Shown: in pieces, positions 1-64,000 of the stretch
How positions within the stretch are numbered: the first letter of the stretch is position 1
Layout: every line of letters begins with the position of its first letter
Virus record (IMG/VR): IMGVR_UViG_3300037149_000100
Reading direction: 5' to 3' (one strand)
DNA: 64,000 bases
DNA from: a virus
Notes under the pieces: generated by a model
Seen by the model: the letters and a program-made list of their open reading frames with translations, nothing else
Told to the model about the DNA's origin: nothing
Database searches by the model: none
Position numbers and translations under genes: made by a program

Positions 1-507
1 ATTTACATGATGGGGGATGCGATTAAATATCTTCGAAAGATGTATCCGGAGCAGGAGACTGCCATGGGGCTCACAACCGAAGACCCAGACGCTCCGAGTA
101 TTCTCAATAAAATCCAGCATGGAGTAGTTGACCAGGAAGAGGAAGAACTCGTTCAGAATGTTGAAATGCGTAAACTCCGTCATGCCTTTGACGAATGGTG
201 TACGCGAAAGCTTCGTCCCGCCACGGCAAAACAAATAGTTCAGTTTTTTGACTTGATTATCATCTTTGATGGTGGCCAGGGAGAAATGCTGGATGAGTTT
301 GCCTCTCGTTCTGGGGTAAGTCGTGCGAGAGCCAATCAACTTCTTTACCACGAACTACCCCGATACCTACGTCAATTTTCTAGTTCTCCGGAAGGGAAAG
401 GTTTCAGTCTTGCCAAGCGTATCCGCACCAAGATTGAGAATGAAAGGCATGAAGCCGAACTACCTGCGAGAGAGCCAGAACCAGAGCTTGCCCAATCAAC
501 CCCTTAA
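1..507 (+). CDS. 5'-truncated protein with sigma-70 region-4-like HTH (sigma-like transcription factor)
   Basis: Frame is open from position 1; EFASRSGVSRARANQL resembles region 4.2 E-x-G-x2-(L)GVSRERVRQ. Confidence 0.45.
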   Translation: MYMMGDAIKYLRKMYPEQETAMGLTTEDPDAPSILNKIQHGVVDQEEEELVQNVEMRKLRHAFDEWCTRKLRPATAKQIVQFFDLIIIFDGGQGEMLDEFASRSGVSRARANQLLYHELPRYLRQFSSSPEGKGFSLAKRIRTKIENERHEAELPAREPEPELAQSTP

Positions 508-525
508 TCCTTTGGAGGAAACCTC

Positions 526-996
526 ATGCGTGAGAAAAGAGAACTAGAAACCCCAGTAGTGGCTGCCAAACAGCCTGTTAAGTTTGCCCGATTCAAACAG
601 ATTGCCAATGAAGATCCGGCAGCCCTGTCGGATGCGCTTTGCGAATTGTCAGAAGCATTTTCCAGTATGGCTGAGGCTTCGGAAGCATTGATTGAAAACC
701 TTGATCTGACCCCAGCACCGAAGGAAGCATCCATTCGTGAAAAGGTCGCGGCTCGTAAGAAGTTCGCCACCATGCTGAAGAAGCTGGCCAACGAAGCTCC
801 TGAAAAGGTCGAAGAGGCCCTGAATGAGATTTATAATGCCGTTGATGAGGTGGCCCTTGCGATTGAGAACCTTTCTAGCAATTTGGGCTTTACCCTGGGT
901 GAAGTTTCGGAAGAGCCGGTTGGAGATGAAGAAGTGGTGGAAGTTACCGAGGAAGTCCCAGAGGCTGAGCCCTCTGAGGAAGAATTCCCAGCCTAA
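526..996 (+). CDS. acidic helical protein, candidate head scaffold/internal protein
   Basis: GGAGG RBS; duplicated helical block, Glu-rich tail, K-x-A motifs (KFA, KVAA, KLA). Confidence 0.4.
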   Translation: MREKRELETPVVAAKQPVKFARFKQIANEDPAALSDALCELSEAFSSMAEASEALIENLDLTPAPKEASIREKVAARKKFATMLKKLANEAPEKVEEALNEIYNAVDEVALAIENLSSNLGFTLGEVSEEPVGDEEVVEVTEEVPEAEPSEEEFPA

Positions 997-1010
997 CTAG
1001 CTAAAAAGTG

Positions 1011-1057
1011 AAATTAGAATGCGTGTAGGTAAAAAATGCCTTCACGCATTTTAATTT
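1011..1057 (+). terminator. 21-bp imperfect inverted repeat (terminator or processing hairpin)
   Basis: aaattagaatgcgtgtaggta / tgccttcacgcattttaattt, one mismatch, A-rich loop. Confidence 0.6.
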
Positions 1058-1094
1058 TAGAGTATTATATGGTAAGGATACGTGGAGAGAGCAG

Positions 1095-1784
1095 TTGGCA
1101 CCGAAGAGAAAGTATGAAAAGCAACCCTACGAGGTCGGAGTTTACGGGATACTAAATACCATTACAAACAAGTGGTACATTGGGTCTTCTATTGAGTTGT
1201 CAAGGAGATTCGGGCATCACCTGAGAGAACTGAGGAATGGGAAGCACCATTCTCTTAAGCTTCAACGTTCATTTGACAAATATGGCGAAGGGGCGTTTCA
1301 GTTCAAGATACTCTTGGTATGTGAAGCCAAAGATGTGGAAATGTTCGAAAACAGAGCCATCATAGCTTATGATTCTTACAAGAATGGGTATAATGTGGCT
1401 GCGGAAGCTAAGGGTGGGTTTATGCGCGGAAGAAAATGGCCAGAGGCTACGAAAGCCGCAAGGGTTGTTAGCATGTGTGGGCGACCCATGTCAGATAGTA
1501 ATAAAGCAAGTCAATCCGTGAGAAAGCTGGCAGAGTGGGCAGATCCTGCTACACATGAGGCCAGATCAATTAGTATGCGAAAGCCCAAGAGTCCGGAGGG
1601 TCGTGAAGCCATAATTCAGGGTTTAAAGAAACGTTATGAGTCTCCGGAAGCTCACAAAGCAACAGCCGAGGCGACAAGAAAAACGTGGGCTGAAAGACGC
1701 GAAAAATACGGTTCAACTGGTAGAAAACCAAAAAATAAAAACAGTCTAACTACTTCTGAGGAGGTGACTTACGGCGGAAAATAG
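1095..1784 (+). CDS. free-standing GIY-YIG homing endonuclease with NUMOD3-like basic tail
   Basis: GVYGILNTITNKWYIGSS, R..H, E, GYN catalytic signature; basic repeats at C-terminus. Confidence 0.9.
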   Translation: MAPKRKYEKQPYEVGVYGILNTITNKWYIGSSIELSRRFGHHLRELRNGKHHSLKLQRSFDKYGEGAFQFKILLVCEAKDVEMFENRAIIAYDSYKNGYNVAAEAKGGFMRGRKWPEATKAARVVSMCGRPMSDSNKASQSVRKLAEWADPATHEARSISMRKPKSPEGREAIIQGLKKRYESPEAHKATAEATRKTWAERREKYGSTGRKPKNKNSLTTSEEVTYGGK

Positions 1785-1818
1785 TCCTTATTTCGAGTCA
1801 ATTGTAGCATCGAGAGCG

Positions 1819-2520
1819 ATGCTGTTAGACCCTGATGACTATCAAGGAGACCATACCTTGTCATTAGAAACTCAGGCAGATATGGTCTCCCAATCAACCA
1901 TATCCTACATCCAGGATAATTTTGGGAAGTTTATGGAGTATCTGAAGTTTCTCAGCTTTGAGGACCAAGAGCTACTCCTCTCCTATTATCTCCTGAGTAA
2001 AACTCAGTGGTCAATTGCCCGTCTGCATGGTTCAACTCAGACTATTTGCAGCTTCAAGCTGCGATTGGCTATGAAACGACTAGGCACTTATGTCCTCATG
2101 GGGATTCCTTCCAAGGAAAAGATCAATCAGACCTTAGCAACAATTGGGATGGTCGATTTTCATTCAGGAGACTCATCATCCCCCATCCCCTACTCAGATA
2201 TGATAGACCTTTATGCCAAGACTCGTTCATTCAAAACGGTGGCATTGGCTTATGGGGTGAAACGTCCAGATGTGCGGAGGGCGCTTTCATCACTCTCCAA
2301 AACATTACTAGCTACCAAGGAGTCCCCCACACTCGCATTAGGGGCCTATGTGTTTGGGCTGATAGATAAAGCGTCCGCACAGGGTCGGGGTCTGAGTCAA
2401 CGAGAACGTGCCAAAATATGCCCAATTTACCGTAGAGACCCAGACATGCTGGGGAAGTTCGAAATCAACGTAGCGGCCCCCGAGTTCGACCACTTCCTCC
2501 TGTCTCGTGCGAACAATTAA
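1819..2520 (+). CDS. sigma region-4-like tandem HTH protein
   Basis: LSFEDQELLLSYYLLSKTQWSIARLHGSTQTICSFKLRLAMKRL; second HTH SFKTVALAYGVKRPDVRRAL. Confidence 0.55.
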   Translation: MLLDPDDYQGDHTLSLETQADMVSQSTISYIQDNFGKFMEYLKFLSFEDQELLLSYYLLSKTQWSIARLHGSTQTICSFKLRLAMKRLGTYVLMGIPSKEKINQTLATIGMVDFHSGDSSSPIPYSDMIDLYAKTRSFKTVALAYGVKRPDVRRALSSLSKTLLATKESPTLALGAYVFGLIDKASAQGRGLSQRERAKICPIYRRDPDMLGKFEINVAAPEFDHFLLSRANN

Positions 2521-2574
2521 TGCCACGGCTAAAAAAGACTATCCATCTCATTAATGAAATGGAGTCGCACACCC

Positions 2575-2868
2575 ATGCAAGCGGATATTCACCAACAAGT
2601 TTACTATCTATCTGGCAAGACTCAAAAACTGGCGTCTTCGAAACAGGCGTCAGATAAGGGATTGAAGAAGGCTGCGTCGATGGGCCTTATTAGGGTTGCG
2701 GGGAACTTTTTTGAGTGCCCCAGCAGCAAGGATTTATGGAAAGTGGACGGGGATAAAGTGAAACGTGTTTCTTCAGTAGAAGTGGACTTCAACGAAAAAC
2801 TTTCCGCAGCCGATCCAGAATATCCCAATAGGTATCTGAAAGATATCCTGGCCCAACTCGACTTTTAA
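2575..2868 (+). CDS. hypothetical virion-associated protein
   Basis: GGAG RBS favours ATG 2575; KLAS/KQAS/KAAS motifs. Confidence 0.45.
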   Translation: MQADIHQQVYYLSGKTQKLASSKQASDKGLKKAASMGLIRVAGNFFECPSSKDLWKVDGDKVKRVSSVEVDFNEKLSAADPEYPNRYLKDILAQLDF

Positions 2869-2882
2869 AAAGGTAGACCCTA

Positions 2883-4262
2883 ATGGACGACAACAAGCAA
2901 TTCTCACTTATCGATTCTTTTCTTCAGGATCTTACCCCTGATTATGGAAATATCGGCCTGAAAAAGCCGCAGAAGATGGATGAGCAGTTCACCGATGCCT
3001 CTTCTCAGGTGGATAACGCCTTCCTCGATCAAATTGGCGGTCGCTCTGAGCACACTGTCGTTCCGAGTGGACGAACGGCTGCTGGTGGTCGTGAGACTAA
3101 ACCCATCAGGGATGCAACAACAGGTGACTCTGCTTTGGCTGATGCGTTTAGAACGCTTGAAGCCGTTGACCAGCATAACGAACTTGACGTAATTACTGAT
3201 GCAGAGATAGCAAATCGAGTCAATTATCTACTCAGTCTTGGGCATAGTCCCAGTCGTGTTGCCAGCTACGCCAAGAAATTGGCAGTTGAGGTGCAGCGTG
3301 ATGCGCTCAAAGTTCCAGCCGCTCAGTCCAATACGGATGAGACGGAAGCGATAGCCAAAACCATGGGCACCAATGCGGATTACTGGGAACCAAACAAGTT
3401 TGAGATGCTGGGCTCCGCCTACATCGAGCCTAATTTCTTCAGGAATAGCTGCAAAGCCTCCTTCGATAAAATCAAGAAAGAGGGACATCTTCATACCCTA
3501 TCAGTAAAAAAGATCGCCGCCTGCCCTGGATGCCAGTATAACAATTGTGGTAACTGTGGCCTTTACAGCCGTCCCATCGTCGCTTCGGCCAGTGAGTTGA
3601 AAACTGTTGTCAAAACAGCTTTAGACAAGAAAGGCATCAAAGTTACTTCCACGTTGAAGGCTGCGTTGGCCCAATTACGTAGTGGGGGTGAGAAGGAACC
3701 CCAGCAGCTTCCCTACAGCCGCAACACTGAAAAGTATGTGGTTAGGACGGCTGGAGACAAGCAAGCCACGGTCCATAAGGAAGCCAGTGTCGAAGAGATT
3801 GGCACTATGGTTGGCTCTGGCATCCCCCTCAAGGATGTGTACAAGACCGCCACTGCTCAGTATGGCAAGACTTCAGCGATGACTGCGATCAAGCGTTACA
3901 TTCTGGGTCTTAAACAGAGCGGGGCAAAAATCATTTTGGCTGCGATTGACTGCACTCTGCTGAAGAACAAGCTGGCAACTGGCAACGCCATTGTTGGGGA
4001 GAAAAAGTGTGCCTCATGCTCGTATCGTAACGGAATGCATTGCGGTTTGACGGGTGGGACGCTTCTTACTTTCCCTGGAATGGACCATGTGTCTTCCAAG
4101 CATATTGTTCATGCAGGCGTGAAAGACGGGCATGAAGTTCTATTCGAGTTTGACCTCCTGGATACCGGAGAGGACAGCCCCATCGAATACAAGGAAGTGC
4201 CCGAGCAGGCTGACACTGATGTGATACTGACCCGCTCGTCAGAGATTAACATCGAGGATTAA
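2883..4262 (+). CDS. protein with two C-x2-C-x6-C modules, candidate head protein
   Basis: CPGCQYNNCGNCGL and CASCSYRNGMHCGL; many [KR]-x-A motifs. Confidence 0.5.
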   Translation: MDDNKQFSLIDSFLQDLTPDYGNIGLKKPQKMDEQFTDASSQVDNAFLDQIGGRSEHTVVPSGRTAAGGRETKPIRDATTGDSALADAFRTLEAVDQHNELDVITDAEIANRVNYLLSLGHSPSRVASYAKKLAVEVQRDALKVPAAQSNTDETEAIAKTMGTNADYWEPNKFEMLGSAYIEPNFFRNSCKASFDKIKKEGHLHTLSVKKIAACPGCQYNNCGNCGLYSRPIVASASELKTVVKTALDKKGIKVTSTLKAALAQLRSGGEKEPQQLPYSRNTEKYVVRTAGDKQATVHKEASVEEIGTMVGSGIPLKDVYKTATAQYGKTSAMTAIKRYILGLKQSGAKIILAAIDCTLLKNKLATGNAIVGEKKCASCSYRNGMHCGLTGGTLLTFPGMDHVSSKHIVHAGVKDGHEVLFEFDLLDTGEDSPIEYKEVPEQADTDVILTRSSEINIED

Positions 4263-4763
4263 ATGGAAAAAGACGGAACGATCACTTTCACGGTTCAGAC
4301 CACTGGCTCAGCCTCTGATAGGGCTTTGGATGGAGAACTGTCAAAGCGTATGGTGGAAATCTTGGGCATGATCAACGATCCAAATAAGCCCGTGTCTGAA
4401 ATTAACCGGCTGATTGCTGGAGAGATTGCGGTGGTTTCGGGAGAGATGAGTATGCTCACCCAGGCCAACATGTACAAGCAGAAGCTGTATACTGAACAGA
4501 TCAGATCGCTGCGTGACCTATCCAAGACCCTGAGTGAGTCTGAACTCCTTTCTAAAAAGGATTTCTTGAACTTTGACGGCCCCAAGTTTCAGTTTGTGTT
4601 CCAGGAGCTTGCCGGTGCGGTTAGAAAGTCAGCCAAGGACTCTGGACTTGGCGAGGATCAAATTAATACTCTGCTTCGTAACTTCCGAGATACGGTAACT
4701 CAGATGGAGCCAGAGCTTCGCAAACAAACCGAAAAAATAGACTCCAGTTTTCTTCAGAGGTAA
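4263..4763 (+). CDS. helical hypothetical protein (terminase small subunit candidate)
   Basis: 166 aa, helical, in the head/packaging cluster; no diagnostic motif. Confidence 0.25.
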   Translation: MEKDGTITFTVQTTGSASDRALDGELSKRMVEILGMINDPNKPVSEINRLIAGEIAVVSGEMSMLTQANMYKQKLYTEQIRSLRDLSKTLSESELLSKKDFLNFDGPKFQFVFQELAGAVRKSAKDSGLGEDQINTLLRNFRDTVTQMEPELRKQTEKIDSSFLQR

Positions 4764-4765
4764 CA

Positions 4766-7700
4766 ATGGCACGAGTAGAAAAATCATTCACCACGTTAGG
4801 CTTGGAGGGCATCCTTCAGGGTGTTGTTGCTTGCCTTGTTGATGCCGAGAAGAAAGCTAAATCCTCTCGTGAAATCCAGTCTATTGATGTGAGTCGCCGT
4901 GGTCTCAGACAAGACCTTTATGTTGGTAAGCTGATGGTCATTCCAGCCTCCGTGATGGATGAGATGGATAAGATTCCCGACCCCCTGCTGAAGGGAGCGG
5001 TGATTAGCCTCTTTGATGGCGAGGACGCCTCTTATTTGGAAATGCACCGACTCAGCACTAGCGAGTTTGATAATTTGACTCCAAAGGACATTAGCGAGTA
5101 TAAGGATAAGGTGTTCAAGGACTCTGAGGGTAAGTTAGGTTGTATCGTCATCTTCCAGCCAGCCTGGGGCAATGCTCGTGACCTCCATGCTTTCCACTTC
5201 ACTACAGATGTCCCCAAACTGACCCTCCTGGTTCGTCACCTCGTGTTCTCAGCTTATTACAACCCCAGCCTTTCTGCTTTGTTTGACACCCTCTCTGAAG
5301 AAGCTATCAAGTTGGATGCGGTAAACATCACTCACGATCATATTGGACCCGCATATGAGTTCCAGTCCAAGGAGAATGTTTACCCACAGTTGGACAAGAT
5401 GGCTAAGATTGCATCTATCATGAAGATGAGTCCTGATGAGTTCACCACAGCCTATCTGGAAGCCGCCGTTTGGACCGGAACGGATGAAACGGGTGAGTCC
5501 CTGGATCGAGAAGGAAAATTCTCTATCGAGGACTTCTCTACTGAAGCCCTCCGAAAAGCCGAAGAAGATTGCACCGCTTTCATGGAAATGGCTGGCCCTG
5601 AATTGGACGCTCTGAGTTCCGATCAAGCTGGACACCTGTTCTGGTTGAACCGTAACGGTCACGGAACCGGATTCTGGGATGAGGATAAACTTTCTCCTGA
5701 AGCCCAGCAGTCTTTGGCCAAGCTAGCTCATTCATTCGGTGAGTGTGATATGTATGTCAGCGAGGACGGGGAATTGGAACTCTCTGGGGGTCAGATTCCC
5801 GCACCCACTCCCCAGCCTGGGAGTGGTCACATTCTTCCCAAGGAATCAAAGTGGATTCGTCTTAACGCCTCAGCCCTTCCTCTCATCCTCGCTGACAAAA
5901 TCACACCTGAAGAAACAAGTGTATTTGACGAACTGACCATACAGTTAAAAAAAAAGACCGCTAATCGCAAAATCGCTGAAGGGACAGATCCTTTTGACGG
6001 TTACTGCCCCATCTGTGGAAGTCCCGGATGCCAAGGTGAATGCTCTTCATCAACAGGCGGCAAAGAAAATTTTGAGGAGCGAACCGCCACTGGGGATGCC
6101 GGTTCGGTAAGGATCCCCACCTCCCCTAACACTGGAACCCGAGCCGAAGAAGACTTTGAACAACCAGGGTCCCAGCCGACTGAAGAGGAGCCGGTCCATT
6201 TTGGATCACTTCGAATGGCTGCTTTCTTAGAGAAAATAGCGAGTGGTGAAGTCCTCAATGGCTACACGCAGATGCGTGAGACTTTCAAGTCTGATTTTGC
6301 CTCTAAGGACGAAGCTACCAAGGAAACTGACCATGAGGGTACGATAGAGAAGCAGGCCGCTCTCCCCCCTCCCCCTCCAGCAATCATCGCTCCCGCACCC
6401 GCTCAGGCTGCTCCGGTAACGGGGATTGGGGCCAAGCCTCACTCAGCCGTTCTGAATGCCATTCAAAAAGCTCTCCAAGGAGCGGGGGTGGGTAAGGGCT
6501 CCTCTGAAGAATCCTCTCAGGCTACCGAACTTCTTCTAGCCAGAATGATGGCTAATAAGAGCATCACAAGTAACATCAAGAAGACCAACGAAGGGCAATT
6601 TTCCATCACTCTTACCCCTGAAGTGGTAAACCAACTCGTCAATGTTTATAAATTAACTCCTGGTCAGAACTCCACCGCTCAAAAAGATAAGCCAGAGTTA
6701 CAAACTGAAGTGAGTGATGTGACGATAGATAGCAGACCTCAGTGGTATAAGGACAAGATGAACGTCCAATCCGCCGATCAGGAGATTAGCTCCGCCGCCA
6801 ATCAACTTGTGGAGCAGCACCATGGTGAGTATCTCTCCAAAGAGAACCTCACACGCCTCCTCTCTCATATGACCAATAATGTCAAGGCAGTGTTTTCTTT
6901 TCTGACACAACAAGGGCTGCTCCAAGCATACGGTAAGGATAGCTTCAAAGTTATGACTCGAACCGAGCAGGAAGATAACTCGGATAGTGGGGTCTTCTGC
7001 CCCAACTGCGCTGGTCCTGGGGTTCCGATGGGGAATCTTGGTGGGCGTGAACATTTCCGTTGCCGGAACTGCGGGTCTGATTTTAGCCAAAAAATGGCTA
7101 GTGATACCAAAGTCGCCTCTACCCATAAGATGGCACTCACCTATATGCACCCTGGTGAGGCATTGGAACAATTCTATCCCGAGATTTTGAAAGATACCTC
7201 TGACTACCCAATTGGCTACCCGGAGCGTAACTCTACTCCCCCTCCCCTTCCTCTGGAGCTTCAAAACGAGCCTGGGGGTGAATCTCAAGTCACTGATAAA
7301 GACTACAGTGATGGTGGGATGAAGCACTCACTGGGAGAACCGGGGCTGGTTCCCTCGCAGGATAGCAATTCCGTTCCACTCAAGCCTAATGAGCGTTCAA
7401 TTCGTGGCCCCTTTTTCTCCGATCAGTTCTATCGGATTCACACCGACATTGAGCCAGCCTTGCTGACTATGAAGTCCTCCCTGGAGAACAAGACTGCTGC
7501 CTCACCTTCCAAAGCAGCCATCATTGCTGAGTTCCTCCGCAAGCTGTCGGGTGAGATTGCTTCTTCCTTGCTAGCCGCTTTCGTAGTGACTGACCGCCCC
7601 CTTTTCACCAACAGCCCCTCTTATTCGGTCATCAACCTTTCGAATGAGTCTACGATATGCCCTATGAACCCCCTGCTCACCAGTGGTGGGATGAGCCCAT

Positions 7701-7903
7701 ACGTGGCTCAGTTCAAATCTCTACTCTCCTCAATCAATAGCGGGGAGTTGACCGAAGCGATCAACAATGCTTGGGCTCAGGGTGGGGTGTGGCATGATGG
7801 TCCGGATGGCCGCTTCCTCTACGAAATTTTTGTTAGAATTGAAAAAGTTGATATCGAAACGCTGGATATCACGTATAAGTATATTACGGGTACCAAGGAG
7901 TAG
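4766..7903 (+). CDS. large multidomain (polyvalent-like) putative virion protein
   Basis: 1045 aa; discrete domains (GHLFWLNRNGHGTGFWD domain, two Zn ribbons) separated by low-complexity linkers carrying K-x-A clusters. Confidence 0.55.
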   Translation: MARVEKSFTTLGLEGILQGVVACLVDAEKKAKSSREIQSIDVSRRGLRQDLYVGKLMVIPASVMDEMDKIPDPLLKGAVISLFDGEDASYLEMHRLSTSEFDNLTPKDISEYKDKVFKDSEGKLGCIVIFQPAWGNARDLHAFHFTTDVPKLTLLVRHLVFSAYYNPSLSALFDTLSEEAIKLDAVNITHDHIGPAYEFQSKENVYPQLDKMAKIASIMKMSPDEFTTAYLEAAVWTGTDETGESLDREGKFSIEDFSTEALRKAEEDCTAFMEMAGPELDALSSDQAGHLFWLNRNGHGTGFWDEDKLSPEAQQSLAKLAHSFGECDMYVSEDGELELSGGQIPAPTPQPGSGHILPKESKWIRLNASALPLILADKITPEETSVFDELTIQLKKKTANRKIAEGTDPFDGYCPICGSPGCQGECSSSTGGKENFEERTATGDAGSVRIPTSPNTGTRAEEDFEQPGSQPTEEEPVHFGSLRMAAFLEKIASGEVLNGYTQMRETFKSDFASKDEATKETDHEGTIEKQAALPPPPPAIIAPAPAQAAPVTGIGAKPHSAVLNAIQKALQGAGVGKGSSEESSQATELLLARMMANKSITSNIKKTNEGQFSITLTPEVVNQLVNVYKLTPGQNSTAQKDKPELQTEVSDVTIDSRPQWYKDKMNVQSADQEISSAANQLVEQHHGEYLSKENLTRLLSHMTNNVKAVFSFLTQQGLLQAYGKDSFKVMTRTEQEDNSDSGVFCPNCAGPGVPMGNLGGREHFRCRNCGSDFSQKMASDTKVASTHKMALTYMHPGEALEQFYPEILKDTSDYPIGYPERNSTPPPLPLELQNEPGGESQVTDKDYSDGGMKHSLGEPGLVPSQDSNSVPLKPNERSIRGPFFSDQFYRIHTDIEPALLTMKSSLENKTAASPSKAAIIAEFLRKLSGEIASSLLAAFVVTDRPLFTNSPSYSVINLSNESTICPMNPLLTSGGMSPYVAQFKSLLSSINSGELTEAINNAWAQGGVWHDGPDGRFLYEIFVRIEKVDIETLDITYKYITGTKE

Positions 7904-7905
7904 GG

Positions 7906-8391
7906 ATGTCTGACACCAATATCGTCATCGCTCAGTTGAAGAATTTGATGAGTGAGGTTTTGGAGCTTCGTGACCAGAAACCCGAGGCCCAGACCAAAGC
8001 CCTCGAATTCCTTAAGAACGTAATCAACGCTCTTCATCTGGGACGCAAGACAGGGGCAAAGAGGGCCGCAGTCGGACCCACGCGCTTCGATACTCCCGCC
8101 ACCGAGTACTTGTTTGGTCTGAAGCCAGACCTCGAATCTGGAGAGCCTAATCATGGTAACGGATGGTGGGGGCTGTATCTTGGTATGCTCTCTGAGGGGA
8201 ACCAGGAAATGACATCACTTCCCCAGCCTGATATGAACTTGCTAAAACAGAATCATGGAGCCATCCTTCACGAATCTGCTGATGACGACTCTGACTCCGT
8301 TACGGGTCAGTTCTTTCCCCTTGAAGAAGACGCTGTGGACCAATGGGAAGAGTCTATCAGTGGCGATGAACCAGAACTTTCCAACATTTAA
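7906..8391 (+). CDS. hypothetical protein
   Basis: Coupled to upstream gene; acidic C-terminal domain. Confidence 0.6.
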   Translation: MSDTNIVIAQLKNLMSEVLELRDQKPEAQTKALEFLKNVINALHLGRKTGAKRAAVGPTRFDTPATEYLFGLKPDLESGEPNHGNGWWGLYLGMLSEGNQEMTSLPQPDMNLLKQNHGAILHESADDDSDSVTGQFFPLEEDAVDQWEESISGDEPELSNI

Positions 8392-8403
8392 TAGAGGTAG
8401 CAA

Positions 8404-9669
8404 ATGAAACTCTCACTCACCGCAAGACTTTTCCTGGCCGATGTCTCTGGGTCCACCAAGGCCACTATCATGCAGATGTACAAAGCCAAACCAACCTTCC
8501 CCAAGGATGAGGCCCAGATCGATGCCGTCCTTGCGGCTCTGGACTCCACGCTACCTCCAGGGCTTCCTTCAAATCGTCAGAAAGTATATCTGAAATATTT
8601 GGCCAAACAGCTATGGGGCATCACACCTCCAGGATTTGTTCTGAAAATGGCTCCTGATGGACAGATTGATTTTGAGGACAAGCCTCGTGTCAGTTCTACA
8701 CTGGCTAATTTTGAGCAGGCCATCAAGGACCAGACGCTAACTGGAGAAGCAACAAACGTCGAAGCCTATGCTACCCTGTCAGATATGCAGGAAGCTGCGG
8801 CCACAGAGAAAGGCCAGAAAGTAAAGGCCAAGTTCACTATTGATAATCTCCCCGAAGAGGCTGAATCCTCCAAGGGTGGACAGCCGGGTAACCCCCGTCA
8901 GGCTGTGGCTGAGGGTAGCAAGGTTATCGCTCAGGATGGAAGTTGGAAGTGCTATAAGATCAAAGCCGGGGACCCCAAGGGCAAGGAAGCCGGAAGCTGG
9001 CTAGGAATGAATGGCTGGTGGGGCGTGAGTTGGTGTGTGGGCCGCGATTATAGTAGTGAAGCTTGGAAGAGCCGTCCTTACATGAACGAAGGAGACTTCT
9101 ACTTCCTGGTTCGTGATGGAATCAGCCGCTACGCTATTGCTACGGATGGTTCTAAGGCTGATGTCTACAATCCTGCGGATGATGTGATTTGGCAGACCGG
9201 TGGAGCCAGTGGTGGGAATTTCCCATCCCTAGAAGCCACAGCCAAGCAGTTGGGAGCGGAGTTTAATGCTAGCTCTGTTTCTAGTCTTCCCCAAGAAGCA
9301 TTAGGTATCCTCCGTGCCGCGACCGCTGCGGACCCCTATTTGGCTGGTCTGATTCCCCCTGATCAGTTGAATGAGACCGATACGGCCTCGTTGGACAAGA
9401 TTATTGCCTCCTGCCCTGCTGAAGGATTGGTCGAAGACTTGAACTCCAATTCAGGTTACCGTGGTAAGGGTGTGACGGCGGGTATCGTCAATCGCTGCGT
9501 GGCCAAGAACAACAAGAACGGTGCGAAAGACTTCAGTGCCGTGTGGGACCAGTTTGGCGAACAGGCTATGATCATGTATATCGAAGCCCTTGCCACTAAC
9601 GGCTATAAAGAGCTACCCCCCTCATTGGAGGCTTACTTTGTCAAGGAAGCGGAGAACTTCGAGTTCTAA
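8404..9669 (+). CDS. hypothetical protein with G-x-x-W-C (PcfJ-like) module
   Basis: GAGG RBS; GVSWCVGRDY...YMNEGDFYF motif, recalled from large-phage proteins. Confidence 0.4.
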   Translation: MKLSLTARLFLADVSGSTKATIMQMYKAKPTFPKDEAQIDAVLAALDSTLPPGLPSNRQKVYLKYLAKQLWGITPPGFVLKMAPDGQIDFEDKPRVSSTLANFEQAIKDQTLTGEATNVEAYATLSDMQEAAATEKGQKVKAKFTIDNLPEEAESSKGGQPGNPRQAVAEGSKVIAQDGSWKCYKIKAGDPKGKEAGSWLGMNGWWGVSWCVGRDYSSEAWKSRPYMNEGDFYFLVRDGISRYAIATDGSKADVYNPADDVIWQTGGASGGNFPSLEATAKQLGAEFNASSVSSLPQEALGILRAATAADPYLAGLIPPDQLNETDTASLDKIIASCPAEGLVEDLNSNSGYRGKGVTAGIVNRCVAKNNKNGAKDFSAVWDQFGEQAMIMYIEALATNGYKELPPSLEAYFVKEAENFEF

Positions 9670-9692
9670 GCTGAATGAGAAAGTAAGGTAGT

Positions 9693-11546
9693 ATGAGTAG
9701 TAGGCAGCGATTTACTCAAAAAGCAAGAGAATCCGTGTTGGGTGGGTTGGTTGACACCCATATTACAGACAGTACCACTATGCTCAATGCATTGGAGTTC
9801 ATTGAATCTCCAAGTGGACTAAATATAACCTTATACCCGGTTCAGCGTGTTCTGATCAAGTTGATTTTTGGCATTCCGATGGATTGGAATGAGCATGAAG
9901 TCCCCGTTTACGATCAATTCTGTGAAAAACTCCTGTTTACCTTTACAGAACGTGAATACATCCGTTATGTATTTGAAAAGGGGCGCATCAATATCCCCAC
10001 TTGGGAAGATGCCAGCCCACTTGGTTATAATGAAATTGATATGATTGTTGGTCGTCGTGGTGGAAAGTCTGTGGTGGTCGCCGCAGTCGCTGCTTATAAG
10101 CTCTACCTCTTGTTGAGCCACCGAGATCCCCAGGAATATTATGGTCTGGTTCCCGGTTCCCCTATAGACCTGACGATGATGGCACAGGACTCTAAGGGGT
10201 CTTCTCGTTTATATGACCAGCTAAAAGAGGACATCAACCGAGCCCCCTTCTTCGCACCATATATCAAATCCATGACTGGTGAGGAGATGACGTTCATCTC
10301 AGAGGCTGACCGTGGCAAGCGAGAACTCACCCCATCCATTAAAGCAGCCGCTTATCCGTGTACAACCAATGCAGTGCGGGGACCCAGCAGCTATTTCCTG
10401 GCCCTGGACGAGTTTGCCCACTACAGGCAGCAGATTGGATCCACTTCGGACGAGATGTACTCCGCCGCCGCCCCAGCTACGATGCAGTTCAAAGGTGGGG
10501 GAACGAGAGAGGGTTTGAGGGAAAGTATGATTTTTATCATAACTTCCCCAGTTAACAAAATTGGTAAATACTATACCTTGTTCAGGGATGCGTTAGAAGA
10601 AGGCCCCAGCAGCCCTGTGTTGGCCTTCCAATGCAGCACCGCAGAAATGAACCCCCGTTCAGATACCCCATTCCTCAAAAAGGAATACAAGGACAACCCC
10701 GAAAAGTTCAAGGCTGAGTATGGTGGGGAGTTCCTGGATGCTTCGGAAACCTACGTCAAGGGCTTGACGATTGATGAGTGCGTTGATCAAGATAGGGGTA
10801 ACGTCACCACCCTCCTCTCTTCCATGCTCGGGCACAATTACTTCTGGGGACTTGATTTAGGAATGAAGCATGATGCCACAGCCCTGGCAGTCTGTCACTG
10901 GGAAGGGGGGCAGAACAGAGCATGGCTCGTATTCGACTATATAGATAGACTAATGGTTGGGGAGGACAAATACAAGGATGTGGCTGAACTTCCGCTGGAT
11001 GATGTGCTTGACTGGCTAAAGAACGCGCACTCCATGCTCCCGTGCTTCCAGGGGGTAACTGACCAGTATGGTGGGTCTCTCTTGGTCCAACTTCTCACAG
11101 CGAATCAGGTTACGGGGATTGAATTACTGCATTTGACTTCAGGTGTGAACTCGCAGATGTATCTGACACTAAAAACTCTTATGGAGAATCGTCAGGTAAA
11201 GTTTCCCAATGTTTCAAAGTTCGTATTGGAAATGAAGTTCTTAGAGGCATCCTTTATTAACAAATATCAGGTGGTTGTAAAAGCCCCAACGGAAAAGGAC
11301 GCTCATGATGACATGGCCGATGCGGCAGCTCTTGCGGCATACAAAGCGCAGCTATGGGCTCTGGGTGATGGAAAACGAGTCATGTGGGATATCATGCAGG
11401 GGGTGCCACAGAACATGGTTCCTGGAACTATCAGGGGGGGATGGGATATGAACGGCTCCCTGGCCAGCTTAAAATCTTATGAACGACAGTTGCAACATCA
11501 ATTAAATCCTTATGGTGCAGTTAGAAACCCCTATCAAAGGCATTAA
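9693..11546 (+). CDS. terL: terminase large subunit
   Basis: Q-motif YPVQ, Walker A GRRGGKS, Walker B LALDEFAH, coupling motif ITSP, RNase H-like GLDLG..HDATA and HDDMAD. Confidence 0.92.
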   Translation: MSSRQRFTQKARESVLGGLVDTHITDSTTMLNALEFIESPSGLNITLYPVQRVLIKLIFGIPMDWNEHEVPVYDQFCEKLLFTFTEREYIRYVFEKGRINIPTWEDASPLGYNEIDMIVGRRGGKSVVVAAVAAYKLYLLLSHRDPQEYYGLVPGSPIDLTMMAQDSKGSSRLYDQLKEDINRAPFFAPYIKSMTGEEMTFISEADRGKRELTPSIKAAAYPCTTNAVRGPSSYFLALDEFAHYRQQIGSTSDEMYSAAAPATMQFKGGGTREGLRESMIFIITSPVNKIGKYYTLFRDALEEGPSSPVLAFQCSTAEMNPRSDTPFLKKEYKDNPEKFKAEYGGEFLDASETYVKGLTIDECVDQDRGNVTTLLSSMLGHNYFWGLDLGMKHDATALAVCHWEGGQNRAWLVFDYIDRLMVGEDKYKDVAELPLDDVLDWLKNAHSMLPCFQGVTDQYGGSLLVQLLTANQVTGIELLHLTSGVNSQMYLTLKTLMENRQVKFPNVSKFVLEMKFLEASFINKYQVVVKAPTEKDAHDDMADAAALAAYKAQLWALGDGKRVMWDIMQGVPQNMVPGTIRGGWDMNGSLASLKSYERQLQHQLNPYGAVRNPYQRH

Positions 11547-11585
11547 AAATCAAAACTTCCTCCCCCTATTGAGAGAGGGAGGCGT

Positions 11586-11783
11586 GTGTCGGACTCTGAT
11601 GAACTGCTCTTCAAAATCCAGCAGGATATTGAAAAACTGACCAAGCGGGTTGGTCAGATAGAGGAGGATTCTGGCTCGGTCACAATGGTTCAAAGCAGAA
11701 TCTTGAACTCTTTAAATGACCTACAGACTTCTGTATTGAAAGTACGAGAAGCCTTATTGAGAGTGAGAGAGAAACTAGGATGA
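11586..11783 (+). CDS. small coiled-coil protein
   Basis: GGGAGG RBS, heptad pattern. Confidence 0.6.
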   Translation: MSDSDELLFKIQQDIEKLTKRVGQIEEDSGSVTMVQSRILNSLNDLQTSVLKVREALLRVREKLG

Positions 11784-12469
11784 GCGAAGAACTATTTGAT
11801 GACGAAGAAATTTCCAGTGAGGAGGGGAAGCGGTCAAGAACTCGGTATTTACCGAGTAAGACGACTATCAAGGATGACCTCCAGGAAATCTATGATACGG
11901 AGCGTCAGATTGGCTCTGCTGTGTTCAAACTTCACCAACTCATTGCTCAGGTGGGGGAGATGCTAAGCAAAAAAGCTGACTCAGAGGAGTTAAGTGAAGG
12001 TCTTGAAGACCTCAACCTGTATCTTGAAACCAACAGTAAAACCGTCCAAGAGCGTTTATCTGATATCAAAGCTGCGGCTGATGCGTTCACCAATCATTTG
12101 GCCAAGATTGATAACGACTGGATCAGGGTCCAGAGGGCTACCAACGAGACCCTGAAATCCCATGGAATAGATCCCACGACCCTGGCCGAGGAATCTGACA
12201 AAATAAAAAAATTGGGAAGATGGATGACTGTAATCCAGATGGTTGGAGTATCACTTGTAGTGAGTGTCGTCTCAGCTATAATTATGTCCACAGTTAGCAA
12301 GACCATCATCTCTGATCAGAAATTGATAAATGATCAATTGTTGCAGCAGAATCAGCAAATTTTGTTGCAAAATCAGCAAATCCAACGTATACTGGATGAT
12401 CACATGGCTGATGACGAGAGGCGTTATCAGCGAAACGTTGACCCACTCCCCGACAAAACCCATCACTAG
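11780..12469 (+). CDS. coiled-coil protein with one TM segment (holin/XhlA-like topology)
   Basis: TM WMTVIQMVGVSLVVSVVSAIIM; QQNQQILLQNQQI repeat. Confidence 0.45.
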   Translation: MSEELFDDEEISSEEGKRSRTRYLPSKTTIKDDLQEIYDTERQIGSAVFKLHQLIAQVGEMLSKKADSEELSEGLEDLNLYLETNSKTVQERLSDIKAAADAFTNHLAKIDNDWIRVQRATNETLKSHGIDPTTLAEESDKIKKLGRWMTVIQMVGVSLVVSVVSAIIMSTVSKTIISDQKLINDQLLQQNQQILLQNQQIQRILDDHMADDERRYQRNVDPLPDKTHH

Positions 12470-12482
12470 GCAAAAATTTCCG

Positions 12483-12512
12483 TATACGGTTTCACTGGGT
12501 TGTGGGTATAAT
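12483..12512 (+). promoter_or_regulatory. early-type promoter TATACG-N18-TATAAT
   Basis: Same geometry recurs at 28192, 54582, 59608, 63217, 63864. Confidence 0.65.
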
Positions 12513-12538
12513 AGGTTGCAGGTTCACAGGAGGTTTTC

Positions 12539-13351
12539 TTGACAGATTCTTTTGTTTTCTCTTCAAAAATGCTAGGACACGGCTCGGATGCCGTTCCTGA
12601 ATACGAAGGTGAACCGTTCACAGGAGACGGAAAGCACTTCATCGGTCAGGACGGATTTGTCGTTCCGGCAGGCTTCATCGAGTTCTTCGAACGCTACCCC
12701 GTATACGTCCGGAACTGGGTGTCGAAGAAACTCCGCAAGTGCAGCACTCATCCAGATGTGGAGGACTGGACGCAGACGCTGCTAACGCACTTGTACCAGC
12801 TTCACCACGGTCGCACCATCAAGGGTACCAAGGGGGAGGAGGATCGTGAGATTGGGGGAACCCTGTACAAGCTGGGATTCACCGATGTGATTCACGCTTT
12901 CAACCCATGGGCTCAGCACGGTGCTTCGGCCCGTAGGTTTTTCAATTTCGTCAACACTTGTCTTACCAACAAATACATCAGTCTTCGATCCAAGTACGGC
13001 AAGGACGCGACCAACCACTCGCTGTTCAGTCTCGACTCCCCCACCCCCATCCAGGGCATGGACGAGTCCAACGGCCCGATTAGCCGTGAATACCTGTTGA
13101 TGGACCGCTCCACCCTCTATCGGGATCAGGTGGCTGAGAATCGTCCCCTCACCGCTGATGATGTGTTCATCCAGCAGTTCAGGGATTTCGTGGAGCGAAA
13201 GGATCCGGAATTGCTTCCCCTGGTCAGTGCGATCATGAACAAGGATAAGGTGGATGAGATTCTTGAAGTTCTGGGTTATGACCAGAACCGCTACCTCCGT
13301 GACCGGAAGAAACTGATTCGACTGTCCAAGTCGTTTCAGGCAGGAGACTAG
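12539..13351 (+). CDS. phage-encoded RNA polymerase sigma factor (sigma70 family, regions 2 and 4)
   Basis: ERYPVYVRNW...DVEDWTQ...FNP...FFNFVNTCLTNKYI..R.K...SLDSP (region 2); VDEILEVLGYDQNRYLRDRKKL (region 4); AGGAGG RBS. Confidence 0.72.
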   Translation: MTDSFVFSSKMLGHGSDAVPEYEGEPFTGDGKHFIGQDGFVVPAGFIEFFERYPVYVRNWVSKKLRKCSTHPDVEDWTQTLLTHLYQLHHGRTIKGTKGEEDREIGGTLYKLGFTDVIHAFNPWAQHGASARRFFNFVNTCLTNKYISLRSKYGKDATNHSLFSLDSPTPIQGMDESNGPISREYLLMDRSTLYRDQVAENRPLTADDVFIQQFRDFVERKDPELLPLVSAIMNKDKVDEILEVLGYDQNRYLRDRKKLIRLSKSFQAGD

Positions 13352-13386
13352 AGCCGTTCGCATCGCAACAAACCCGGAGGAGTTAA

Positions 13387-13719
13387 ATGAGCAAAACCGA
13401 CAAAATCATGGAAGTCCCCAAATCAGCCGATGAGAAGCGGACGGACCCCCCAGAGCCGCATCAACTCAAGGCTCGTGTGCGGAAAGTTTATCCTCCGCAC
13501 ATGCAAGTGCGGAGGTATGGTGAGGGTGGATTCTATGTCAAGCCCCACGGTCTCCCCCACCTCAACCATTGGATCTACTACGATCATTGGGTTGACCGAA
13601 CTGACTTGCCCGGTATTCTGAGATGGTTTGAGGGGCGCTACCCTGAAACGTGTGGGTTACCGGTGCGGTTTATTAACTGCGCTCCTATTGAGTGTGGCAG
13701 AGAAGTGATCCCAAACTAA
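13387..13719 (+). CDS. hypothetical protein
   Basis: GGAGGAG RBS. Confidence 0.65.
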   Translation: MSKTDKIMEVPKSADEKRTDPPEPHQLKARVRKVYPPHMQVRRYGEGGFYVKPHGLPHLNHWIYYDHWVDRTDLPGILRWFEGRYPETCGLPVRFINCAPIECGREVIPN

Positions 13720-13734
13720 GTAGAGGAGAACGGC

Positions 13735-14157
13735 GTGGGCCATGGAGTTGAAGAGGGGGACGTTTGCGGTCGCAATGGATGCGAGGGGGTAATAGAAGTG
13801 CATCCCGTGGAGGGGTGTAGTTGTCATATTAGCCCACCATGCTCGGCGTGTACAAAGCCACGAAACTTCTGTCCTGAGTGCGGATGGGAACTTGCCGATG
13901 ATGAGGTTTTCAATGACTACCTAGTCAATGTGGATCATGAGACTGGCTCATTTAGATTCTGGGAACCCAGGCCGCTCGACCCCACTAAAATTGATTGGAG
14001 ATCCAGCTCTCATACCAATTCATCTATGATTAAGGAGGGTGTCTACCCTCCAGGAACCACTTCTGGGGAGGTTCGAAAACTGGTGGATGGGACGTTTGGT
14101 GGTCGTTTTGAATATTTCAAGGACGGTAAGTTCAAGTTCATCGCCTACACGGATTAA
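13735..14157 (+). CDS. Cys-rich phage protein
   Basis: GAGGAG RBS; CSCHISPPCSAC and CPECG. Confidence 0.7.
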   Translation: MGHGVEEGDVCGRNGCEGVIEVHPVEGCSCHISPPCSACTKPRNFCPECGWELADDEVFNDYLVNVDHETGSFRFWEPRPLDPTKIDWRSSSHTNSSMIKEGVYPPGTTSGEVRKLVDGTFGGRFEYFKDGKFKFIAYTD

Positions 14158-14169
14158 AGGAGCTAGATT

Positions 14170-14307
14170 ATGAACGGATACTATGATGAGGGCTGGAATG
14201 CCAGAGTCCAGGGGGAGGCATACGACTTCACCAAATCCCAGGACTGGCGGGATGGGTGGAAAGATTGCGATGAGGCTCCAGAGAAGGATCACATCTTGAT
14301 GGATTGA
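14170..14307 (+). CDS. 45-aa ribosome modulation factor (Rmf)-like peptide
   Basis: Not in ORF track; AAGGAG RBS; MNGYYDEGWNARVQGEAYDFTKSQDWRDGWKDCD matches the G(Y/W)xA-x2-G...W-x2-GW pattern. Confidence 0.55.
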   Translation: MNGYYDEGWNARVQGEAYDFTKSQDWRDGWKDCDEAPEKDHILMD

Positions 14308-14313
14308 AACAAC

Positions 14314-14427
14314 GGTGTCGATGACCTGGGACCACGGCTCCCATGCCTCACGGCGGGTTATCCCATGGGTAGTAGGTTGGGCTAACCTCCCAATTTGCGG
14401 AGCGGTTCGAATCCGTTGGCACCCTCA
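14314..14427 (+). ncRNA. tRNA-like structured RNA (non-canonical)
   Basis: Terminal stem ggtgtc/ggcacc, canonical T-arm agcgg-TTCGAAT-ccgtt, about 80 nt of internal hairpins, no standard D or anticodon arm. Confidence 0.55.
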
Positions 14428-14468
14428 GAGTAATATGGTGTAACTAGTGGCCATTAAGGATCATTCAA

Positions 14469-14807
14469 GTGTTCACAACCGAAATTATTTTAAGTTTATC
14501 CAACAAAAAGCTTTACTCCAAGCCGCTCCGGCAAGCTGTAGAACCAAGGGCGGTGACGGACCCACGGTTGGCCTACACGTATGCTTTGGCGATACTAAAA
14601 CAAAGATGGCCAGAGGCGGAGCCGATTATCACTAAATATCCTATGTGGGCCTACTGTTATGCTTTGTATGTGATGAAACAGAGATGGTCGGAGGCAGAGC
14701 CGGTTATCGCTAAGGATCCTGAGTGGTCCTATTTGTATGCTCGGAATGTGATGAAACTAAACGAAACGCAAGCGAAGGAATGGAATGGAATGGAGTCTGA
14801 GCGATGA
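14469..14807 (+). CDS. 24-aa helical repeat protein (RWPEAEP repeats)
   Basis: About three copies of DP..AY.YA..(I/V)(L/M)KQRW(P/S)EAEP.I; start uncertain. Confidence 0.65.
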   Translation: MFTTEIILSLSNKKLYSKPLRQAVEPRAVTDPRLAYTYALAILKQRWPEAEPIITKYPMWAYCYALYVMKQRWSEAEPVIAKDPEWSYLYARNVMKLNETQAKEWNGMESER

Positions 14808-15430
14808 GTGAAGAAGATTTTGAATTTGGTGACAAGCTACCCTTTCTGGATGATGAGATTCACCCCGATAGGTGGTTAAGGGCTAGGACCGAAATTGATC
14901 ATGTTTCCCTTCTTGAAGAATTCATAAAGAAGCCCATTACGGGGAACGTGATAAATTGCCCTCTGGGGACTCACTCAGATTCCACACCCTCATTCAATAT
15001 CTACCGGAACACCAATTCGTCCCATTGTTTCGGTTGCCCTGGGACCACGAAAGAACAATACAACGACAACGTTACGCTGGTCGCCAAGTGGTTTAGCATC
15101 AACAAAGTTGCAGCCCTGCAATGGCTGGAGAAGCACTTCAAGCTCCCTCCCATCGCTGGGCAAGCGGCTGAGCCTGAAGAGGAAGATGAAACAGATGAAG
15201 AGCCAGCCAACCCCTTCACCGTGAAAGATTTGGCACCAGCCTTCCTCGCTCTTGCCCCCACCCTGATTGAAACGGTGGGGGATGCGAAGTATTTGATTAA
15301 GAAATACTTCCTAGCCGAACATCTGGAGAATCCGCTACTTTTGGCCCAGGTTCTCGGACGGGCAAGGTTGGAGAGTATTAGACTATCAGGACACGTGACG
15401 AATGAAGGAACAGGAAGAGCAGTTAAGTGA
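14804..15430 (+). CDS. primase CHC2 zinc-binding domain protein
   Basis: CPLGTHSDSTPSFNIY...HCFGC; no TOPRIM domain. Confidence 0.8.
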   Translation: MSEEDFEFGDKLPFLDDEIHPDRWLRARTEIDHVSLLEEFIKKPITGNVINCPLGTHSDSTPSFNIYRNTNSSHCFGCPGTTKEQYNDNVTLVAKWFSINKVAALQWLEKHFKLPPIAGQAAEPEEEDETDEEPANPFTVKDLAPAFLALAPTLIETVGDAKYLIKKYFLAEHLENPLLLAQVLGRARLESIRLSGHVTNEGTGRAVK

Positions 15431-18400
15431 GCAGGATCCCATCATAACTGGGAAGAAGCCCCGCAAAAAGAAAGAAAAAAAGCCCAAGGCCCCCAAGGTA
15501 AAGAAGACGCTCCGCGAGATATTTATGGAGCGCCTTGCCCTTATTGACATTGAAAAGCTGAAGAAGCCCTGGATGGCCACCAAGTCATTCAGGTTGATCG
15601 ATACGGCTGAGGAGCTTCAACGCTGGGTCGATACGGTCATGAGCGATCCTGGACGCTGCCAGACCCACAGTTGGGCTTCTCATACGGGTCCCGTCATCGC
15701 AGTCGATACGGAGACGGATGGCCTGGACATTCGGGTGATTAATGGGAAAATGAAGACCAAGTTGGCAGGCGTCTGTTTGTCTGCTGATGGGGTAGAGGGT
15801 CTGTACATTCCTGTGGGGCACGAGTCAGGGAACAACATCCCCGCGACTCAATTGGCCCCTATCCTTCAGAAGCTGTTTGACCGATGCCATCTGGTATTTT
15901 TTAATGCCAAGTTCGACCGGGAGGTGCTGCGGTTGAGCCTTGGCATCACTTTCAGAGATTACCCGTTTTTCGAGGATGTGCAGACACTCACATATCTTGA
16001 TGATCCTAAGGCCAAGGTCGATGACAAAGGGTCTGGTTCGTTACAGGAAGGCTTGAAAGTTCTATCCAAAGTAAAATTGGGTCTGGAGCAGATTGAACTG
16101 GAAGATTTGGTCAAGGTAAAGGCCAAGGTCTTTAATGTAGAATTGAATAAAGATACTCAGCGCATGGTGTACTGCCCTTTCACCTGGGTTCCAACCGGCA
16201 TGGCTCTCTGGTATGCTGCTTCCGATGCGATCACCACATGGTTGCTTTGGAAGCTGTTTCATTCGGAACGAGATTTTTCCAAGATGCTTGGGGTACACCG
16301 GCTTGATCACCTTCTAGTCGATACGATTACTTGGATTGAACGTCAGCGCCCCCGTGTGGATGGCGAACGCCTTAAAGATACGATTGATTTCCATGCGAGT
16401 CGAGTCAAGCAGCTTACTGAGGAGTTGGGTAGGATCGCAGGGATAGAAAATTTCAATCCTGGGTCTACGGCCCAGATTACCCAAGTCTTATTCCAGGACA
16501 GAGGCATGGAGGTGATCGAACGGTCAGAAAAAACCAACGACCCCTCTACGGCTATCGGTGTGTTGAAGGAACTGCACAAGCGGTACCCTAAGGATGAATT
16601 TTTGATTAAACTGATGGACTTCCGCGAATATGCGGCTCTCCATCCATCCAGTATGCGGTACGACCCGATTGACCACACAATCAGATTCTATCTTAAACAG
16701 AACGTGGTGGCTGGTGGCCGACTCGCTGCGGCGGGTGGTGAGTTTGAAAAGGATGGTGGTTGCGGACTCAACCCTCAGGCCATCAAGAAAGTAGGCGGAA
16801 ACTGGTGGGTTAGGGGAAAGCTACTCCCAGACCAGTCGGTTGCACCTGAGGTCGAATCCTACCCGGATACTTCCAAACTGGACCCTTCCTGTTTCAATAG
16901 GGATAAGCAGTTGGCCCCCAACATTCATCCCAACAACCATACCGCTACCTACTTCGGTAAACATTATTGCATGATCCCTTCGTGTACTACTTGTGAGGGG
17001 AGGGTTGATTCCAGAATTGACGCGAATGAAATTATTAATTTCAGAGGTTTAATCGTAGCAGACCCTGGGTGGAGTATTTACGTCTACGATTTTTCAAATA
17101 TCGAGATGAGAGTCGCGGCAAACGTAAGCTCAGAGCCACTCTTCATCAAAGAGTTCCTGGAAGGGACGGGGGACTTTCACTCCCTTACCGCTACCGCTCT
17201 TTTTCCTGAGTTCTCAGACCCTGCCACTCCTAAAGCTAGGAAGAAAGAGCTTCGCTCCCTCGCTAAAATCATCAATTTCGCCTTGCTGTACGGCGGCACC
17301 GCTTATACGATTATGGAGAATCTGAATAAAGAAGGTTTTGCCACCACTTTTGACGAGGCTGAGGAACTGGTTAAACGGTACTGGGATTCTGTGCCTACGT
17401 TTGCCGCATGGTGTCAAAATAAGCGTGATGTGGCCAGGGCGAAGATGATTTGCCGAACCTCCACGGGTCGAATCATTAATTTTGAATCGGCCATGAAGGG
17501 ATTCAAAATCCATATACCTGAGAAGTGGGAAAAGGATAATTTCTGGGAGTGGAAGAAACTGACCAAGCGCGAAGTGGAACTGACCCGTCTGGAGCTTAAA
17601 GAGGATGCACTGGCGATTAAACAAGCCGCTGAAGCGATGTGGGCTAATCCTAAAACCGGAGTAAGGAACGCTCAGGAGTTTAATCGGTTTCTGGGCAAGG
17701 CAGAACGTGTAGCCCTTAACATTCCGTTGCAGGGGGTGGCTGGGGATCTAATGCGCTGTGCGTTGAACCGAATCCGTGTCTGGGCCTTGGCGAACCCAGG
17801 ACTGGAGAAGGTGTTCCGTCTCCACCTGACCGTGCATGACGAAATTGACTTCTCAGTTAAGAATGAGTTTGCTCCCTACGTTCTTCCTCGTTTAAACCGT
17901 TTCATGAAGCTTCGTAAACTCCATGAATCCAAGAAATGGCCGGTGCCGATTGAAACCGACTGTGAGTATGGCCAGACCTGGGATGTAAACTACCACCTGA
18001 CTGGAGATGATAGCCATAAGGCGGCTGGGTGGTCCGGAGTCCCTGGGATGGAGTCCTACATCCCTCCTGATTTTGCTGAGGATGTGGTCGAGAAGATTGT
18101 TTACGCATGGTCGAATGGTGGTGAGGAGAGAGTAACCAAGTGGCTCCAGCAACTCCACCCCAGGGTCCAGGGCTACCTGAGTGAGCTTAATGATGACCCT
18201 GATACGGTTCGTCATTACATTACTATAATGCTGCAACTCCACGAATTCTGGCAGATTGACGAAGATGAGCAAGATGAGCAAACGCTTATGCAGTATGCAG
18301 AGGAGAATGGTTTGAAAATAACGGATGAACCTCTTATCGGTGGACTGGCCGGGTATTTGGACTCAGTGCCACCAGAAGATATTATAGAAGTGGCTGAACC

Positions 18401-18770
18401 GGTTGCTCCAGAGTCAGAACCAACGGCTGAAGCCGAACCCAATCCTGAAGTGCCGATCACCACGTTGGAGGAACTTCATGAAGCTGTGGAGAGCATTGTA
18501 ACAATTGCAACTGAGGAGATAGTCGAAGAAGATGTGTTTTTTCGGGAACCTCCTCGTAAAGAAGTTGCCCCAATCATAATAGAAGAAAAGCCCTGGCTTC
18601 CCATGGTTCGTAATCTGAATAAAATTGAACAGGATGATTTTTTAAAACAAGTGGGGTTTCCGCTAGGCACCGAAGAAATCCAATTTGTTTATGAGTTTGA
18701 CAAAGAACCAGTTAACCTACCCTATTGTATGACTACTACTATTCCGGAAGAGTATCTCGTATGTTCATAA
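15402..18770 (+). CDS. polA: family A DNA polymerase with 3'-5' exonuclease
   Basis: Exo I DTETDG, II FNAKFD, III YAASD; Pol A DFSNIEMR, B RSLAKIINFALLYG, C TVHDEI. Confidence 0.95.
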   Translation: MKEQEEQLSEQDPIITGKKPRKKKEKKPKAPKVKKTLREIFMERLALIDIEKLKKPWMATKSFRLIDTAEELQRWVDTVMSDPGRCQTHSWASHTGPVIAVDTETDGLDIRVINGKMKTKLAGVCLSADGVEGLYIPVGHESGNNIPATQLAPILQKLFDRCHLVFFNAKFDREVLRLSLGITFRDYPFFEDVQTLTYLDDPKAKVDDKGSGSLQEGLKVLSKVKLGLEQIELEDLVKVKAKVFNVELNKDTQRMVYCPFTWVPTGMALWYAASDAITTWLLWKLFHSERDFSKMLGVHRLDHLLVDTITWIERQRPRVDGERLKDTIDFHASRVKQLTEELGRIAGIENFNPGSTAQITQVLFQDRGMEVIERSEKTNDPSTAIGVLKELHKRYPKDEFLIKLMDFREYAALHPSSMRYDPIDHTIRFYLKQNVVAGGRLAAAGGEFEKDGGCGLNPQAIKKVGGNWWVRGKLLPDQSVAPEVESYPDTSKLDPSCFNRDKQLAPNIHPNNHTATYFGKHYCMIPSCTTCEGRVDSRIDANEIINFRGLIVADPGWSIYVYDFSNIEMRVAANVSSEPLFIKEFLEGTGDFHSLTATALFPEFSDPATPKARKKELRSLAKIINFALLYGGTAYTIMENLNKEGFATTFDEAEELVKRYWDSVPTFAAWCQNKRDVARAKMICRTSTGRIINFESAMKGFKIHIPEKWEKDNFWEWKKLTKREVELTRLELKEDALAIKQAAEAMWANPKTGVRNAQEFNRFLGKAERVALNIPLQGVAGDLMRCALNRIRVWALANPGLEKVFRLHLTVHDEIDFSVKNEFAPYVLPRLNRFMKLRKLHESKKWPVPIETDCEYGQTWDVNYHLTGDDSHKAAGWSGVPGMESYIPPDFAEDVVEKIVYAWSNGGEERVTKWLQQLHPRVQGYLSELNDDPDTVRHYITIMLQLHEFWQIDEDEQDEQTLMQYAEENGLKITDEPLIGGLAGYLDSVPPEDIIEVAEPVAPESEPTAEAEPNPEVPITTLEELHEAVESIVTIATEEIVEEDVFFREPPRKEVAPIIIEEKPWLPMVRNLNKIEQDDFLKQVGFPLGTEEIQFVYEFDKEPVNLPYCMTTTIPEEYLVCS

Positions 18771-19228
18771 CTTCCAAAAATCCAAAATACCTTAATCTGG
18801 GGCGAGACATTGAAAATGCCACGCTCCGGATGGCCCATATGAGACGGCTGATTGATATGATGCAAGGGTGTATGGGGTCCGGTATCACCGTCTTGGAGTC
18901 CTTTAAAGAATTGGATACGAAGGGAAAATATGCGAAGGTCGAGGGGCCAAAGCTGGAGCACCTCGTTCAAGTCAAGATGATTTTGTCAAATATTCAAGAA
19001 TGTATTGCCATTGCCGACAGTGAGTTTGAGAAATATGCGGATGAGTTTGGCAAATTAGATAAGACATTCACCAGACTGAAGAATGCCCCGCAACCCAAAG
19101 AGAAAAAGGCGGCTGAGCCTCAGCCACAGCTTCCGGAGTCCACCGCAGCCTCATTTCCTGATGCTTTGCCAGCCCCAGTAGAACCGTCAGAATTACCTGA
19201 ATCCACTGAAGAGTCCAAGGATAACTGA
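18761..19228 (+). CDS. coiled-coil hypothetical protein
   Basis: ATG overlapping polA end; helical. Confidence 0.55.
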   Translation: MFITSKNPKYLNLGRDIENATLRMAHMRRLIDMMQGCMGSGITVLESFKELDTKGKYAKVEGPKLEHLVQVKMILSNIQECIAIADSEFEKYADEFGKLDKTFTRLKNAPQPKEKKAAEPQPQLPESTAASFPDALPAPVEPSELPESTEESKDN

Positions 19229-19272
19229 GAAAAATGGACTTTTCCTCCCTTTCGTAGGGAGTTTGGTGGTGT

Positions 19273-21588
19273 ATGGCAGGAAGACGCAAACAGACGAGAA
19301 TCAATAAGGTAGCGAGTAAGGATATTCCCCAGTTCTCTGTAGGGAAATATTCCAGTTTTAACATAAACGGTACGATCGAAGATCCCGTTAGGAACGGCTC
19401 TGCCACTGATGCTAAAGTCAGAATGGCCAATAAGATGCGGAAGAGTGCAGACCTATGGGCTGGGGAGAACGGTCCTGCCAACATTTCTGACTCTGAAAAC
19501 ATTGGCTATTATAGCTATGAGTTCCCAGTAGATGCTCTGGAACTCCCACAGTCTAGAGCCCAGGAACTCCGGTTCTACCGTCTCGCGTATGATCGTGACC
19601 CTATTGTTGGGCGAGGTATTGACCTTCATACTGAAATCCCAATGAACAAAATAAATCTGGATCGTCCTAAGTGCTCATCTGAGGCGTTTGGCGATTATAT
19701 TTACGACTTTTACCAGGGTTTGGTAACAAATTCACGGTTATTTGAGACCCTACTTCACGCCAGTCGGGAGTACTGGAATATTGGTGAGGCATTCCTATTT
19801 GTAGAGGATGATCCCGATATTAAGCCCTCCGAAGCTGCTGCGGAATACGTCCAGGCCATGGATGAGCAGGACGACCAGAAGATGGCCGAACAAGGCCAGT
19901 CTCGTTCCTATTTTGAGACGGACAATACCTCTTGGGGTTCCGAAGCGGTCAGCATGACCACAAAGCACTCCTCAGCTAAACTGGCCGCACAGGTGGGCTT
20001 TGACCCACTTGCCGATACGGACAAGGCAATTCGCAAGAGGGTTGCAGCCCTTAACGAAATCATGAGTGACCTGAAATCTCTGGAGAAAACTGCCAGTGCT
20101 AAACAAGCAGCCCCTCCTGAAGATGCGGGACCGGCCATCGGAGAGTCTACGGATGCCCCCACGGGTGGCACGGATCTACCAGCCCCCGGTGCCGAACCGG
20201 GTGCCGATGATGCGGGTTTAGGCGCTGATGGTGATGCCGGAGGTGGCGGAATCATGCCCTCTGACTCCATGGGCGGAGGTGGTGGAGGTATGGGGATGAG
20301 CATGGGAGGTGGCGGAGGTATGGGTATGGATGATACGGGCACCGGTATGGAGACCCCTGTCCCCCCCAAGGATCTTGAAACCCGTCGAATGGAAGAAGTG
20401 ATTAAGCTGTTGAGGAGAAAGAAAGAACTCCTGAAAGAGTTAGAAGATCTTCACGATATCCGCAAGAACGACTTCGAACTCTTCTCCCATCTATCCAATA
20501 AAGATTATATGGGTTTTGACCGTATTCAGCTTCTTCCCCCTGAAAATGTTGAAATCAAGAAGTCTTCGACGTTTGGCTCTGAACCCACTATCTTCTACAA
20601 GCCCCCAGAAGATGCTAAAGCATCGTACATCGAGAACCCTGATACCCCTGATGAGGTTAAAGACAGCCTTTCAGCCGATGGGGTCATTCCACTGAATGAC
20701 AATCCATTCAAGGGCTCTTATGCGATTCATTTCGCTCGTAAGAAAGCCCCATTCGAGGATCATGGTCGCTCGATTCTTCAGCGTTGTATGAGGAGCATCA
20801 TCTACCGTGAAAAGCTCCGTCAGGTGCAGACAACTATTGCTTCCCGCAACATGACCCCCAAGACTTTGGTGGTTGCTCCGGGTGTGGCAAATGGTGAGTT
20901 GATGGCCCTCAGAGGTCATATTGATGAAGCCAAATCAGATCCAGATTACACCGTGGTCGTCAACTATGAATGCACCTGGAATGAGATTGGCTCTGAGGGT
21001 CGCCTTCTCACTCTGGATGGTGAGTGGAGCCATACCGGCAATGACTTAGCCATCGGTCTCGGCTTCAGTCCTGATATCCTTAATGGCGAGGGACTCTACA
21101 GTAACACCCGTACTCAGTTGGACATCCTCAGCACTACTTACCTCCAGTTCCGTGCGGTTGTTGCCTACATCGTGCAAGAACTGATATTCAAGCCCATCGC
21201 AATGAAGAAGGGCTTTTACGAAATCGACCGATATGGCCGACCCCGCTGGCTCTACCCCGAAGTGAAGTTTGGCCGCATGGCTCTTCGCAATGCTGGAGAG
21301 ACCTATCAGATGTTGTTCGATCTTTACCAGAAGGGCTCTGTACCGGTTAGTGTTCTGCTTGAACTCCTTGATGTGGACCCAGAAGTCTGCCGCAAGAACC
21401 TAGAAGCTGATCTCTTCACCGTTAACGACTCCAAGTTCAATGCTTTCCTGGAAAATCTCTACAGTAATGTTGCTAGTTCTGATTCATTTGCTACGACTGA
21501 TATTGCGGATAAGTTTAAACGTGCGCTTGGTTTGAAAGAAAAGGATATTGATGAATCTGAGATCGAAGGTTCCGGCGAGGGCATCTAA
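19273..21588 (+). CDS. portal protein with a large low-complexity insertion
   Basis: YDRDPIVGRGIDLH, EYWNIGEAF, LLPPENVEI, IHFAR, GRSILQRC portal-type blocks. Confidence 0.75.
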   Translation: MAGRRKQTRINKVASKDIPQFSVGKYSSFNINGTIEDPVRNGSATDAKVRMANKMRKSADLWAGENGPANISDSENIGYYSYEFPVDALELPQSRAQELRFYRLAYDRDPIVGRGIDLHTEIPMNKINLDRPKCSSEAFGDYIYDFYQGLVTNSRLFETLLHASREYWNIGEAFLFVEDDPDIKPSEAAAEYVQAMDEQDDQKMAEQGQSRSYFETDNTSWGSEAVSMTTKHSSAKLAAQVGFDPLADTDKAIRKRVAALNEIMSDLKSLEKTASAKQAAPPEDAGPAIGESTDAPTGGTDLPAPGAEPGADDAGLGADGDAGGGGIMPSDSMGGGGGGMGMSMGGGGGMGMDDTGTGMETPVPPKDLETRRMEEVIKLLRRKKELLKELEDLHDIRKNDFELFSHLSNKDYMGFDRIQLLPPENVEIKKSSTFGSEPTIFYKPPEDAKASYIENPDTPDEVKDSLSADGVIPLNDNPFKGSYAIHFARKKAPFEDHGRSILQRCMRSIIYREKLRQVQTTIASRNMTPKTLVVAPGVANGELMALRGHIDEAKSDPDYTVVVNYECTWNEIGSEGRLLTLDGEWSHTGNDLAIGLGFSPDILNGEGLYSNTRTQLDILSTTYLQFRAVVAYIVQELIFKPIAMKKGFYEIDRYGRPRWLYPEVKFGRMALRNAGETYQMLFDLYQKGSVPVSVLLELLDVDPEVCRKNLEADLFTVNDSKFNAFLENLYSNVASSDSFATTDIADKFKRALGLKEKDIDESEIEGSGEGI

Positions 21589-24500
21589 TGATTACACAAC
21601 TTGGAACCCTACCATGGACTTCTGAAGTTCTCACTGGTAACGGAGAGTTCCTGGAGGTATCTCCGGGCACCTTCTATGTCGTATCCAACAGCCTCTCGAA
21701 TGGAACGTTCGGAGTATTCAAATCCACGGATTATGGTAACACTTTTACCGAAACCGTAACCTACACTTTTCCTACCGCAGGGGATGTTGTGTTTGATCCC
21801 GCTATTAGTTTTGACGGGACACACATTCGTATCATTGGGGCCGTTACAAATGCCGCAAATAGCACCCTGATAGATCTGGTGGTCTTCACCCTCACCCCCG
21901 GATCTCCAGATACCCTCTCCTCCCCTTCAGTCGTGATCACCGGTACCAGGATTCATTCCGGATACGATATTATTTCACGTTCAGATGGAACGAGTGTTAT
22001 CGTTACAGCCGTGACCAATCCTACCAATCCAACTCTGACCAACGATTACACATTAGTTGGGATTGGACTAGCCTCAGACGGCACTGTTAGCAGCATCACC
22101 CCCCTTCTCGCCCCCGCATGGGCTATTTACACCATCTATACGGTTGGGACTAGAGTCTCTTATGGAGGTGCAGGTTACCTCTGCATTAAAGCGAACACCT
22201 CTGGTTCTTCTTTCACTACGGATATGACGGCAGGCGATTGGGCTGTAGAAACGATTCGAACTGGGGAAACCTACGGGGCCGTCTCTCTTGTTCTAGCTTC
22301 AGACGGTTTCACCGTTGAAGCCTACTACACGGCTCATCTCAAGGTTGTCACCTTTGGTTCCGTAATCCAGCAAATTAGAATGCGAACGCTCAGCAGTGGA
22401 ACTTGGTCAGGCGAAACAATCGTGTACTACTATGCCAGTAGCCTTGTTGGCACAAAGCTTACCGTTCTTCCGCTGGGTGACCCATCCTACGATAGGGCCA
22501 TGTCTCATCTTTATTACACCCAAACTGGGAACCAACTCTCTTCAACTCTCTTGGTTGGAACCAGAGTATCCGGAACTTGGCATTTTGTCACCTATACGGG
22601 ATCCACCACTCTTACTTACATGGAGCCCACCCTCACTTATGATTCGGGTGACAACATTCACCTTAACTACCTGTGGGGGAACGTAAATACGGGTAAGGGG
22701 GGATTGCTAGTCTCAAATTTGCTGGACCCCACTAGCCTACAATACACATTCCAAAATGGGCATTACGACCAGCTTCTTCTGACATGGTTAAGAGGGACCA
22801 AAAGTGTGGTAGACACCACCTCCTCTTGGGCTGTGATTGGAGAGCAGCTACCCCAAACCCCCACCACTCCCCCTTCGTATACGCCATTGTTTGTTTCTTT
22901 CTACAACTCCCCTCCAGTAGTCAGTCTGGTTATTGACTCAGGCACCTCTGTGATCTCTCCTCCAATTGAAACAGTAAAAAGGGGAGCCACAACCATTTTG
23001 GATGCTACGGGGACTTATGATCCAGACTATGACTCCATGCACTTCACATGGAGTAGCGACGACACAACTGGGCTGGTTCAACTAGCCCCAGTTGCCGGGA
23101 ACCCTGCTCTCCTAAACGTTACTATTCCCAATGGAGTTGGTCCAAGTGAGTTCACTTTAAACGTTACAGTTTCAGTAGTAGATTTGGCGCTGGATGGAAT
23201 CACACCGCTTCACTCTCCCGTAACCGCAACTGCAACTCTTACAGTCGCCGCAACAGCTCCACCAATAATCACCTGGAATCCCTCTCTCTTCACTTACAAC
23301 TCACTTACAAGTCAATGGGACATCCCCCTTCCTCGAAATAGCACTGTTGCGTTAGTCCCTACCGTTGTTGGTTCGTATGGAGCCACAGCCAGCTTTGCTA
23401 CCAATGTGATGACCCTTCAGACTGTTCCGACTCAAGGTGCGGTGGCTATTGGTCAAACGTTGCAAGGTAACGGAGGGTCCCCCAATGCCCTGACTGGGCT
23501 TACCATTACAGGTCGCCTTACCGGTGTGCTGAATGAGGCAGGGTCTACTTATTCCATCTCTGGGACAGTGGGAACAATTGCGACAGAAAGCATTACCACA
23601 GGCAATTACTACCCACTCACGTATGCCTGGACTCAGGTCTCGGGGACGCAGGTTCCAATTCTAATCAACACAAACATTTCCTATCTCTGGATACTTTTGA
23701 GCGGAACCTATGTGTTGGGGAGCACTATAACTTTCCAAGTTACCGTATCGGATGGCATCAACACTCCAGTGGCTTCGACTGTAGCGATTGCTATTTCGTC
23801 AATCAACACCACCACTTTGGACACAAAGTATATAAGCAGAGCAGTTTTCTCCACTCCGGCTTTATCATCGATTCAAACTCGCAACAATCCTACCGATCAA
23901 TCAAGTTGGGGTGCAATGGAGGTTGGGATTGTAACATCTAATTTCGCTCAGATGAAGGTATCCCGCAACTCCGCTACAGGGAGCAGACGGCAAACCTATA
24001 TTAGCGAATATTCAGTTGCAATCATTGGGGAAGAAGGTGGTGGAGATTACTATTACCGAAAGGTGTTTCTCCTGGGGAATGATCGTGGAAAAATTGTAGA
24101 CGCACTTCTTTTGGAAGATGATGATCTCCTCGTTCTGACGGATGGAAACCAGCTTCTTCGATACTCGGATTTCGGGCTTTATAATACTTCTGATTTTTAC
24201 CAGGATTCCATAGACCTTAGCTCTTACTTCACCAACACAACTACGGTTCAGTGGTTCATAGCCACCCCCGCCTTTGGTGGCTCCAGAGTGGCAGCTTTTG
24301 CCACTTCTGATGGGGCGTTATTGATACAGATTGCAGAGGAGACCTTTGCTCTTGGGGATGTGCTGCTTCTCTCCACTTCCAGTTTCAATCTATATGGTGG
24401 GAATGACGTTGTGTTCATCAGATTCCAACAGGTGGAAAGTCTCAGACAGGGGACAGTCCTGGTGGGATCCCTCTCCCCCAAGACCGCCACATCCGCCTTG

Positions 24501-24788
24501 GAATATTTTGAAACGGTATTTGATCTCAGCCTGAGATCTATTGTAAATGTGTGGGATCGAACGAGTCGCATCAATCAGAATGTCATTACTGGTGAGTTTC
24601 TGAGCAACTTTGAATCCAACTACACAGGAGTCCTTCAGGCCCCAATGCTGACTCTTACCCAGAACACCGATACCTCTGTAACCCTCTCATGGACTCAGGT
24701 TCGCCCAGATTTGGTCGAGACATACCAGATTTTCAGTAGCTCTACACCCGGAGTCTCGGTTGCCCCCCTTTCTGATGCCACGAGTTAG
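21588..24788 (+). CDS. large tail/surface protein: beta-rich repeats, CBM5/12-like insert, PKD/Ig domains, half FN3
   Basis: T/S/V-rich; AWAIYTIYTVGTRVSYGGAGYLCIKANTS; LDATGTYDPD..FTWS; YAWTQVSG..TFQVTVSDG. Confidence 0.7.
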   Translation: MITQLGTLPWTSEVLTGNGEFLEVSPGTFYVVSNSLSNGTFGVFKSTDYGNTFTETVTYTFPTAGDVVFDPAISFDGTHIRIIGAVTNAANSTLIDLVVFTLTPGSPDTLSSPSVVITGTRIHSGYDIISRSDGTSVIVTAVTNPTNPTLTNDYTLVGIGLASDGTVSSITPLLAPAWAIYTIYTVGTRVSYGGAGYLCIKANTSGSSFTTDMTAGDWAVETIRTGETYGAVSLVLASDGFTVEAYYTAHLKVVTFGSVIQQIRMRTLSSGTWSGETIVYYYASSLVGTKLTVLPLGDPSYDRAMSHLYYTQTGNQLSSTLLVGTRVSGTWHFVTYTGSTTLTYMEPTLTYDSGDNIHLNYLWGNVNTGKGGLLVSNLLDPTSLQYTFQNGHYDQLLLTWLRGTKSVVDTTSSWAVIGEQLPQTPTTPPSYTPLFVSFYNSPPVVSLVIDSGTSVISPPIETVKRGATTILDATGTYDPDYDSMHFTWSSDDTTGLVQLAPVAGNPALLNVTIPNGVGPSEFTLNVTVSVVDLALDGITPLHSPVTATATLTVAATAPPIITWNPSLFTYNSLTSQWDIPLPRNSTVALVPTVVGSYGATASFATNVMTLQTVPTQGAVAIGQTLQGNGGSPNALTGLTITGRLTGVLNEAGSTYSISGTVGTIATESITTGNYYPLTYAWTQVSGTQVPILINTNISYLWILLSGTYVLGSTITFQVTVSDGINTPVASTVAIAISSINTTTLDTKYISRAVFSTPALSSIQTRNNPTDQSSWGAMEVGIVTSNFAQMKVSRNSATGSRRQTYISEYSVAIIGEEGGGDYYYRKVFLLGNDRGKIVDALLLEDDDLLVLTDGNQLLRYSDFGLYNTSDFYQDSIDLSSYFTNTTTVQWFIATPAFGGSRVAAFATSDGALLIQIAEETFALGDVLLLSTSSFNLYGGNDVVFIRFQQVESLRQGTVLVGSLSPKTATSALEYFETVFDLSLRSIVNVWDRTSRINQNVITGEFLSNFESNYTGVLQAPMLTLTQNTDTSVTLSWTQVRPDLVETYQIFSSSTPGVSVAPLSDATS

Positions 24789-24796
24789 GAGTCAAA

Positions 24797-25453
24797 ATGC
24801 CCGCGCCCTTTAATCTCATTCAAACGATTGGTAGTGGAGCTGTAACCACCTTCTCGCTGGCTGGATTGGACCCCACCCTCACCTACAAGTTTTATGTCAA
24901 CTCTACCAATAGTGACGGGATCAGTCCCAATTCAAATGTAGTAACTTTTGGAGCCCCCTCACTTCTATTCACGTACCTTCCCCGCTTTTTCAAAACCGTT
25001 CCAGGCACCTCCGGGGTGTTGACCCAGCCAGTGACGATGGAGGATGGTTCGGATCCTACCTCTTACACTTGGACCGCCACGCTGACGATGCTGAGTGTGA
25101 TTCTTAACTTCCCTCCGAATACCTCAGATGACACGATCCTTGACATCCCCGCTCCCACTATGGCTCCTACCGAGCTTACAAATTATGAGTGGGTATGGTT
25201 TGACCCCGCCAGTGGGACATTTTATCTTTCGAATAATTATACTAGCTGGTTCACCAATGGAGCCCGACTTTCATTTAATGTTACGGCCACCAGAATCTCT
25301 GATGGGTTGGTTCTCAATGGAGCTTATTATGCATTCCAAGCCCCACCTTCACTTGAGATTGACCCCTTAACAACGTTCGGTTTTGCAGGATCAGGGTTCC
25401 AGCCCTTCGGCCAGGGAACATTTTTTCAGGGAGTCGTAAATGTCCGCAGTTAG
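24797..25453 (+). CDS. tail-associated protein starting with the C-terminal half of an FN3 domain
   Basis: AGGAG RBS; [29 protein letters not shown]. Confidence 0.65.
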
Positions 25454-27155
25454 TAAACCCACAATTCAAACCAATCCATTTGCTTACGCAGGATTAAAAA
25501 ACGCCATCTCTTATGCGTCCAACTCTCCGGCTGCCTCCACCCATGACGGTTTTCCCCAGGTTACGATGCAACCTATCGCCTTTGGTGGACAGCCCCCTAC
25601 GGGACAAGACTTTAATGGTATTTTCAATTTTATAACTGCATCTCAAGTCTGGACTAATTGTGGTGGCTATTGGTGGTATGACTCGAATTTTGCCAATACG
25701 ATTGGTTACCCCATTGGGGCAGTTTTGACGACAAATGATTTAGGCTATGAGTTTGCCTGCATTGAAGACGGAACCGCTGTGGACCCCAATGTTAGTGGTC
25801 CTGATGGCACCAATTGGGCTTCTTGGGGCGGCTTGGTATCTGGAGCCTTGAGACATGTTCAGGACACAGGTTTACTAAATGCTTTAGTGATTACAACCAA
25901 ACCTATCGTTACCAAACTTTACGATGGCATGAGTTTCAGTGTAGTGGTGAAGAACACCATCACTGGGGCCTGCACGTTGAATGTAGGTACTGGGGCAATC
26001 GCCATTGTTCGCTCAGATGGCTCTACCCCGCACCCAAATGATATGGTAGCGGGTGGGTGCTATGAGTTTGTGTATGATAAGACTCAAAATAAGTTCTTTG
26101 TTGGTTCCAGTGTAGCGGGGGCAACCGGCTCAACTGGACCCACTGGGGCTCAGGGACAGACTGGCAAGACCGGATTGACCGGAGCCACAGGGTTGACAGG
26201 GTTGACCGGACAGAGTGGCTATACTGGACCCACTGGAGCAGCTGGCCTTACTGGAATGACAGGTTTGACTGGCCTTACTGGTCTTACTGGTCTTACCGGG
26301 CAGAGTGGTTATACTGGTTACACCGGACCCACCGGAGCCATTGGTTACACCGGACCCACCGGAGCCACCGGCCTTACTGGGTACACTGGACCCACTGGGG
26401 CTCAGGGTGTGGTCGGACCCAGTATGGGGGTTCAGGGTGCTCGTAGTGCACTCAAAATTTATACCACCGGGACTAATAGCAACGTATACATCTCCTTCAA
26501 GCAGCTGGTGGTTGCCTCCTCTTCCTATGTTCCTGTAGTTCTTAGTGCCAATTCCGTAGTGTTAAACTCTGCCTCCTCTGGGGTAAACGGGAGAGACTCG
26601 AATACCACCCTCTACTCCTCTACTTTCTATGATGTTTATGTTATTTCTGATGATTACAGCGCTGCTGCTCTGGCCACTTACGCCGGGACTACACCAGTCT
26701 TACCCTCACCCTTTGTCTACTCTGCCAGGGTGGGCACCTTCCTTACGGACAGTACTACTAACGCCTTCCCCCTCTCCATATTACAGATTAATGATCGCAC
26801 AACTTATGTGGTCACCCCTGGGACAAACTTACCATCCCCACTTGTCATAGCCTCCGGAGTAACCTCTGGAGCATCTGTGCCAGTAAAGGGCGTCTGTGTT
26901 CCACCTTCTGCAATAGAAATAGACCTAGGGATTTACGGCATCTTCTCCGGAGGACAAGGTATCTGGGCCGCACCTAGCTCAAGTTACTCCTCCTACCTCA
27001 CTGCTCCTCTCTATCTTAGTTGCAATGGCTCTTCTAGTGTGAGGGGACCGTGGGCGATAAGGGAAATGATGATGTTAGAGAACAGCTATGTTCAGTGGGG
27101 GAGCAGCGATGGGAGTGCCCAACTTCGCTGTGGGGGGTACAGGGACACGTTCTAA
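25440..27155 (+). CDS. tail fibre with collagen-like shaft
   Basis: N-terminal GFP.VTMQPIA.GG.PP.GQDFNGI baseplate-anchor motif; about 34 G-X-Y triplets. Confidence 0.8.
26118..26423 (+). repeat. collagen-like G-X-T 9-bp repeats
   Basis: GATGSTGPT...GLTGLTGLT; tandem actggtctt units. Confidence 0.9.
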
Positions 27156-27164
27156 CCAATTTTC

Positions 27165-27172
27165 GAGTAATA
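27165..27172 (+). promoter_or_regulatory. GAGTAWTA motif (putative phage-sigma promoter), here with a leaderless start
   Basis: One of at least 13 + strand copies; ATG 6 nt downstream with no SD. Confidence 0.6.
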
Positions 27173-27178
27173 GGTTAG

Positions 27179-27865
27179 ATGGACTTCAACTCTCAATTCG
27201 AATCTGTGCGCTCCGGTCTGCTCACCGAACAGACCATTCTTCAACGTAACCAAGCCAAAATTGATGACCTGGAAGCCCAGAAAGTCATGAATACGAAGGC
27301 TTTGGGCATCATCGACAAGGCCATTCAGGTCATCAGCGCCAACGGCATTGGCAAGGTAGAGTCCATTGTGTCAGACGGGCTGAAGCTGGTTTTTAACCAA
27401 GATATCCAACTTGTGATCGAACGGAAGGAAGGGGCCAGGGGTGACTCATACCGTCTCATGGTCCAAGAGGGGGATGTGATCGGACCCCCAATCGATACAA
27501 TGGGCGGAGGTGTGGTCAATGTGATATCCTTCCTACTCAGAGTGATCATGATCCAGCGGTTCAAACTGAACAAATTGATCGTCTTGGACGAGGCTTTTAA
27601 CAACGTGTCCTCCGACCGGCTACCAAAGGTCTCAGAGATGCTGAAATCACTCTGTGACGATCACGATTACACCATTCTGTCAATTACTCAGCAGCCTTTG
27701 CTGGCATGTGCGGCAGACCGAGTATTGAGTGTAGAGACGGGGCCGCTCCTCAGAGAGCTTACCTCCGATGAACTGGATGAATTGAGGGCAAATGGCTCAA
27801 ATCAAAGTAAAGTCCGAACCAGAGATTCTAGCAAGGTTGCAGGAACTGTTGCAACGACATCGTAA
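27179..27865 (+). CDS. SbcC/Rad50 C-terminal half
   Basis: Coiled coil, signature MGGG, Walker B IVLDEAF, ITQ at the H-loop. Confidence 0.8.
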   Translation: MDFNSQFESVRSGLLTEQTILQRNQAKIDDLEAQKVMNTKALGIIDKAIQVISANGIGKVESIVSDGLKLVFNQDIQLVIERKEGARGDSYRLMVQEGDVIGPPIDTMGGGVVNVISFLLRVIMIQRFKLNKLIVLDEAFNNVSSDRLPKVSEMLKSLCDDHDYTILSITQQPLLACAADRVLSVETGPLLRELTSDELDELRANGSNQSKVRTRDSSKVAGTVATTS

Positions 27866-28181
27866 ACGCTTTGTCAAGACCAGATTGAAACCTAACGGAT
27901 CCAACTGTGCTCATAAAGTGTGGGACGATGCTGCGAAGGAATGGTTTTGCGAAGGGTGTGGGAGTAGAGACCCTGAGGTTTGTTTGAATCCCATGTGCTT
28001 TGAGGCTGAGTTCACCAAAGAAGAGCTTGCTGAAGCGTTTCGAAATGATATTTGTAACACCCAGCGGATGCTTCGTGATTATCGTGATGTGGCCACACTT
28101 TTGTGGGTGCTTTCACAATTTTCCCCCACTTCCGACTATGAGCAGACCAAGGAGTCTTTGCTTGGTATGGAGCAAAAATGA
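27792..28181 (+). CDS. Cys-containing hypothetical protein
   Basis: GAGG RBS; CAH..CEGC..C..C. Confidence 0.55.
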   Translation: MAQIKVKSEPEILARLQELLQRHRKRFVKTRLKPNGSNCAHKVWDDAAKEWFCEGCGSRDPEVCLNPMCFEAEFTKEELAEAFRNDICNTQRMLRDYRDVATLLWVLSQFSPTSDYEQTKESLLGMEQK

Positions 28182-28273
28182 AAAATGAGCCTATACGAAT
28201 TGCCGATGCGGCGGGTATAATAGCTGTAGTGGCAGTTTTGCTGGCCGCTCACTTCCTCCTGCATTGGATCTGA
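28178..28273 (+). CDS. 31-aa single-TM peptide
   Basis: GGAG RBS; MKNEPIRIADAAGIIAVVAVLLAAHFLLHWI; contains an early-type promoter. Confidence 0.45.
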   Translation: MKNEPIRIADAAGIIAVVAVLLAAHFLLHWI

Positions 28274-28274
28274 C

Positions 28275-29276
28275 ATGAAAACACTGGTCAAAACAATCTA
28301 CGGCTCCAAGCTGTTCGGCACCGCCCTCCCCGCTTCAGATACGGACTTCAAGTCTGTGTTTGTCTGTGACATGGAGGAACTGGTCTTCGGGAAGACCGCT
28401 ACCCAGAACACCGTCGAAGGGGTGGGCAGTCAGAAAGTGGAGTCGGAGGCTCACCACATCTCTCACTTCTGCCGAATGCTTAAGCAGGGTCAAACCCTGG
28501 CCTACAGTATGCTTTTCACTCCCGATCATGCGGTGGTGGAGACCTCTGATGCGTGGAAAGAACTGGTGGAGAATAAGAGTCGGTTGGTGAGCAAGAATCT
28601 CCGGCCCTTCGTTGGCTACGCTCGGAGTCAGGCCCAGAAGTACAGCCTGAAGGGCGAACGGCTCCGAACCCTTGATCACTTTATTGAAGACATCAAAATG
28701 TCCCTGGACGAAAAAGAAGTCACACGAGAGGGGCGGCTCCACGAATCCGCTTTCTGTGGCCTCCAGGAGCACTATAAGGATTCTGAGGGGGCTCGTCTCT
28801 GGACTGAGCACACGGTCAACATGGATGTTCGGCACATCGAGATCTGTGGTAAATCCTTTGGTGAGACCACTCCGTTGAAGCTGTGGCTGAAGCCCCTTCT
28901 AGACCTTCGTAATCGTTATGGGGGTCGCTCTCAACAGGCCAAAGAGGACAACGGAACAGATTTAAAGGCAATGTACCACAGCGTTCGTATTGCTAGTGAG
29001 ATGAATGAAATCCTCACCACCGGCAATCTGACTTACCCCAGGCCGGAGGCTGCACTTCTCCTAGATATTCGCAATGGCAAGCTGACGAATCGTGAGGTTG
29101 GTGATATTATCGACCGTCTCATTTGCACTGGTGATGAGTTGTTTGAAACCTCCACTCTTCGGGACAGACCTGATGACGAATGGTTGGATGACTGGCAGCT
29201 TCGCACTCAAGGGGATGCGGCTTTCTGGGCTTGGGCTGACCGTAACTCCATGGTGACACCCAATGCGCGTTCCTGA
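28275..29276 (+). CDS. Pol-beta superfamily nucleotidyltransferase (RlaP/T4 NrdC.11-like)
   Basis: YGSKLFGT...SDTDFKSVF; GYARSQAQKY; KAMYHSVR. Confidence 0.8.
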   Translation: MKTLVKTIYGSKLFGTALPASDTDFKSVFVCDMEELVFGKTATQNTVEGVGSQKVESEAHHISHFCRMLKQGQTLAYSMLFTPDHAVVETSDAWKELVENKSRLVSKNLRPFVGYARSQAQKYSLKGERLRTLDHFIEDIKMSLDEKEVTREGRLHESAFCGLQEHYKDSEGARLWTEHTVNMDVRHIEICGKSFGETTPLKLWLKPLLDLRNRYGGRSQQAKEDNGTDLKAMYHSVRIASEMNEILTTGNLTYPRPEAALLLDIRNGKLTNREVGDIIDRLICTGDELFETSTLRDRPDDEWLDDWQLRTQGDAAFWAWADRNSMVTPNARS

Positions 29277-29442
29277 CCCAATCGAACTCTCAGAGGCACG
29301 AATAGACCGGCTGATGGCTCTGTTTGTTGACGAGCACACTTGCATGGCATGTGGCAAGCACGTAGACTATGAGTTGTATTGCATGTCTCCTCTGGGGGAT
29401 GGCCCATGCGTTTGCATGGAGTGCGCGGGGGTTAACGAGTAG
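29263..29442 (+). CDS. 59-aa zinc-finger protein
   Basis: CMACG...CMEC; not in ORF track. Confidence 0.55.
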   Translation: MRVPDPIELSEARIDRLMALFVDEHTCMACGKHVDYELYCMSPLGDGPCVCMECAGVNE

Positions 29443-29445
29443 CTT

Positions 29446-30174
29446 ATGACCTTCTATTGGCGAGACGAGTGGTGGAACAAAGACCTGAATGAGTTGAGGT
29501 CCAGAACAGAGAAGCTATATGAGAAAATAGGTCGGGACATGTGGCAAGTCACGGCTGAAAAAATGATTGCACTTCGAGGCTGGAAAGTTAAGGAGTCTGA
29601 GGTTATTCCAGTCCTTCAGGAATTGGGGGTGTATTACGTCCCCAAGAAAATGGTACCCGGCCCCCTGTATGTGTTCCCCAAGGTAGACGCCGCAGGACAC
29701 GTGACCTCCGCTCAGACTAAACCCCTCCATGAACTGTTTGGCCCCGGCAAGTACCACACGCTGGGGGTGAGTCAGAAAGTCTTCCTGGGACCTACCTGGA
29801 TAGGTAACTCAGATGCAACCCTGGAGAAGATTCTTAGACTGCACTCTGTCACCCTGGTAGAGGGTCCGTTTGATTTAGTAGCCGCAAAGATACTCGCACC
29901 CAATTTGCCTATCATGTCTTCGCTTACAAAATCTGTTGGCGATAAGCACATGGCTTATCTTAAAATACTGGGAGTGAAACGCCTCTACCTGCTGTTTGAT
30001 CATGATGAGGCGGGAGAGAAATCCAAAATAATTCTTCAGAAAGTCCTTGACATTAAGGTAGAGGCGATTGGGGAATGCCCAGGAGATGACCCATCTGGTG
30101 CGTTGAAAACGGTGGGTACAAAACTGGCTCTCCGTCGAGTATTAAAGACCATAGAAGAGGAACATGATGATTGA
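29446..30174 (+). CDS. TOPRIM-domain primase catalytic subunit
   Basis: LVEGPFD, LFDHDEAG, GDDP. Confidence 0.8.
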   Translation: MTFYWRDEWWNKDLNELRSRTEKLYEKIGRDMWQVTAEKMIALRGWKVKESEVIPVLQELGVYYVPKKMVPGPLYVFPKVDAAGHVTSAQTKPLHELFGPGKYHTLGVSQKVFLGPTWIGNSDATLEKILRLHSVTLVEGPFDLVAAKILAPNLPIMSSLTKSVGDKHMAYLKILGVKRLYLLFDHDEAGEKSKIILQKVLDIKVEAIGECPGDDPSGALKTVGTKLALRRVLKTIEEEHDD

Positions 30175-30532
30175 TTCTATCCCCCTACTCAGAGGAGCCC
30201 TTTATAAGGTCTTCAAACACCGTGACACAGCGGAGATGATGGATGTATTCATCTCTGGAGAGTGCAGTCGTTACTGGATTTACAACCTCACTTTGGAGGA
30301 TGGAACCATCACTCCATTTATTGACTACTCCCTTCAAGATGGCGGCGGGTGGTTAAACACAGGTTGCTCCTACGCCGATTTCGTAGCTGCTGTAGACGTT
30401 ATAATTTCTACATGGCCCCTCTCTGAAGATATCAAAACAATTCTTGAAAATGAAAAATCCAGGCTTGCGAAATTGATGCAAGAGAGTATCAGTAATAGCA
30501 AGCCTAATTCACTGCCCAAGGAGGCAAAATGA
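30164..30532 (+). CDS. hypothetical protein
   Basis: GAGG RBS, preceded by GAGTATTA. Confidence 0.6.
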   Translation: MMIDSIPLLRGALYKVFKHRDTAEMMDVFISGECSRYWIYNLTLEDGTITPFIDYSLQDGGGWLNTGCSYADFVAAVDVIISTWPLSEDIKTILENEKSRLAKLMQESISNSKPNSLPKEAK

Positions 30533-30687
30533 GTAACGTAGCAAAGTTTTTCTATTCAGTCGGCGGAGTGGCGGTCGTCACTCTCGGTTCTTGGCTGATC
30601 GGCACCGGCCTAGTCCACGGTTTGATTGCGGGTGTGGTCCTCTGCATCGCAGCCCACATTTATATCAAAGTTATGGCGAAGGGGTAA
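30529..30687 (+). CDS. 52-aa two-TM membrane protein
   Basis: AAGGAGG RBS; two hydrophobic segments. Confidence 0.6.
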   Translation: MSNVAKFFYSVGGVAVVTLGSWLIGTGLVHGLIAGVVLCIAAHIYIKVMAKG

Positions 30688-30693
30688 AATAAA

Positions 30694-32001
30694 ATGATTT
30701 TTTGTAAAGGAACCTGGACCCTGCTGAAATTAGTGCAGGGTGATGGGGGTGTGACCCCATTGGAAGCCTTCAAGACAGCGTTTGAAGCCGCTGGATCTCG
30801 CTACATTCCTCTTGTGGCCATTAGCGAGGCTATTCACGAGAAGTCTTCTACGATTGGTCTCGCTCCCTTCCAACGGCCCCGCATGGGGGATCTGGAAGAT
30901 ATCGAGTTCTACGTGGATAAAACTGGCAAGGACTTTAAATCTGAGGATTTGGGGTGTTTCATCAACAACCAGTCCAACCTCCGTGAATGGGAAATGGCCG
31001 ATAATAAACTGTCATCGGGGTATATTCACATTCCCTTGGAGCCCTTCTGGGAGCCGGATATTAATCAGTGGGCCTTCACCCCTGGTGTGTATGGCATGTG
31101 GGTGATGATGTTCGAGTACATCGATGCGATGGATGTAAACAGCAAGAAGGAGCATCTGGCCTACAACTATGGAGCCCCCTTCAAGTTCCAGTCTGCGGAT
31201 ATCAAGAAGCAGATCACCGAACAGGTAGAGGACATCAACACTTTCGTCCGTAAGCACCATCAGGTGATAATTGACTTCAATATGGGTTACATCTGGATCA
31301 GTAGCGGTGCGAAGGCAATCCTCGAACCCATCATGACCCTGCTGGATGAGATGGGGTTGATTTTCGAAACCCCCACCGATCTGGTGGGAGACATCGGCCA
31401 GGATGACATCACTGATGCGCTGGAAGCCCTCTACAACACTTCCGTGATCAAGGATGATGTGGTACGTCGGTTGGAGGAGTTCAAGCTCCACGGGGCCGAT
31501 GGGGTGGAACCGGACTCTAATGCGGTGATGGAGAAGATCCTGAAGGCGTATTGTGCGTTCAGCGAGACTCAAGGATTCCATGTCGGTATGTCCGCACCCC
31601 TGGCACTTTTCCTGGAGCCTTGCTTCCTCTCCCCTACCTCAGCGAGGAGCACGTACGAGGTTACTGAACTCCTCAACACCCATGAGTCGGCTCGGGTTGC
31701 GGTGGCAGATATCACGTTCTGCCATTACAATGACCGCACCACCAAGAGTGGGGAGACCAGGAAGTTCCTGGAGAAGTTGTTTAGCATCCAGGCATCTCCA
31801 GGCATGTTCCATAAAGACCTTCCAGGTCTCATTGTGCGTGGTCTGAACATTGATAACTACAGGCGTTCGATTAAGACGCACATTAAGGCAACAGGAAATG
31901 CTCCGACGATTGCAGAGTATTGGAAGATGAGCTACGATTCGATGAAAGAAGCCATTTTCACTTATTATTCGGTCCTCAAGGACATCAAAGAATCCAAGTA
32001 A
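30694..32001 (+). CDS. hypothetical protein, weakly RdgC-like
   Basis: RKHHQVIIDFNMGYIWISSGAKAILEPIMTLL resembles an RdgC core segment. Confidence 0.3.
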   Translation: MIFCKGTWTLLKLVQGDGGVTPLEAFKTAFEAAGSRYIPLVAISEAIHEKSSTIGLAPFQRPRMGDLEDIEFYVDKTGKDFKSEDLGCFINNQSNLREWEMADNKLSSGYIHIPLEPFWEPDINQWAFTPGVYGMWVMMFEYIDAMDVNSKKEHLAYNYGAPFKFQSADIKKQITEQVEDINTFVRKHHQVIIDFNMGYIWISSGAKAILEPIMTLLDEMGLIFETPTDLVGDIGQDDITDALEALYNTSVIKDDVVRRLEEFKLHGADGVEPDSNAVMEKILKAYCAFSETQGFHVGMSAPLALFLEPCFLSPTSARSTYEVTELLNTHESARVAVADITFCHYNDRTTKSGETRKFLEKLFSIQASPGMFHKDLPGLIVRGLNIDNYRRSIKTHIKATGNAPTIAEYWKMSYDSMKEAIFTYYSVLKDIKESK

Positions 32002-32023
32002 TAGGTAGAAAGAGGGAGCACTG

Positions 32024-33037
32024 TTGAGTTTCTGGACCCCGGTATCGTTGAACCAAATCGTGGGCAACGCTAGATCATTGGAGTTGCTCAGGGCAATCCT
32101 GGAGAACCGAGACCGTGCTCCCTCTTCCTTTGTATTCGATGGAGCGAATGGAGTTGGAAAGAACACCATCGCTAGGTTGTTTTTCCAGGGCATGTTCCCT
32201 GGTGAGAAGCCGAGGGTAGTTCAGCCTGAGTTCTTCTCACAAACATTGCAGCAAGACGATCTACAGGAGTGTCCCTGCATCGTTTGGGACCACGCAGAAC
32301 GCCTCACCGTTGAGCAAGCGGATCAGCTCTGTGCTTATCTGGACAGGTCTGATGTGAAGTCGGTGTTCATCTTTCTGTGCGTCAACTACAACAAGGTGCA
32401 TAAGGGTTTACGAGCCCGAGCCCTGCGGATTCCCTGTTTAAAGCCAAGTCGGGCGGATCTGACAGGTCTGCTGGGCTCCATTTGTGCTAGTCATCATTTG
32501 AACTTTGAACTTGAAGCTCTAGATATGATTGCTTCTCGGACTGCTGATATCCCCTCACGGGCTATTCTCGATCTTCAGGCCATTTCTGTGTTGGGAAATA
32601 TAGCGGTTGAAACGGTGCTTAAACTTCAAACCAATATTGAAGAACAGGCCATCCAGATTTTAACTCATATCGATGACCCTGACATCATGAAACTAGCTGA
32701 TTCGATTAAGGATGCACACCCCATAGAGGAGTTTATTGACACTTTGTTCGAAGTGTACTCTACCGCTTTTTATGATAATACGAAATCTTTTGGGATTATT
32801 GCTGAGAAACTGAGTAATTATAAAAGAGTGGGAGACATCTTCATCAAGTGGAAAGCTGCCACCTCCCTCCCCCCGTCTGCTCTTTTTATTCTCATAAAAG
32901 AACTCGTGGACTCAAGAAAAATGGTGGAAACCCCTATCATTATTTCTTCCATCAAGAAGGAAATCACACGAACCCCCCCTATTCAGCCAACGGATACCTG
33001 GAAAAAGATAGTTTCTGAAATCGAGAAAAATAAGTGA
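32024..33037 (+). CDS. clamp-loader (DnaX/RFC-like) AAA+ subunit, degenerate Walker B
   Basis: P.SLNQIVGN, GANGVGKNT, WDHAERLT, LRARA in place of SRC. Confidence 0.75.
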   Translation: MSFWTPVSLNQIVGNARSLELLRAILENRDRAPSSFVFDGANGVGKNTIARLFFQGMFPGEKPRVVQPEFFSQTLQQDDLQECPCIVWDHAERLTVEQADQLCAYLDRSDVKSVFIFLCVNYNKVHKGLRARALRIPCLKPSRADLTGLLGSICASHHLNFELEALDMIASRTADIPSRAILDLQAISVLGNIAVETVLKLQTNIEEQAIQILTHIDDPDIMKLADSIKDAHPIEEFIDTLFEVYSTAFYDNTKSFGIIAEKLSNYKRVGDIFIKWKAATSLPPSALFILIKELVDSRKMVETPIIISSIKKEITRTPPIQPTDTWKKIVSEIEKNK

Positions 33038-34131
33038 TATTACAATACGGTGATATAAAAAAGCTCAAAGGTCTCAAGTGGTATATCCTTGAGGTCAGAT
33101 CAGAGCGAACAGTGGAAAATGTGATTCGCCGGGTTGGTAAGACCATGCCCACAATTTTCAAAGATGGTGGATCCTGCGAGGTGTTCGTCCCTATTGAGGA
33201 CCGAGATCTCAACTTGTTCAGCCTGTCAACCTCTTCCTACGTATTCTTGCGCTCTGATCGAAAGAAAGAGTTGCAAAAGTTTAAAGGGGTCACGGGTGTG
33301 GTGGGGATCCTTTGTGAAGGAGAGCAGCAACGCATCGACAAGGCTTTGATGGTAGAGGATGACTACGTTCAGGAGCTAATCAAAACGACAGAAGAGAAAT
33401 TCATGAAGAGCCCAGAATCCATTCAGGTAGGCTCTTTCGTTCGTATTCTTGATGGTCTGGATAAGGGGTTCTGCGGACACGTATCTCACATAGATCGGGG
33501 TTATGCCCTGATTAGGGTAGAGCTTAAAACGAGACAGATGTTCATTGATACCCCCCTTCATAATCTCAAGGATCTGAGCTTTGTTCCCTCTCACTCCAGA
33601 GTGTTCTATTACTCTGACCTAGTGGATGAGTATGTGAAGGAGTATAGTGACGAAGCCATCATGACTCTAACCAAGGATTTGAAGTTCGTTATGGAAACGG
33701 TTGAACCTGCCCCAACGGATGAACCGGATGAAAAGAAGGTCAAGTACGGTAGGCAGAAGACTGTAACCGCTATGACAAAGAAACTGATATTCAGTGGAGT
33801 AAAGGACCCAAAAATCATTATTAAAGAGACATTGGCAGCCATTGAGTCCAGTGATATCAAAAAACCAAAGAGTGCGTTTATCTTTTACTCAATCCTTAAG
33901 CAGGCCATCATGGAGACCCTGTTCAAGGATGATACGAGAATCAAAACATACAAAGATGTGGTCAAGTATTACGGGGACTCCTACCGCTTTTCCCCAAAAA
34001 TGATCGCTGAATTGGATGAGCATTCTGTTCTCCCTCCGAAAAGTGAAACTTCAGATAAATCGAATCAACATTCCACAGTAATAAAAATTAGACTGACCAA
34101 GGAGTCAAAATGCCCAACACCACCGGAGTAG
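33034..34131 (+). CDS. NusG/RfaH-family transcription factor with C-terminal extension
   Basis: NGN: WYILEV, EVFVP, SYVFL, GVVGIL; KOW: IQVGSFVRILDGLDKGFCGHV. Confidence 0.8.
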   Translation: MILQYGDIKKLKGLKWYILEVRSERTVENVIRRVGKTMPTIFKDGGSCEVFVPIEDRDLNLFSLSTSSYVFLRSDRKKELQKFKGVTGVVGILCEGEQQRIDKALMVEDDYVQELIKTTEEKFMKSPESIQVGSFVRILDGLDKGFCGHVSHIDRGYALIRVELKTRQMFIDTPLHNLKDLSFVPSHSRVFYYSDLVDEYVKEYSDEAIMTLTKDLKFVMETVEPAPTDEPDEKKVKYGRQKTVTAMTKKLIFSGVKDPKIIIKETLAAIESSDIKKPKSAFIFYSILKQAIMETLFKDDTRIKTYKDVVKYYGDSYRFSPKMIAELDEHSVLPPKSETSDKSNQHSTVIKIRLTKESKCPTPPE

Positions 34132-35195
34132 GATTAGACATCGGTACCGCTTACATCGTCTCCGCCAAGTCTGACACTGACAATAAAGTCAAAATTAGCT
34201 CCGTGCGAGATTGCTTTCTTGCTCTTCCTCTCGATCAGTCTCCCGCATTGGAGATTGCAGGCGTGGAGTTCATCGAAGGTGCAGAAGAGGTCTACGTGGT
34301 CGGTAACGATGCGATCAACCTGATTGGTGTGCTGGGTGGAGAATTGCGCCGACCCCTCAGCAAGGGCTTCATCAGCCCCAAGGAGGAAGATGGAAAGGAG
34401 ATTCTCCAACTCATTCTCCAGCAGATTCTGGGTAAACCCCAGGTTTCAGGAGAATTGGTGGCCTTCTCTGTCCCCGGTCCAATCTTTGATGTGGAGAGTG
34501 CGGTTGCACCTAAAACCAGTGGGGATACCTCCCTGGCCTTCCATACCAGCTTCTTCAAGAATCTCATCACTGACCTGGGCTACACGGCCCGTCCGGTTAA
34601 CGAAGCGGTGTCGGTGTGTTTCAACGAAACCATTTCCCCAAAGAACAAGGATGAGGTACCCCTCACCGGACTGGCCATCAGTTTTGGAGCCGGAACCACA
34701 AATCTGGCATTAATTTTCAAGTCAATTCCAGTCAAAACCTTCGCCCTGCCGTTTGGCGGAGACTACATTGATCAAATGGCAGCAAAGGCCACGGACTCTA
34801 CCCTCTCTCATATCACTCTGTTGAAGGAGCGTGGTGTGAATTTGATGACAGGAGCGGTTGTGGCCAAGGGTGAGTTTGACGACACTCAGACTGAACGTCA
34901 AGCAGAGGCTATTTCGGTAGCCTATGCGGACCTCATCACCAAGTTGGTCAACGCAACCAATAAATACTTCTCCTTTAATGAGAACAGGGTGGAAATTCCA
35001 GGCATGATTCCAGTTGTTTTGGCGGGTGGAACCACGAAGTCTCCGGAATTCATGAAGCTCTTTAACAAAATCTTCATGGAGAACTTGGATGTGCGGTTCA
35101 AGGTTTCTGAGGCACGGCTATCTGCTACCCCTCTGGATGCGACCGCTTCGGGTTGCTTGAATTACGTGAGGATTTTGAATTCCAAAAAGCAATAG
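34110..35195 (+). CDS. actin-fold ATPase, volactin-like
   Basis: Phosphate-1 GLDIGT, NEA, phosphate-2 ISFGAGTT, GGDYID, adenosine LAGGT, ATASG. Confidence 0.85.
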   Translation: MPNTTGVGLDIGTAYIVSAKSDTDNKVKISSVRDCFLALPLDQSPALEIAGVEFIEGAEEVYVVGNDAINLIGVLGGELRRPLSKGFISPKEEDGKEILQLILQQILGKPQVSGELVAFSVPGPIFDVESAVAPKTSGDTSLAFHTSFFKNLITDLGYTARPVNEAVSVCFNETISPKNKDEVPLTGLAISFGAGTTNLALIFKSIPVKTFALPFGGDYIDQMAAKATDSTLSHITLLKERGVNLMTGAVVAKGEFDDTQTERQAEAISVAYADLITKLVNATNKYFSFNENRVEIPGMIPVVLAGGTTKSPEFMKLFNKIFMENLDVRFKVSEARLSATPLDATASGCLNYVRILNSKKQ

Positions 35196-35236
35196 TTGGA
35201 ATAGGGGTTTCTTAGTTGAGGCTCAAAGGAAACCCT

Positions 35237-36112
35237 ATGTCAGATAACAAACCAACCCCCCCATTGACTCCCATTGCAGCCCCTGCCTATGTTCCAGTGG
35301 CTCAACCACGATTTCAAATGCCTACCATCAATCTGAGTGGTGGGCATATTCTTATGCTTATTCTAGCCGTTGGGCTTACATGGTGGTTGACTAAACGTAA
35401 TCTGCCCACTCAGGCAATCGCACAGACTCAGATGGCAGAGTTCAAGGCTCTTTCAGATAAGGTGGACCAGCTTGCGGGGCATGTGGTTACCCAGTCTGAT
35501 TTAGAAAGTAAGGTCAAGGCTCAAATGGGGCCAGCTTTCGTTGCTGCGGTAAAAAAACAAGATGGAACACTTACAAATCTTGCCACAGCGGTAGGGCTGA
35601 TTCAGGGGCAACTATCCGCCATGGACCACACCACTGTTCAAAAAACTCCAATTGGAGGATTTAGCACAGTTCTAAGTCAGGATAGGGGCAAGGCCCCAGC
35701 GTTGACTAGTCTCTCACTTAGTTATGATCCCGCCTCTTCAGGTTTATCTAGTCAGTGGAACAACCACACCGAAAAATTTACAGCAAATTATGGGGAATGG
35801 AGAACCAGTGCGGACGGGGCCAGATCGGCTATTTCCTTGTCCAGAGACGTTTATGACGGCTCCACAAAAATTGGAACTGAACAAATTCCATTGGTGAACG
35901 GGGACGCTTATTTTAGCCAATCTGATATTGCTAGAACTGTCCCATTACCAAAATATACGTTTATGATTGGGTCTAGTTATGACCTCAGTACTGGGAAACC
36001 CAGGGTGAGTGGGCTGCTGGGACGGCAAATCACAGATGCATCTGGTGTAGCAACTGGTTTTGTTAATAACTCCTGGACCATCCTTTACACATATAGGTTC
36101 GGAGCAAAATAA
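35237..36112 (+). CDS. N-terminal TM, coiled-coil, C-terminal beta-strand envelope protein (spanin-like?)
   Basis: TM ILMLILAVGLTWWL; ends WTILYTYRFGAK. Confidence 0.45.
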   Translation: MSDNKPTPPLTPIAAPAYVPVAQPRFQMPTINLSGGHILMLILAVGLTWWLTKRNLPTQAIAQTQMAEFKALSDKVDQLAGHVVTQSDLESKVKAQMGPAFVAAVKKQDGTLTNLATAVGLIQGQLSAMDHTTVQKTPIGGFSTVLSQDRGKAPALTSLSLSYDPASSGLSSQWNNHTEKFTANYGEWRTSADGARSAISLSRDVYDGSTKIGTEQIPLVNGDAYFSQSDIARTVPLPKYTFMIGSSYDLSTGKPRVSGLLGRQITDASGVATGFVNNSWTILYTYRFGAK

Positions 36113-36252
36113 TGCGTTTTTAATAGCAGATGTTACTCACATTTTTGTGCAAATTTGCCAATAGCATAAAAGTAAACCCGCATCTGAATAAACCGAATAT
36201 TCAATACCTTGAATAGGTGAGGAACCCCACTTTTGACATCATAGGAGATAGC

Positions 36253-36756
36253 ATGGCATCACCCATCAATCTAACCGGAGCCACAGGCTCAACTGGAACC
36301 ACCCCCTCCGTTCCACCTATCACTATCTCAATCAACAAAGAGCAGTTTGAAGCAGCGGTTCAGCAGTATCTGAATCTCTCTCCTGCAAAGGCCGAATTAA
36401 CCATCATCAAATCCCTTAACTGGCCTTCCTGCTGTGTTCCCCCAGCCCTTTGGACCACCATGGCAGATGTGGAGACCCTAATCGCCTTGGTAGCCTCAGC
36501 CTGCGAATTAGCTAAGGATGCCATCGTCAAGCAGTATGACCCTGCGGGAACACTGGGAAACAAGATTGACAACGAGATTGTCTTGGCTGTAGCCATTAAT
36601 ATTGTTGGCCAGTCCATCACTTTCGGCGGTATCTTCGGCGTCCTAGCTGAGCATCTGAAAAATGGCCTACTCTCTATGCTGGTCAGTATTTGGGTAGACC
36701 AGCAGCCTTCCAACTGGCTGGCTTTGGCAGAAAAAATTCTCGGTCTAAGTCTTTAA
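36253..36756 (+). CDS. hydrophobic helical protein (holin-like candidate)
   Basis: AGGAG RBS; hydrophobic C-terminal half. Confidence 0.4.
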   Translation: MASPINLTGATGSTGTTPSVPPITISINKEQFEAAVQQYLNLSPAKAELTIIKSLNWPSCCVPPALWTTMADVETLIALVASACELAKDAIVKQYDPAGTLGNKIDNEIVLAVAINIVGQSITFGGIFGVLAEHLKNGLLSMLVSIWVDQQPSNWLALAEKILGLSL

Positions 36757-36767
36757 TCGGGGTTCAT

Positions 36768-37046
36768 GTGTGCCTTCTCGCTAAAATCGGTGATCATGAG
36801 TACATGGCCTTTTTTAAGCCCGTGTCGCAGGGTGGCACCGAGCACAGTGGGAAGGTGGAACTCAGAGATTCCACTTTCCAAATTGTTCCGCTTGACTCTA
36901 TACTTGGTCCCATCGGGAATATCCTTGTAAAGGATCCGACTGAAGCCAATTGGCATGAAATGCCCATAGAGGAGTTAAAACGATTGACCAAGGATGCAAT
37001 GACCCAATCCCTCGTCGGTCTCCAAACTCTTTCGCAGCAGTCATGA
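36768..37046 (+). CDS. hypothetical protein
   Basis: Open frame fills the gap; start uncertain. Confidence 0.4.
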   Translation: MCLLAKIGDHEYMAFFKPVSQGGTEHSGKVELRDSTFQIVPLDSILGPIGNILVKDPTEANWHEMPIEELKRLTKDAMTQSLVGLQTLSQQS

Positions 37047-37085
37047 CAAAACACAGTATTAGTAGATCAGGTAGAAGGAGTTTGG

Positions 37086-37319
37086 GTGGGTGTCTTGAGC
37101 CTTAGTAAGTTAGACCGTATTGAACCAAAGGGCGGGACACGCTCAACATATGAGAAGAGGGCACCAGCGGGGTCCAAAGCAGCCCCCTGCTGCCTCCAAT
37201 GCAAGGCTCCATTTGATTTGGCCGAGCTGTCCATGGTAGACCAGATGGATGCGCTGGACGGAGTTGGACTTTGTGCGGATTGCCTGGAGGCAAATTTTCT
37301 TAAAGAAAATCACACATAA
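37086..37319 (+). CDS. zinc-finger protein
   Basis: AAGGAG RBS; CLQC..CADC. Confidence 0.6.
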   Translation: MGVLSLSKLDRIEPKGGTRSTYEKRAPAGSKAAPCCLQCKAPFDLAELSMVDQMDALDGVGLCADCLEANFLKENHT

Positions 37320-37380
37320 CCGAGTAATACATAACATACCAGCGGAATCCTCCGCACCCATTCACTCAAAGGAGAGTCTT

Positions 37381-37587
37381 ATGACCACCAAGCCCGATGT
37401 AACCACAATCATCAAAGGAGAGTTCGCCAAGACCGATACGCTCACTGTCAAGCAGATCAGAGCGATCAGTCCCGAACTCGACAACGCCAATCTCGTTCGC
37501 AAGGGGTTCAAGACCCTGATTGCCGAGAACCTCTGCACCCTGGAGGGCAGCAAGCGCGGATCCAAGTACGTCCGTAAGCAGTCCTAA
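37381..37587 (+). CDS. small basic winged-helix DNA-binding protein
   Basis: AAGGAG RBS; LIAENLCTLEGSKRGSKY wing motif. Confidence 0.65.
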   Translation: MTTKPDVTTIIKGEFAKTDTLTVKQIRAISPELDNANLVRKGFKTLIAENLCTLEGSKRGSKYVRKQS

Positions 37588-37624
37588 CCGGATATCCAAA
37601 GGCGAAGCAATAGTTGGTGAATAG

Positions 37625-37654
37625 ACCAGGGCTTGGAAACGAGCCCTGGTTTTT
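37625..37654 (+). terminator. intrinsic terminator
   Basis: accagggcttg-GAAA-cgagccctggt followed by a T run. Confidence 0.85.
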
Positions 37655-37692
37655 GTTGTGCGACTTTTTCTCCCTCCTGTAGAGGGGACTTT

Positions 37693-38541
37693 ATGCGAAT
37701 TATCTATTTTATCCTGGCTGTCATTCTGTTATGTGTGCTTTTTTCTTGTGGGACCAGCAAACTCCCACTCCCGCCTCTCAGCAGCCCCCCTACTGCCGCC
37801 TCAGATACCCTCAAGACAACCTCCGCCGCAGATGCCCAATCCCGTTCCCCCGAAGCGGTAGGGGCATATGCGGGTCAAACAGAAACCACCTCACAGATGG
37901 TTACTCAGGCGGTCAAGAAGTCTCGCCATTTGAAAGTAGCTGCTACTCCTAAACCCCTTCCCCTCCCATCTCCAAAAGAGGCCATGGACACATTGGAGGT
38001 GGAAACGGATACATCCGCTTGGATTGTCGGTCGGACTGGAATCATAACCGTGGTGATTGCCGAGCCTGATATCATCTGATCCGCCCTATAGTCCGGAGAA
38101 ATCGGTATTGGGGCAACTCTCGTCCCCGTCTCCGCATACTACCTCGTAGCCCTCGAAGGAGCCCTTCCAGGGCAGTTTGACATTGCTCCCGCACCAGGAC
38201 AGCAGGAAAAACAACACAGGGCTCCCAAGGGCTATCCAGCCACTTGGCGGTATGAGGTAACTCCCCTTCGAAAGGGTAAGGTAGACCTCCTTTTCACCCT
38301 GAAGGTTTTTGATGAAAATGCCACGGCTGGCACTGATATCGCAACCCGACCTCTCCATCTTGATGCCTCCTCGAAGTTCCCCTCCTCATTTTTCTTCAGT
38401 CTAAACCGCACTATCACCACTGGCCCAGGATGGGGAGCAGTATTAGGAGTTGTGGCCGCTCTAATCACAGCGTTGGCATATTCAACATGGTGGAGGAGTC
38501 AGCGTAAAAGTCGGAAAAAGCATATCGCTTTCAAGGACTAA
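37693..38541 (+). pseudogene. lipoprotein/C-terminal TM protein interrupted by two in-frame stops
   Basis: Lipobox LFSC; TGA 38077 and TAG 38089; frame continues about 150 codons to a TM segment, basic tail and TAA 38541. Confidence 0.65.
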
Positions 38542-38586
38542 AGTAGACTGGTTTAACACTACCGTCTTCTCTAGAAAGGGGAAAGA

Positions 38587-38814
38587 ATGGACACCGTGAA
38601 GCAATCCTGTCAGGTGCTGGATCGTATTCTACGCCAAGGCGGAATGATAGACGAGTCAGCCCTGCCCTATGAGGATGATTTGCTTATGTATAGGCTGACC
38701 CAACGGAAGTTCATCCAGCCTACCGCCACGTATGATAGCGGTGAGCGCATTTTTGCCATAACCGATCAGGGTATGGCAGAACTTAAGCGGCATAATACCC
38801 GCACTGGGAACTGA
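38587..38814 (+). CDS. small winged-helix-like protein
   Basis: L..R.FI......FAITDQG motif. Confidence 0.5.
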   Translation: MDTVKQSCQVLDRILRQGGMIDESALPYEDDLLMYRLTQRKFIQPTATYDSGERIFAITDQGMAELKRHNTRTGN

Positions 38815-38815
38815 C

Positions 38816-39130
38816 ATGTTCACTCCCGTTGATTACCGCATCCGCACTTATCAGTTGGCGTTGCGGGTCAATGGTTGGTTGTTCCCACAGGTATGGCTCG
38901 CCACCTACTCATTCGAGAATGTTTTGGAGCGAGCACCGGGTCTAGACAACATATACTTGGAATATACGCTGATGGTGGAAGATCCCACGTTTGGCAGATT
39001 TGAATTACCCAGTAATATGGTAGTAGAGTGGAAGACTGAAGGACGATGGTACCAGACTAAGCCACAGCTTGTGATAGATAGCCTGCTTAATGGAGGAGCA
39101 TACGATGACCGTAAAGCCCAAGAAGGTTGA
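38816..39130 (+). CDS. hypothetical protein
   Basis: Coupled ORF. Confidence 0.55.
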   Translation: MFTPVDYRIRTYQLALRVNGWLFPQVWLATYSFENVLERAPGLDNIYLEYTLMVEDPTFGRFELPSNMVVEWKTEGRWYQTKPQLVIDSLLNGGAYDDRKAQEG

Positions 39131-39284
39131 AGATATCGAAGATCAGATGGACACGGCGATTGGCCAGAAAGACCACAAAGAGGTTAAGAAGCATCGCCAT
39201 GGAATCAGCAAACATGCAGAGTCCAGCGTCAAACTGCGCCTCTCGGATGAAGTGGAGGAACCCCCAACCTGGAAATACGAGTAA
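39105..39284 (+). CDS. small charged protein
   Basis: GGAGGAG RBS. Confidence 0.5.
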   Translation: MTVKPKKVEDIEDQMDTAIGQKDHKEVKKHRHGISKHAESSVKLRLSDEVEEPPTWKYE

Positions 39285-39292
39285 TAAGTAAG

Positions 39293-41248
39293 GTGAGGGT
39301 CGGCGTGGACGAACAGTGTCCCCTAGTTACACCGTATACCGAGAATGAAGGCATCCCTCAGAAGATGCTGGAGTTGCTCTACCGTATTCGAAAGCATGAT
39401 CCGGAAGAGGGGCCGATACCAGTCCCCATTCCGGCTTGTTTTCGTGAAGTCTCACTGACTCAGCATAAGCCAGTTAAACTGAAGAACTTCCAGACCCAGA
39501 TGGTTGCTCATTTGATAAAGATGCACCGATTCATCAATGGCGATGGGGTGGGTCTGGGTAAGTCGATATCCGCAATTGCTGCATCGGCTTATCTGCATGA
39601 GAAGCATGGGTGTAAAATCCTGGTTATGGGCACCAAGTCCACCACTTATCAGTGGAAGACGGAGGGGTTTGACGAATTCACTACCCTACGGACTCATGTG
39701 GTTACTGACACATACAACAAGCTGAAAGGCAGCCCAGCAAGACTTGCCCAAATTCGAGATTTCTTGGAAAATGACTTGTGCGATGTCCTGATTTGTAAAT
39801 ACACCTCCCTGGTGGGCAGGACTAAACCCCTAGAAGGTGAGTTTGATGAGAATGGCTACCCCATAGAGAAGGGACAACGCGAGGAAATAAGCCCAGAGGT
39901 GCAGGAGCTTTTAAACATCGTTCAGCCCCATGGGGAAAATTTGATACTGATTTGTGATGAGGCTCAGAAATTCAAGGCCACTACGACCCAGATTCGCAGA
40001 ATGATTCTTCAGTTACAAACCAGGGTGGGTAGGGTTTGGGCAATGACTGCTACGGTCATTCAGAATAGCTTGGATGAATTTTACAGTATTGCCAGTGCGA
40101 TTGGGATCCGACCTTTTGGGGGAATGTCCAAATTCAGAGATCATTTCTGCAAATATCAAATGACTTACATTGGTAATGGGAGGCAGAAGCCCTCTCTGGT
40201 GGGTTACCGCAATCTCAAAGAGTTCAAGATAGGGATGAGACCGTTCTATTTGGGGCGGTCTCAGGCTCAGGTAAAGGAACCACTCCCTAAGTTGACCACC
40301 CTTTACCACCCCATTGACCTGGATGCAAGACAGATTAAGATGTTTGAAGATATTAAAAGCGGGAAGCTAATACTCCCTCCCTCTGTTCATAAGGTAGCTG
40401 GGGAAATGGTTGAAAAGGACCGGGACCCCAGTAGCATGATGACTCAACTCTCTGTTCTCCAATTGATATCAAACCATCCTTGCCTGATTGATCCCTCTGA
40501 TAAAAAGGCGTTTTTCACTAAATCCCTCAGTCCAAAAGAAGATGCGTTGCTGGAACTCTTGGATGGAGAGCTAGCTGGAGAGAAGGTCTTAATCTTCACT
40601 AAATCGCGTAAATGGATTGACCGATTTGAGTATCTCTGTAAGAACGGCCACTTCACTGATCGTAAATTCTTACGAATCACTGGGGCCGAAGATGAGAAAC
40701 AACGAGACATTAATAAACGACTCTTTCAAACCAACCCCGATTATGACATGATGTTCATCAATACTGCTATCATGGAGGGGGCAAATCTTCAACAAGCCGC
40801 GCACATGATACTCTTGGATGTTCCATTCGGGTTTGGTGCGTTAATTCAACTAGTGGGGCGAATGCTCAGAATGTCCAGCCCTCACTCGGCTTGCACCCTC
40901 CACATTACCCTCGCAAAGGGCACGATTGATGAGTATACGATTGATGTGCTACGGGGTAAAAAAGGTGTATTTGAAGTCATTCTTGGAGAGTCCCATTCGG
41001 CGGGACTTCTGGACTCGGGGAACGATTTGGACCTATCGAGTGGGATGGAGACGTTGAACGACGATAAGGAGTTCAGAGAGCTTCTGACCGCTCATGTGAG
41101 AAAGTCGAAAATGGGGGATTTCCTAAACGGGAAGCTGATTGCCGCTGCCGCCAGTGAGGGCGAAGATTATGTGATGAGCTTCGAAAAAGATCCCAAAGAG
41201 AGTATTAAGAACAAGAAGAAATCATTCGAGTTTTCTGAGAAATGGTGA
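39293..41248 (+). CDS. SNF2-family SF2 helicase/ATPase
   Basis: GDGVGLGKS, CDEAQK, TAT..QN, EGANLQ, QLVGRMLR. Confidence 0.9.
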   Translation: MRVGVDEQCPLVTPYTENEGIPQKMLELLYRIRKHDPEEGPIPVPIPACFREVSLTQHKPVKLKNFQTQMVAHLIKMHRFINGDGVGLGKSISAIAASAYLHEKHGCKILVMGTKSTTYQWKTEGFDEFTTLRTHVVTDTYNKLKGSPARLAQIRDFLENDLCDVLICKYTSLVGRTKPLEGEFDENGYPIEKGQREEISPEVQELLNIVQPHGENLILICDEAQKFKATTTQIRRMILQLQTRVGRVWAMTATVIQNSLDEFYSIASAIGIRPFGGMSKFRDHFCKYQMTYIGNGRQKPSLVGYRNLKEFKIGMRPFYLGRSQAQVKEPLPKLTTLYHPIDLDARQIKMFEDIKSGKLILPPSVHKVAGEMVEKDRDPSSMMTQLSVLQLISNHPCLIDPSDKKAFFTKSLSPKEDALLELLDGELAGEKVLIFTKSRKWIDRFEYLCKNGHFTDRKFLRITGAEDEKQRDINKRLFQTNPDYDMMFINTAIMEGANLQQAAHMILLDVPFGFGALIQLVGRMLRMSSPHSACTLHITLAKGTIDEYTIDVLRGKKGVFEVILGESHSAGLLDSGNDLDLSSGMETLNDDKEFRELLTAHVRKSKMGDFLNGKLIAAAASEGEDYVMSFEKDPKESIKNKKKSFEFSEKW

Positions 41249-41251
41249 TAA

Positions 41252-42058
41252 ATGGAACCAAATAACGCTCCTAAATGCCCTCGCTGTGAGGGCGGGGGGC
41301 TCTTAAGGCGAGCCAATGGGATGTATGGGAAGTGTAGCTGTTTCTATACAAGGCAATTGGCAGCCCACCTAGGCCCCCTGACTTCTTTTCCTGAGATAAG
41401 CGGCCCATCTAAGCTCTCCCCATTTTTACTCAAGCGAAGAGGTAACGGCCTCATAGAGGTGGACTCCTTGGATGGAAGTATGCAGGCGTTCTCGGCTCAT
41501 TTGCGAAAGTCCCTCACAGAGGAGTTCTACGATGCGGTAGACAAGGGTCGCCTACCTATTACGTGGAGAGAAACCACGATGGTGGAAGTGACCGATATCC
41601 GATTTGGTAAGGCCACCTATGCGGAGAAACATGCACTCCTAACAGCCCCCCAGCTTCTCATTATTCGTGCCGCTTTCTGGCCCCCCTACCCTCAGCATTA
41701 TGACAATGTGCGAATGCTGATTGGGGATCGAATGAGTAAGACAAACCTTACGTGGCTGATAAACCCCAATTTTGCTAAGATGAAAGATGACAAAGCCATC
41801 CCCGCATCATTCAAAGAGCTTATCAAGGACATCATGAACTTGGATCGATACGTTCACATAACCAGGGAAGAGTCAAAGGGGGAGAGTGCGGCAAAAGTGA
41901 AGAAAACATCTGAAATGAATATTCACCAGGGATTCGGTGTAGCGGGTATTAATCAAAAGATGCTGACCGATGCAAATGATTCGGTTCAGGTTCGAATCGC
42001 AGGAATGGAGAAAACCGTTGAGCAGTATGACCGTAACCGCAGTGATGGTCAGTCTTAA
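41252..42058 (+). CDS. Zn-finger protein with degenerate DnaC/helicase-loader-like fold
   Basis: CPRCEG..CSC N-terminus; LLII and TWLIN strands; no Walker A Lys. Confidence 0.4.
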   Translation: MEPNNAPKCPRCEGGGLLRRANGMYGKCSCFYTRQLAAHLGPLTSFPEISGPSKLSPFLLKRRGNGLIEVDSLDGSMQAFSAHLRKSLTEEFYDAVDKGRLPITWRETTMVEVTDIRFGKATYAEKHALLTAPQLLIIRAAFWPPYPQHYDNVRMLIGDRMSKTNLTWLINPNFAKMKDDKAIPASFKELIKDIMNLDRYVHITREESKGESAAKVKKTSEMNIHQGFGVAGINQKMLTDANDSVQVRIAGMEKTVEQYDRNRSDGQS

Positions 42059-42359
42059 GGTCGGAGATATGGACTATGGACGAGGGTCTGAACGTTTTGT
42101 TTCGCTACGTGGAGAGGTCCCTGAAGGTGAAGAGGGCATCCCAATCGACAACTACGATGATATCCTAACCAAAGTCCTGGATCTCCAATTAGAGGCTTGG
42201 GAAGCGGTGCAGGGCAGTAGGTATGTGGGAGGAGTCGTGAAGGCCCCACTGTTCAAAGAACTGATCGCCACGGCCCGAAAACGCACAAAACAAATGAAGC
42301 AATTTTTGATCGAGAGAGGCGAAGTAGATGCTACCGATATTGAATCAACTGAAAGCTGA
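42018..42359 (+). CDS. hypothetical protein
   Basis: GGAG RBS before TTG 42018. Confidence 0.5.
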   Translation: MSSMTVTAVMVSLKVGDMDYGRGSERFVSLRGEVPEGEEGIPIDNYDDILTKVLDLQLEAWEAVQGSRYVGGVVKAPLFKELIATARKRTKQMKQFLIERGEVDATDIESTES

Positions 42360-43749
42360 GACCGTTCTGGAAGATACGGGCCTTCTGGAGAAGGTGGAGA
42401 AGCTCCGTGCAACCTTCATCTACAAATCATCTGAGGAGGCTTACTCCTTCGATGACTACTACCTGAAGCTGTTGAAAGAGGCGGATGGGGTGGAGCAGAT
42501 TACCCTACTATCCAGTGTGGCTCCGGGGACCGCTCAATCCTATCTGGTGCAACTCACTCAGTCGCTCCAATTGGTGACCGACAAGATTGAATCCATTCAT
42601 TCCCGATCCCTTTTCTTCCTGGGTAAGGTCCGTGCGGCTATTCATAACAAGGACAGCCTGGAAGCTGCCTTTACCGTGTGGTACCAGATCGCCATCGCTG
42701 ACATTCTTAAATCCCACGATCTCAAGTTCACCGCTTCGGTATGTAAGGCGTTGGCTGAGTCGGAGTTCACCCGCCTAATTGGCGAAGAGGTGGTCCTGGA
42801 GGGAATGGAGGAAGCGATTGGTATGCTCATTGAGCATCTGAAAAGTTCCAAGAAGCTGGCCATGGAGAAGTACAAGCTGGGCACCGAACAGGCCAACGCT
42901 TCACTCCTACATATGCCAGCCAGCCAGGGGCTGATGGAGAATGAAAACCCGTTCCCTCTGCTTAAGCAACGCTATGGCTCCCTCACAGCCGAACCCCAGA
43001 AACCTCAATATGACGATGAGGAGCCTGAGAGTGGACTGCCCGCAGAAGATGATGACCCCAACTATGTTGAAAGACGGGAGTTCGCGGGTCATGCCTTGAG
43101 TGACAAGATAGTCAAGATGGTCCAGGGAACTGTGGAGCAGGCAGAAGTTGGGGTAGTATCAGCGGCTGAGTTGGAACTAGCAGCTCAAAAATGGCGTGGG
43201 GAACAACTTAATGCCGTTCAAGAGGCTGAAGATGTGGCCCTTTTGCAGATGCTAACCTCTAAGAAGTTGGTAATTCTAGATACACAAGAGGCTGAAAACG
43301 AAGTAATAGAGGAAGTAGTGCTTGATCACCAGCTCACCTCTATGGAAGACTTGATCTCTCAGCTTCCGGACACTGGGTTTTATTATGGGGATCATCAGAT
43401 CGCAGAAGATGTGGCTGCTCACCCTGAAAATTGGACACCATTAGTGGTGAAGCGAGACCTTCCATCAGAAATTATCCATGATCCCTTTGTTGGGGATGTA
43501 AAGGTGGTAAGCGGAGAGAACGGCCCTGAGCTTGTCAAAGAAAAGGGTGAAAAGGAAATTCAATCCAAGCCGAAGAGCAAGCCAAAGTATGACGATGAAG
43601 ATGATGAGGATGGCATCTCTGTGCCTTCTTCAACCCCGGAGCCCCCCGCCCCGAAATCAGAGTCAGAACCAGTAACACCAGCAGTATCAACGGAAGTTCA
43701 ACCGGTCAAAAAAGATCGAAGAAAGATCACTTTTGACGACTCATTCTGA
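42328..43749 (+). CDS. helical protein with long acidic tail, in recombination cluster
   Basis: Long ORF; ends KITFDDSF. Confidence 0.6.
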   Translation: MLPILNQLKAETVLEDTGLLEKVEKLRATFIYKSSEEAYSFDDYYLKLLKEADGVEQITLLSSVAPGTAQSYLVQLTQSLQLVTDKIESIHSRSLFFLGKVRAAIHNKDSLEAAFTVWYQIAIADILKSHDLKFTASVCKALAESEFTRLIGEEVVLEGMEEAIGMLIEHLKSSKKLAMEKYKLGTEQANASLLHMPASQGLMENENPFPLLKQRYGSLTAEPQKPQYDDEEPESGLPAEDDDPNYVERREFAGHALSDKIVKMVQGTVEQAEVGVVSAAELELAAQKWRGEQLNAVQEAEDVALLQMLTSKKLVILDTQEAENEVIEEVVLDHQLTSMEDLISQLPDTGFYYGDHQIAEDVAAHPENWTPLVVKRDLPSEIIHDPFVGDVKVVSGENGPELVKEKGEKEIQSKPKSKPKYDDEDDEDGISVPSSTPEPPAPKSESEPVTPAVSTEVQPVKKDRRKITFDDSF

Positions 43750-43778
43750 GTATCAATTTAGGTAGCAAGGAGCATCAT

Positions 43779-44591
43779 ATGGCGAACAAGCCAAAGTTTG
43801 ACGAAGACGAAGAGCTAGACCTCAAGCCCGGTCAGAAAGCCCCCAAAGGCTCTGCGGCTGGACCCGCTGGAACCAAGAGAGCCACACTGGAGAATGAGGA
43901 AGACCTCGATTGTGACTGGGGTGATACGGAACTGATGAAGAAGAAGGACCCAATGCCACGGGTCAGGCCAGAAAAGGGCAAGGCGGTTCGCTTCGCCATC
44001 CTCCCCTTCATCAAGCCCAAGAAGGGTTTCAACCACTACATCGACAAGAAGGGCACTTATCGCTGCCTCTCCACTGAGGATAGCGAAGGCATTTGCTGCA
44101 CCTCCGGGCTGGCTGGCAACGCCAACCTCGCCATCGTTGCACTAGTCGTGAAATACACCAACTGCGACCCCAAGACCGGCAAATACGGTCTGGACCGGGA
44201 CGGTCGGAAGATCGTGGACACTGAGTGGGAGTTGGGCCATGTTAGTCTCAGCCGCACCAACTACACCGCTATTAACCGTATGATGGAAGACGAAGATGGT
44301 GCCACTGGCACCCCTGAGACGGTCTATGACTTTGACATCATTATGACTCATAACGAGGCCACTGGCATTGGTTACACCCTCACCCGTGCATCCCGCACTC
44401 CCCGTTACCGCAAGGATCCAGAGATGGTTAAGGCTATCGAAGCAGAGGCCACTGAGAAGGGGCTCCTGGACGGCAAGTTGCTCACCGGACGGCTTGGCCG
44501 CAAGATCAACGCTATCGAGTGGAAGGCCCTGCTCTCCGGCCTCACCGGAGCCAATGATGATGATGATGCTTCGGACAATAGTGACCTGTAA
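43779..44591 (+). CDS. single-stranded DNA-binding protein (gp32-like)
   Basis: VRFAILP, HY..C..CC, acidic tail; strong RBS, followed by terminator; next to recA. Confidence 0.65.
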   Translation: MANKPKFDEDEELDLKPGQKAPKGSAAGPAGTKRATLENEEDLDCDWGDTELMKKKDPMPRVRPEKGKAVRFAILPFIKPKKGFNHYIDKKGTYRCLSTEDSEGICCTSGLAGNANLAIVALVVKYTNCDPKTGKYGLDRDGRKIVDTEWELGHVSLSRTNYTAINRMMEDEDGATGTPETVYDFDIIMTHNEATGIGYTLTRASRTPRYRKDPEMVKAIEAEATEKGLLDGKLLTGRLGRKINAIEWKALLSGLTGANDDDDASDNSDL

Positions 44592-44612
44592 GTAGCCCAA
44601 GAACTTGACACT

Positions 44613-44639
44613 CGGGGAGCCCCAGGGCTCCCCGTTTTT
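44613..44639 (+). terminator. intrinsic terminator
   Basis: cggggagcc-ccag-ggctccccg-ttttt. Confidence 0.85.
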
Positions 44640-44675
44640 GCCTCCCTATGGGGGAGTAGATGGAAAAGAGAAGTA

Positions 44676-45500
44676 GTGGCCCCACGTAAGCCGAAGAAAA
44701 CGTTCGCTGAAAAAATAACCTTCCCCTCCAAGGAGCCGGAGATAACACATTGGATGGTGCTGGGGCTGGACCCATCCTTGAGCCGCACTGGCTATGCACT
44801 TAGCCTGGATGGGCAGTGGATTGAAATCGGGTCACTGAAACCTGATGATTCATCCCTTCCGATTTGGGTTAGATCAAAAATGATCGCCGGAACAATAACT
44901 GAGCGACTTTATGAAGCTATCCAACCCACCCTCAAGCAGGCTCCCAAGGAGCTTGAATCTGGGGGTTATGGGTATGGGTTGTTGGTGTGCATGGAGGTTC
45001 CAACCCCTAGAAATGACTTCCTTAATATCGTCTCAAAGGCCATTCATGCCGATCTTCTCCCTCGACTTCCTTCCCTGTTTTCCTCTGTTCACGTTCTCCA
45101 AATTAATGCAGCTACGATGAGATCCAATATGGGGCTCACAGCAACCGGAGATAACAAGTGGGAGAATGTTCGCAAGAGTCAAGAGTTCGCGGACTCCAAG
45201 GTATACCCAGGCATCGATTCGGATTCATGTGATGCAATCCTATTCTCGAAATATGGTCATATGATAGCTGACCTCCTCTCTCCAGAGATGTTGGTAGGTG
45301 AGTCCCCAATGCTGCTAAGCCTCTGTGATAACACCCCAGTAGTGAAGGGTAAGGGTAAGAGAGCCAAAATCGTGACCAAGGGGATCCTCCATAATCCTGC
45401 ATATTGGTACACCTACACCCCAACCGAATACAGTATTAGCTTAAAAGACGCGACCGTTCCTCCGAAGAAGCGGCTGCAAAAAATCATCATAACCTTCTAA
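44676..45500 (+). CDS. RuvC-like Holliday junction resolvase
   Basis: LGLDPSLSRTGYA, CMEVP, DSCDA. Confidence 0.8.
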   Translation: MAPRKPKKTFAEKITFPSKEPEITHWMVLGLDPSLSRTGYALSLDGQWIEIGSLKPDDSSLPIWVRSKMIAGTITERLYEAIQPTLKQAPKELESGGYGYGLLVCMEVPTPRNDFLNIVSKAIHADLLPRLPSLFSSVHVLQINAATMRSNMGLTATGDNKWENVRKSQEFADSKVYPGIDSDSCDAILFSKYGHMIADLLSPEMLVGESPMLLSLCDNTPVVKGKGKRAKIVTKGILHNPAYWYTYTPTEYSISLKDATVPPKKRLQKIIITF

Positions 45501-45508
45501 GGAGCAAT

Positions 45509-46753
45509 ATGGCTGTTAAGCGTATTAAACACAACAAAGAGGCAGGGGATTTCCCTGACCTTAAATCCGCATTTCTGGAAGCCCTGGAAGGTTTTGGAGA
45601 AGACCCCACAATCCAGAAGATGGAGGTGCAGGAAACGTTTGTCCCAATGGGGTCTATCATCCTGGACCACGTGCTTCAGTTGAAGGGCATCCCCGGTGGA
45701 GGTCGAGTCATCCAGATTCATGGTAAGGAGCATGGAGGTAAGTCCACTCTGTGTTATAATATCGTCAAGTCCTACCAACGTCTGACTGGAAAGGCGGCGG
45801 CAATTTTTGATTTTGAAGGGACCAGCACTCCTGAGTATTTCAAGTCTAACGGGGTCAACACTGATCGTGATGCTCTAGTCGTCTTCAAGAACAACTCTGT
45901 TGAGGCTGCGGTTCAGAAGTCAATCGTATTGATGAAGGCTGGAGTTAAAGTGTTCATCTATGACTCTGTTCCCCGCATGAAGTCCATGGTCGATGAGAAG
46001 GAGATCATGAACGGTAAGGCTTTTAAGAACACTGTTGGTCAACATGCAAAAACCATGAACATGTTCTTTGACCTCCTCCTCCCTTATGCCCAACACTACG
46101 ACTGCGTTCTGATTATGGTGAACCAGATTCGGGCCAGGATTGACGGGAGTCGAGAGGGTCAGTCGGCTGCGAAGTACTCCACCATCACCAATCTCAACTA
46201 CATCCTCCCTGGCGGGTATGCAATGCGCTTCATTCCCAGTCTGACTATCGAAGTCAATGTGGCTAAGGCCCTTCGTGCGGGTGGGGGTGAGTCCGATTGG
46301 GACATTGAACCCGGTGAGAACAAAGGTAATCATTATGTTGCAACTCGCATTGCCGTTCGTGTCCTGAAAAACAAGGTCACGATGGGTGGATACAGGGCTG
46401 GTGAACTCTACCTACGTTCTGGTCTTGGGTTGGATGACAACATTAGTATCCGAGAGCTAGCCTTCCGCTATAAGCTGATTGCTTACGTGGGGAAGAAGTG
46501 GATAGTGGGATTGGAATCTGATCCTATCGCCGTCTATGATTCCAAGGATTCGGCAATTCGGGATATGGTGATAGAGCAAAACCCTGTAGTCCTCAGCAAA
46601 CTACGAGAATTAGTTGTGACGGCTATCGAGAGCGATGAAGGTGGGTTCCTGATTCAGCCTTCGGAAGAGGATCTGGCTTCTTCTGATGAGGATTTCTATC
46701 AGAAAATCACCACTAAGGTTGCATTTGATGATGATGAGCAGGATCTGTCATGA
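45509..46753 (+). CDS. recA: RecA/UvsX recombinase
   Basis: GKEHGGKST, DFE, YDSV, NQIR, PGG.AMRF, KNKV. Confidence 0.92.
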   Translation: MAVKRIKHNKEAGDFPDLKSAFLEALEGFGEDPTIQKMEVQETFVPMGSIILDHVLQLKGIPGGGRVIQIHGKEHGGKSTLCYNIVKSYQRLTGKAAAIFDFEGTSTPEYFKSNGVNTDRDALVVFKNNSVEAAVQKSIVLMKAGVKVFIYDSVPRMKSMVDEKEIMNGKAFKNTVGQHAKTMNMFFDLLLPYAQHYDCVLIMVNQIRARIDGSREGQSAAKYSTITNLNYILPGGYAMRFIPSLTIEVNVAKALRAGGGESDWDIEPGENKGNHYVATRIAVRVLKNKVTMGGYRAGELYLRSGLGLDDNISIRELAFRYKLIAYVGKKWIVGLESDPIAVYDSKDSAIRDMVIEQNPVVLSKLRELVVTAIESDEGGFLIQPSEEDLASSDEDFYQKITTKVAFDDDEQDLS

Positions 46754-47292
46754 TCATCGACTCCAACAACCTCATTCTCAAAGCCTTTTGGTTCCTAGCC
46801 CTCCTGGGCTCTACCCTATTCATGGCCACACACCTTTCCTACAGCCCCAGTGCCCTTCATTATGGATTGTGGGCTGGCGGGATTGTCTTGGGTGGCTACC
46901 TGACAGGGCTTCTGGGTGTCCTGACTTACACCGTGGCTCATTCCGGAGGGGTCGATCAGGCCCTTCGAGAAATGGATACGCTGGAAAAGTTTGTGGATGC
47001 GTTGGCTGAACCCTTCCCATGGGCCGATAAGGCTTTTTGGTTCACCGGGCTCTACCTCACCTCCCTCCTTTGGGACTGGCCACTTCTACACGGGGCTCTG
47101 CTGTGTGTCTCTGCTTCACTCCTAGCCACTACCGTTATCTGCATCATTCGCAATTTTCATCTCATCAGAGCCTTCCTTCGTCTCACGATAAAAGAAGTGA
47201 TGATTGAAAGTGCGATCAGGGATTTAGTCTCCCATATCTGGTCTTCTAAAGCGGGCAAGGAATGCGATAAAGAGGGCGAAGAGGAATCATGA
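46750..47292 (+). CDS. multi-pass membrane protein
   Basis: About four hydrophobic segments. Confidence 0.65.
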   Translation: MIIDSNNLILKAFWFLALLGSTLFMATHLSYSPSALHYGLWAGGIVLGGYLTGLLGVLTYTVAHSGGVDQALREMDTLEKFVDALAEPFPWADKAFWFTGLYLTSLLWDWPLLHGALLCVSASLLATTVICIIRNFHLIRAFLRLTIKEVMIESAIRDLVSHIWSSKAGKECDKEGEEES

Positions 47293-48521
47293 AGTTTCGA
47301 CTGGTAGGTAAGGATTTTCAGTCTTGGAAGACCTTCGATTTGAAAGTCAACGGGTTTACCATCATCGTTGGCAGTTCAAATCGAGGGAAGTCCGCCATTG
47401 TTAGATCTCTGCGTGGTATTCTGAGAAATCAGGTTCAGGATGCCTTCATTCGTCATGGTCAAAAAGCAGTAGAACTTAAACTCGAAGTAGAGGATGGGCC
47501 TACGGCGGTTCTGACTAGAGGGAAGACGTTAACCTATAGGGTTAATGGCGAAGACTTTGCCAAACTCAATGGTGATGTGCCCCAGCTAATCAAAGACCTG
47601 AAACTGGGGGAGATCACCATCGGTTCCGCCAAGCTGGACCCCACATTCGCAGGGCAGTTTGACAGCCAGTTCATGATGAACCTGTCTCCCAGCGAATTAA
47701 ACTCTGTATTCGGTCTGTTCAGCAATACCGAGCAGTTGAATCAGGGCAAGAAGGCCATTAACCTCAACAATACTGAAATCAACTCCCAGGCCAAGATGCT
47801 GGCTCTGGAAGTTCAGGTGGGTCATACCAAAATAGCCGCCATTGAGGAGATTAAGCTCCATTATCTTGCCCTCGCCCCTCAGCATGTTGAGGCTACCCAT
47901 AATGTGGAAGCGGCTCAGACAGTGCAGACTCTATTGAATCAGAGAGCAGTGCAATGGAGCAGGGTTGTAAGTCTAGAAAGCATCAACCGAATTACCCCAC
48001 CCTCCACCTTGAAGGTAGCGAAGTCACACAAGGTTCATGACCTCCTGCTTCATCGAACTCAGGTAACAACCCGTACCAAGGCCCTCCGCCAAGCCTCTCA
48101 GGTGGCTCTACCTTCGACCGAATTGGTCTCTCGCTACCTTCGCCTAGGGAAGAGCCTCCGACAGGTCCAGAAGCTCCAGGAACGTATTACGGTGGGCTCT
48201 GGGGTGCTGGTTTCGGCCCGTGAGGTCAAATGGGGTCTGATGGTAAGACGATGGGGATTGTGGAACAGCTACTTCCCCCTGCGAAAACGACTTGAAGCTG
48301 CCCCCTCTGTTGTCTCAGTGAGTATGAGCAAGCTGAACGAGGACTTGAAGACCCTAAAGCTTCTCTCCACTCATCCTAAGATTAGAGCCATAGTTGCGAC
48401 TCATAGTGGGGCACTGCTGAATAATCTCAGTGAACTTGCAATTCTGCACCAGCAACTTCATGAACTCACAAAAGATGTCATCTCATGCCCGAAATGCGGG
48501 TATCAATTTATCAAGGAGTAG
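47289..48521 (+). CDS. SbcC/Rad50 N-terminal half ending in the zinc hook
   Basis: DFQSW, GSSNRGKSA, Q-loop GQFD, terminal CPKCG. Confidence 0.85.
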   Translation: MKFRLVGKDFQSWKTFDLKVNGFTIIVGSSNRGKSAIVRSLRGILRNQVQDAFIRHGQKAVELKLEVEDGPTAVLTRGKTLTYRVNGEDFAKLNGDVPQLIKDLKLGEITIGSAKLDPTFAGQFDSQFMMNLSPSELNSVFGLFSNTEQLNQGKKAINLNNTEINSQAKMLALEVQVGHTKIAAIEEIKLHYLALAPQHVEATHNVEAAQTVQTLLNQRAVQWSRVVSLESINRITPPSTLKVAKSHKVHDLLLHRTQVTTRTKALRQASQVALPSTELVSRYLRLGKSLRQVQKLQERITVGSGVLVSAREVKWGLMVRRWGLWNSYFPLRKRLEAAPSVVSVSMSKLNEDLKTLKLLSTHPKIRAIVATHSGALLNNLSELAILHQQLHELTKDVISCPKCGYQFIKE

Positions 48522-48523
48522 TC

Positions 48524-48805
48524 GTGGCCATAGCCGAAGAAATCCAAGACCTGAACAAACGGATATCCAGCTTGGAGAAGAAGCAGGAAGAAGTCAAGCG
48601 CACCCTGGCCGTTGAGGAGCACAAGCTCTCAGAGCTGGAGGCTCAACTCAAGGAAGAGGGCTACGATGTTTCCAAGATGTCTGATGAGCAGATCGAAGCC
48701 CTCATGGACAAACTCTCTGAAGAAATCAGCACTGAAATGGAAAGACTCAAGGGAATCATCGCAGAGGCCGAAAAGCAATATGAGAAGTTCCAAGAACTTC
48801 GCTGA
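48524..48805 (+). CDS. coiled-coil protein (possible SbcC middle segment)
   Basis: AAGGAG RBS, GTG start, heptads. Confidence 0.6.
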   Translation: MAIAEEIQDLNKRISSLEKKQEEVKRTLAVEEHKLSELEAQLKEEGYDVSKMSDEQIEALMDKLSEEISTEMERLKGIIAEAEKQYEKFQELR

Positions 48806-48813
48806 GGTAATCT

Positions 48814-48972
48814 ATGTGGCCTGAGTCACTCCCCCCTGCACCTTTTTACCCTCTCGTTCTCCCCATGAGGAGAGTAGAGCCGGTAGTGCGGATTCAGCCG
48901 CAAGCTCCTGATAAACGTGCCTTTAGGTTCTCAAACGATCAGGTCGGAACCCTCATTGATGCTTACGCCTAA
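48814..48972 (+). CDS. 52-aa Pro-rich peptide ending GTLIDAYA
   Basis: GAGG RBS; not in ORF track. Confidence 0.45.
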   Translation: MWPESLPPAPFYPLVLPMRRVEPVVRIQPQAPDKRAFRFSNDQVGTLIDAYA

Positions 48973-49009
48973 CCGAATCGGCTAGCCGTTCCATAGTGAG
49001 GAGAGTCCC

Positions 49010-49639
49010 ATGGAGTTTAAACTTGAACCCCAAGCCCTTATCCCCTGGAAGTTGATGGATACTAATCACTTACGTCAGGATTTGGCCTTGCTAGATATTG
49101 ATTACATGACTTTGGCTTTTGATGAGGGTTTTGAATGGTGCGATGTATCGTTACCTCAAGACAAGGCGCTCAAACTAGTTCGGTTTCTTGACACCCCCAG
49201 TCTGAGTCACAGGATAGCCTACTTGTTTGGACTGGTGGATACGGAGCGGCTTCAATCCGAGTGTTTTCGGAATTGTATTGGGGCAGTCGTTACGGACGAA
49301 GACCTTCGTATCCTAGGCTCTGGATTCAACCGTAAGCCCCCTTACTTCACTCATTGCAATACAATGGGGTGCAACCCGGAACGTATCTGTCGGGCCACTT
49401 TTCAACCTGAATTGGTGGCCCTGAGTAAACTAGAAGGCCCCACTCCCACCCCTGCCATCATGTTCTCCAGTGTGACTCCAAACTTAGCCAGTATCAATTT
49501 GTGTGAGCTTCACGGAGTATCAATCATTGTATACTTGGCCACCAGGAAGTTTTCAAAACTGGACACACCAGTCATTAGTTTCAAGACAGTGAAGTCCGGA
49601 ATACTTTTTCTTAAGGCCACCCTAGGAGCAGACGAATGA
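49010..49639 (+). CDS. dCMP-deaminase-like protein lacking catalytic motifs
   Basis: IGAVVT...ILGSGFN..P..HC..GC; QPE replaces HAE, PNLAS replaces PCxxC. Confidence 0.6.
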   Translation: MEFKLEPQALIPWKLMDTNHLRQDLALLDIDYMTLAFDEGFEWCDVSLPQDKALKLVRFLDTPSLSHRIAYLFGLVDTERLQSECFRNCIGAVVTDEDLRILGSGFNRKPPYFTHCNTMGCNPERICRATFQPELVALSKLEGPTPTPAIMFSSVTPNLASINLCELHGVSIIVYLATRKFSKLDTPVISFKTVKSGILFLKATLGADE

Positions 49640-49917
49640 AGTTGGTTATTGATCTACGCAGGAAACGAGTCAAGATTGAGTTCGAGGCGACCCAGGATGA
49701 AATAGGGCAACCAGAGACTCCGGTCAACGTCGAAGTTAAAACCAACAAAAGACAGAATAAACAGATTCTGGATCAAATCCCTGACATCACCGGCAAGCTG
49801 CTGTATTACTTGACTATGACTAATGTGGTGCTTCTGAACTCCACCTACGCTGAGATGGAACAGATGATCATCAGGGCCTTAGAAAGCGAGAAGTGCAATG
49901 ATAAGCGACCCGTTTGA
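49636..49917 (+). CDS. hypothetical protein
   Basis: AGGAG RBS. Confidence 0.55.
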   Translation: MKLVIDLRRKRVKIEFEATQDEIGQPETPVNVEVKTNKRQNKQILDQIPDITGKLLYYLTMTNVVLLNSTYAEMEQMIIRALESEKCNDKRPV

Positions 49918-50260
49918 GCAAGAACACACGGCCATACTCAATCTTCTGGACCATCTTCACTTAGGGTTCAACTCTTCAGTCCTTTTGGGGGACCTGATTG
50001 ACCATCTGAGTAACCATTTCATTGATGAAGAGCGGATGATGAAAATTTGCAATTACCCGGAACGGGAACGGCATATCAACGAGCACCTTCTCATCCAAGA
50101 TTTCGTCCTGCCTCTCATTCCTCGTCTCCTAGTGGGTAATAGTTCACAAGAGGAACTTGACCTGATGAGGGAGAGAATGGCTCTACATATTTCTTCAGAC
50201 GATGCCAAGTTCATTCATTACGCTAACACCTACGCCCCGGAGATGTTCAAACCCTTATGA
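49898..50260 (+). CDS. bacteriohemerythrin
   Basis: EH...HFIDEE...HINEH...HISSDD, all di-iron ligands present. Confidence 0.85.
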   Translation: MISDPFEQEHTAILNLLDHLHLGFNSSVLLGDLIDHLSNHFIDEERMMKICNYPERERHINEHLLIQDFVLPLIPRLLVGNSSQEELDLMRERMALHISSDDAKFIHYANTYAPEMFKPL

Positions 50261-51273
50261 AACTGCGAAGGATAGATGACGAGGTAAACATTGTGTGGAT
50301 TACGGATATCCACCTTTCTGATCGTCCTCCCGGAAGGCGTTCTGACGCCTATAGGGAACAGATTTTTGCCAAGCTTCGTCAGGTCCGTCAGATCTGCGAG
50401 GACAACCATGCGATATGTCTGGTTGGTGGGGATGTGTTTCATATCAAAGCACCTAAGTCTCAGGCGAATAGCCTGTCTCTAATCAGAGAGACTATCGAAG
50501 TGTTCAGTGAGTTCCCCGGTGGCTGCGTGTATGGCTGTGTGGGGAACCATGACATCCAGTTTGACCGAATGGACACCCTTCCTCATCAACCATTGGGTAT
50601 CCTGATGGAGGCAGGGGTTTATCGGTCGTTGAACGAAGAACCTCTGATCATTGAGACCAGGGAGGAAGCGATGCTGGACCCTTCCTTCGTCATTCAAGTG
50701 GATACGTGGGACTATGCGGAACCAGCCGACACCTATGAAGCCCTGAAGCGATCCACGGCTCGTCCAGAGGGCATTGATTACCGTTTGGGTATCGTTCATG
50801 CATCTGGGTGCAGCGGTGACACGAAGATATTTGGTGAGCAAGTCAGCATGATTGGCTATAACCAACTCCGCAAGCTGGATTATGATATCCTGCTCTGGGG
50901 GCACGACCACACCAGGACTGAGACGGAACGCTGTGGCAACGTGACTCATATCAACCTGGGCAGCATCGCTCGTGCGGCCCTGTCCCAAGATGAGGCGGAT
51001 CGTCCGGTCAGTGCGGTGCTACTCAAATTCACCACCGAAGGAGCTAAGATTAAGGAGATTCCGCTTAGTGTGGTCCCTCTTGAGCAGGCATTCCGAGTGG
51101 AAGACAAGCGAGTAATAGATGTGAAGGACAGCACCAGCATGAAGGCATTTTTCTCAGAGTTATCAGAATCGGTGGACGAGATTCAATCCTCAGACCCGAT
51201 CACTGTGATTGAAGCTCTATGTAAAACGGATGCCAAACTGTGCGCTCACGTAAAGGAGAAGTGCAACCTATGA
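50257..51273 (+). CDS. SbcD/Mre11-like metallophosphoesterase nuclease
   Basis: TDIHL, GGDVFH, GNHD, H, GHDH, NLGS.AR. Confidence 0.85.
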   Translation: MKLRRIDDEVNIVWITDIHLSDRPPGRRSDAYREQIFAKLRQVRQICEDNHAICLVGGDVFHIKAPKSQANSLSLIRETIEVFSEFPGGCVYGCVGNHDIQFDRMDTLPHQPLGILMEAGVYRSLNEEPLIIETREEAMLDPSFVIQVDTWDYAEPADTYEALKRSTARPEGIDYRLGIVHASGCSGDTKIFGEQVSMIGYNQLRKLDYDILLWGHDHTRTETERCGNVTHINLGSIARAALSQDEADRPVSAVLLKFTTEGAKIKEIPLSVVPLEQAFRVEDKRVIDVKDSTSMKAFFSELSESVDEIQSSDPITVIEALCKTDAKLCAHVKEKCNL

Positions 51274-52091
51274 AATCCGTCGAAGAGATTTGGCAATCCG
51301 AAGCATCCATGGAGGAAGCCTATAAGGATATTCTCCGTATTTCGAAGTTTGATCGTACGGCTGACGCGAGCAAGTTGGTCAATCGGGTAGTGGACAACGA
51401 GGTCATGATGACCATGAGTGGCACTCCCCTTTACTATGACAAACGGATTTGGATCCTTCAGCACATTCAAGACTTCAACCTAGCTAGCCAGCTTTTGCTT
51501 AACTGTCAGGAAGGGTCAGTCCGCTTTGATATTCCGAAGTTGGACAATGACACTCAAGCATGGCAAAGAGAGGGTAACTTTGAAGCCTCACCCTTCGATA
51601 AGAAGGCTAAGTTCATGGGTGGAGAAGATGAGAAATCTAAGAAGTTTAACACTATTCTTGCTGGAGTTCGTAATCTTAAGATTCTATCAGCGGGGTTGGT
51701 AGGTTTCAATAGTTTTCGAGTCAGCCCCATCGGCTCTACTCCAGCCCTGGCTGACCTGAATAATCTCTCGAATCTCTCCCTCATGGGATTGAACAACTAC
51801 GTGGGTCCGGATGTGAAAGTATGGGCACTAAACCACAAAGCCATCGAAGAGTTTATTCATCTTCGACATCTGGAGGATGGAAGTTTCATGGCGGATGGGT
51901 TGGCATACCCCATCTTCTCTAAGTCCGGTGGGGACATTGCACCCCGTACGATTACGAGTCGATGGATGGCCTATCAAGCTTTAAGCGAACGATTCCGTAT
52001 CTATGTGGTCCCCAAATACGATTCTATTCTTACGGTTGGGGATGATCTGCCAGAGGGCTTGAAGGAGTTTGTGAATGAGTTTAAGGGATGA
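51270..52091 (+). CDS. hypothetical protein
   Basis: AAGGAG RBS; coupled. Confidence 0.6.
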   Translation: MKSVEEIWQSEASMEEAYKDILRISKFDRTADASKLVNRVVDNEVMMTMSGTPLYYDKRIWILQHIQDFNLASQLLLNCQEGSVRFDIPKLDNDTQAWQREGNFEASPFDKKAKFMGGEDEKSKKFNTILAGVRNLKILSAGLVGFNSFRVSPIGSTPALADLNNLSNLSLMGLNNYVGPDVKVWALNHKAIEEFIHLRHLEDGSFMADGLAYPIFSKSGGDIAPRTITSRWMAYQALSERFRIYVVPKYDSILTVGDDLPEGLKEFVNEFKG

Positions 52092-52326
52092 TTTGAAGGC
52101 TAAGCTCCGAGCCCCCGCCAAGGGTGGGTGGAAGGAACTGATCCAGAATAAGCCTGGGGTTCAGCAGTGTGTCATTGAGATCATAGGTGATACATTGGGG
52201 CAGGGTGCGGTGAATGCGAAGGGGGAAGCCCCTGACAATCTAGTTGCGTTCTTAGATCGCATTCTCCAGAAAAAACAACACATAAACGATTTGGATTTGC
52301 TTTTACTTTTGGATGAGGTTGAATGA
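52075..52326 (+). CDS. hypothetical protein
   Basis: AAGGAG RBS. Confidence 0.55.
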   Translation: MSLRDDLKAKLRAPAKGGWKELIQNKPGVQQCVIEIIGDTLGQGAVNAKGEAPDNLVAFLDRILQKKQHINDLDLLLLLDEVE

Positions 52327-52949
52327 TGAAAATTGTAGAACCAAGTGTAACCCTTTTGCACCACACTCCTGATGCGGAGAAAGTTATCGAACGAGCCGGA
52401 AGGGTTTGTTGGAAATCAGAGGGGAATATCACTGAAGACTCTCACGTAGCCTTCATCAAAATGATCATGGACCCAAGCCGAAAGCATGAATCTGTATTGG
52501 AACATGCCTCCGCTGGGTTCAGCATTGTGTGTGACCGTGGCATCTCCCATGAGATCGTCAGGCATCGTATCGCTTCATACTCGCAAGCCTCTACTAGATA
52601 CTGCTGCTATGCGAAGGACAAGTTTGGCGGTGAAATTTCGGTTATTCGTCCGAGTGGGATTAAAGAAGGCACAAATGAGGGTGTTGTGTGGTATGAGGGT
52701 TGCTACCATGCTGAGCGGGCATACCTAAAACTCATTGAACTGGGGGTACTCCCTCAGAACGCTCGTTCGGTCCTTCCGACATGCCTCGCAACTGAGATCG
52801 TATGGACAGCAAACCTCCGTGAGTGGATGCATATCCTCTCCCTCAGGTCGGCAAAAGCTGCCCATCCAGACATTCGAGTTATTATGGAGATGATCAAACC
52901 TCATTTGGTAAGTATTGCTCCGACAATCTTTGCGAATTACGTTTCGTAA
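52323..52949 (+). CDS. thyX: flavin-dependent thymidylate synthase
   Basis: HESVLEH, RGISHEIVRHRIASYSQASTRY, ARSVLP, NLREW. Confidence 0.95.
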   Translation: MMKIVEPSVTLLHHTPDAEKVIERAGRVCWKSEGNITEDSHVAFIKMIMDPSRKHESVLEHASAGFSIVCDRGISHEIVRHRIASYSQASTRYCCYAKDKFGGEISVIRPSGIKEGTNEGVVWYEGCYHAERAYLKLIELGVLPQNARSVLPTCLATEIVWTANLREWMHILSLRSAKAAHPDIRVIMEMIKPHLVSIAPTIFANYVS

Positions 52950-52992
52950 AGTCTGGAATACTGGTACCTCTTCTGTATGAAGGGGATCCCCA

Positions 52993-53535
52993 ATGGGCAC
53001 TTATTTTATCGTAGAGGCATCGCATTTATTTCGTGCCGGTGAGATTCATTCTTCTCAGCTTTATGTTATAGACGTAGTCAGCTATATCGCACGAGAGATA
53101 CTGAATGAACCGATTACTGAGACTTGGGTGCTATTTGGCTCAACCAAGGAGCAGCAGGCTGACAAGTATATCCAGGCGGTAGAGCGGACGGGTGTGAAAG
53201 TCATCCGCATGGCCCCGATTGATTCACGGATCATTCCAGGGAATATTTTCTATAAACCTTCTACTTATTTGCATGACATTTTTGCCACTTTGCCAACTGG
53301 ATCACAGGTGGTGCTAGTGGGGTTTCATAATACTCGATTTGAGGACTTGCTTCGTAAGTATCAGGAGCAGTTCCGAATCAGTATTTGCGCGTTCACTACC
53401 AAGTCCAAAACAAACAATGATATGAAAATCCCCGACCAATTTCTGCCCTTAGTCGAACGAGCGGTCAGTCTAGATGATCATATCTCTGGCATTAAAAGCG
53501 AGTATAAACGGTCCAAGCAGGTTGAAGTCCAGTAA
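52993..53535 (+). CDS. NYN/PIN-like domain protein, catalytic Asp residues lost
   Basis: FIVEASHL, GVKV, VVLVGFHNTRF (vs SGDGDF), AVSLDD. Confidence 0.45.
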   Translation: MGTYFIVEASHLFRAGEIHSSQLYVIDVVSYIAREILNEPITETWVLFGSTKEQQADKYIQAVERTGVKVIRMAPIDSRIIPGNIFYKPSTYLHDIFATLPTGSQVVLVGFHNTRFEDLLRKYQEQFRISICAFTTKSKTNNDMKIPDQFLPLVERAVSLDDHISGIKSEYKRSKQVEVQ

Positions 53536-53580
53536 TAATCAAGTAAGGATCAAACTTTTTGACACTATGTAGAGGATCCG

Positions 53581-54201
53581 ATGAAATACAGCACTGTTAC
53601 AGAGGAGCAATTGGACGTACTCCAGCAAGGACTAGACTTACTGGCCCACGTTAACCATGACCTCGTACCCACTACGTTGTATTTATATGGCCTGTTAAAG
53701 CCAGGGAGCCCCATCCTTGCGAGTATCCAGGAAGCGGTCGGGGAAGATAACGCTGGAGAGATAAATGAGAGTGAGCTTAATATTGAAACCGCTGCTGTGG
53801 CTATTAGGCTTAGTAGTGATATTCTACAGTTTATTCTAGGCTCTGGCTATCGGGCAAACGATGAAGATTTCCAGTATATGATGAATGGAGAGCTACACGA
53901 GAGTAGTTTATCCTACGTTTCATCCAAGCCAACCCTACTCCTGTCCGAATTTGAAAAGGTAGCACTTGCAGATGACGGATATTGGTTGAAGGACTTTTTG
54001 CAAGCTGAGGGGGCTGGACGAGAGCAACAGAACCCTTCTGTAGTGACCCGCACCGAACCAGCTACAAAAGAACCGCATGGTGGGGCAGAGAATGTGCTGC
54101 ATGAGCAGTATCCTCACCAGTCATCACTCAAGCCCATAGTGGGTCGGCTCACCTCTGAGATGGTTGAGCAGTTGATTTGGAAGAATCGTCTAAAAACCTA
54201 A
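53581..54201 (+). CDS. hypothetical protein
   Basis: GAGG RBS. Confidence 0.6.
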   Translation: MKYSTVTEEQLDVLQQGLDLLAHVNHDLVPTTLYLYGLLKPGSPILASIQEAVGEDNAGEINESELNIETAAVAIRLSSDILQFILGSGYRANDEDFQYMMNGELHESSLSYVSSKPTLLLSEFEKVALADDGYWLKDFLQAEGAGREQQNPSVVTRTEPATKEPHGGAENVLHEQYPHQSSLKPIVGRLTSEMVEQLIWKNRLKT

Positions 54202-54212
54202 AGGAGACACAG

Positions 54213-54575
54213 ATGAGAGTGATGGATGCCCCACCCGCTGCCCAGTCACCAGTTGAGATTCAACTTGTTGTGTCATCCGAATATGAACAGGCTGTCTGGA
54301 AGCCTGACTACATCAAGGTGCTGCTTTGGTTTGAGACCGAACAGCCCCGAACCCTCGCTGCTAAAATATTGCAAGCTCCACCTTTTGAGATAGTAGGTCC
54401 AGTTTTAGAATATGTTGCTATACTTAAACCCGCCAAGAAAGTGTTCGATATGACCTGGGCTTTCCTGGAGGATTTCGAAACTCTCAAGGACAGGGGCGCG
54501 GTTCCTTCAGATGCCAAACTAGGCAGTTTTGACTTTATCGAGGAAGACAAACGTTTCCTGGCTTGGGTGATGTAA
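54213..54575 (+). CDS. hypothetical protein
   Basis: AAGGAG RBS. Confidence 0.6.
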   Translation: MRVMDAPPAAQSPVEIQLVVSSEYEQAVWKPDYIKVLLWFETEQPRTLAAKILQAPPFEIVGPVLEYVAILKPAKKVFDMTWAFLEDFETLKDRGAVPSDAKLGSFDFIEEDKRFLAWVM

Positions 54576-54627
54576 AAAACGTATCTGAATCAGCCTCCCA
54601 CCGAGTATAATATGGTAGGAGGCTCTG

Positions 54628-54825
54628 ATGAGTGATAGTTCTACAAATACGGGTGGCGGGTGTGTCACGGTCGGTGGGCTCGTTGCGGTGATATTGAGTG
54701 CTGCTCTGAACCATTCATTCTGGTGGGGGTTGCTCCACTTTTTCTTCGGATGGTTCTATGTTTTGTACGCTTTGATTTGCCGGTCTCATGAGATCATGCC
54801 TGCCCTTCGAAGCATGTTCTCATGA
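54628..54825 (+). CDS. small two-TM phage membrane protein
   Basis: LS..LNHSFWWGLLHFFFGWFYVLY; early-type promoter upstream. Confidence 0.7.
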   Translation: MSDSSTNTGGGCVTVGGLVAVILSAALNHSFWWGLLHFFFGWFYVLYALICRSHEIMPALRSMFS

Positions 54826-55034
54826 ACGAACCCACTGAAACTGAGCTTGAGCAATTGAGGATTGAGATTAGCCAAATGTCTCATTATCAGATGGCACGTA
54901 GGTATAGGTATGCTCCTTCGGGTGATCCGATGTTCCGCTTCGACCTTCCGTTGAACCGTTTGTTTATGGAGCGATTCAAGCAGTTGGGTGGGTGGACTCC
55001 GGAGATTTCAAAACAAGTTGGATGGGATTATTAA
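54822..55034 (+). CDS. hypothetical protein
   Basis: RYAPSGDP...GGWTPEISK.VGW. Confidence 0.65.
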   Translation: MNEPTETELEQLRIEISQMSHYQMARRYRYAPSGDPMFRFDLPLNRLFMERFKQLGGWTPEISKQVGWDY

Positions 55035-55035
55035 T

Positions 55036-57225
55036 ATGGCAGAAGATAACAGACCATTTGAGGAAGCTGGCAAGGGCCTCATCATCAGCACCAATAACGA
55101 GCTGATTAACGCTCGCCACGCATATTATGCCCAAGCCCGCCCGATCATGACCGATGCGGAGTATGATCGGATGGAGCAGCAGCTATATGATATGGTGAAG
55201 GGGCTTCCCCAGTTCCGCTCCCTCGCCACCATTCTGACCACCGTTGGCTCTGACATGGTGAACAGCGGGGGTCGGATCAAGCACCGGACCCCCATGTTGA
55301 GTCTGGATAAGACCTACGATTTCGCAGAGCTTACCAGTTGGCTCGAACAGTTCCCCGGTCAACAATTCGTGATTGAACCGAAGGTTGATGGCTGCTCGTG
55401 CTCCACAATCTATATCAATCGCAAACTCATCAAAGCGGTAACCCGTGGTGACGGGCTGTTCGGTGAGGATGTGACGAAGCAGATGGCTGCAAGTGGCGCG
55501 GTTCCACTGACCTTACCGGAAGAGTTCTACCCAGAGACCCCCGTGGAAATCAGGGGAGAGGTGTTCATTGCCGTTTCCCAGTTTGACAAGTTAAACAAGG
55601 AATTGGAAGCTGAGGGTGAGAAGCCGTATGCCTCGCCTCGCAATCTTGCTGCCGGTTCGATGAAGCTGTTGGACCTTGAAGCAGTTCGGCGGCGGGGCCT
55701 ACGCATGTTCGTATGGGAGGTGAACGGCATCCCTCAAGACTACCTGAGCAAACGCTCCGCCTCCCTGGACTACTGTCATCAGGCCATCCAATACGTGACC
55801 CGCACGAACCCCTGCTTCCCTCAATCCATCCTGAGCGTCTGCTGTGATCCGCAGGGAGTGGTGGATGCGATTGATAATCAAATCCGCAAAGAGCGGGAGA
55901 TTGTCTGGCTAGGTGGCTTGGGTATGCATACCGATGGGGTGGTCATTAAGCTGGTTAGCCCACAGGCCCGCAAGGAAGCGGGTTTGGGCACACGAACACC
56001 GCACTGGGGTCTCGCATGGAAATACCCCTCTGAGAAGAAGGGAACGGTCCTGAAGGATGTGGTATGGCAGACCGGTCGAACCGGAAGCCTCACTCCCGTT
56101 GGTATCCTCGATCCCATCAATATTGGTGGAGCGATGGTCAGCAGGGTAAATCTGAATAATTATTCTTTCATAACCGAATTGGGAATTGGTATCGGTGATG
56201 AAGTTTTGATAAAGCGTGGAGGGGAGGTGATCCCTGTGTGCAGTGGGATTAGCCTAAAATCCCCCACTTCCATTCTCATTCCTGAACCAACTGTGTGTGC
56301 TTGCGGAGCACCAATCATTAGTGGAATTAACCCCAAATCCGGTGTGCTGACTCACTGGTGCGATAACTTTGAATGCTCCGAGCAATTGAAGGCTAAGCTC
56401 TGCTATGTGGCGGATCGCTCTGTTCTGGAGATTGATGAACTCGGCCCTGAACTATCCACCAAGCTGGTTGAAGAAGATTTTGTCACCACCTTCTCCGACC
56501 TGATGGAGTTCTCTAACAGCATCATCACTGGTCTGGAGAAGAGCAAGTCTGAAGCAGTCTCTCTCAAACTTACTGGTTTGGGTTTTAGTGCTGCCCAGAT
56601 CATCAAGATGTGCAAATCTCTAGAAACTGTGAAGACCCGTGAGTGGGACCGATGGTTGGCAAGCCTTGAAATTCCAGGTATTGGCAGGGTAATGAGTAAG
56701 GGACTGGCCACTCTGTGCCGACTCCAACCGGATGATATGCCTCGTCTCAGGGATATCCTCACCAAAGCTTTGAATGGTGAGAAGATTGACGGTATCGGAG
56801 ATGTGAAGAAAACTGAGGTGCTGTCCTATTTTGCCACGCATGGTCAATATTTCGATGAAGAGGTCCAGGCGCTCTACGATGCGGGGGTCAGGCCCAAGGC
56901 TTTGATTCAGGCAGCCGTAGCGGGCGAGCAGCCCTTGGCTGGCTATGTGGTTTGCATCACCGGGGAGTTCTACAGTTTCGGTGAGCGAGAACATCTGCAA
57001 AAATGCCTCGCTAGCATTGGGGCTACCATCAAGACCGGAGTGAGCAAGAAGCTGACCCATCTGATTGCCGGTGCTGAAGCGGGGCGCTCTAAGTTGGCTA
57101 AGGCGAAAGAGTTGAACATCCCGCTGCTCAGAGAAGATTGGCTGCGATTGGCATTTACGGATAATCACCTCCCACTGAAACCTAAGGGATTTGAAGCTGA
57201 AGATGCGGACGATGGATTCATCTGA
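55036..57225 (+). CDS. ligA: NAD+-dependent DNA ligase
   Basis: YY..P..TDAEYD, HRTPMLSLDK, EPKVDG, EIRGEV, DGVVIK, AWKY, Zn finger, BRCT. Confidence 0.95.
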   Translation: MAEDNRPFEEAGKGLIISTNNELINARHAYYAQARPIMTDAEYDRMEQQLYDMVKGLPQFRSLATILTTVGSDMVNSGGRIKHRTPMLSLDKTYDFAELTSWLEQFPGQQFVIEPKVDGCSCSTIYINRKLIKAVTRGDGLFGEDVTKQMAASGAVPLTLPEEFYPETPVEIRGEVFIAVSQFDKLNKELEAEGEKPYASPRNLAAGSMKLLDLEAVRRRGLRMFVWEVNGIPQDYLSKRSASLDYCHQAIQYVTRTNPCFPQSILSVCCDPQGVVDAIDNQIRKEREIVWLGGLGMHTDGVVIKLVSPQARKEAGLGTRTPHWGLAWKYPSEKKGTVLKDVVWQTGRTGSLTPVGILDPINIGGAMVSRVNLNNYSFITELGIGIGDEVLIKRGGEVIPVCSGISLKSPTSILIPEPTVCACGAPIISGINPKSGVLTHWCDNFECSEQLKAKLCYVADRSVLEIDELGPELSTKLVEEDFVTTFSDLMEFSNSIITGLEKSKSEAVSLKLTGLGFSAAQIIKMCKSLETVKTREWDRWLASLEIPGIGRVMSKGLATLCRLQPDDMPRLRDILTKALNGEKIDGIGDVKKTEVLSYFATHGQYFDEEVQALYDAGVRPKALIQAAVAGEQPLAGYVVCITGEFYSFGEREHLQKCLASIGATIKTGVSKKLTHLIAGAEAGRSKLAKAKELNIPLLREDWLRLAFTDNHLPLKPKGFEAEDADDGFI

Positions 57226-57250
57226 GTATTAGAAAGGAGGAGATGAGAAA

Positions 57251-57616
57251 ATGGGATGGGGGGAGTGCATCGTGAACTATTTTCAAGAAAAGGCGAATGG
57301 GGCTGACATTGAGTTCACGCTTAACCGACTAAGCTCTTATCACAGGGGGGAATGGACGGTGAGCAACGGGGTTAGTTTCAAGCTTCACCCAAATCGCATG
57401 GCATATGCTTGGGTTGTCAGAGATGGCACTCGAATGGATATGTGGGAAACCAATTCAGGTTATTTGGTTTCGGATCCTCTGCTCAAGCAGTGGCTCTATG
57501 AGGGAGTGGCTCTGTTAGACCAAGAGCTAAAAGAACAAAGTCAGAGATGGGCTGCCGAACGAGCCCAAACAGAAAAAGAATTCGCAGCAATTTACCAACA
57601 ACAGGAGTCTAAATGA
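57251..57616 (+). CDS. hypothetical protein
   Basis: AAGGAGG RBS after GAGTATTA. Confidence 0.6.
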   Translation: MGWGECIVNYFQEKANGADIEFTLNRLSSYHRGEWTVSNGVSFKLHPNRMAYAWVVRDGTRMDMWETNSGYLVSDPLLKQWLYEGVALLDQELKEQSQRWAAERAQTEKEFAAIYQQQESK

Positions 57617-57849
57617 TTATCACGCAAACCGTAGCCGATAGGCTGAAGAACAATCTCATGTTCGACAAGACCAACATCATGGGTGCCCAGGGGGCGATTC
57701 AAATTCTGTTCCGCAATGAGGACCAGCAATCAGTTGAAACCCTCTACTCTCTCCTCCGCAGTATCTCTGAGGGTGCGGATCGGTTGGTTGGGTTGGAAGT
57801 TCCCGATACAGAATTTTCTGGATCGATGGACTACAAAGACCAAAATTGA
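57613..57849 (+). CDS. hypothetical protein
   Basis: AGGAG RBS. Confidence 0.55.
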   Translation: MIITQTVADRLKNNLMFDKTNIMGAQGAIQILFRNEDQQSVETLYSLLRSISEGADRLVGLEVPDTEFSGSMDYKDQN

Positions 57850-57861
57850 GTAATACGTAGT

Positions 57862-57975
57862 AGGCACACGCCTTGCCGGTGTGGTGGTTCCCCTCCCTCC
57901 CACCCCCGGTAGTTTGAAGGACTTGATGATTGGTCCTTGTTCAAGCCCCCACCAAACAGTGGGGGTTCTTTTTTT
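57862..57975 (+). ncRNA. putative small RNA with C-rich anti-SD loop
   Basis: Between GAGTAATA (57848) and a terminator; three hairpins; no credible + ORF. Confidence 0.5.
57944..57975 (+). terminator. intrinsic terminator
   Basis: agcccccac-caaaca-gtgggggtt then T7. Confidence 0.85.
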
Positions 57976-57976
57976 G

Positions 57977-58006
57977 TTGACAAGAAGATTCGATTCTGGC
58001 TATACT
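57977..58006 (+). promoter_or_regulatory. sigma70-type promoter TTGACA-N18-TATACT
   Basis: Near-consensus hexamers. Confidence 0.7.
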
Positions 58007-58061
58007 TAGTTCTTACGGTGCGTCTCGCACAAAACTGAGTATTACATAACAGGAGGAGCAC

Positions 58062-58871
58062 ATGGGACAACCCATCAAGGGCACGATCAGCAATATCATC
58101 TTCATCAAAGGGACCGGGAAGGATAATAGGGCTGCATATCAGGTTGGCACCGAGAGGGTGCCAGCGGCAGTCATTACTCGGCTATTGTCGGCAGTTGAAG
58201 GGGTGTCGGGCTTTCCTTTAGACCGCCACTTCTACCTAGGACTGAAGCGATACCCCGCTTTTATGGATGAGCTAGATGCCCAGGATATCTCTCCTGCCAT
58301 CGCTATCGCAGACCTCCAGAAACTTCAAGAGGGGACTAGTGCATTGTATTCGAGTAACCCCATCAACGCCTCTGGGGCTCGTAATGAGGCAGAAATGGAA
58401 AACATCATTGAGATGTTGACGGGGGTGAAGGTTCGACACTACGTAAAGAGTAACCCTAGGACGCATCTGCGATATGGCGCTGACCCTGAATGTGTGCATC
58501 ACTTTCCCGCACTCCAGAGAGGGCCTCAGAAGCATAAAGTGATTCCGGACCAAACTATGTGGGTTCCAGCCCTCCGTCACACCTACTTTGTGGAGGATAG
58601 AACCCAGACGGTTGGAGGTTCGGTTGACGCAAAGATATATAAGCTCCCCTCCCAGTATTTGAAAAATGGAGACATGTCGAAGGACCAAACTCTGGTGCTT
58701 GTGGCTGATGCCCCTGGCATCCCTGACTACGAAAAAGAAGCTATTGAGAGGGAGTTTCGTGATGCTGGTGCATTAGCGGGACGGAATTACCTGCTTTTCT
58801 GGTCTAAGGTGGATTTCGCAAAGGCATTTTCCAAGCCCATGAGTGAATGGCCAAAGACCCAGGGAGAGTAA
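58062..58871 (+). CDS. PD-(D/E)xK nuclease, type II REase-like
   Basis: IPD...FVEDRTQTVGGSVDAK resembles E-x-K-x-Q-x3-GSVDEK. Confidence 0.55.
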   Translation: MGQPIKGTISNIIFIKGTGKDNRAAYQVGTERVPAAVITRLLSAVEGVSGFPLDRHFYLGLKRYPAFMDELDAQDISPAIAIADLQKLQEGTSALYSSNPINASGARNEAEMENIIEMLTGVKVRHYVKSNPRTHLRYGADPECVHHFPALQRGPQKHKVIPDQTMWVPALRHTYFVEDRTQTVGGSVDAKIYKLPSQYLKNGDMSKDQTLVLVADAPGIPDYEKEAIEREFRDAGALAGRNYLLFWSKVDFAKAFSKPMSEWPKTQGE

Positions 58872-58875
58872 TGTA

Positions 58876-59610
58876 GTGTTGGAATTAAATAGAATCTATT
58901 GCGAGAATTGTTTGGACACGATGCTCAAGCTTCCGAAAGAATGTATAGATTTGGTAGTGACGAGCCCCCCTTATGATGATTTACGATGCTACAATGGCTA
59001 TAGCTTTGATTTTGAGGTAGTCGCTAAGGAGTTGTGTCGTATCCTGAAGCCTGGGGGGGTTATCGTTTGGATAGTGGGAGACTCGGTTCAGAAAGGTTCT
59101 GAGTCTCTTACGTCTTTCAAACAGGCTCTGTTCTTCAAGGGCCTAGGGCTAAATATCCATGACACAATGATTTATGAGAAGAACAGCCCCGCTTATCCAG
59201 CCAGAGCATGTGGCAACCGCTATACACAGATATTCGAATACATGTTCATCGTTACAAAGGGGAAGCCCAAGACGGTCAATTTGATTTGTGATAAACCAAA
59301 CAAGTGGGCTGGATGGAAGGATTTTTCAGGGAAACTGAAGAACCCCGTCCCTGATTTTTCTCCCCGCTGGAACATTTGGCGCTATGTGACGAGCTTCAAT
59401 GGGGTGAAGCACCCCGCTCCCTTTCCTGAAAGTCTTTGTAGGGATCACATTATCACATGGTCTAATCCAGACGATATTGTGTATGACCCTTTCATGGGGA
59501 GTGGAACCACAGCAAAGATGGCCCTGTTGGAGAAAAGAAAGTTTATCGGAAGCGAAATTTCAGAGGCATACTGTCTGATAGCTGAGGAACGAATTAAGAG
59601 TCTCCTATAG
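58876..59610 (+). CDS. beta-class amino DNA methyltransferase (probably N4-cytosine)
   Basis: TSPPY precedes HPAPFP and DPFMGSGTT. Confidence 0.9.
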   Translation: MLELNRIYCENCLDTMLKLPKECIDLVVTSPPYDDLRCYNGYSFDFEVVAKELCRILKPGGVIVWIVGDSVQKGSESLTSFKQALFFKGLGLNIHDTMIYEKNSPAYPARACGNRYTQIFEYMFIVTKGKPKTVNLICDKPNKWAGWKDFSGKLKNPVPDFSPRWNIWRYVTSFNGVKHPAPFPESLCRDHIITWSNPDDIVYDPFMGSGTTAKMALLEKRKFIGSEISEAYCLIAEERIKSLL

Positions 59611-59655
59611 ACAAACTGACCCAATTGAGAGTATAATAGAGAGAAGGAGATTCCG

Positions 59656-59877
59656 ATGTCTGACCCAAGTCTGGTCGCACTGCCCCCTGAGGAAAAGCTG
59701 AAGGCCATCGCTGAACGTCTCCGTGACAAGGTTGCGGATTGGGGGGAGTGGGGTGGCGAGATGTACTGCTACGATGATGGGGAAGCTGCCCGTGATGAAG
59801 GTAAGGCCCTGGCCTACGAACAGGCTGCAGACGACCTGGAATGGATACTTCGTGCGTTCGGATTGGAGAAATCATGA
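59656..59877 (+). CDS. hypothetical early protein
   Basis: AAGGAG RBS, TAGACA-N18-TATAAT upstream. Confidence 0.6.
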   Translation: MSDPSLVALPPEEKLKAIAERLRDKVADWGEWGGEMYCYDDGEAARDEGKALAYEQAADDLEWILRAFGLEKS

Positions 59878-60173
59878 AACACAAGACCAAGACCATCAAT
59901 TACCTCTCGTTCCGCGACATGGTGGCTCGGCTTGTCCCCAGGACGGCAGATGCTGGCCCCGCTGACGGGTTCCCGGTGGTGTTCTGCTTCCCTGGCATCG
60001 TGGAGGGCCTACCGGAATACATGATGGGCACCTACCTGATCGTGTCCTCCATGGTGGCCCAGCATCCGGACATTGCCATAACCCGCCCTGACGTTCTTGC
60101 CCCCAACACCGGTCCCACTGCAATCCGAGAGAATGGCCAGATCGTGGCCGTCAGGGGGTTCCAACGGTTTTAG
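59874..60173 (+). CDS. hypothetical phage protein
   Basis: GLPE..GT.LIVS.MVA...RPDVL.P.TGP.AIR..GQI.AVRGF. Confidence 0.6.
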   Translation: MKHKTKTINYLSFRDMVARLVPRTADAGPADGFPVVFCFPGIVEGLPEYMMGTYLIVSSMVAQHPDIAITRPDVLAPNTGPTAIRENGQIVAVRGFQRF

Positions 60174-60234
60174 AGAGATTCTCAAGGTGCATCCTGCACG
60201 AACCGAGTATTAATAACCAAAAGGAGAAGCCTGA

Positions 60235-60840
60235 ATGCCTACTGGATACACCGCAATGATTTTCGAAGGGGCGACTGCCAAACAGTTCGCCGCTAGATGC
60301 ATGAGGGCATTCGGAGTCGCAGCCCACATGCGAGATGACGACTGGGATAAGGAAGTTCCCCGCCAACTTCTTGAAGACGAAAGCACTTGGCATAAGGAGG
60401 GACTCGAAAAGGCCAAGGCTGAACTGGAAGCATGGCATCTGATGCCTATGATGGATAAAATCATTTGGGCTCAGACTACAATCGATGATCGGATTGCTCG
60501 TTATGAAGCTGAGATTGCTGAAAATGAGATGAACAATTTGAAGTTGAAGAAGACCTTCGTTCTGATTTCCCACATGGCAGTTCCGGAGGAACTCAACAAT
60601 TTTAAGAGCTTCATGCTGGAACAGCTTAGCACCAGCATGGAGGACTCATCCTACTACAGGGAGGAAATCCAGAAGTTTAAAGAGAAGACCCCTGAAAGTT
60701 TCATAGCAGATCATTCGGAACAATTGGGGTGGGTGGTGAAGAATCATCAGAAACGTTTGGAAGAAGGCAGGGAGTGTCTGGTGAAAAATAATCGTATTCT
60801 TGCTCTGATGTGGGCTGCGATTGACAGCATCCCTGAATAG
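60235..60840 (+). CDS. phage protein (MPTGYTA N-terminus)
   Basis: MPTGYTA..F...C.RAFG...MRD; AAGGAG RBS. Confidence 0.7.
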   Translation: MPTGYTAMIFEGATAKQFAARCMRAFGVAAHMRDDDWDKEVPRQLLEDESTWHKEGLEKAKAELEAWHLMPMMDKIIWAQTTIDDRIARYEAEIAENEMNNLKLKKTFVLISHMAVPEELNNFKSFMLEQLSTSMEDSSYYREEIQKFKEKTPESFIADHSEQLGWVVKNHQKRLEEGRECLVKNNRILALMWAAIDSIPE

Positions 60841-60865
60841 TGGTAAAATAAGACAAGGGGTAAGA

Positions 60866-61474
60866 ATGAGCACCGGACTGAGCAGATTTTTCATTGAGTC
60901 CAGCAAGGATATTCCTGGCTGGACGGAGGAGCATAATACGGCCCTGGTCGATCTGATGAACAACCATGATTCAGTATTTTGGGAGGCGTGGATATGGGGG
61001 TTTCGAACAGGCTACCGTAAAGGGGTAGTCCTGGTATCTATCGCCCCGGAGGATCTCCCTGGCCCGTTGAAGTCCAGGGTCGTACCGGTGAGTCGCCAGA
61101 CTGAGTTCGTCACGGTCTGCAAATCTCGTGTGGCCGGTGAGACCCCTCGCAAGAAAACGATGGCTCTGGTGGATGAGTTGCCTGATGCCAAATACATCAC
61201 GGCTGTGCTCTATCATAAGGATGTGCTGGCTGAAGATTCAGACCGCTCCACTGAGTGTGATTGGGAGGTCGTGGCTGTTCTGTGTCAGGTGGACGAGGAA
61301 GAGCCCATGACCCCCGCTACGATGATGAGCAATCATTTCAAAGCGGATGGTGGAACCGCCACCCTGATGAGTCCTGAAACGTTTGAAGCAGAGCTTCGAA
61401 AAGCTTACAACTACTGGAAGAACAGGGCTATGGGAATCACAAAAGAGGAGTGGAACGAAGACAATGGAAATTAG
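60866..61474 (+). CDS. DUF3228-like protein
   Basis: GYRKGVVLV, VLYH, EPMTP.TM..N...GG, Y.YW. Confidence 0.55.
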   Translation: MSTGLSRFFIESSKDIPGWTEEHNTALVDLMNNHDSVFWEAWIWGFRTGYRKGVVLVSIAPEDLPGPLKSRVVPVSRQTEFVTVCKSRVAGETPRKKTMALVDELPDAKYITAVLYHKDVLAEDSDRSTECDWEVVAVLCQVDEEEPMTPATMMSNHFKADGGTATLMSPETFEAELRKAYNYWKNRAMGITKEEWNEDNGN

Positions 61475-61934
61475 TGTGATTTACATCGATCAAGATGGTG
61501 TGCTAGCTCATTTTGATAAATGGAAAGATGCCCAGCCGGGGATCACTAGGGAGACCCTGTGGGATGAGGTGAAGAAAATCCCCCATTTTTATTCCACCCT
61601 AGAGGTAATGCCAGAGGCACACCGGCTCATGAGCTACCTCCAGAGCCTTCACATCCCTTTGGCCATCCTGACGGGCATTCCACGCAGAGCTACGGTGCCA
61701 GATGCAGAACAGGACAAAGCCGAATGGATACTCAAGAATTTTGGCCATATCGAGTTTCACATTGGTCCGTTCGCCCAGGATAAACAGAACTGGTCAGGTC
61801 CCGGTATGGTTTTGATAGATGACAAGCCGATCAACATCCAGCAGTGGGAACAGAAGGGAGGGAAGGGGTTCCTCTACGAGGGATTCCTGGTCCTCTACGA
61901 CGAAATGCAGGAATACCTTAAAGAGAGCATTTAG
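61464..61934 (+). CDS. HAD-family 5'(3')-deoxyribonucleotidase
   Basis: YIDQDGVL, ILTG, K, LIDDK..NI..W...GG. Confidence 0.85.
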   Translation: MEISVIYIDQDGVLAHFDKWKDAQPGITRETLWDEVKKIPHFYSTLEVMPEAHRLMSYLQSLHIPLAILTGIPRRATVPDAEQDKAEWILKNFGHIEFHIGPFAQDKQNWSGPGMVLIDDKPINIQQWEQKGGKGFLYEGFLVLYDEMQEYLKESI

Positions 61935-61993
61935 TCATTTTGGACAGGCAAAAACGCTGTAAAAGACAGCCCCTTAGCTATTAAGGAGATCCG

Positions 61994-62215
61994 ATGGACG
62001 AAGCACAAAGAAGGGCAATTGAGTGGTATTCCCATTACCATAATTCACTTAAAGAAGGAGAAAAATTGGGCTCTCAGGAAGTTAAACATGCTTACCGAAT
62101 TGATGATGACACTCCCGCTGAGGTGTGGTATAATGATACCACGGTCCTAGAGCCGTGGAACCCATCCGAAGCAGACATTCAGATGCTTCATGCATGTGGG
62201 TTCGACTGGCTCTAA
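61994..62215 (+). CDS. hypothetical protein
   Basis: AAGGAG RBS. Confidence 0.55.
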   Translation: MDEAQRRAIEWYSHYHNSLKEGEKLGSQEVKHAYRIDDDTPAEVWYNDTTVLEPWNPSEADIQMLHACGFDWL

Positions 62216-62236
62216 CCTCACCCAAAGGAGCTTCTC

Positions 62237-62401
62237 ATGCATCATCCCATTCTTCTTATCTCCGGCTCCGCCCTCATCGGATGGCTGATCCCCGAGTTTT
62301 TCCTCGCAATCTCTCACAGAAAGTTGACTGTGCCCGCACTGTGCAACATCATTTCCGCCGTGGGCTGTGGCCTTATTGTCGCTGCTATCGTCTGCCACTA
62401 A
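62237..62401 (+). CDS. 54-aa two-TM peptide
   Basis: AAGGAG RBS; not in ORF track. Confidence 0.55.
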   Translation: MHHPILLISGSALIGWLIPEFFLAISHRKLTVPALCNIISAVGCGLIVAAIVCH

Positions 62402-62412
62402 AGGAGCTTCGC

Positions 62413-62577
62413 ATGGTCCCTATCCTCACTGTCAACACTCTCGTGTTCCTGTTTCTTGCCGTCATTTGGCAGCGGAGCGGTGGGTTCAACCTCTTCATGA
62501 AGTTCCTTTTCTGGGGGCTGACTCTGGTCAACGGTGTGACCCTGGCCCATGTGCTGGGATTCGTGGTGAAGGGGTGA
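62413..62577 (+). CDS. 54-aa two-TM peptide
   Basis: AAGGAG RBS. Confidence 0.6.
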   Translation: MVPILTVNTLVFLFLAVIWQRSGGFNLFMKFLFWGLTLVNGVTLAHVLGFVVKG

Positions 62578-62579
62578 GC

Positions 62580-62780
62580 ATGGCTGAGCGTCCAACCATC
62601 GCTGTGGATCTGGAGACCTGGAACATCCTTCTGGAGGAACGGGATTCCTGCTATCAGGCCCTTAAGGATATCATCCGACACCAGTGCTACGTGGCCGGAA
62701 CAATGGCCGTGCATAGTTCCGTTCTGGCTATAGCTCGTCCGGTCGTCCAGAAGATCGAGCAGAGGGCGGATGTGTCATGA
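62580..62780 (+). CDS. hypothetical protein
   Basis: Coupled ORF MAERPT. Confidence 0.5.
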   Translation: MAERPTIAVDLETWNILLEERDSCYQALKDIIRHQCYVAGTMAVHSSVLAIARPVVQKIEQRADVS

Positions 62781-63052
62781 TGCTCAGAGTCGTCAATCCC
62801 CATGACAGCCAGCATTTCCGAGACCGGCTGTTCACCCGGTTTGGCATCCTCCTGACCGCTTCTGACATGTGGCCTCTCCGAGACCAGCTTTGTACACTCA
62901 AGCCGGTCAAGATAGAAGATGGGGTTGCCACTTATCTGATGCGGCTTCAGGGCCGAGTCGTGTATGTGCTCTATGGTATCAAGCAGCAGAGGTTTATTAC
63001 CGCTACTCAACTGAATCACACCGAAACCATGGAGGCTGCGAGACTCAAATGA
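62777..63052 (+). CDS. hypothetical protein
   Basis: H...R...RFG motif; coupled. Confidence 0.55.
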   Translation: MMLRVVNPHDSQHFRDRLFTRFGILLTASDMWPLRDQLCTLKPVKIEDGVATYLMRLQGRVVYVLYGIKQQRFITATQLNHTETMEAARLK

Positions 63053-63213
63053 AAGCGAAATCCTACCAAGACTGGAAGATCCTGGGCTACCACGTTCGGA
63101 GGGGCGAGAAGGCCACCGGAGTAGACAGAGACGGCATTCCTACCTTCACCATCGATCAGACGGACCTGATTGAGGATGAGCTGGACTACCGGGACTGGCA
63201 CGGTCTGGATTAA
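63049..63213 (+). CDS. ArdC N-terminal-like mini protein
   Basis: SYQDWKILGYHVRRGEKA. Confidence 0.5.
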   Translation: MKAKSYQDWKILGYHVRRGEKATGVDRDGIPTFTIDQTDLIEDELDYRDWHGLD

Positions 63214-63261
63214 TTCTATACAAATCCCTCCAAAATCGGGTATAATAGGATAGGAGGGTCT

Positions 63262-63507
63262 ATGACCAAGACCGAAACCCTGGCCAAGCTGCTCACTGAG
63301 GTGGGCCTGAAGGAAGTGACGGACCAACACCGTACCAAGAAATACCGGGTCTTCACTTCCATGGAGGAAGGTAAGTTCTATTTCGTCGGAACCCATGGGG
63401 CTCTGCGGAAGGGAGCAAAGTCCACTGACAGCATTTCGCTGGATGCCGATGTCTACATCGACAAAATCAAGCGCATTCTCAAGAAACGAAAGGAAGATTC
63501 CGAATGA
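63262..63507 (+). CDS. basic hypothetical early protein
   Basis: TATACA-N18-TATAAT and AGGAGG upstream. Confidence 0.65.
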   Translation: MTKTETLAKLLTEVGLKEVTDQHRTKKYRVFTSMEEGKFYFVGTHGALRKGAKSTDSISLDADVYIDKIKRILKKRKEDSE

Positions 63508-63872
63508 AATTCTATCCCAACTCTTTTCTAGTCAAGAAACAAGGGCTCTCTGAGGAAGAAGTAAAGCTCATCGTGCTGAAGCATGAAGAGCGGGAAAAGG
63601 TCTTTGAGCAGATGGAGCGAATAGAGGATCCTCGTATGCTCCACTCTTTTGCCTCCCTGGTGGAACTGATTGAGTTTGAACTCCAGAAGCTTTGGAAGTT
63701 CCCCCAGGATGCCCAACAGCACTGCTGGTGGTTCCGGGTGCCCCACTGTCGCTGCCCTAAGCTGGACAATGCTGAGCGGGTCGGCACCGGCCAGCGAGTC
63801 ATCAACGGAGACTGCCCGGTGCATGGGTTCGAAGAGGAAGTTTCCCGCTTGCCGAATAAGCCCTTGTGCTAG
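63504..63872 (+). CDS. phage Cys/His protein
   Basis: LQKLW.F..D..H....CRCPKLDN...CPVHG. Confidence 0.65.
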   Translation: MKFYPNSFLVKKQGLSEEEVKLIVLKHEEREKVFEQMERIEDPRMLHSFASLVELIEFELQKLWKFPQDAQQHCWWFRVPHCRCPKLDNAERVGTGQRVINGDCPVHGFEEEVSRLPNKPLC

Positions 63873-63909
63873 AATCGCCAAATAGGGTATAATAAGGTGA
63901 GGAGTTAAA

Positions 63910-64000
63910 ATGCTTGAAGTTCAGAAGTTCCTTAAGAACGGCGGAACTCTTGAGATGCTCAAGGCAGACTACGGCATTAGTGCTCGTGTGAACGAGAGGC
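63910..64000 (+). CDS. 3'-truncated ORF, possible Rnl1-type RNA ligase N-terminus
   Basis: GAGGAG RBS; MLEVQKFL...LEML...YGI. Confidence 0.35.
   Translation, partial: MLEVQKFLKNGGTLEMLKADYGISARVNER

Follow-up and report, generated by a model that had tools for sequence, protein, structure and literature searches.

A possible two-tier, phiEco32-type transcription program in a jumbo phage related to Acidobacteriota phages

The 64-kb stretch of DNA analyzed here (the window) may encode a two-tier transcription program of the phiEco32 type, a reading to which we give an even chance and for which we infer the pairing of factors with motifs, the start sites and the timing. The phiEco32-type promoter pattern itself is present: sigma70-type sites, comprising a bipartite class A and canonical promoter-like sites, stand against a distinct single-box class B. 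The window lies within a 106-kb IMG/VR contig, and about 37% of the jumbo phage genome is in hand. The source is a giant soil phage, a ~300-kb jumbo myovirus akin to Acidobacteriota phages including Tunturiibacter phage Tunturi_5 (PP885688), and its host is likely a member of the Holophagaceae. Every long gene of the window lies on the + strand, among them TerL (9693), the sigma-like gene (12539), primase (14804), PolA (15402), portal (19273), tail (21588), fibre (25440), clamp loader (32024) and helicase (39305). Replication and virion genes are mixed, as the first-pass annotation had described for its interleaved head, tail and replication genes, and Tunturi_5 has the same interleaved order.

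The candidate regulator is a divergent sigma-like protein of 270 aa (12539..13351, +), recognized by its AF2 fold and hhalign profile. Its model (pLDDT 78) consists of a sigma2-like domain with an insertion, a disordered linker and a sigma4-like domain. The top Foldseek matches were all sigma factors, with phiEco32 gp36 (9m7y_F) ranking first, and an unbiased VIA search over 48,161 chains placed sigma4 domains in the first three ranks (Z 7.7, 7.5 and 7.4), with alignments at rmsd 2.4-4.4 over 65-69 residues and Z in the tool's middling range; alignments to several two-domain sigmas were also found, and SigI6 sigma2 aligned at Z 6.4 (rmsd 3.5 over 89 residues). When the profile of the 58-sequence 12539 family was compared by hhalign with nine host ECF-type sigmas, region 2 was recovered with a probability of 64% (E 6e-5; a negative control family gave E 0.62). 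The homologue in Tunturi_5, gp3 (34%), is annotated as a sigma factor, and 12539-like proteins make up 390 clusters at 50% identity. The description as a sigma70-family protein thus stands as far as fold and profile are concerned, but the family libraries all miss 12539: it has no Pfam, PHROG or NCBIfam match, and so nothing above the curated cut-offs of the Sigma70_r2/r4 and sigma70-ECF models, none of the 58 family members has a Pfam sigma match, and profile searches of PDB sequences returned only sigma-H at E 0.8. Given the sigma-factor fold matches and the hhalign match to host sigma region 2, we consider 12539 a probable two-domain sigma of predicted function, with moderate confidence in its modeled sigma2 domain.

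Two other proteins had been called region-4-like, and the likeness found some support for one of them. P0166, whose 3' part occupies 1..507 (+) and whose start lies 290-398 nt upstream of the window (265-301 aa in full), consists of two helical domains, its C-terminal part being sigma4-like. It aligns to sigma region 4 by hhalign (probability 72%, E 3e-5) and resembles sigma4 in fold at Z 5.5-6.1, although helical proteins other than sigmas do better, reaching Z 7.0; against sigma2 it reaches only Z 4.8, and it has no Pfam match. The Tunturi_5 counterpart lies within a protein whose annotation is virion structural protein. For ORF P0167 (1819..2520, +) there were helix-turn-helix hints (NCBIfam ECF sigma at E 0.042; a nearest Atlas cluster bearing Sigma70_r4, score 0.91; hhalign E 0.12), and its Tunturi_5 homologue gp346 is annotated 'exonuclease'; as these hints are only weak, a relation to sigma factors is unsupported. 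The proposed NusG gene fared better: the protein at 33034..34131 (+), translationally coupled to clamp loader 32024, probably carries a NusG-like N-terminal module with a KOW domain, its first ~180 aa being NGN+KOW-like and followed by a ~185-aa extension. Residues 14-179 match positions 13-177 of the 179 in the PHROG 'transcription antiterminator' profile (E 5.5e-4), residues 66-165 match NCBIfam UpxY (2.6e-5) and nusG (1.7e-4), both below cut-off, and Pfam KOW4_SPT5 matches at 4e-4, likewise below cut-off. A family profile matches, at residues 115-183, KOW domains of L24 (0.003), Spt5 and NusG in the PDB, and the protein is 41.5% identical to Tunturi gp25.

Class A has the sigma70-like consensus cTATAC(R)-N18-(G)GGTATAAT. 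Its exact form, TA[T/G]ACR-N18-TATAAT, had been proposed from the first reading, including a site at the sigma gene, and the counts agree: four sites in the window and five in the contig on the + strand, against 0.00-0.03 in shuffles and none on the - strand. Relaxed matching yields about nine sites, all on the + strand, all intergenic and always with a spacer of 18. One of them, TATACG-N18-TATAAT (12483..12512, +), precedes the sigma-like gene 12539, so that a sigma70-like promoter does stand before this gene as had been claimed; in four relatives (L002, L005-L007) both boxes are conserved before the sigma gene and the spacer is variable. Class A also precedes a nucleotidyltransferase gene at 28275 (28192..28221, +), a 73-aa ORF at 59656 (TAGACA-N18-TATAAT, 59608..59637, +) and an 81-aa ORF at 63262 (63217..63246, +). 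A class A-like site with a weak -35 (GAGTATAAT, 54581..54611, +) is followed by small ORFs and NAD ligase 55036, and a -10 box without a clear -35 (GGGTATAAT, 63885..63893, +) by an ORF at 63910. Two canonical promoter-like sites accompany these, TTGACA-N18-TATACT (57977..58006, +), directly 3' of a terminator, and TTGACA-N17-TAAAAT (60821-60849).

In the genome of the likely host TTGACA is enriched (63 versus 20 in the control), whereas TATACR, the -35 of class A, is not (14 versus 36). Because TATACR is not of the host-enriched type, we infer rather than observe that host RNA polymerase reads class A, which may also need a phage factor. Could the roles then be reversed or doubled, with the phage sigma-like protein reading class A through its sigma4 and P0166 or another factor reading class B? 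Such an arrangement would accord with the host counts, the spacing fixed at 18, the sigma4-like parts in both 12539 and P0166, and a second, strictly bipartite class in Tunturi_5 (GTCATCTTTGG-N13-GTAGGTTG) before accessory genes. However, class A precedes the sigma gene itself, which would call for another entry point, and the case for a sigma2 part in P0166 goes no further than Z 4.8. Moreover, a perfect TATAAT with a 4/6 match at the -35, as in class A, should already work with host sigma, and we regard the arrangement as distinctly unlikely. Quite improbable, too, is a cascade in which a virion-delivered P0166-type protein reads class A, class A expresses 12539 and 12539 reads class B; if true, it would be independent of host sigma across the whole clade of Acidobacteriota jumbo phages.

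Class B is a single box, [G/C]AGTAWTA, without a -35 box. The GAGTAWTA class noted earlier is well borne out, with 17 copies in the window against 2.0 expected, and the broader [GC]AGTAWTA occurs 35 times on the + strand and 6 times on the - strand of the contig against 3.2 expected. The + strand has 25 strict copies of GAGTAWTA, of which 20 are followed within 51 nt by the start of an ORF of at least 40 aa, and the most upstream-enriched 8-mer is GAGTATTA. The site at 1060..1067 (+), directly 3' of a terminator at 1049, heads a unit running from the GIY-YIG gene 1095 through TerL 9693 to 12469, and that at 41200..41207 (+) heads a unit from 41252 through 42328, which is Tunturi gp91-like, to 43779, with a terminator at 44635. 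At 14428..14435 (+) class B precedes ORF 14469 and primase 14804, and in Tunturi_5 and L009-L013 a counterpart follows the sigma gene; at 15373..15380 (+) it lies 21 nt before DNA polymerase A, a position kept (21-22 nt) in L002 and L005-L007, relatives whose sigma is 75-96% identical. Further sites precede 30164 (30137..30144, +), 30529 and the exonuclease-like gene 30694 (30490-30497), the actin-like gene 34110 (CAGTAATA, 34076..34083, +), 37086 (37054..37061, +), the UvsX-like recombinase 45509 at a distance of 70 nt (45431..45438, +), 57251 (57224..57231, +), 58062 and DNA methyltransferase 58876 (58037), and 60235 (60205). A weak copy, AAGTAATA at 31996, precedes clamp loader 32024, and additional copies lie at 37322, 38438, 39010, 51110, 53530 and 57848.

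The box is placed either 16-22 nt or exactly 6 nt from the start codon, the latter a leaderless geometry seen before the ATG of an ATPase at 27179 (27165..27172, +) and the helicase GTG at 39293 (39279..39286, +). The Tunturi_5 ortholog of the ATPase, gp14, has a GGGTATTA box, and that of the helicase, gp94, has GGGTATTA 6 nt before its GTG; the 6-nt spacing thus recurs at Tunturi_5 orthologues and, in L009-L012, at genes that follow the sigma gene. More broadly, G[G/A]GTATTA is carried by the Tunturi_5 orthologues of the ATPase, helicase, primase and exonuclease genes, five jumbo relatives with the sigma gene have SRGTATTA at 3-15x the control, and the core box GTATTA is common to the whole phage clade. 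A Shine-Dalgarno peak lies 8-10 nt 3' of the box, with a preference for A at the seventh nucleotide. With a Shine-Dalgarno at a fixed ~8 nt and an AU-rich box, class B might be thought to act in RNA, as a translational enhancer or processing site 5' of the Shine-Dalgarno rather than as a promoter, but we give this hardly any credence: the box also occurs at 6 nt from start codons lacking a Shine-Dalgarno, it is tied in Tunturi_5 to upstream DNA elements at fixed spacing, and several copies lie directly 3' of terminators.

If class B is a promoter, the polymerase that reads it might be the phage's own, its gene lying in the 63% of the genome that is not in hand. RNA polymerases are encoded by many jumbo phages, and with only 37% of this genome in hand such a gene could lie elsewhere; nevertheless, no match to a beta-like RNA polymerase (PF00562) was found in Tunturi_5 or two complete relatives sharing the motif, although very divergent ones could escape, and we think a phage polymerase very improbable. 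A search of relatives for a T7-type RNA polymerase gave no match, but as the search's own control gave none either, this result is uninformative.

A rather unlikely, but weightier, explanation is that phage factors re-tune the primary sigma of the host so that it reads class B, and that 12539 serves another promoter set, for instance a late one. Sigma appropriation and -35-independent re-tuning of the host holoenzyme are known from T4 MotA/AsiA and Thermus phage P23-45. The core TAWTA resembles a -10 hexamer, one class B site has TTGACG at 17-nt spacing, and the Tunturi_5 form comes with a stretch rich in A/T, a TTnnGG-like box and what looks like an extended -10. Early-type genes of Tunturi_5 lie behind such a box, and so does its sigma gene, with GGGTATTA ~190 nt upstream, which would mean either autoregulation or a class that the host reads there. 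Against re-tuning, class B lacks a conserved T where sigma70 promoters have their '-7', and its motif is not among the enriched signals of the host genome: in the likely host (5.7 Mb) SAGTAWTA shows no enrichment (47 versus 76 in the control), and its density is ~47x higher in the phage. In addition, two distinct -10 consensus sequences share one genome without mixing, and no additional motif that a separate sigma could read was found. Several points count against our two-tier reading as well: the B-type box before the Tunturi_5 sigma gene, the -35 of class A that is not enriched in the host, the middling fold scores and single profile comparison behind 12539, and the fact that 12539 has a sigma4-like domain, yet class B lacks a -35 box.

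The first-pass annotation had envisaged three tiers, with an ACT-N~11-purine class before virion genes, and it is here that the sequence departs from it. Classes A and B are enriched over shuffled or expected counts but this third class is not, occurring 12 times on the + strand and 17 on the - strand against 15.3 expected, and 52 times against 51.9 in its N11 form; a marginal upstream excess of ACTTTT (12/31) reached p 6e-6 before correction over 4096 hexamers. Virion genes carry no motif of their own and sit downstream of class B in long units with few terminators, so that, with a third promoter class undetectable, the sequence supports two tiers and not three. The proposed sorting of motif classes by function was borne out only moderately: class B is enriched before replication and nucleotide-metabolism genes, but Fisher tests gave p 0.11 for the window by itself and 0.005-0.04 once Tunturi_5 was added to the pool.

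In the two-tier reading, host holoenzyme could use class A (TATACR-N18-GGGTATAAT) and the two canonical TTGACA promoters at the start of infection, and these would drive small accessory genes and the sigma-like protein 12539. In the second tier, 12539 would displace host sigma on host core RNA polymerase and direct the enzyme to class B at about -14 to -7, where transcription starting ~7 nt downstream would yield leaderless or very-short-leader mRNAs. The privacy of the box to the phages and its conservation throughout the clade lend this pairing only indirect support. Class B would head long units with few terminators, replication genes first and virion genes after, and the NusG-like protein may keep these units processive. 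Shared class-B-headed units, rather than separate promoters, would then be a possible reason for the mixing of replication and virion genes, explaining the interleaved order without a third class. The Acidobacteriota are a dominant soil phylum, and we know of nothing reported on transcription in their phages. The signals described here comprise two promoter-like classes from this phage and a further two from cultivable Tunturi_5, along with the clade-wide GTATTA; together with a large sigma-like protein family that no domain library recognizes, they make the temporal program of Acidobacteriota jumbo phages directly testable.

Among known systems, phiEco32 has its early genes transcribed by host sigma70 holoenzyme, while gp36, with sigma2-like and sigma4-like parts, reads a single AATGTA box at -11.5 of middle and late genes (PMC12276001). 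The likeness lies in gp36 being the top Foldseek match of the 12539 model and in one short box near -10 in both phages; however, sequence similarity is undetectable, the box here is [G/C]AGTAWTA, a gp79-like partner was not identified in this phage, and phiEco32 is a 77-kb podovirus whereas ours is a ~300-kb jumbo myovirus in which the sigma function is a predicted one. T4 late transcription (gp55, gp33 and the sliding clamp) uses TATAAATA at -13 to -6, and class B is likewise 8 bp, A/T-rich and without a -35, with the start a few nucleotides downstream in T4 and, as proposed, here. Clamp loader 32024 adjoins the transcription-factor-like gene 33034, although a clamp link is pure speculation. 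Unlike T4 late promoters, class B precedes replication genes and not only virion genes; a gp33-like protein was not identified in this phage, and gp55 lacks sigma4 whereas the 12539 model has a sigma4-like C-terminal domain, so that by its model 12539 is not a gp55-type, sigma2-only factor. SPO1 uses successive phage sigmas (gp28, then gp33/34), and this phage may have two sigma-like proteins (12539 and P0166), but only two promoter classes are detectable and the support for P0166 extends only to its sigma4-like part. A further comparison is with Tunturi_5, whose description paper does not mention sigma factors or promoters. Its B-type class differs in bearing conserved upstream elements, and its GTCATCTTTGG-N13-GTAGGTTG class is unrelated in sequence to class A, but it has homologues of the sigma-like (34%), NusG-like (41.5%), PolA, portal and helicase genes and likewise two strong promoter-like classes, one of them with a G[G/A]GTATTA box that keeps the 6-nt distance at orthologous genes.

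Read on the reverse strand, positions 41024-105023 of one linear 106,154-bp IMG/VR virus record, estimated by CheckV to be 37% complete, make up the window. Almost all of its genes lie on the + strand, GC content is ~49%, and neither a tRNA scan nor an Rfam search returned a match in it. Among 50,697 phage genomes, no near-identical record was found, and the sole related one was Tunturiibacter phage Tunturi_5, a 309-kb jumbo myovirus that infects Tunturiibacter psychrotolerans X4BP1. At the contig end, ~40.2 kb beyond window position 64000 (105,300-106,154 in the window-oriented contig), lies a CRISPR array in which a 36-nt repeat (GTGTCATTAGCTTCGGTTAGAAGCTCACACAGTTAG) is present in 11 identical copies separated by spacers of ~36 nt. 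One degenerate spacer pattern of this array exactly matches an uncultured Holophagaceae metagenome-assembled genome, which we therefore take as the likely host type. The opposite contig end is also repetitive: a ~78/156-nt unit is repeated in tandem about three times over the first ~330 nt, which end ~800 nt before window position 1, with a second copy of the initial 82 nt at position 157.

We established gene order by PHROG and Pfam searches, supplemented by tblastn against Tunturi_5. Genes for TerL (start 9693), the sigma-like protein (12539), primase (14804), PolA (15402), portal (19273), a minor tail protein (21588) and a tail fibre (25440) are followed by those for an ATPase (27179), nucleotidyltransferase (28275), primase-like protein (29446), exonuclease-like protein (30694), clamp loader (32024), NusG-like protein (33034), helicase (39305) and a homolog of Tunturi_5 gp91 (42328). 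Further downstream are UvsX (45509), an exonuclease (47289), an SbcD-like protein (50293), thymidylate synthase (52323), NAD ligase (55036), a DNA methyltransferase (58876) and a deoxyribonucleotidase (61464). The TerL, sigma, primase, polymerase, portal and tail order is common to the window and Tunturi_5, as is the pair formed by a clamp loader and a 'transcription antiterminator'. The interleaving of head, tail and replication genes proposed in the first-pass annotation is thus genuine and dates back to the ancestor of the group.

Two of three proposed upstream motif classes also proved robust. The bipartite class A motif, TA[TG]AC[AG]-N17-19-TATAAT, occurs four times in the window and five times in the contig, always on the + strand, against 0.00-0.03 occurrences in dinucleotide shuffles. 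Relaxing the -10 box gives about nine sites, all of them intergenic and every one with a spacer of 18, and the consensus cTATAC(R)-N18-(G)GGTATAAT(A). Sites in the window precede the sigma-like gene, as had been claimed, the nucleotidyltransferase gene, small ORFs at 54628, 59656 and 63262, and the gene at 63910. Relatives whose sigma proteins are 75-96% identical retain both boxes ahead of the sigma gene with a differing spacer, a pattern that amounts to a phylogenetic footprint. The window also contains two canonical TTGACA-N17/18-TAnnnT sites (57977 and 60821). The likely host genome is enriched in TTGACA-N16-18-TANNNT (63 versus 20 in the control) but not in TATACR-N16-18-TANNNT (14 versus 36), so the -35 box of class A is atypical for the host. 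Even so, a primary sigma factor should be able to use a perfect TATAAT combined with a 4/6 match at -35.

Class B is a single box. GAGTAWTA, the form originally proposed, is present in 17 copies in the window against 2.0 expected, and in the contig [GC]AGTAWTA has 35 + and 6 - strand copies where 3.2 are expected; the most upstream-enriched 8-mer is GAGTATTA. No informative column emerged upstream of the box that could represent a -35 element, and an excess of TTTTCT there was set aside as loose and variable in position, probably reflecting terminator tails. A Shine-Dalgarno (SD) peak follows the box by 8-10 nt, with A preferred at the 7th nucleotide after it. The distance from box to start codon is usually 16-22 nt, as in four relatives where the box lies 21-22 nt before PolA, but it is exactly 6 nt for the start codon at 27179 and for the GTG of the helicase at 39293. 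Tunturi_5 and three more distant relatives (L009, L010 and L012) show the 6-nt spacing again, at a box downstream of their sigma gene. Such recurring spacing to start codons lacking an SD is expected if the box sits at about -14 to -7, in which case the first base of the start codon, A or G, would be the transcription start.

The box also extends across the clade. In Tunturi_5, G[G/A]GTATTA precedes orthologs of the ATPase, helicase, primase and exonuclease genes that are assigned to class B in the window, and in five sigma-bearing jumbo relatives SRGTATTA is enriched over a reversed control (40 versus 12, 44 versus 13, 62 versus 20, 11 versus 2 and 61 versus 4). SAGTAWTA is not enriched in the 5.7-Mb likely host genome (47 versus 76 in the control), and literature searches with the 8-mers matched only unrelated papers. 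The class B box at 14428 is immediately preceded by a tRNA T-arm-like stretch (GCGGAGCGGTTCGAATCCGTTGG, 14390-14427) on which ARAGORN and Rfam made no call; a comparable hairpin, GGTTCGAATCC, occupies the equivalent position in relative L007.

The 270-aa product of 12539 had been described as a sigma70-family protein. No sequence-level assignment came from Pfam, PHROGs, NCBIfam or PDB profiles: neither 12539 nor any of 58 diverse members of its family (390 representatives at E<=1e-3) matched a family library. Structure and profile comparison do point to a sigma factor. In the AlphaFold model (pLDDT 78) a disordered linker connects two helical domains, and Foldseek placed sigma factors at the top, phiEco32 gp36 first (E 0.013). 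In an unbiased alignment of the model against 48,161 chains, sigma4 domains ranked first (Z 7.7, 7.5 and 7.4), with sigma2 at Z 6.4 and many two-domain sigma alignments. These Z values for the predicted fold are middling, yet the match list consists almost purely of sigma factors. By hhalign, the family aligned with region 2 of nine ECF-type sigmas of the likely host (probability 64%, E 6e-5), whereas the NusG-like family, used as a control, gave E 0.62.

Of two further proteins proposed to resemble region 4, one retains some support. P0166, whose gene has its 3' part at 1-507, aligned to sigma region 4 (hhalign probability 72%, E 3e-5) and its fold gave sigma4-like matches at Z 5.5-6.1, but non-sigma proteins scored higher; in Tunturi_5 it corresponds to the N-terminal portion of a 668-aa protein that carries the annotation 'virion structural protein'. 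The ORF at 1819-2520 shows weak helix-turn-helix hints alone, and its Tunturi_5 homolog is annotated 'exonuclease'. Between the P0166 operon and this ORF lies a GIY-YIG homing endonuclease gene (1095-1784), which looks like an insertion since the homologs gp345 and gp346 are adjacent in Tunturi_5. The proposed NusG paralog at 33034 is, by sequence, probably a NusG-like protein. Directly 3' of it is an actin-like gene (34110-35195; Pfam Volactin, 2.9e-47, with weak MreB/FtsA similarity) that has its own upstream class B box and for which no counterpart was found in the first 100 kb of Tunturi_5.

The third proposed class, ACT-N~11-purine before virion and envelope genes, did not hold up: ACT-N9-13-[AG]GGAG and ACT-N11-R5 were at or below shuffle expectation. 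A de novo search among 61 genes without class A or B yielded no motif surviving correction, only the marginal words CCCTTA (7 versus 0.7), ACTTTT (7 versus 0.97) and TGTCCA (from a cassette array). CCCTT(T)A lacked strand bias (27 + / 26 -), AGGTAG near starts (7/29) looks like a Shine-Dalgarno variant, and TAGGT[AT]G, the -10 of a second Tunturi_5 class, is not enriched in this phage. The virion genes (TerL, portal, tail, fibre and 42328) have no box of their own and lie downstream of B sites without an intervening terminator, the only convincing intergenic terminators in the window being at 1049, 37650, 44635 and 57969. The major head gene of Tunturi_5 likewise belongs to a unit headed by a GAGTATTA site. 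Sorting of motifs by function survives in part: B-type boxes directly precede 8/16 replication or nucleotide-metabolism genes versus 0/5 virion genes in the window (p 0.11), and pooling with Tunturi_5 gives 17/41 versus 0-1/13 (p 0.005-0.04), with no motif for virion genes.

Several leader regions have additional structure. SDs of the portal gene and some others form a short hairpin with a CCTCC-type anti-SD lying upstream (19236-19272, 11555-11585 and 37663-37692), and the portal hairpin is kept, with a G-U change, in L002 and L005-L007, the relatives with closely similar sigma proteins. In Tunturi_5 promoters (L028/L029) an anti-SD position between the GGGTATTA box and the upstream box is common, which would hide the SD in read-through transcripts only; T4 genes e and soc have a comparable arrangement. 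In the distant relatives L009-L014, a terminator-like hairpin with ATCTACGC in its loop in every case is found ~40-80 nt ahead of TerL; a CCC(C)TT(T)A-N-GTAGA stretch comes next and adjoins the TerL start codon.

The proposed three-tier system thus reduces to two tiers, having kept two motif classes, the sigma-like and NusG-like genes and the interleaving, and lost its third class. Our analysis indicates that a two-tier, phiEco32-like switch is probable. By analogy with phiEco32, class A and canonical sites would form an entry tier expressing the sigma-like protein; class B would be the regulon of that protein, its long units carrying replication genes first and virion genes later. Weighing against this switch are the class A -35 box, which is not host-like, and the promoter-like sequences of Tunturi_5. 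Positions 1-100,000 of that genome contain two strong classes: [A/T tract]-c[AG]ATAAT-nnGGG-N~16-tGGGTATTAgc (~24 sites) and aaAGTCATCTTTGG-N13-ctGTAGGTTGa (~17 sites, often 5 nt before ATG). Its B-type class has upstream elements, and it precedes the sigma gene; the second class is strictly bipartite. The Tunturi_5 genome paper does not discuss sigma factors or promoters, including both classes. No recognizable phage RNA polymerase was found in complete relatives, a T7-type search being uninformative as its control was empty too. The two-tier switch is open to direct test in Tunturi_5, which is cultivable.

The closest documented system to the window's two promoter-like classes is the phiEco32 switch, in which early genes are transcribed by sigma70 and the distant two-domain sigma gp36 serves middle and late genes from promoters consisting of one box near -10 (PMC12276001). 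The kind of system is therefore already known; the window adds to it a sigma-like family that had lacked annotation, together with a promoter-like box found across the clade.

Follow-up and report, generated by a model that had tools for sequence, protein, structure and literature searches.

The window, the whole stretch of 64,000 nucleotides analysed here (IMG/VR record IMGVR_UViG_3300037149_000100), is a piece of a jumbo phage genome of ~290 kb. A nucleotide search of cultured phages with the window gave no match, and the sole cultured relative is Tunturiibacter phage Tunturi_5. The gene under study has an open, intact reading frame (4766-7903, + strand) and encodes a protein, P0001, whose counterpart in Tunturi_5 is gp350. 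It is found in the following surroundings:

2554..4262, + strand: two partner genes upstream, of 104 aa and 459 aa, homologous to Tunturi_5 gp347 and gp348
4766..7903, + strand: the whole P0001 gene, 1045 aa, homologue of Tunturi_5 gp350
9693..11546, + strand: large terminase subunit, downstream of P0001
19273..21588, + strand: portal protein, with a tag KVAS at aa 12-15

The terminase gene at 9693..11546 places P0001 in the head/packaging block. P0001 is part of a conserved syntenic block that ends at the terminase, and it is tightly coupled to its neighbours. In the relative L005, the major capsid gene lies near the P0001 homologue. The protease and major capsid genes of the present phage were searched for and not found, and lie beyond the contig end; no ORF of the contig (G000) matches the 262-297 kb region of Tunturi_5. 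The syntenic block also holds a non-structural gene of 244 aa, free of the tags described below, with a weak match to Phage_antitermQ (E 3e-4; 21 bits, below the cut-off of 26).

The features of P0001 itself, all on the same strand, are given in order along the gene:

4766..5404, + strand: N module, aa 1-213; always N-terminal among family members, with a confident alpha/beta fold and nearly without K-x-A-[SA]
5396..5416, + strand: border tag 1, KMAKIAS, aa 211-217; a family-wide YPxL..K-x-A-S directly after the N module
5435..5812, + strand: inserted phrog_1915 domain, aa 224-349, with a nearly invariant GH..FWL.RN.HG.GFWD
5819..5977, + strand: conserved backbone helical segment WIRLNAS..., aa 352-404; directly after tag 1 in insert-free relatives
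6002..6043, + strand: four-Cys knuckle CPICGSPGCQGEC, aa 413-426; found elsewhere only in the close homologue P0003, low model confidence
6092..6124, + strand: GDAGSVRIPTS, aa 443-453, a conserved linear motif within an acidic/Ser-Thr linker that is disordered
6233..6244, + strand: tag KIAS, aa 490-493
6299..6442, + strand: Pro/Ala-rich disordered linker, aa 512-559, holding the tag KQAA
6350-6361, + strand: tag KQAA, aa 529-532, inside the Pro/Ala-rich linker
6740..6991, + strand: long helix and winged-helix-like domain, aa 659-742, pLDDT 87-97
6998..7087, + strand: zinc ribbon CPNC-x17-CRNC, aa 745-774; as a module, mobile among family members
7091..7138, + strand: border tag cluster KMAS-DT-KVAS-TH-KMAL, aa 776-791; KMAL is the K-x-A seen throughout the family where the C module begins
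7124..7900, + strand: C module, aa 787-1045; among family members always ending at the last residue
7490..7501, + strand: K-T-A-A, aa 909-912, nearly invariant, within disordered sequence that immediately precedes the C core

P0001 is a member of a protein family, as yet uncharacterised, from the Tunturi_5-like jumbo-myophage lineage. A profile search returned 142 representatives at E<=1e-30, and ~125 metagenomic relatives have the N module (aa 1-213) and/or the C module (aa 787-1045) in common. With both modules and a syntenic position upstream of the large terminase, P0001 is assigned to the gp350 family. Searches with sub-profiles showed that across the family the N module only ever occurs at the N-terminus and the C module only ever at the C-terminus. 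Minimal relatives of ~500 aa (P0032, P0043 and P0082) consist of the N module, about 50 aa and the C module. An architecture class with the C module only was not counted as evidence, since a contig end truncates at least one of its members. The region between the two modules is not collinear among relatives; the phrog_1915 domain, the winged helix and the zinc ribbon come and go and shift position, and inserts are exchanged even between close relatives. The N and C modules were shown to form a chassis, with small autonomous modules inserted and shuffled in the disordered region between them. This is the pattern of conserved termini and variable interior that the sequence-only reading had proposed to look for among orthologues.

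The chassis has been modelled but not matched to a known structure. The C core (about aa 920-1045) is predicted with confidence as a helix and beta-sheet fold. When the N and C model was compared with Foldseek PDB, Foldseek BFVD and VIA wide, nothing rose above noise (best Z 6.0, YkuJ), although the models are multi-domain and a known fold may be masked. Sequence-profile searches of the PDB gave no meaningful match, and the ESM Atlas held nothing for the N module and only unnamed viral clusters for the phrog_1915 domain. The fold search with the middle model returned winged-helix matches only, with the lists filled by that domain and the phrog_1915 domain crowded out. With no known match for the N, C or phrog_1915 folds in these searches, structure gives no clue to function. 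Pfam searches with the whole of P0001 and with five segments gave only sub-threshold zinc-ribbon or Lar-like matches, with no effector-type domain, and only sporadic ones among 123 relatives. Among the inserts seen sporadically in other family members are the DNA mimic DMP19, a GNAT domain and a coactivator domain of late transcription.

The best-defined insert is the phrog_1915 domain. A compact domain had been proposed at 5432-5787 from the letters alone, and it is real: aa 224-335 match profile positions 10-136 of 141 of phrog_1915 (E 3.3e-16), and aa 224-349 are modelled at pLDDT > 90. The same domain is free-standing as a phage gene of 107-150 aa, including in cultured phages, and such free genes are common among the small accessory genes of unrelated phages that lack the N/C chassis. 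The profile has 7189 matches in total, most of which are probably genuine, giving phrog_1915 thousands of phage homologues. The suggestion that both this domain and the zinc ribbon also exist as stand-alone genes was borne out for the first of them. For the zinc ribbon, a search for free copies in PHROG gave marginal matches only (E about 2e-3), and a word-limited search among proteins of 28-90 aa gave none.

The zinc ribbon at 6998-7087 is shared by P0001, P0003, P0004, P0046, P0066 and P0149, and is predicted to fold as beta strands (pLDDT about 90). Of the two Zn ribbons first suggested, this one is a conserved module, and the one at 6002-6043 is merely a four-Cys knuckle with a low-confidence model. 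The winged-helix-like module is also found at other positions in distant family members. Foldseek and VIA lists for aa ~670-742 are dominated by winged-helix domains (cullin WHB, SSO6202, MCM8 WH, Fur and Rpa2), with weak individual matches (Foldseek E 0.06 or worse; VIA Z 5-7.2, below the noise guide).

The modules are separated by linkers rich in Pro, acidic and Ser-Thr residues, in which a short K-x-A tag recurs. P0001 has 14 K-x-A (5.2 expected, p 0.006), six of them K-x-A-[SA] (0.9 expected, p 0.002), and the 125 relatives together have 587 K-x-A-[SA] against 151 expected, a 3.9-fold excess, where the expected counts come from a shuffle test that controls for whole-protein but not for local composition. 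Five of six control motifs in the same 125 relatives stood at 0.9-1.5x, and the sixth, K-x-A without a following S/A, was also at 1.5x. The tags are placed at module borders, with 2.3-2.6 K-x-A-[SA] per 100 aa at both borders versus 0.04 within the N module. A K-x-A lies 3-14 aa upstream of every phrog_1915 insert, whatever the position of the domain. Within stretches modelled as disordered, the K and A of the tags are nearly invariant. The sequence-only reading had described domains bracketed by K-x-A clusters and Pro/acidic linkers; both features held up, the clusters as an excess over chance concentrated at the borders and the linkers as disordered in the models, with Ser-Thr to be added to their composition.

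The same motif was found in other proteins of the head module. In Tunturi_5, L005 and L011, K-x-A-(S/A) is enriched almost only in head-module proteins, namely gp332 (scaffold-like), gp328 (an 'ejection' protein), the major capsid protein at its N-terminus, the protease at its C-end, and the portal, with the pattern replicated in L011. Among 145 ORFs of Tunturi_5, five virion-block proteins (gp328, gp332, gp345, gp348 and gp350) hold 38 of the 79 sites. No excess is seen in sheath, fibres, terminase and polymerase, which have 0-1 sites. In Tunturi_5 (gp334) and L005 alike, the major capsid protein (phrog_2522, E 2e-43) carries two K-x-A-A, at aa 19 and aa 26, and the protease gp331 carries KVAS 22 aa from its C-end. 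In the present phage, the portal has four K-x-A-[SA] (0.5 expected), and the upstream homologues of gp347 and gp348 are likewise enriched. For gp331, phrog_18299 is the sole match (E 3.8e-13), with none in Pfam. Pfam gave no match for the Tunturi_5 head proteins, and Peptidase_S77 (PF03420) and Gp23 had no match in G000 or Tunturi_5, with control genomes equally silent. Mild enrichment of the motif was also seen in a few non-head Tunturi_5 proteins (gp3, gp36 and gp128).

The enrichment and placement of the tags fit a prohead-protease cleavage code. Literature searches found no published K-x-A prohead code. We consider it fairly probable that the K-x-A-(S/A) linker tags are recognised by the prohead protease during head maturation. 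Herpesvirus assemblin, whose fold is common to phage prohead proteases, has R- and M-sites of the form (V/L/I)-x-A|S. The putative sites here resemble them in having Ala at P1 and Ser at P1', and differ in P3, which is Lys here and aliphatic in assemblin. By this analogy, the cut would probably fall after the Ala of the tag. The precursor would then split into five larger pieces and two short peptides from the linkers (39 and 6 aa). The first piece would be the N module (about 216 aa), followed by a piece of about 276 aa with the phrog_1915 domain, one of about 247 aa with the winged helix and the zinc ribbon, one of 127 aa (aa 785-911) with the beginning of the C module, and finally the C core (about 134 aa). 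Release by the head protease at K-x-A clusters had been proposed at the outset; the tags do lie in disordered linkers and are enriched in head-module proteins, which lends the cleavage itself genuine, if indirect, support.

Since the tags are probably cut sites of the capsid protease, P0001 resembles a carrier by which small proteins are loaded into the head, a capsid-loaded, protease-processed cargo protein of a modified type. The released pieces may stay in the capsid and enter the host along with the DNA, where the small domains would act early, the winged helix and the zinc ribbon probably by binding nucleic acid; this delivery step is put forward tentatively. A broader proposal is equally speculative, namely that the N/C chassis and the K-x-A-(S/A) release code form a modular injection system for almost any small domain, with phrog_1915 as an early-acting effector (e.g., in anti-defence) that occurs as cargo and, elsewhere, as a free early gene. 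Taken together, chassis, processing at the tags and delivery of the pieces are the best overall explanation, one that we hold to be slightly better than an even bet. Both phage Tunturi_5 and its host are cultured, so the system can be tested directly.

The same tags may instead serve assembly only. P0001 would then be a prohead core, a scaffold-like or an internal part that the cuts remodel or dismantle, with a fast-evolving spacer as its middle and small domains that aid assembly or DNA condensation, and no host effector. The tag is borne by the scaffold-like gp332, the capsid, the portal and the protease alike, the middle of P0001 is mostly disordered, effector-type Pfam domains are nearly absent from the 123 relatives, and binding of packaged DNA could be all that the winged helix and zinc ribbon do. 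Most propeptides of SPN3US, moreover, exit the head (PMC10052503). However, the free phrog_1915 genes in unrelated phages without the chassis are hard to reconcile with an assembly role. The swapping of inserts between close relatives and the sporadic DMP19, GNAT and late-transcription coactivator inserts also speak against it, as does a syntenic neighbour: the L011 homologue of gp345 has an ART-PolyVal domain (E 3.8e-14) bracketed by KTAA and KAAAS. We rate a purely structural role as rather unlikely.

It is more doubtful still that P0001 never enters the virion and is a cytoplasmic multi-domain regulator or DNA-binding protein of a late operon, with K-x-A-(S/A) a linker preference or another signal. 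The packaging of P0001 is a deduction, its block includes the tag-free 244-aa gene with the sub-threshold antitermination match, and the motif is mildly enriched in a few non-head proteins. Against this, head-block proteins are where the motif concentrates in three genomes, it occurs at the major capsid N-terminus and near the protease C-end, classical places for prohead protease cuts, and P0001 and its neighbours are tightly linked within the conserved block ending at the terminase. The GenBank label of Tunturi_5 gp350, a DarB-like antirestriction enzyme, comes from a Phold/Foldseek match to phrog_10089 only and was rejected as almost certainly wrong, as no PHROG or Pfam match to the DarB-type N6-adenine methyltransferase or DExH helicase was found in P0001, gp350 or the 123 relatives, and 1045 aa of mostly linkers and small domains are unlike P1 DarB, with its ~2255 aa and two enzymes.

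The processed-cargo reading can be compared with several known systems. In SPN3US and phiKZ, the prohead protease cuts head and ejection proteins at multiple sites, and in the giant phages phiKZ, 201phi2-1 and SPN3US the protease (gp175/gp245) trims its own C-terminus, with portal and major capsid also cut (PMC10052503). As in these phages, one short motif is repeated in many head proteins of a jumbo myophage. The phiKZ-type motif is (S/A/G)-x-E, cut after Glu, whereas here it is K-x-A-(S/A) with putative cleavage. No sequence or fold relation was found between P0001 and phiKZ-type head proteins, for which cargo between two conserved end modules, as present in the P0001 family, has not been described. 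If the processing model holds, it would mean a new Lys-x-Ala cleavage rule, where T4 and phiKZ-type phages follow an 'after Glu' rule, and for a little-known lineage of jumbo phages the head proteome could be predicted from sequence alone.

P0001 also resembles polyvalent proteins, in which several (2-15) distinct domains share one polypeptide and release by proteolysis has been proposed (Iyer et al., 2017; PMC5512222). Many unrelated domains in varying architectures, neighbouring packaging genes and solo versions of the domains elsewhere are common to both; P0001 has at least five modules that are shuffled among relatives, and virion packaging genes adjoin it. The sequence-only reading had cast the domains as host-takeover or anti-defence factors akin to those of polyvalent proteins; no support for such a function emerged. 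Its domains gave no match to the polyvalent repertoire: unlike those proteins, P0001 lacks ARTs, nucleases, methylases, helicases, ArdC, ParB, MuF and MPTase peptidases, and its modules are small, non-enzymatic and mostly uncharacterised. For P0001, release is proposed to be by the head protease at the linker code and not by a built-in peptidase. The effectors fused to MuF/SPP1 gp7 likewise combine a conserved head-associated module with variable cargo that travels with the DNA, as proposed for the pieces of P0001, but P0001 has no MuF domain and its cargo is internal, between two modules, rather than C-terminal. Should the processing model hold, packaged multi-domain cargo could be built another way, from inserts between two end modules that the capsid protease releases, and there would be a first functional handle on phrog_1915, a widespread domain without a known role.

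The T4 internal proteins IPI-III and Alt are loaded into the prohead, trimmed by the head protease at a short motif, injected and active early, and the P0001 pieces would be like them should both processing and delivery prove right. In T4, the capsid-targeting sequence (CTS) is a leader of about 10 aa that closes with (L/I)-x-E. In P0001, by contrast, the N-terminus is a folded module of 213 aa with the first tag, K-I-A-S, at aa 214, and several domains are carried on one polypeptide, unlike in the T4 internal proteins. T4 Alt is an ADP-ribosyltransferase, and an ART domain is likewise carried by the neighbour of the gp350 family in L011.

The open reading frame at 4766-7903 (+) encodes a 1045-aa protein, P0001, that the sequence-only reading had described as small domains strung between putative cleavage sites. 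This observation was confirmed. The window is taken from the minus strand of an IMG/VR virus contig of 106 kb that is 37% complete by CheckV, implying a phage of roughly 290 kb. The P0001 gene is packed stop-to-start with the genes on both sides. At the DNA level, a search against cultured phages gave no match. At the protein level, one cultured phage alone has a full-length relative: Tunturiibacter phage Tunturi_5, a soil myophage with a 309-kb genome, in which the relative is gp350. Synteny is shared with this phage, in which gp345-gp349 lie upstream of gp350, followed by terminase gp1 and, farther on, the polymerase and portal. The GenBank label of gp350, "DarB-like antirestriction protein", comes from a Phold/Foldseek assignment alone and was found to be without supporting sequence evidence. 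The window genes around P0001 include:

1-996, gp345 gene as two ORFs without its middle part (301 aa, running off the start to 507; 156 aa, 526-996)
1095-1784, free-standing GIY-YIG homing endonuclease within the head-gene block (Pfam E 3e-6; phrog_314 E 2e-26)
2554-2868, tagged ORF
2883-4262, tagged counterpart of Tunturi_5 gp348
4766-7903 (+), P0001
7906-8391, ORF of 161 aa
8404-9669, ORF of 421 aa
9693-11546, large terminase, 1.8 kb downstream of P0001 (phrog_2, E 3e-21)

A word-based search returned 13 relatives of P0001 (799-1199 aa). Pairwise and multiple alignment identified two conserved regions, an N module (aa 1-213) and a C module (aa 787-1045), on either side of a non-collinear middle; together with sub-profiles, this bears out the expected variable middle between conserved ends. 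An exhaustive profile search gave 7189 matches (142 at E<=1e-30), and the sub-profiles split the family into N...C, N-only and "C-only" groups, the last discounted because at least one such protein is truncated by a contig end. The N...C proteins range from about 500 to 1521 aa, the smallest (P0032, P0043 and P0082) consisting of N, about 50 aa and C, and complete N-only proteins reach 1683 aa (completeness verified for P0064). Across the family, N is always N-terminal and C always runs to the last residue. Alignment of 50 N...C members gives a conserved backbone that starts with the N module and YPxL..K-x-A-S. A helical segment of ~45 aa follows, then a variable region with a GLRxxPDYGE motif, K-x-A-(A/L)-F/Y.. 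and finally the C module, in which a nearly invariant K-x-A immediately precedes the folded core. In P0001, a domain of the phage family phrog_1915 sits exactly between the first K-x-A-(S/A) tag, KIAS (aa 214-217), and the helical segment (aa 352 onward).

AlphaFold predicted confident folds for the N and C cores, modelled on the minimal relative P0032; fold searches with these models returned no relative. In P0001, the phrog_1915 domain (aa 224-349) was modelled with pLDDT above 90, and aa 659-779 as a long helix, winged-helix-like domain and zinc ribbon (pLDDT 87-97). Fold searches with the middle region gave winged-helix domains only, all at sub-threshold scores. Residues 427-479, 512-559 and 630-656 are disordered in the model and rich in Pro, acidic and Ser/Thr residues. 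Modules change place within the family: phrog_1915 lies at aa 468, 573 or 605 in P0014, P0044 and P0149, and P0150 has two copies; seven distant members also have the winged-helix module, and the zinc ribbon is found again in P0046, P0066 and P0149. The sequence-only reading had the first compact domain and the last zinc ribbon also occurring as stand-alone small phage genes. phrog_1915 does occur as a free gene of 107-150 aa, amid small accessory genes, in more than 100 cultured phages. For the zinc ribbon, no free-standing homologue could be confirmed.

The tags are over-represented. P0001 contains 14 K-x-A where 5.2 are expected (p 0.006) and six K-x-A-[SA] where 0.9 are expected (p 0.002). 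Across 125 family representatives, K-x-A-[SA] occurs 587 times where 151 would be expected, which is 3.9-fold over-representation; of six control motifs with permuted or substituted positions, five run at 0.9-1.5x. Tag density is 0.04 per 100 aa in the N module, versus 2.3 at the border that follows N and 2.6 at the border that precedes C. Ser is preferred directly before Lys, and Thr or Gln at x. The tags are located in stretches modelled as disordered, and every true phrog_1915 insert, whatever its position, is preceded by K-x-A at 3-14 aa.

Within the genomes, the tags are also concentrated, in the virion block. In a Tunturi_5 census of 145 ORFs (64% of the genome), 38 of 79 K-x-A-[SA] sites belong to five virion-block proteins: gp328 (annotated "DNA ejection"), gp332 (adjoining protease and capsid genes), gp345, gp348 and gp350. 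Counts are 0-1 per protein for the sheath, tail fibres, terminator, terminase, polymerase and methylase. K-x-A-A stands at aa 19 and aa 26 of the major capsid protein (phrog_2522, E 2e-43), both in Tunturi_5 and in a 305-kb relative (L005). In the protease (phrog_18299, E 3.8e-13), KVAS lies 22 residues before the C-end, and portal proteins have sites close to their N-termini. Restriction to the block is likewise seen in L005 and in another related genome (L011), and the window contig shows the same pattern for ORFs 526-996, 2554-2868 and 2883-4262, P0001 and the portal. The densest K-x-A-S tagging (8-10 sites) is found in a 459-530-aa protein (window 2883-4262, gp348, L011:7928-9448) with two conserved Cys clusters, CPGC..NCGNCG and CASC..HCG, which is likely another processed head protein. 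Mild enrichment (3-4 sites each) was seen in gp321, a 1362-aa MutT/NUDIX protein at the upstream edge of the Tunturi_5 virion block, and, outside it, in gp36 (nucleotidyltransferase) and gp128 (1100-aa hypothetical) (L001/L004); these could reflect additional packaged proteins or noise.

This distribution is the pattern expected of a putative prohead-protease recognition motif. In phiKZ and SPN3US, the motif (S/A/G)-x-E has been documented, with several cuts per propeptide and a protease that trims its own C-terminus (PMC10052503). The likeness lies in the spread of a short motif, although here it is K-x-A-(S/A); literature searches found no publication of such a Lys-x-Ala code. The herpesvirus assemblin site is (V/L/I)-x-A|S. 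The tag resembles it, which suggests that cleavage would fall after Ala. Cutting of P0001 at its tags by the head protease is a well-motivated but unproven proposal. Injection of the pieces and a host-takeover or anti-defence function of the domains are conjectural, and the main rival is a role for P0001 in assembly only. The Pfam domains detected in 123 family members did not amount to a systematic effector repertoire, the matches being sporadic: DMP19, GNAT, Trans_coact, DUF7249, DUF6582 and several modules that bind zinc.

A syntenic neighbour bears on the cargo reading. At aa 449-581, the L011 homologue of gp345 has a genuine ART-PolyVal domain (PF18760, E 3.8e-14), with KTAA at aa 397 on one side and KAAAS at aa 589 on the other; three more tags are found in the first 50 residues of this homologue. 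ART-PolyVal is a hallmark of polyvalent, virion-delivered proteins (Iyer et al., PMC5512222). Taken as a whole, therefore, the block resembles a collection of tag-punctuated cargo proteins loaded into the capsid, and P0001 is the most modular of them. The proposed kinship with polyvalent proteins holds in part: P0001 resembles polyvalent and internal-protein cargo systems in its working but belongs to neither family by its defining features. Modularity also marks the gp345 family ("virion structural protein"), whose N-terminal 350 aa are common to Tunturi_5 (L001:3576-5579) and L011 (L011:3635-5692); in the C part, L011 has ART-PolyVal and Tunturi_5 another segment.

Several further features of these loci were observed. 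ORFs 7906-8391 and 8404-9669, which separate P0001 from the terminase, gave no family match, are not enriched in tags and have no counterparts in Tunturi_5, where gp350 abuts gp1; L005 has ORFs of like size (157 and 409 aa) at this position, compared by size and position alone. GIY-YIG genes also lie near the corresponding loci in L005 and L011. The L005 terminase (L005:14850-17855) is 1001 aa, versus 617 aa in the window, and with faint LAGLIDADG matches it probably carries an intein. Immediately downstream of the L011 family member P0018 are two tandem BubE-domain (PF20137) genes (L011:13481-14140). In Tunturi_5, a second "major head protein" ORF, gp90 (68759-69988, L012), so annotated by Phold alone, adjoins a "tape measure" ORF far from the main virion block.

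What the first reader, a model, noticed from the sequence alone, without database searches (positions are those of the whole stretch)
34110..35195. Volactin-like actin homologue in a phage, at the head of an envelope-protein cluster
All actin motifs are present. The detailed pattern (GLDIGT..I.SA, VYVVG.DA, RRP...G.IS, FS.P, YH/FH, P.NE, TGL.ISFGAG.TN, GGD.ID..AA.AT, PVV..GGT) matches my recollection of haloarchaeal volactin better than MreB, ParM or FtsA. It has its own CAGTAATA motif and is followed by TM/envelope genes. Known: PhuZ tubulin and AlpC actin position phage DNA. Inference: an undescribed actin-based cytoskeleton linking replication or assembly to the membrane or altering host shape.
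Basis: partly seen in the sequence, partly recalled or inferred. Interest (0 to 1): 0.8.

Follow-up and report, generated by a model that had tools for sequence, protein, structure and literature searches.

The report
Volactin-family actin in a jumbo phage
A large uncultured phage carries its own strongly conserved actin-like protein of the archaeal "volactin" family, always beside a membrane-anchored partner inside its DNA-replication genes, so it probably builds actin filaments in the infected cell, which no paper I could search describes.

Summary
ORF 34110-35195 (+, 361 aa) is a real, intact gene for an actin-fold protein. It matches Pfam Volactin (PF25216) at 162 bits over the whole profile. 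MreB and FtsA score below their cut-offs, and ParM and Salactin do not hit.

The window is a fragment (about 37%) of a roughly 290-kb tailed phage. At least 316 IMG/VR phage contigs encode relatives. This protein belongs to a smaller, divergent clade with a fixed gene order: primase, clamp loader, NusG-like gene, volactin, then a ~290-aa single-pass membrane protein. dN/dS is 0.02-0.05.

Filament formation, membrane tethering and a role in positioning replication are inferred, not shown. The CAGTAATA motif is only marginally enriched.

This scan has met phage volactins many times on other DNA (145 notes). I found no paper on them.

The parts
34110..35195 (+). Volactin-family actin-fold ATPase gene (361 aa)
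34100..34105 (+). Shine-Dalgarno AAGGAG, 4 nt before the ATG
   Evidence: Read directly from the sequence. The N-terminus aligns with those of the homologues.
34076..34083 (+).
   Evidence: 4 copies in the window against 0.94 expected, and 2 of 100 shuffles reach 4. The flanks do not align.
33034..34131 (+). NusG-like gene with a C-terminal extension. It is the conserved upstream neighbour and overlaps the volactin start by 22 nt.
   Evidence: Weak KOW hit (20.6 bits, below cut-off) and PHROG 6386 antiterminator at E 5.5e-4. Present directly upstream in all 8 close loci and in the deep branches at 37-41% identity.
35237..36112 (+). Conserved downstream partner of 291 aa: single TM helix (residues 33-51), helical stretch, then a beta-rich C-terminal part ending YRFGAK. 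An alternative TTG start lies at 35216.
   Evidence: A homologue directly follows volactin in 7 of 8 close loci; L003 has a homing endonuclease in between. It also follows directly in the deep branches L115, L116 and the P0039 contig, and is displaced 1.5 kb in L117. Identity is 24-30%, E 1e-17 to 1e-24. The conserved part is C-terminal. The AF2 model is poor at pLDDT 48. dN/dS 0.08-0.12.
29446..30174 (+). TOPRIM primase-like gene, start of the conserved module
   Evidence: Toprim_2 at 23.2 bits and PHROG 47 DNA primase. Syntenic in relatives.
32024..33037 (+). Clamp-loader-like gene of the module
   Evidence: PHROG 5846/168 clamp loader. The homologues in deep branches carry DNA_pol3_delta2/AAA.
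39293..41248 (+). SNF2-family helicase, downstream end of the syntenic block
   Evidence: SNF2-rel_dom at 81 bits plus Helicase_C. 54-84% identical in relatives.
37623..37652 (+). Strong intrinsic-terminator-like hairpin (13-bp stem plus T run) that closes the co-directional block after volactin

Best explanation
Shown: the gene encodes an intact actin-fold ATPase under strong purifying selection. It is a divergent member of the volactin family, carried by a jumbo tailed phage of about 290 kb.

Inferred mechanism: it is made together with the phage replication and transcription proteins. It binds ATP and assembles into dynamic actin-like filaments in the infected cell, as the family founder VolA does in Haloferax volcanii. 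The filaments work with the gene-linked ~290-aa single-pass membrane protein, which would tether or nucleate them at the cytoplasmic membrane. Together they organise the interior of the infected cell by placing or spreading the replicating phage DNA or replication factory. This would be the job that tubulin PhuZ does in nucleus-forming jumbo phages and actin AlpC does for the CGP3 prophage.

My confidence by step: family identity about 0.97, filament formation about 0.65, partner acting as membrane tether about 0.3, DNA or replication-factory positioning as the purpose about 0.35.
For: Identity:
- PF25216 scores 162 bits over the full profile, while MreB and FtsA fall below their cut-offs.
- The volactin-specific motifs are shared with Haloarcula, Halogeometricum and Natrinema proteins that score 437-447 bits.
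- The family is monophyletic against MreB, MamK and FtsA at 99 SH-aLRT.

Founder's behaviour: VolA forms dynamic filaments that span the cytoplasm and touch the membrane with their tips (PMC10869688).

Importance of the gene:
- dN/dS is 0.02-0.05.
- Volactin is the best-conserved protein of the region. It is 69% identical in L004-L007, against 57% for the NusG-like protein, 62% for SNF2, 49-51% for the primase and 35% for the 435-aa protein.
- Family members carry inteins right after the phosphate-2 motif.

Context:
- The order primase, clamp loader, NusG-like, volactin, bitopic partner holds across the whole clade, down to about 40% identity.
- The partner starts between -17 and +60 nt from the volactin stop.
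- No tubulin gene is found in this record or in relatives that are 77% and 69% complete.
- Other volactins are tied to membrane or DNA partners: DUF7139 membrane proteins lie upstream in 3 of 3 haloarchaeal loci, and some bacterial members are fused to a ParB-type HTH.
Against: - There is no experiment on any phage volactin.
- Phosphate-2 lacks the Asp that actin, MreB and ParM use for hydrolysis. This is a family-wide trait that VolA shares.
- The partner's N-terminal tail is variable and only 10-17 aa long in deep branches. If the partner is N-in, almost nothing conserved would face the actin. Its topology could not be settled, and its model is poor at pLDDT 48.
- The partner shows no detectable homology to DUF7139 or to the conserved neighbours of the main phage clade.
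- In the main phage clade the gene lies next to neck/tail-completion-like genes, not replication genes. The family's role in phages may therefore not be tied to replication.
- Conserved adjacency inside a largely collinear lineage is weak evidence for physical interaction.
Confidence: 0.6

Rival explanations
1. The filament serves virion assembly or trafficking, for example moving or arranging capsids and tails late in infection, rather than DNA replication.
For: In the large main phage clade (60+ loci) the volactin gene has conserved neighbours that include a Neck1/tail-completion-like protein (PHROG 5, E 3.9e-9), a Zn-ribbon protein and large unannotated proteins. Earlier scan notes also describe neck/tail contexts.
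Against: In this clade the gene is embedded among primase, clamp loader, NusG-like and SNF2 helicase genes in every locus examined. No virion gene lies next to it.
Confidence: 0.15
2. The phage actin manipulates the host cell. It would alter shape, block division or enlarge the cell by interfering with host envelope growth, acting with the downstream membrane proteins.
For: The founder VolA is a cell-shape determinant. Membrane-protein genes follow the phage gene. The nearest solved folds include MreB and MamK.
Against: The protein is not an MreB by HMM, motifs or tree. No amphipathic membrane-binding terminus is evident in the sequence. VolA filaments are cytoplasm-spanning, not MreB-like. 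Nothing ties the protein to host wall-synthesis proteins.
Confidence: 0.12
3. It is a ParM-type partition motor that keeps the phage genome as a plasmid-like prophage or pseudolysogen.
For: Actin-based partition is the classic role of mobile-element actins such as ParM, AlfA and Alp7A. Some bacterial volactins are fused to a ParB-type HTH.
Against: There is no ParR-like DNA-binding gene next to it and no centromere-like repeat array within several kb. There is no StbA/ParM Pfam hit. The adjacent partner is a membrane protein.
Confidence: 0.08
4. It is a non-polymerising actin-fold ATPase, such as a chaperone-like or kinase-like enzyme, that merely retains the fold.
Against: The same substitutions occur in the haloarchaeal proteins of the family whose founder polymerises in vivo. 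There is no substrate-binding or lid domain. HSP70, sugar-kinase and FGGY families give no Pfam hit. Filament actins rank first.
Confidence: 0.07

Closest known systems
Volactin (VolA, HVO_2015) of Haloferax volcanii; Pfam PF25216
   Same: Same Pfam family, matched over the full length. Same signature motifs as the haloarchaeal members: S-F-G-A-G-x-x-N, N-E-[AG], [YF]H, GGDxxD, GGT. About 30% identity over 96-98% of the length to Haloarcula, Halogeometricum and Natrinema copies. Same clade against MreB, MamK and FtsA. Gene-linked to a membrane protein.
   Different: It is encoded by a tailed phage and scores 162 bits against 437-447 for the haloarchaeal copies. It sits on a long stem (0.58) and has clade-specific insertions at about residues 128-142, 174-186 and 243-258. 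Its partner lies downstream and is a single-pass protein unrelated to the upstream multi-pass DUF7139 of haloarchaea. Its context is replication genes, not cell-shape genes.
Main huge-phage volactin clade (about 337 aa; e.g. uncultured phage LR745208, 485 kb)
   Same: Phage-borne volactins. They are 33-39% identical to this protein, share the same motifs and are widespread, with 316 IMG/VR contigs of up to 619 kb.
   Different: A separate clade with different conserved neighbours: a ~220-aa upstream protein, a Neck1-like protein, a Zn-ribbon protein, and Dps-like proteins in some loci. None of these is homologous to this window's NusG-like gene or TM partner.
PhuZ tubulin spindle of nucleus-forming jumbo phages (Chimalliviridae)
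   Same: A jumbo-phage-encoded cytomotive filament protein, so a likely functional analogue for organising the infected cell (PMC7950403, PMC13282480).
   Different: PhuZ has the tubulin fold and uses GTP. Here the fold is actin. No tubulin gene is detectable in this lineage's records. No sign of a chimallin shell was examined.
AlpC/AlpA of the Corynebacterium glutamicum prophage CGP3
   Same: A phage-encoded actin-like protein that supports viral DNA replication and positioning (PMC4446434).
   Different: AlpC works with a DNA-binding adaptor, AlpA, encoded next to it. Here the adjacent gene encodes a membrane protein, no adaptor or repeats are seen, and the actin family is different. I did not compare the sequences directly, as no AlpC sequence was at hand.
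MamK / MreB / BeeR (solved bacterial actin filaments)
   Different: Only 15-20% identity. The MreB HMM is below its cut-off, the phosphate-2 and connect-1 motifs differ, and they form separate clades.

Membership tests
Volactin (Pfam PF25216) | Full-length match to the family HMM above the curated cut-off | tested here: met
   162.2 bits against a cut-off of 35, E 2.9e-47, profile 3-318 of 321. Confirmed on the genome record at 161.3 bits. Among 14 control genomes only Haloferax volcanii is over the cut-off.
Volactin (Pfam PF25216) | Family-specific nucleotide-site motifs shared with haloarchaeal members and absent from MreB/MamK | tested here: met
   S191-F-G-A-G-T-T-N198 against haloarchaeal S-F-G-A-G-M-T-N and MreB D-I-G-G-G-T-T-E. 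N-E-A against MreB E-E-P. The FH/YH motif, GGDYID and AGGTT are also present.
Volactin (Pfam PF25216) | Groups with haloarchaeal volactins to the exclusion of other actin families | tested here: met
   IQ-TREE with 91 rows: the 86 volactin rows separate from MreB, MamK and FtsA at 99 SH-aLRT. Backbone support inside the family is only 86-94. The outgroup was limited to MreB, MamK and FtsA.
Volactin (Pfam PF25216) | Actin fold with four subdomains | tested here: met
Volactin (Pfam PF25216) | Dynamic polymerisation into cytoplasm-spanning filaments, the property shown for VolA | not testable with these tools
   Known only for VolA in H. volcanii (PMC10869688). It needs biochemistry or imaging.
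Volactin (Pfam PF25216) | Upstream DUF7139 (CdpA-like) membrane-protein neighbour, as in haloarchaea (an associated feature, not a defining one) | tested here: not met
   DUF7139 lies upstream in 3 of 3 haloarchaeal loci. Here the upstream gene is NusG-like, and the downstream TM partner shows no profile similarity to DUF7139 (hhalign probability 0.1%).
MreB/Mbl (PF06723) | HMM above cut-off and the D-x-G-G-G-T-T-E phosphate-2 motif | tested here: not met
   23.8 bits against a cut-off of 27, covering residues 58-131 only. Phosphate-2 is SFGAGTTN. It forms a separate clade.
FtsA (PF14450) | HMM above cut-off and the FtsA-type 1C subdomain | tested here: not met
   24.6 bits against a cut-off of 31.8. 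The model has the usual IB-type layout, best matched by MamK and MreB.
ParM / ParMRC partition system | StbA/ParM-family actin with an adjacent ParR adaptor gene and parC repeats | tested here: not met
   No StbA hit at E<=0.01. No repeat arrays in 30-42 kb. The adjacent gene encodes a membrane protein.
Salactin (PF25229) | HMM match | tested here: not met
   No hit at E<=0.01 for the window protein. A haloarchaeal volactin gives only 17.5 bits.
Phage cytoskeletal systems (PhuZ-like, functional class) | Phage-encoded filament that positions DNA or the phage nucleus during infection | not testable with these tools
   This is a functional analogy only. No tubulin was found in this lineage's records.

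The most novel reading that the evidence does not exclude
A whole lineage of jumbo phages of about 290 kb that lack a tubulin spindle runs an actin-based system instead. A volactin filament is co-expressed with the replisome and a NusG-like factor. It is tethered to the cell membrane by a dedicated single-pass protein whose large conserved domain faces the cytoplasm, with a ZipA-like topology. The filament positions the phage replication and transcription factory. This would be an undescribed viral actin cytoskeleton, distinct from PhuZ and from ParM/AlpC systems, and related by descent to an archaeal cell-shape actin.
Probability: 0.25. Interest if true: 0.85.

Novelty: new variant of a known kind. 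Interest (0 to 1): 0.6.

Why it matters
Phage-built cytoskeletons are known in detail only for the tubulin PhuZ of nucleus-forming jumbo phages, and for one prophage actin, AlpC. This family is an actin whose only studied member is an archaeal cell-shape protein. It turns out to be common in very large uncultured phages: at least 316 IMG/VR contigs, and 422 clusters at 50% identity with E<=1e-30.

This window represents a distinct clade in which the actin is wired into the replication module together with its own membrane partner. If these proteins polymerise, large phages would have at least two independent ways of organising the infected cell. Volactin biology would also become testable in bacteria.

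Three further points matter. The family links haloarchaea, a few bacteria (Desulfosarcina, Magnetococcales) and phages, which raises the question of who gave the gene to whom. Databases already tag these proteins automatically as 'Volactin domain-containing', but no paper I could search discusses them. The finding has also recurred many times in this scan, so this window adds a new clade and context rather than a first sighting.

Tried and rejected
1. PHROGs gave no family for the protein. A sequence search of the PDB gave nothing significant, with the best actin hit being BeeR at E 0.75.

2. I tested whether the C-terminal extension of the NusG-like protein, or the downstream TM partner, is homologous to the conserved neighbours of the main phage clade or to haloarchaeal DUF7139. 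hhalign probabilities were all <=1%, so I rejected this.

3. I looked for ParMRC-like centromere repeats. Only weak two-copy matches and trivial tandem repeats turned up, so I rejected this.

4. I tested CAGTAATA as a phage promoter. There are 4 copies against 0.94 expected, and the flanks do not align. The sigma-70 scan found no more sites than shuffles. It is not supported. Two sites do share the RBS context ACTG[AC]CCAAGGAG[GT]CAAAATG.

5. The structure prediction of the partner, from 11 sequences, was too poor (pLDDT 48) for a fold search. Positive-inside counting on the homologues, done by eye, gave conflicting answers about topology.

6. The first genome-contig scan failed because the broad alignment had no conserved stretch. 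The second, with a narrow alignment, used patterns too specific to reach haloarchaeal chromosomes. HVO_2015 itself was therefore never fetched, and megaplasmid copies from three haloarchaea stood in for it.

7. A complex prediction of actin plus partner was not possible. The two genes are in different frames and only single chains can be folded here.

8. BFVD has no close viral structure; its top hits are Hsp70s and the distant Gp506 of Bacillus phage G.

9. The host could not be inferred. The window has no tRNAs, and the only hint is a partial homologue on a 4-kb contig binned as Spirochaetota.
Full report
**1. The observation**

The window holds an ORF at exactly 34110-35195 on the + strand, 361 codons long. 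It starts at an ATG four bases after the Shine-Dalgarno AAGGAG. It overlaps the last 22 nt of the upstream ORF. Its N-terminus lines up with those of its homologues.

The window is clearly a tailed phage. It has a large terminase (9693-11546), a portal (19273-21588), a family-A DNA polymerase (15402-18770) and a tail fibre (25440-27155), with essentially every gene on one strand. The record behind it is an IMG/VR viral contig of 106,154 bp that CheckV rates 37% complete, so the genome is about 290 kb.

**2. What the protein is**

Pfam gives a full-length match to Volactin (PF25216): 162.2 bits against a cut-off of 35, covering profile positions 3-318 of 321. MreB_Mbl (23.8 against 27) and FtsA (24.6 against 31.8) stay below their cut-offs. 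StbA/ParM, Actin, HSP70 and Salactin do not appear at all. PHROGs has no family for it, and no solved structure is detectably similar by sequence.

I could not fetch HVO_2015 itself. Instead I used three haloarchaeal megaplasmid genes (Haloarcula pNG700, Halogeometricum pHBOR01, Natrinema). They are about 30% identical to the phage protein over 96-98% of its length, and they score 437-447 bits on PF25216.

A motif-by-motif alignment shows that the phage protein shares the features that set volactins apart from MreB and MamK:
- Phosphate-2 is S-F-G-A-G-T-T-N in the phage and S-F-G-A-G-M-T-N in haloarchaea, against D-I-G-G-G-T-T-E in MreB.
- Connect-1 is N-E-A, against E-E-P in MreB.
- It has a [YF]H motif that MreB lacks, plus GGD[WYF][IV]D and [ST]GGT[ST].

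So 'all actin motifs are present' is true, with one caveat. The phosphate-2 Asp is replaced by Ser in the whole family.

**3. Phylogeny**

I built a maximum-likelihood tree of 91 proteins. It included IMG/VR phages, two GenBank huge phages, database representatives, haloarchaea, Desulfosarcina, Magnetococcales, and an outgroup of MreB, MamK-like and FtsA-like proteins.

- All 86 volactin-type rows separate from the outgroup at 99 SH-aLRT.
- Inside the family there are four groups: a haloarchaeal clade (100), a bacterial chromosomal clade of Desulfosarcina plus Magnetococcales (98), a large phage clade of 45 rows, and a smaller clade of 18 rows on a long stem (0.58) that contains the window protein (99).
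- Backbone support between these groups is moderate, at 86-94.
- MAG contigs labelled Actinomycetota, Thermoplasmata, Legionellales and Lysinibacter nest inside the large phage clade. They are probably binned phage contigs.

**4. Structure**

- MreB: about 26.
- Actin and crenactin: about 25.

Hsp70 follows closely at 24.2, so the fold alone does not prove polymerisation. The viral structure library has no close match. That fits the fact that only two uncultured huge phages in INPHARED carry a homologue.

**5. How common it is**

- The word-indexed database returned 275 homologues, all tagged PF25216, on contigs up to 404 kb.
- A profile search of 1.84 billion representatives found 422 clusters at E<=1e-30.
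- A pattern scan of IMG/VR found 316 viral contigs, up to 619 kb.
- The ESM Atlas calls the nearest clusters 'Volactin domain-containing protein', with 78-94% of their members viral.
- In plasmids, only haloarchaeal megaplasmids match.
- In species genomes, apart from likely phage contigs in MAGs, I found a complete Desulfosarcina variabilis chromosome and five Magnetococcales genomes. The context there is ordinary cellular genes, with a small ORF just upstream.

**6. Context in this clade**

The gene order is TOPRIM primase, a 435-500-aa protein, a clamp loader, a NusG-like protein, volactin, then a ~290-aa protein. This order is kept in all eight close IMG/VR loci. It is also kept in the deep branches of the clade: the contigs of P0038, P0034 and P0039, and that of P0029 with the partner displaced by 1.5 kb.

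The downstream protein has the same build in all of them: a short N-tail, one TM helix, a helical stretch, and a beta-rich C-terminal part ending in an aromatic-R-x-G-x-K motif. It is demonstrably homologous across the clade, at 24-30% identity and E 1e-17 to 1e-24. It starts between 17 nt before and 60 nt after the volactin stop. In L003 a GIY-YIG homing endonuclease has landed in between.

Volactin is the best-conserved protein of the region. It is under strong purifying selection, with dN/dS 0.02-0.05 against 0.08-0.12 for the partner, and with dS near saturation. A strong terminator at 37623-37652 ends the block.

**7. What does not fit the simplest story**

- The partner's N-tail is variable and very short in deep branches. 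Its conserved part follows the TM helix.
- Its topology is undecided and its model is poor at pLDDT 48.
- It is unrelated, as far as profiles can tell, to the haloarchaeal DUF7139 neighbour and to the conserved neighbours of the main phage clade.
- In that main clade the gene lies near neck/tail-completion-like genes rather than replication genes.
- No centromere-like repeats or ParR-like gene are present.
- CAGTAATA is only marginally enriched and has no shared flanks.

**8. Hints from the wider family**

- About 19 of the best 150 representatives are split near the phosphate-2 motif. One of them, P0134, is verified as carrying a LAGLIDADG intein. Inteins typically sit in the most conserved sites of important proteins.
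- Some bacterial members are fused to a ParB-type HTH and lie beside a second plain volactin.
- One member is fused to Wzz, GNVR and a ParA-like kinase module.
- No tubulin gene is found in this record, in relatives that are 77% and 69% complete, or in the 485-kb phage LR745208.

**9. Literature and earlier notes**

Seventeen papers mention volactin, and none of those I examined mention a phage. Reviews of jumbo-phage biology up to 2026 discuss PhuZ but no phage actin of this kind. The known phage actin is AlpC of prophage CGP3 (PMC4446434).

The scan's own notebook holds 145 notes on phage volactins in at least 120 genomes. These include follow-ups that propose adaptor partners in other clades, and one first-reader note on a relative from this same clade. 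I treated these as leads.
- I confirmed the DUF7139 neighbour in haloarchaea.
- I found the intein independently.
- I confirmed the NusG-like / volactin / membrane-protein arrangement.
- I could not test any docking claim.

**10. Verdict**

The most likely mechanism is a dynamic actin-like filament. It would be made alongside the replication machinery, work with its gene-linked membrane protein, and organise the infected cell. This rests on inference from the founder protein and from gene context, not on a test.

I rate it a new variant of a known kind: phage-encoded cytomotive filaments and the volactin family. It is of solid but not exceptional interest, because the same theme has now been seen repeatedly and only experiments can take it further.

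Noticed in passing
P0134 and about 18 other representatives: Many volactin-family proteins are about 700 aa long and match the profile in two pieces, split just after the phosphate-2 motif. P0134 carries a LAGLIDADG homing-endonuclease intein there (LAGLIDADG_3 at 34.9 bits, Intein_splicing at 28.5 bits).
   Followed up: partly
L112:6860-10676 and L114:2206-5196: In cellular-looking contigs, a plain volactin gene is followed by a second one fused to an N-terminal ParB-type HTH and a long C-terminal extension (P0200, 891 aa, HTH_ParB 27.8 bits; P0185; P0203). This suggests a DNA-linked actin pair in some bacteria.
   Followed up: partly
P0211 (1160 aa): A volactin domain is fused to Wzz, GNVR and a ParA/MinD-like ATPase. 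That is the architecture of a polysaccharide co-polymerase tyrosine kinase.
   Followed up: no
L003:7144-7932: A GIY-YIG/NUMOD3 homing endonuclease gene is inserted between the volactin gene and its membrane partner in one close relative.
   Followed up: yes
L086:4569-5975, L088:4485-6071, and L087, L090-L092: The Desulfosarcina variabilis chromosome and five Magnetococcales genomes carry a volactin (246-267 bits) in ordinary cellular contexts. Each is preceded by a small 132-137-aa ORF. In Magnetococcus, FimV-N-domain proteins lie upstream.
   Followed up: partly
L082, L083, L084, L085, L089: Contigs in MAGs labelled Actinomycetota, uncultured bacterium, Thermoplasmata, Legionellales and Lysinibacter encode volactins that nest inside the main phage clade. 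They are probably phage contigs binned into cellular genomes.
   Followed up: partly
L010-L081 (main phage clade): A different conserved neighbourhood surrounds the volactin gene in this clade. A ~220-aa protein lies directly upstream (40 loci), a Neck1/tail-completion-like protein at -2.1 kb (33 loci) and a 460-aa protein at -3.2 kb (51 loci). Two paralogous proteins of 460-595 aa lie downstream (60 loci), along with a Zn-ribbon protein (42 loci). A Dps/ferritin-like protein is present in 15 loci.
   Followed up: partly
window 30508-30531 and 34092-34112: Two gene starts share nearly the same 21-nt ribosome-binding context, ACTG[AC]CCAAGGAG[GT]CAAAATG. Each lies 8-10 nt after a CAGTAATA motif.
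   Followed up: partly
window 37623-37652: A strong intrinsic-terminator-like hairpin (13-bp stem, 7 GC pairs, T run) lies after the small gene 37249-37587. It is followed by a lipoprotein-like membrane-protein gene.
   Followed up: no
window 33034-34131 and L115-L117: The NusG-like protein upstream of volactin is 365 aa here but 460-524 aa in deeper relatives. An internal segment appears duplicated: L116up and L117up each match a second time at 25-28% identity.
   Followed up: no
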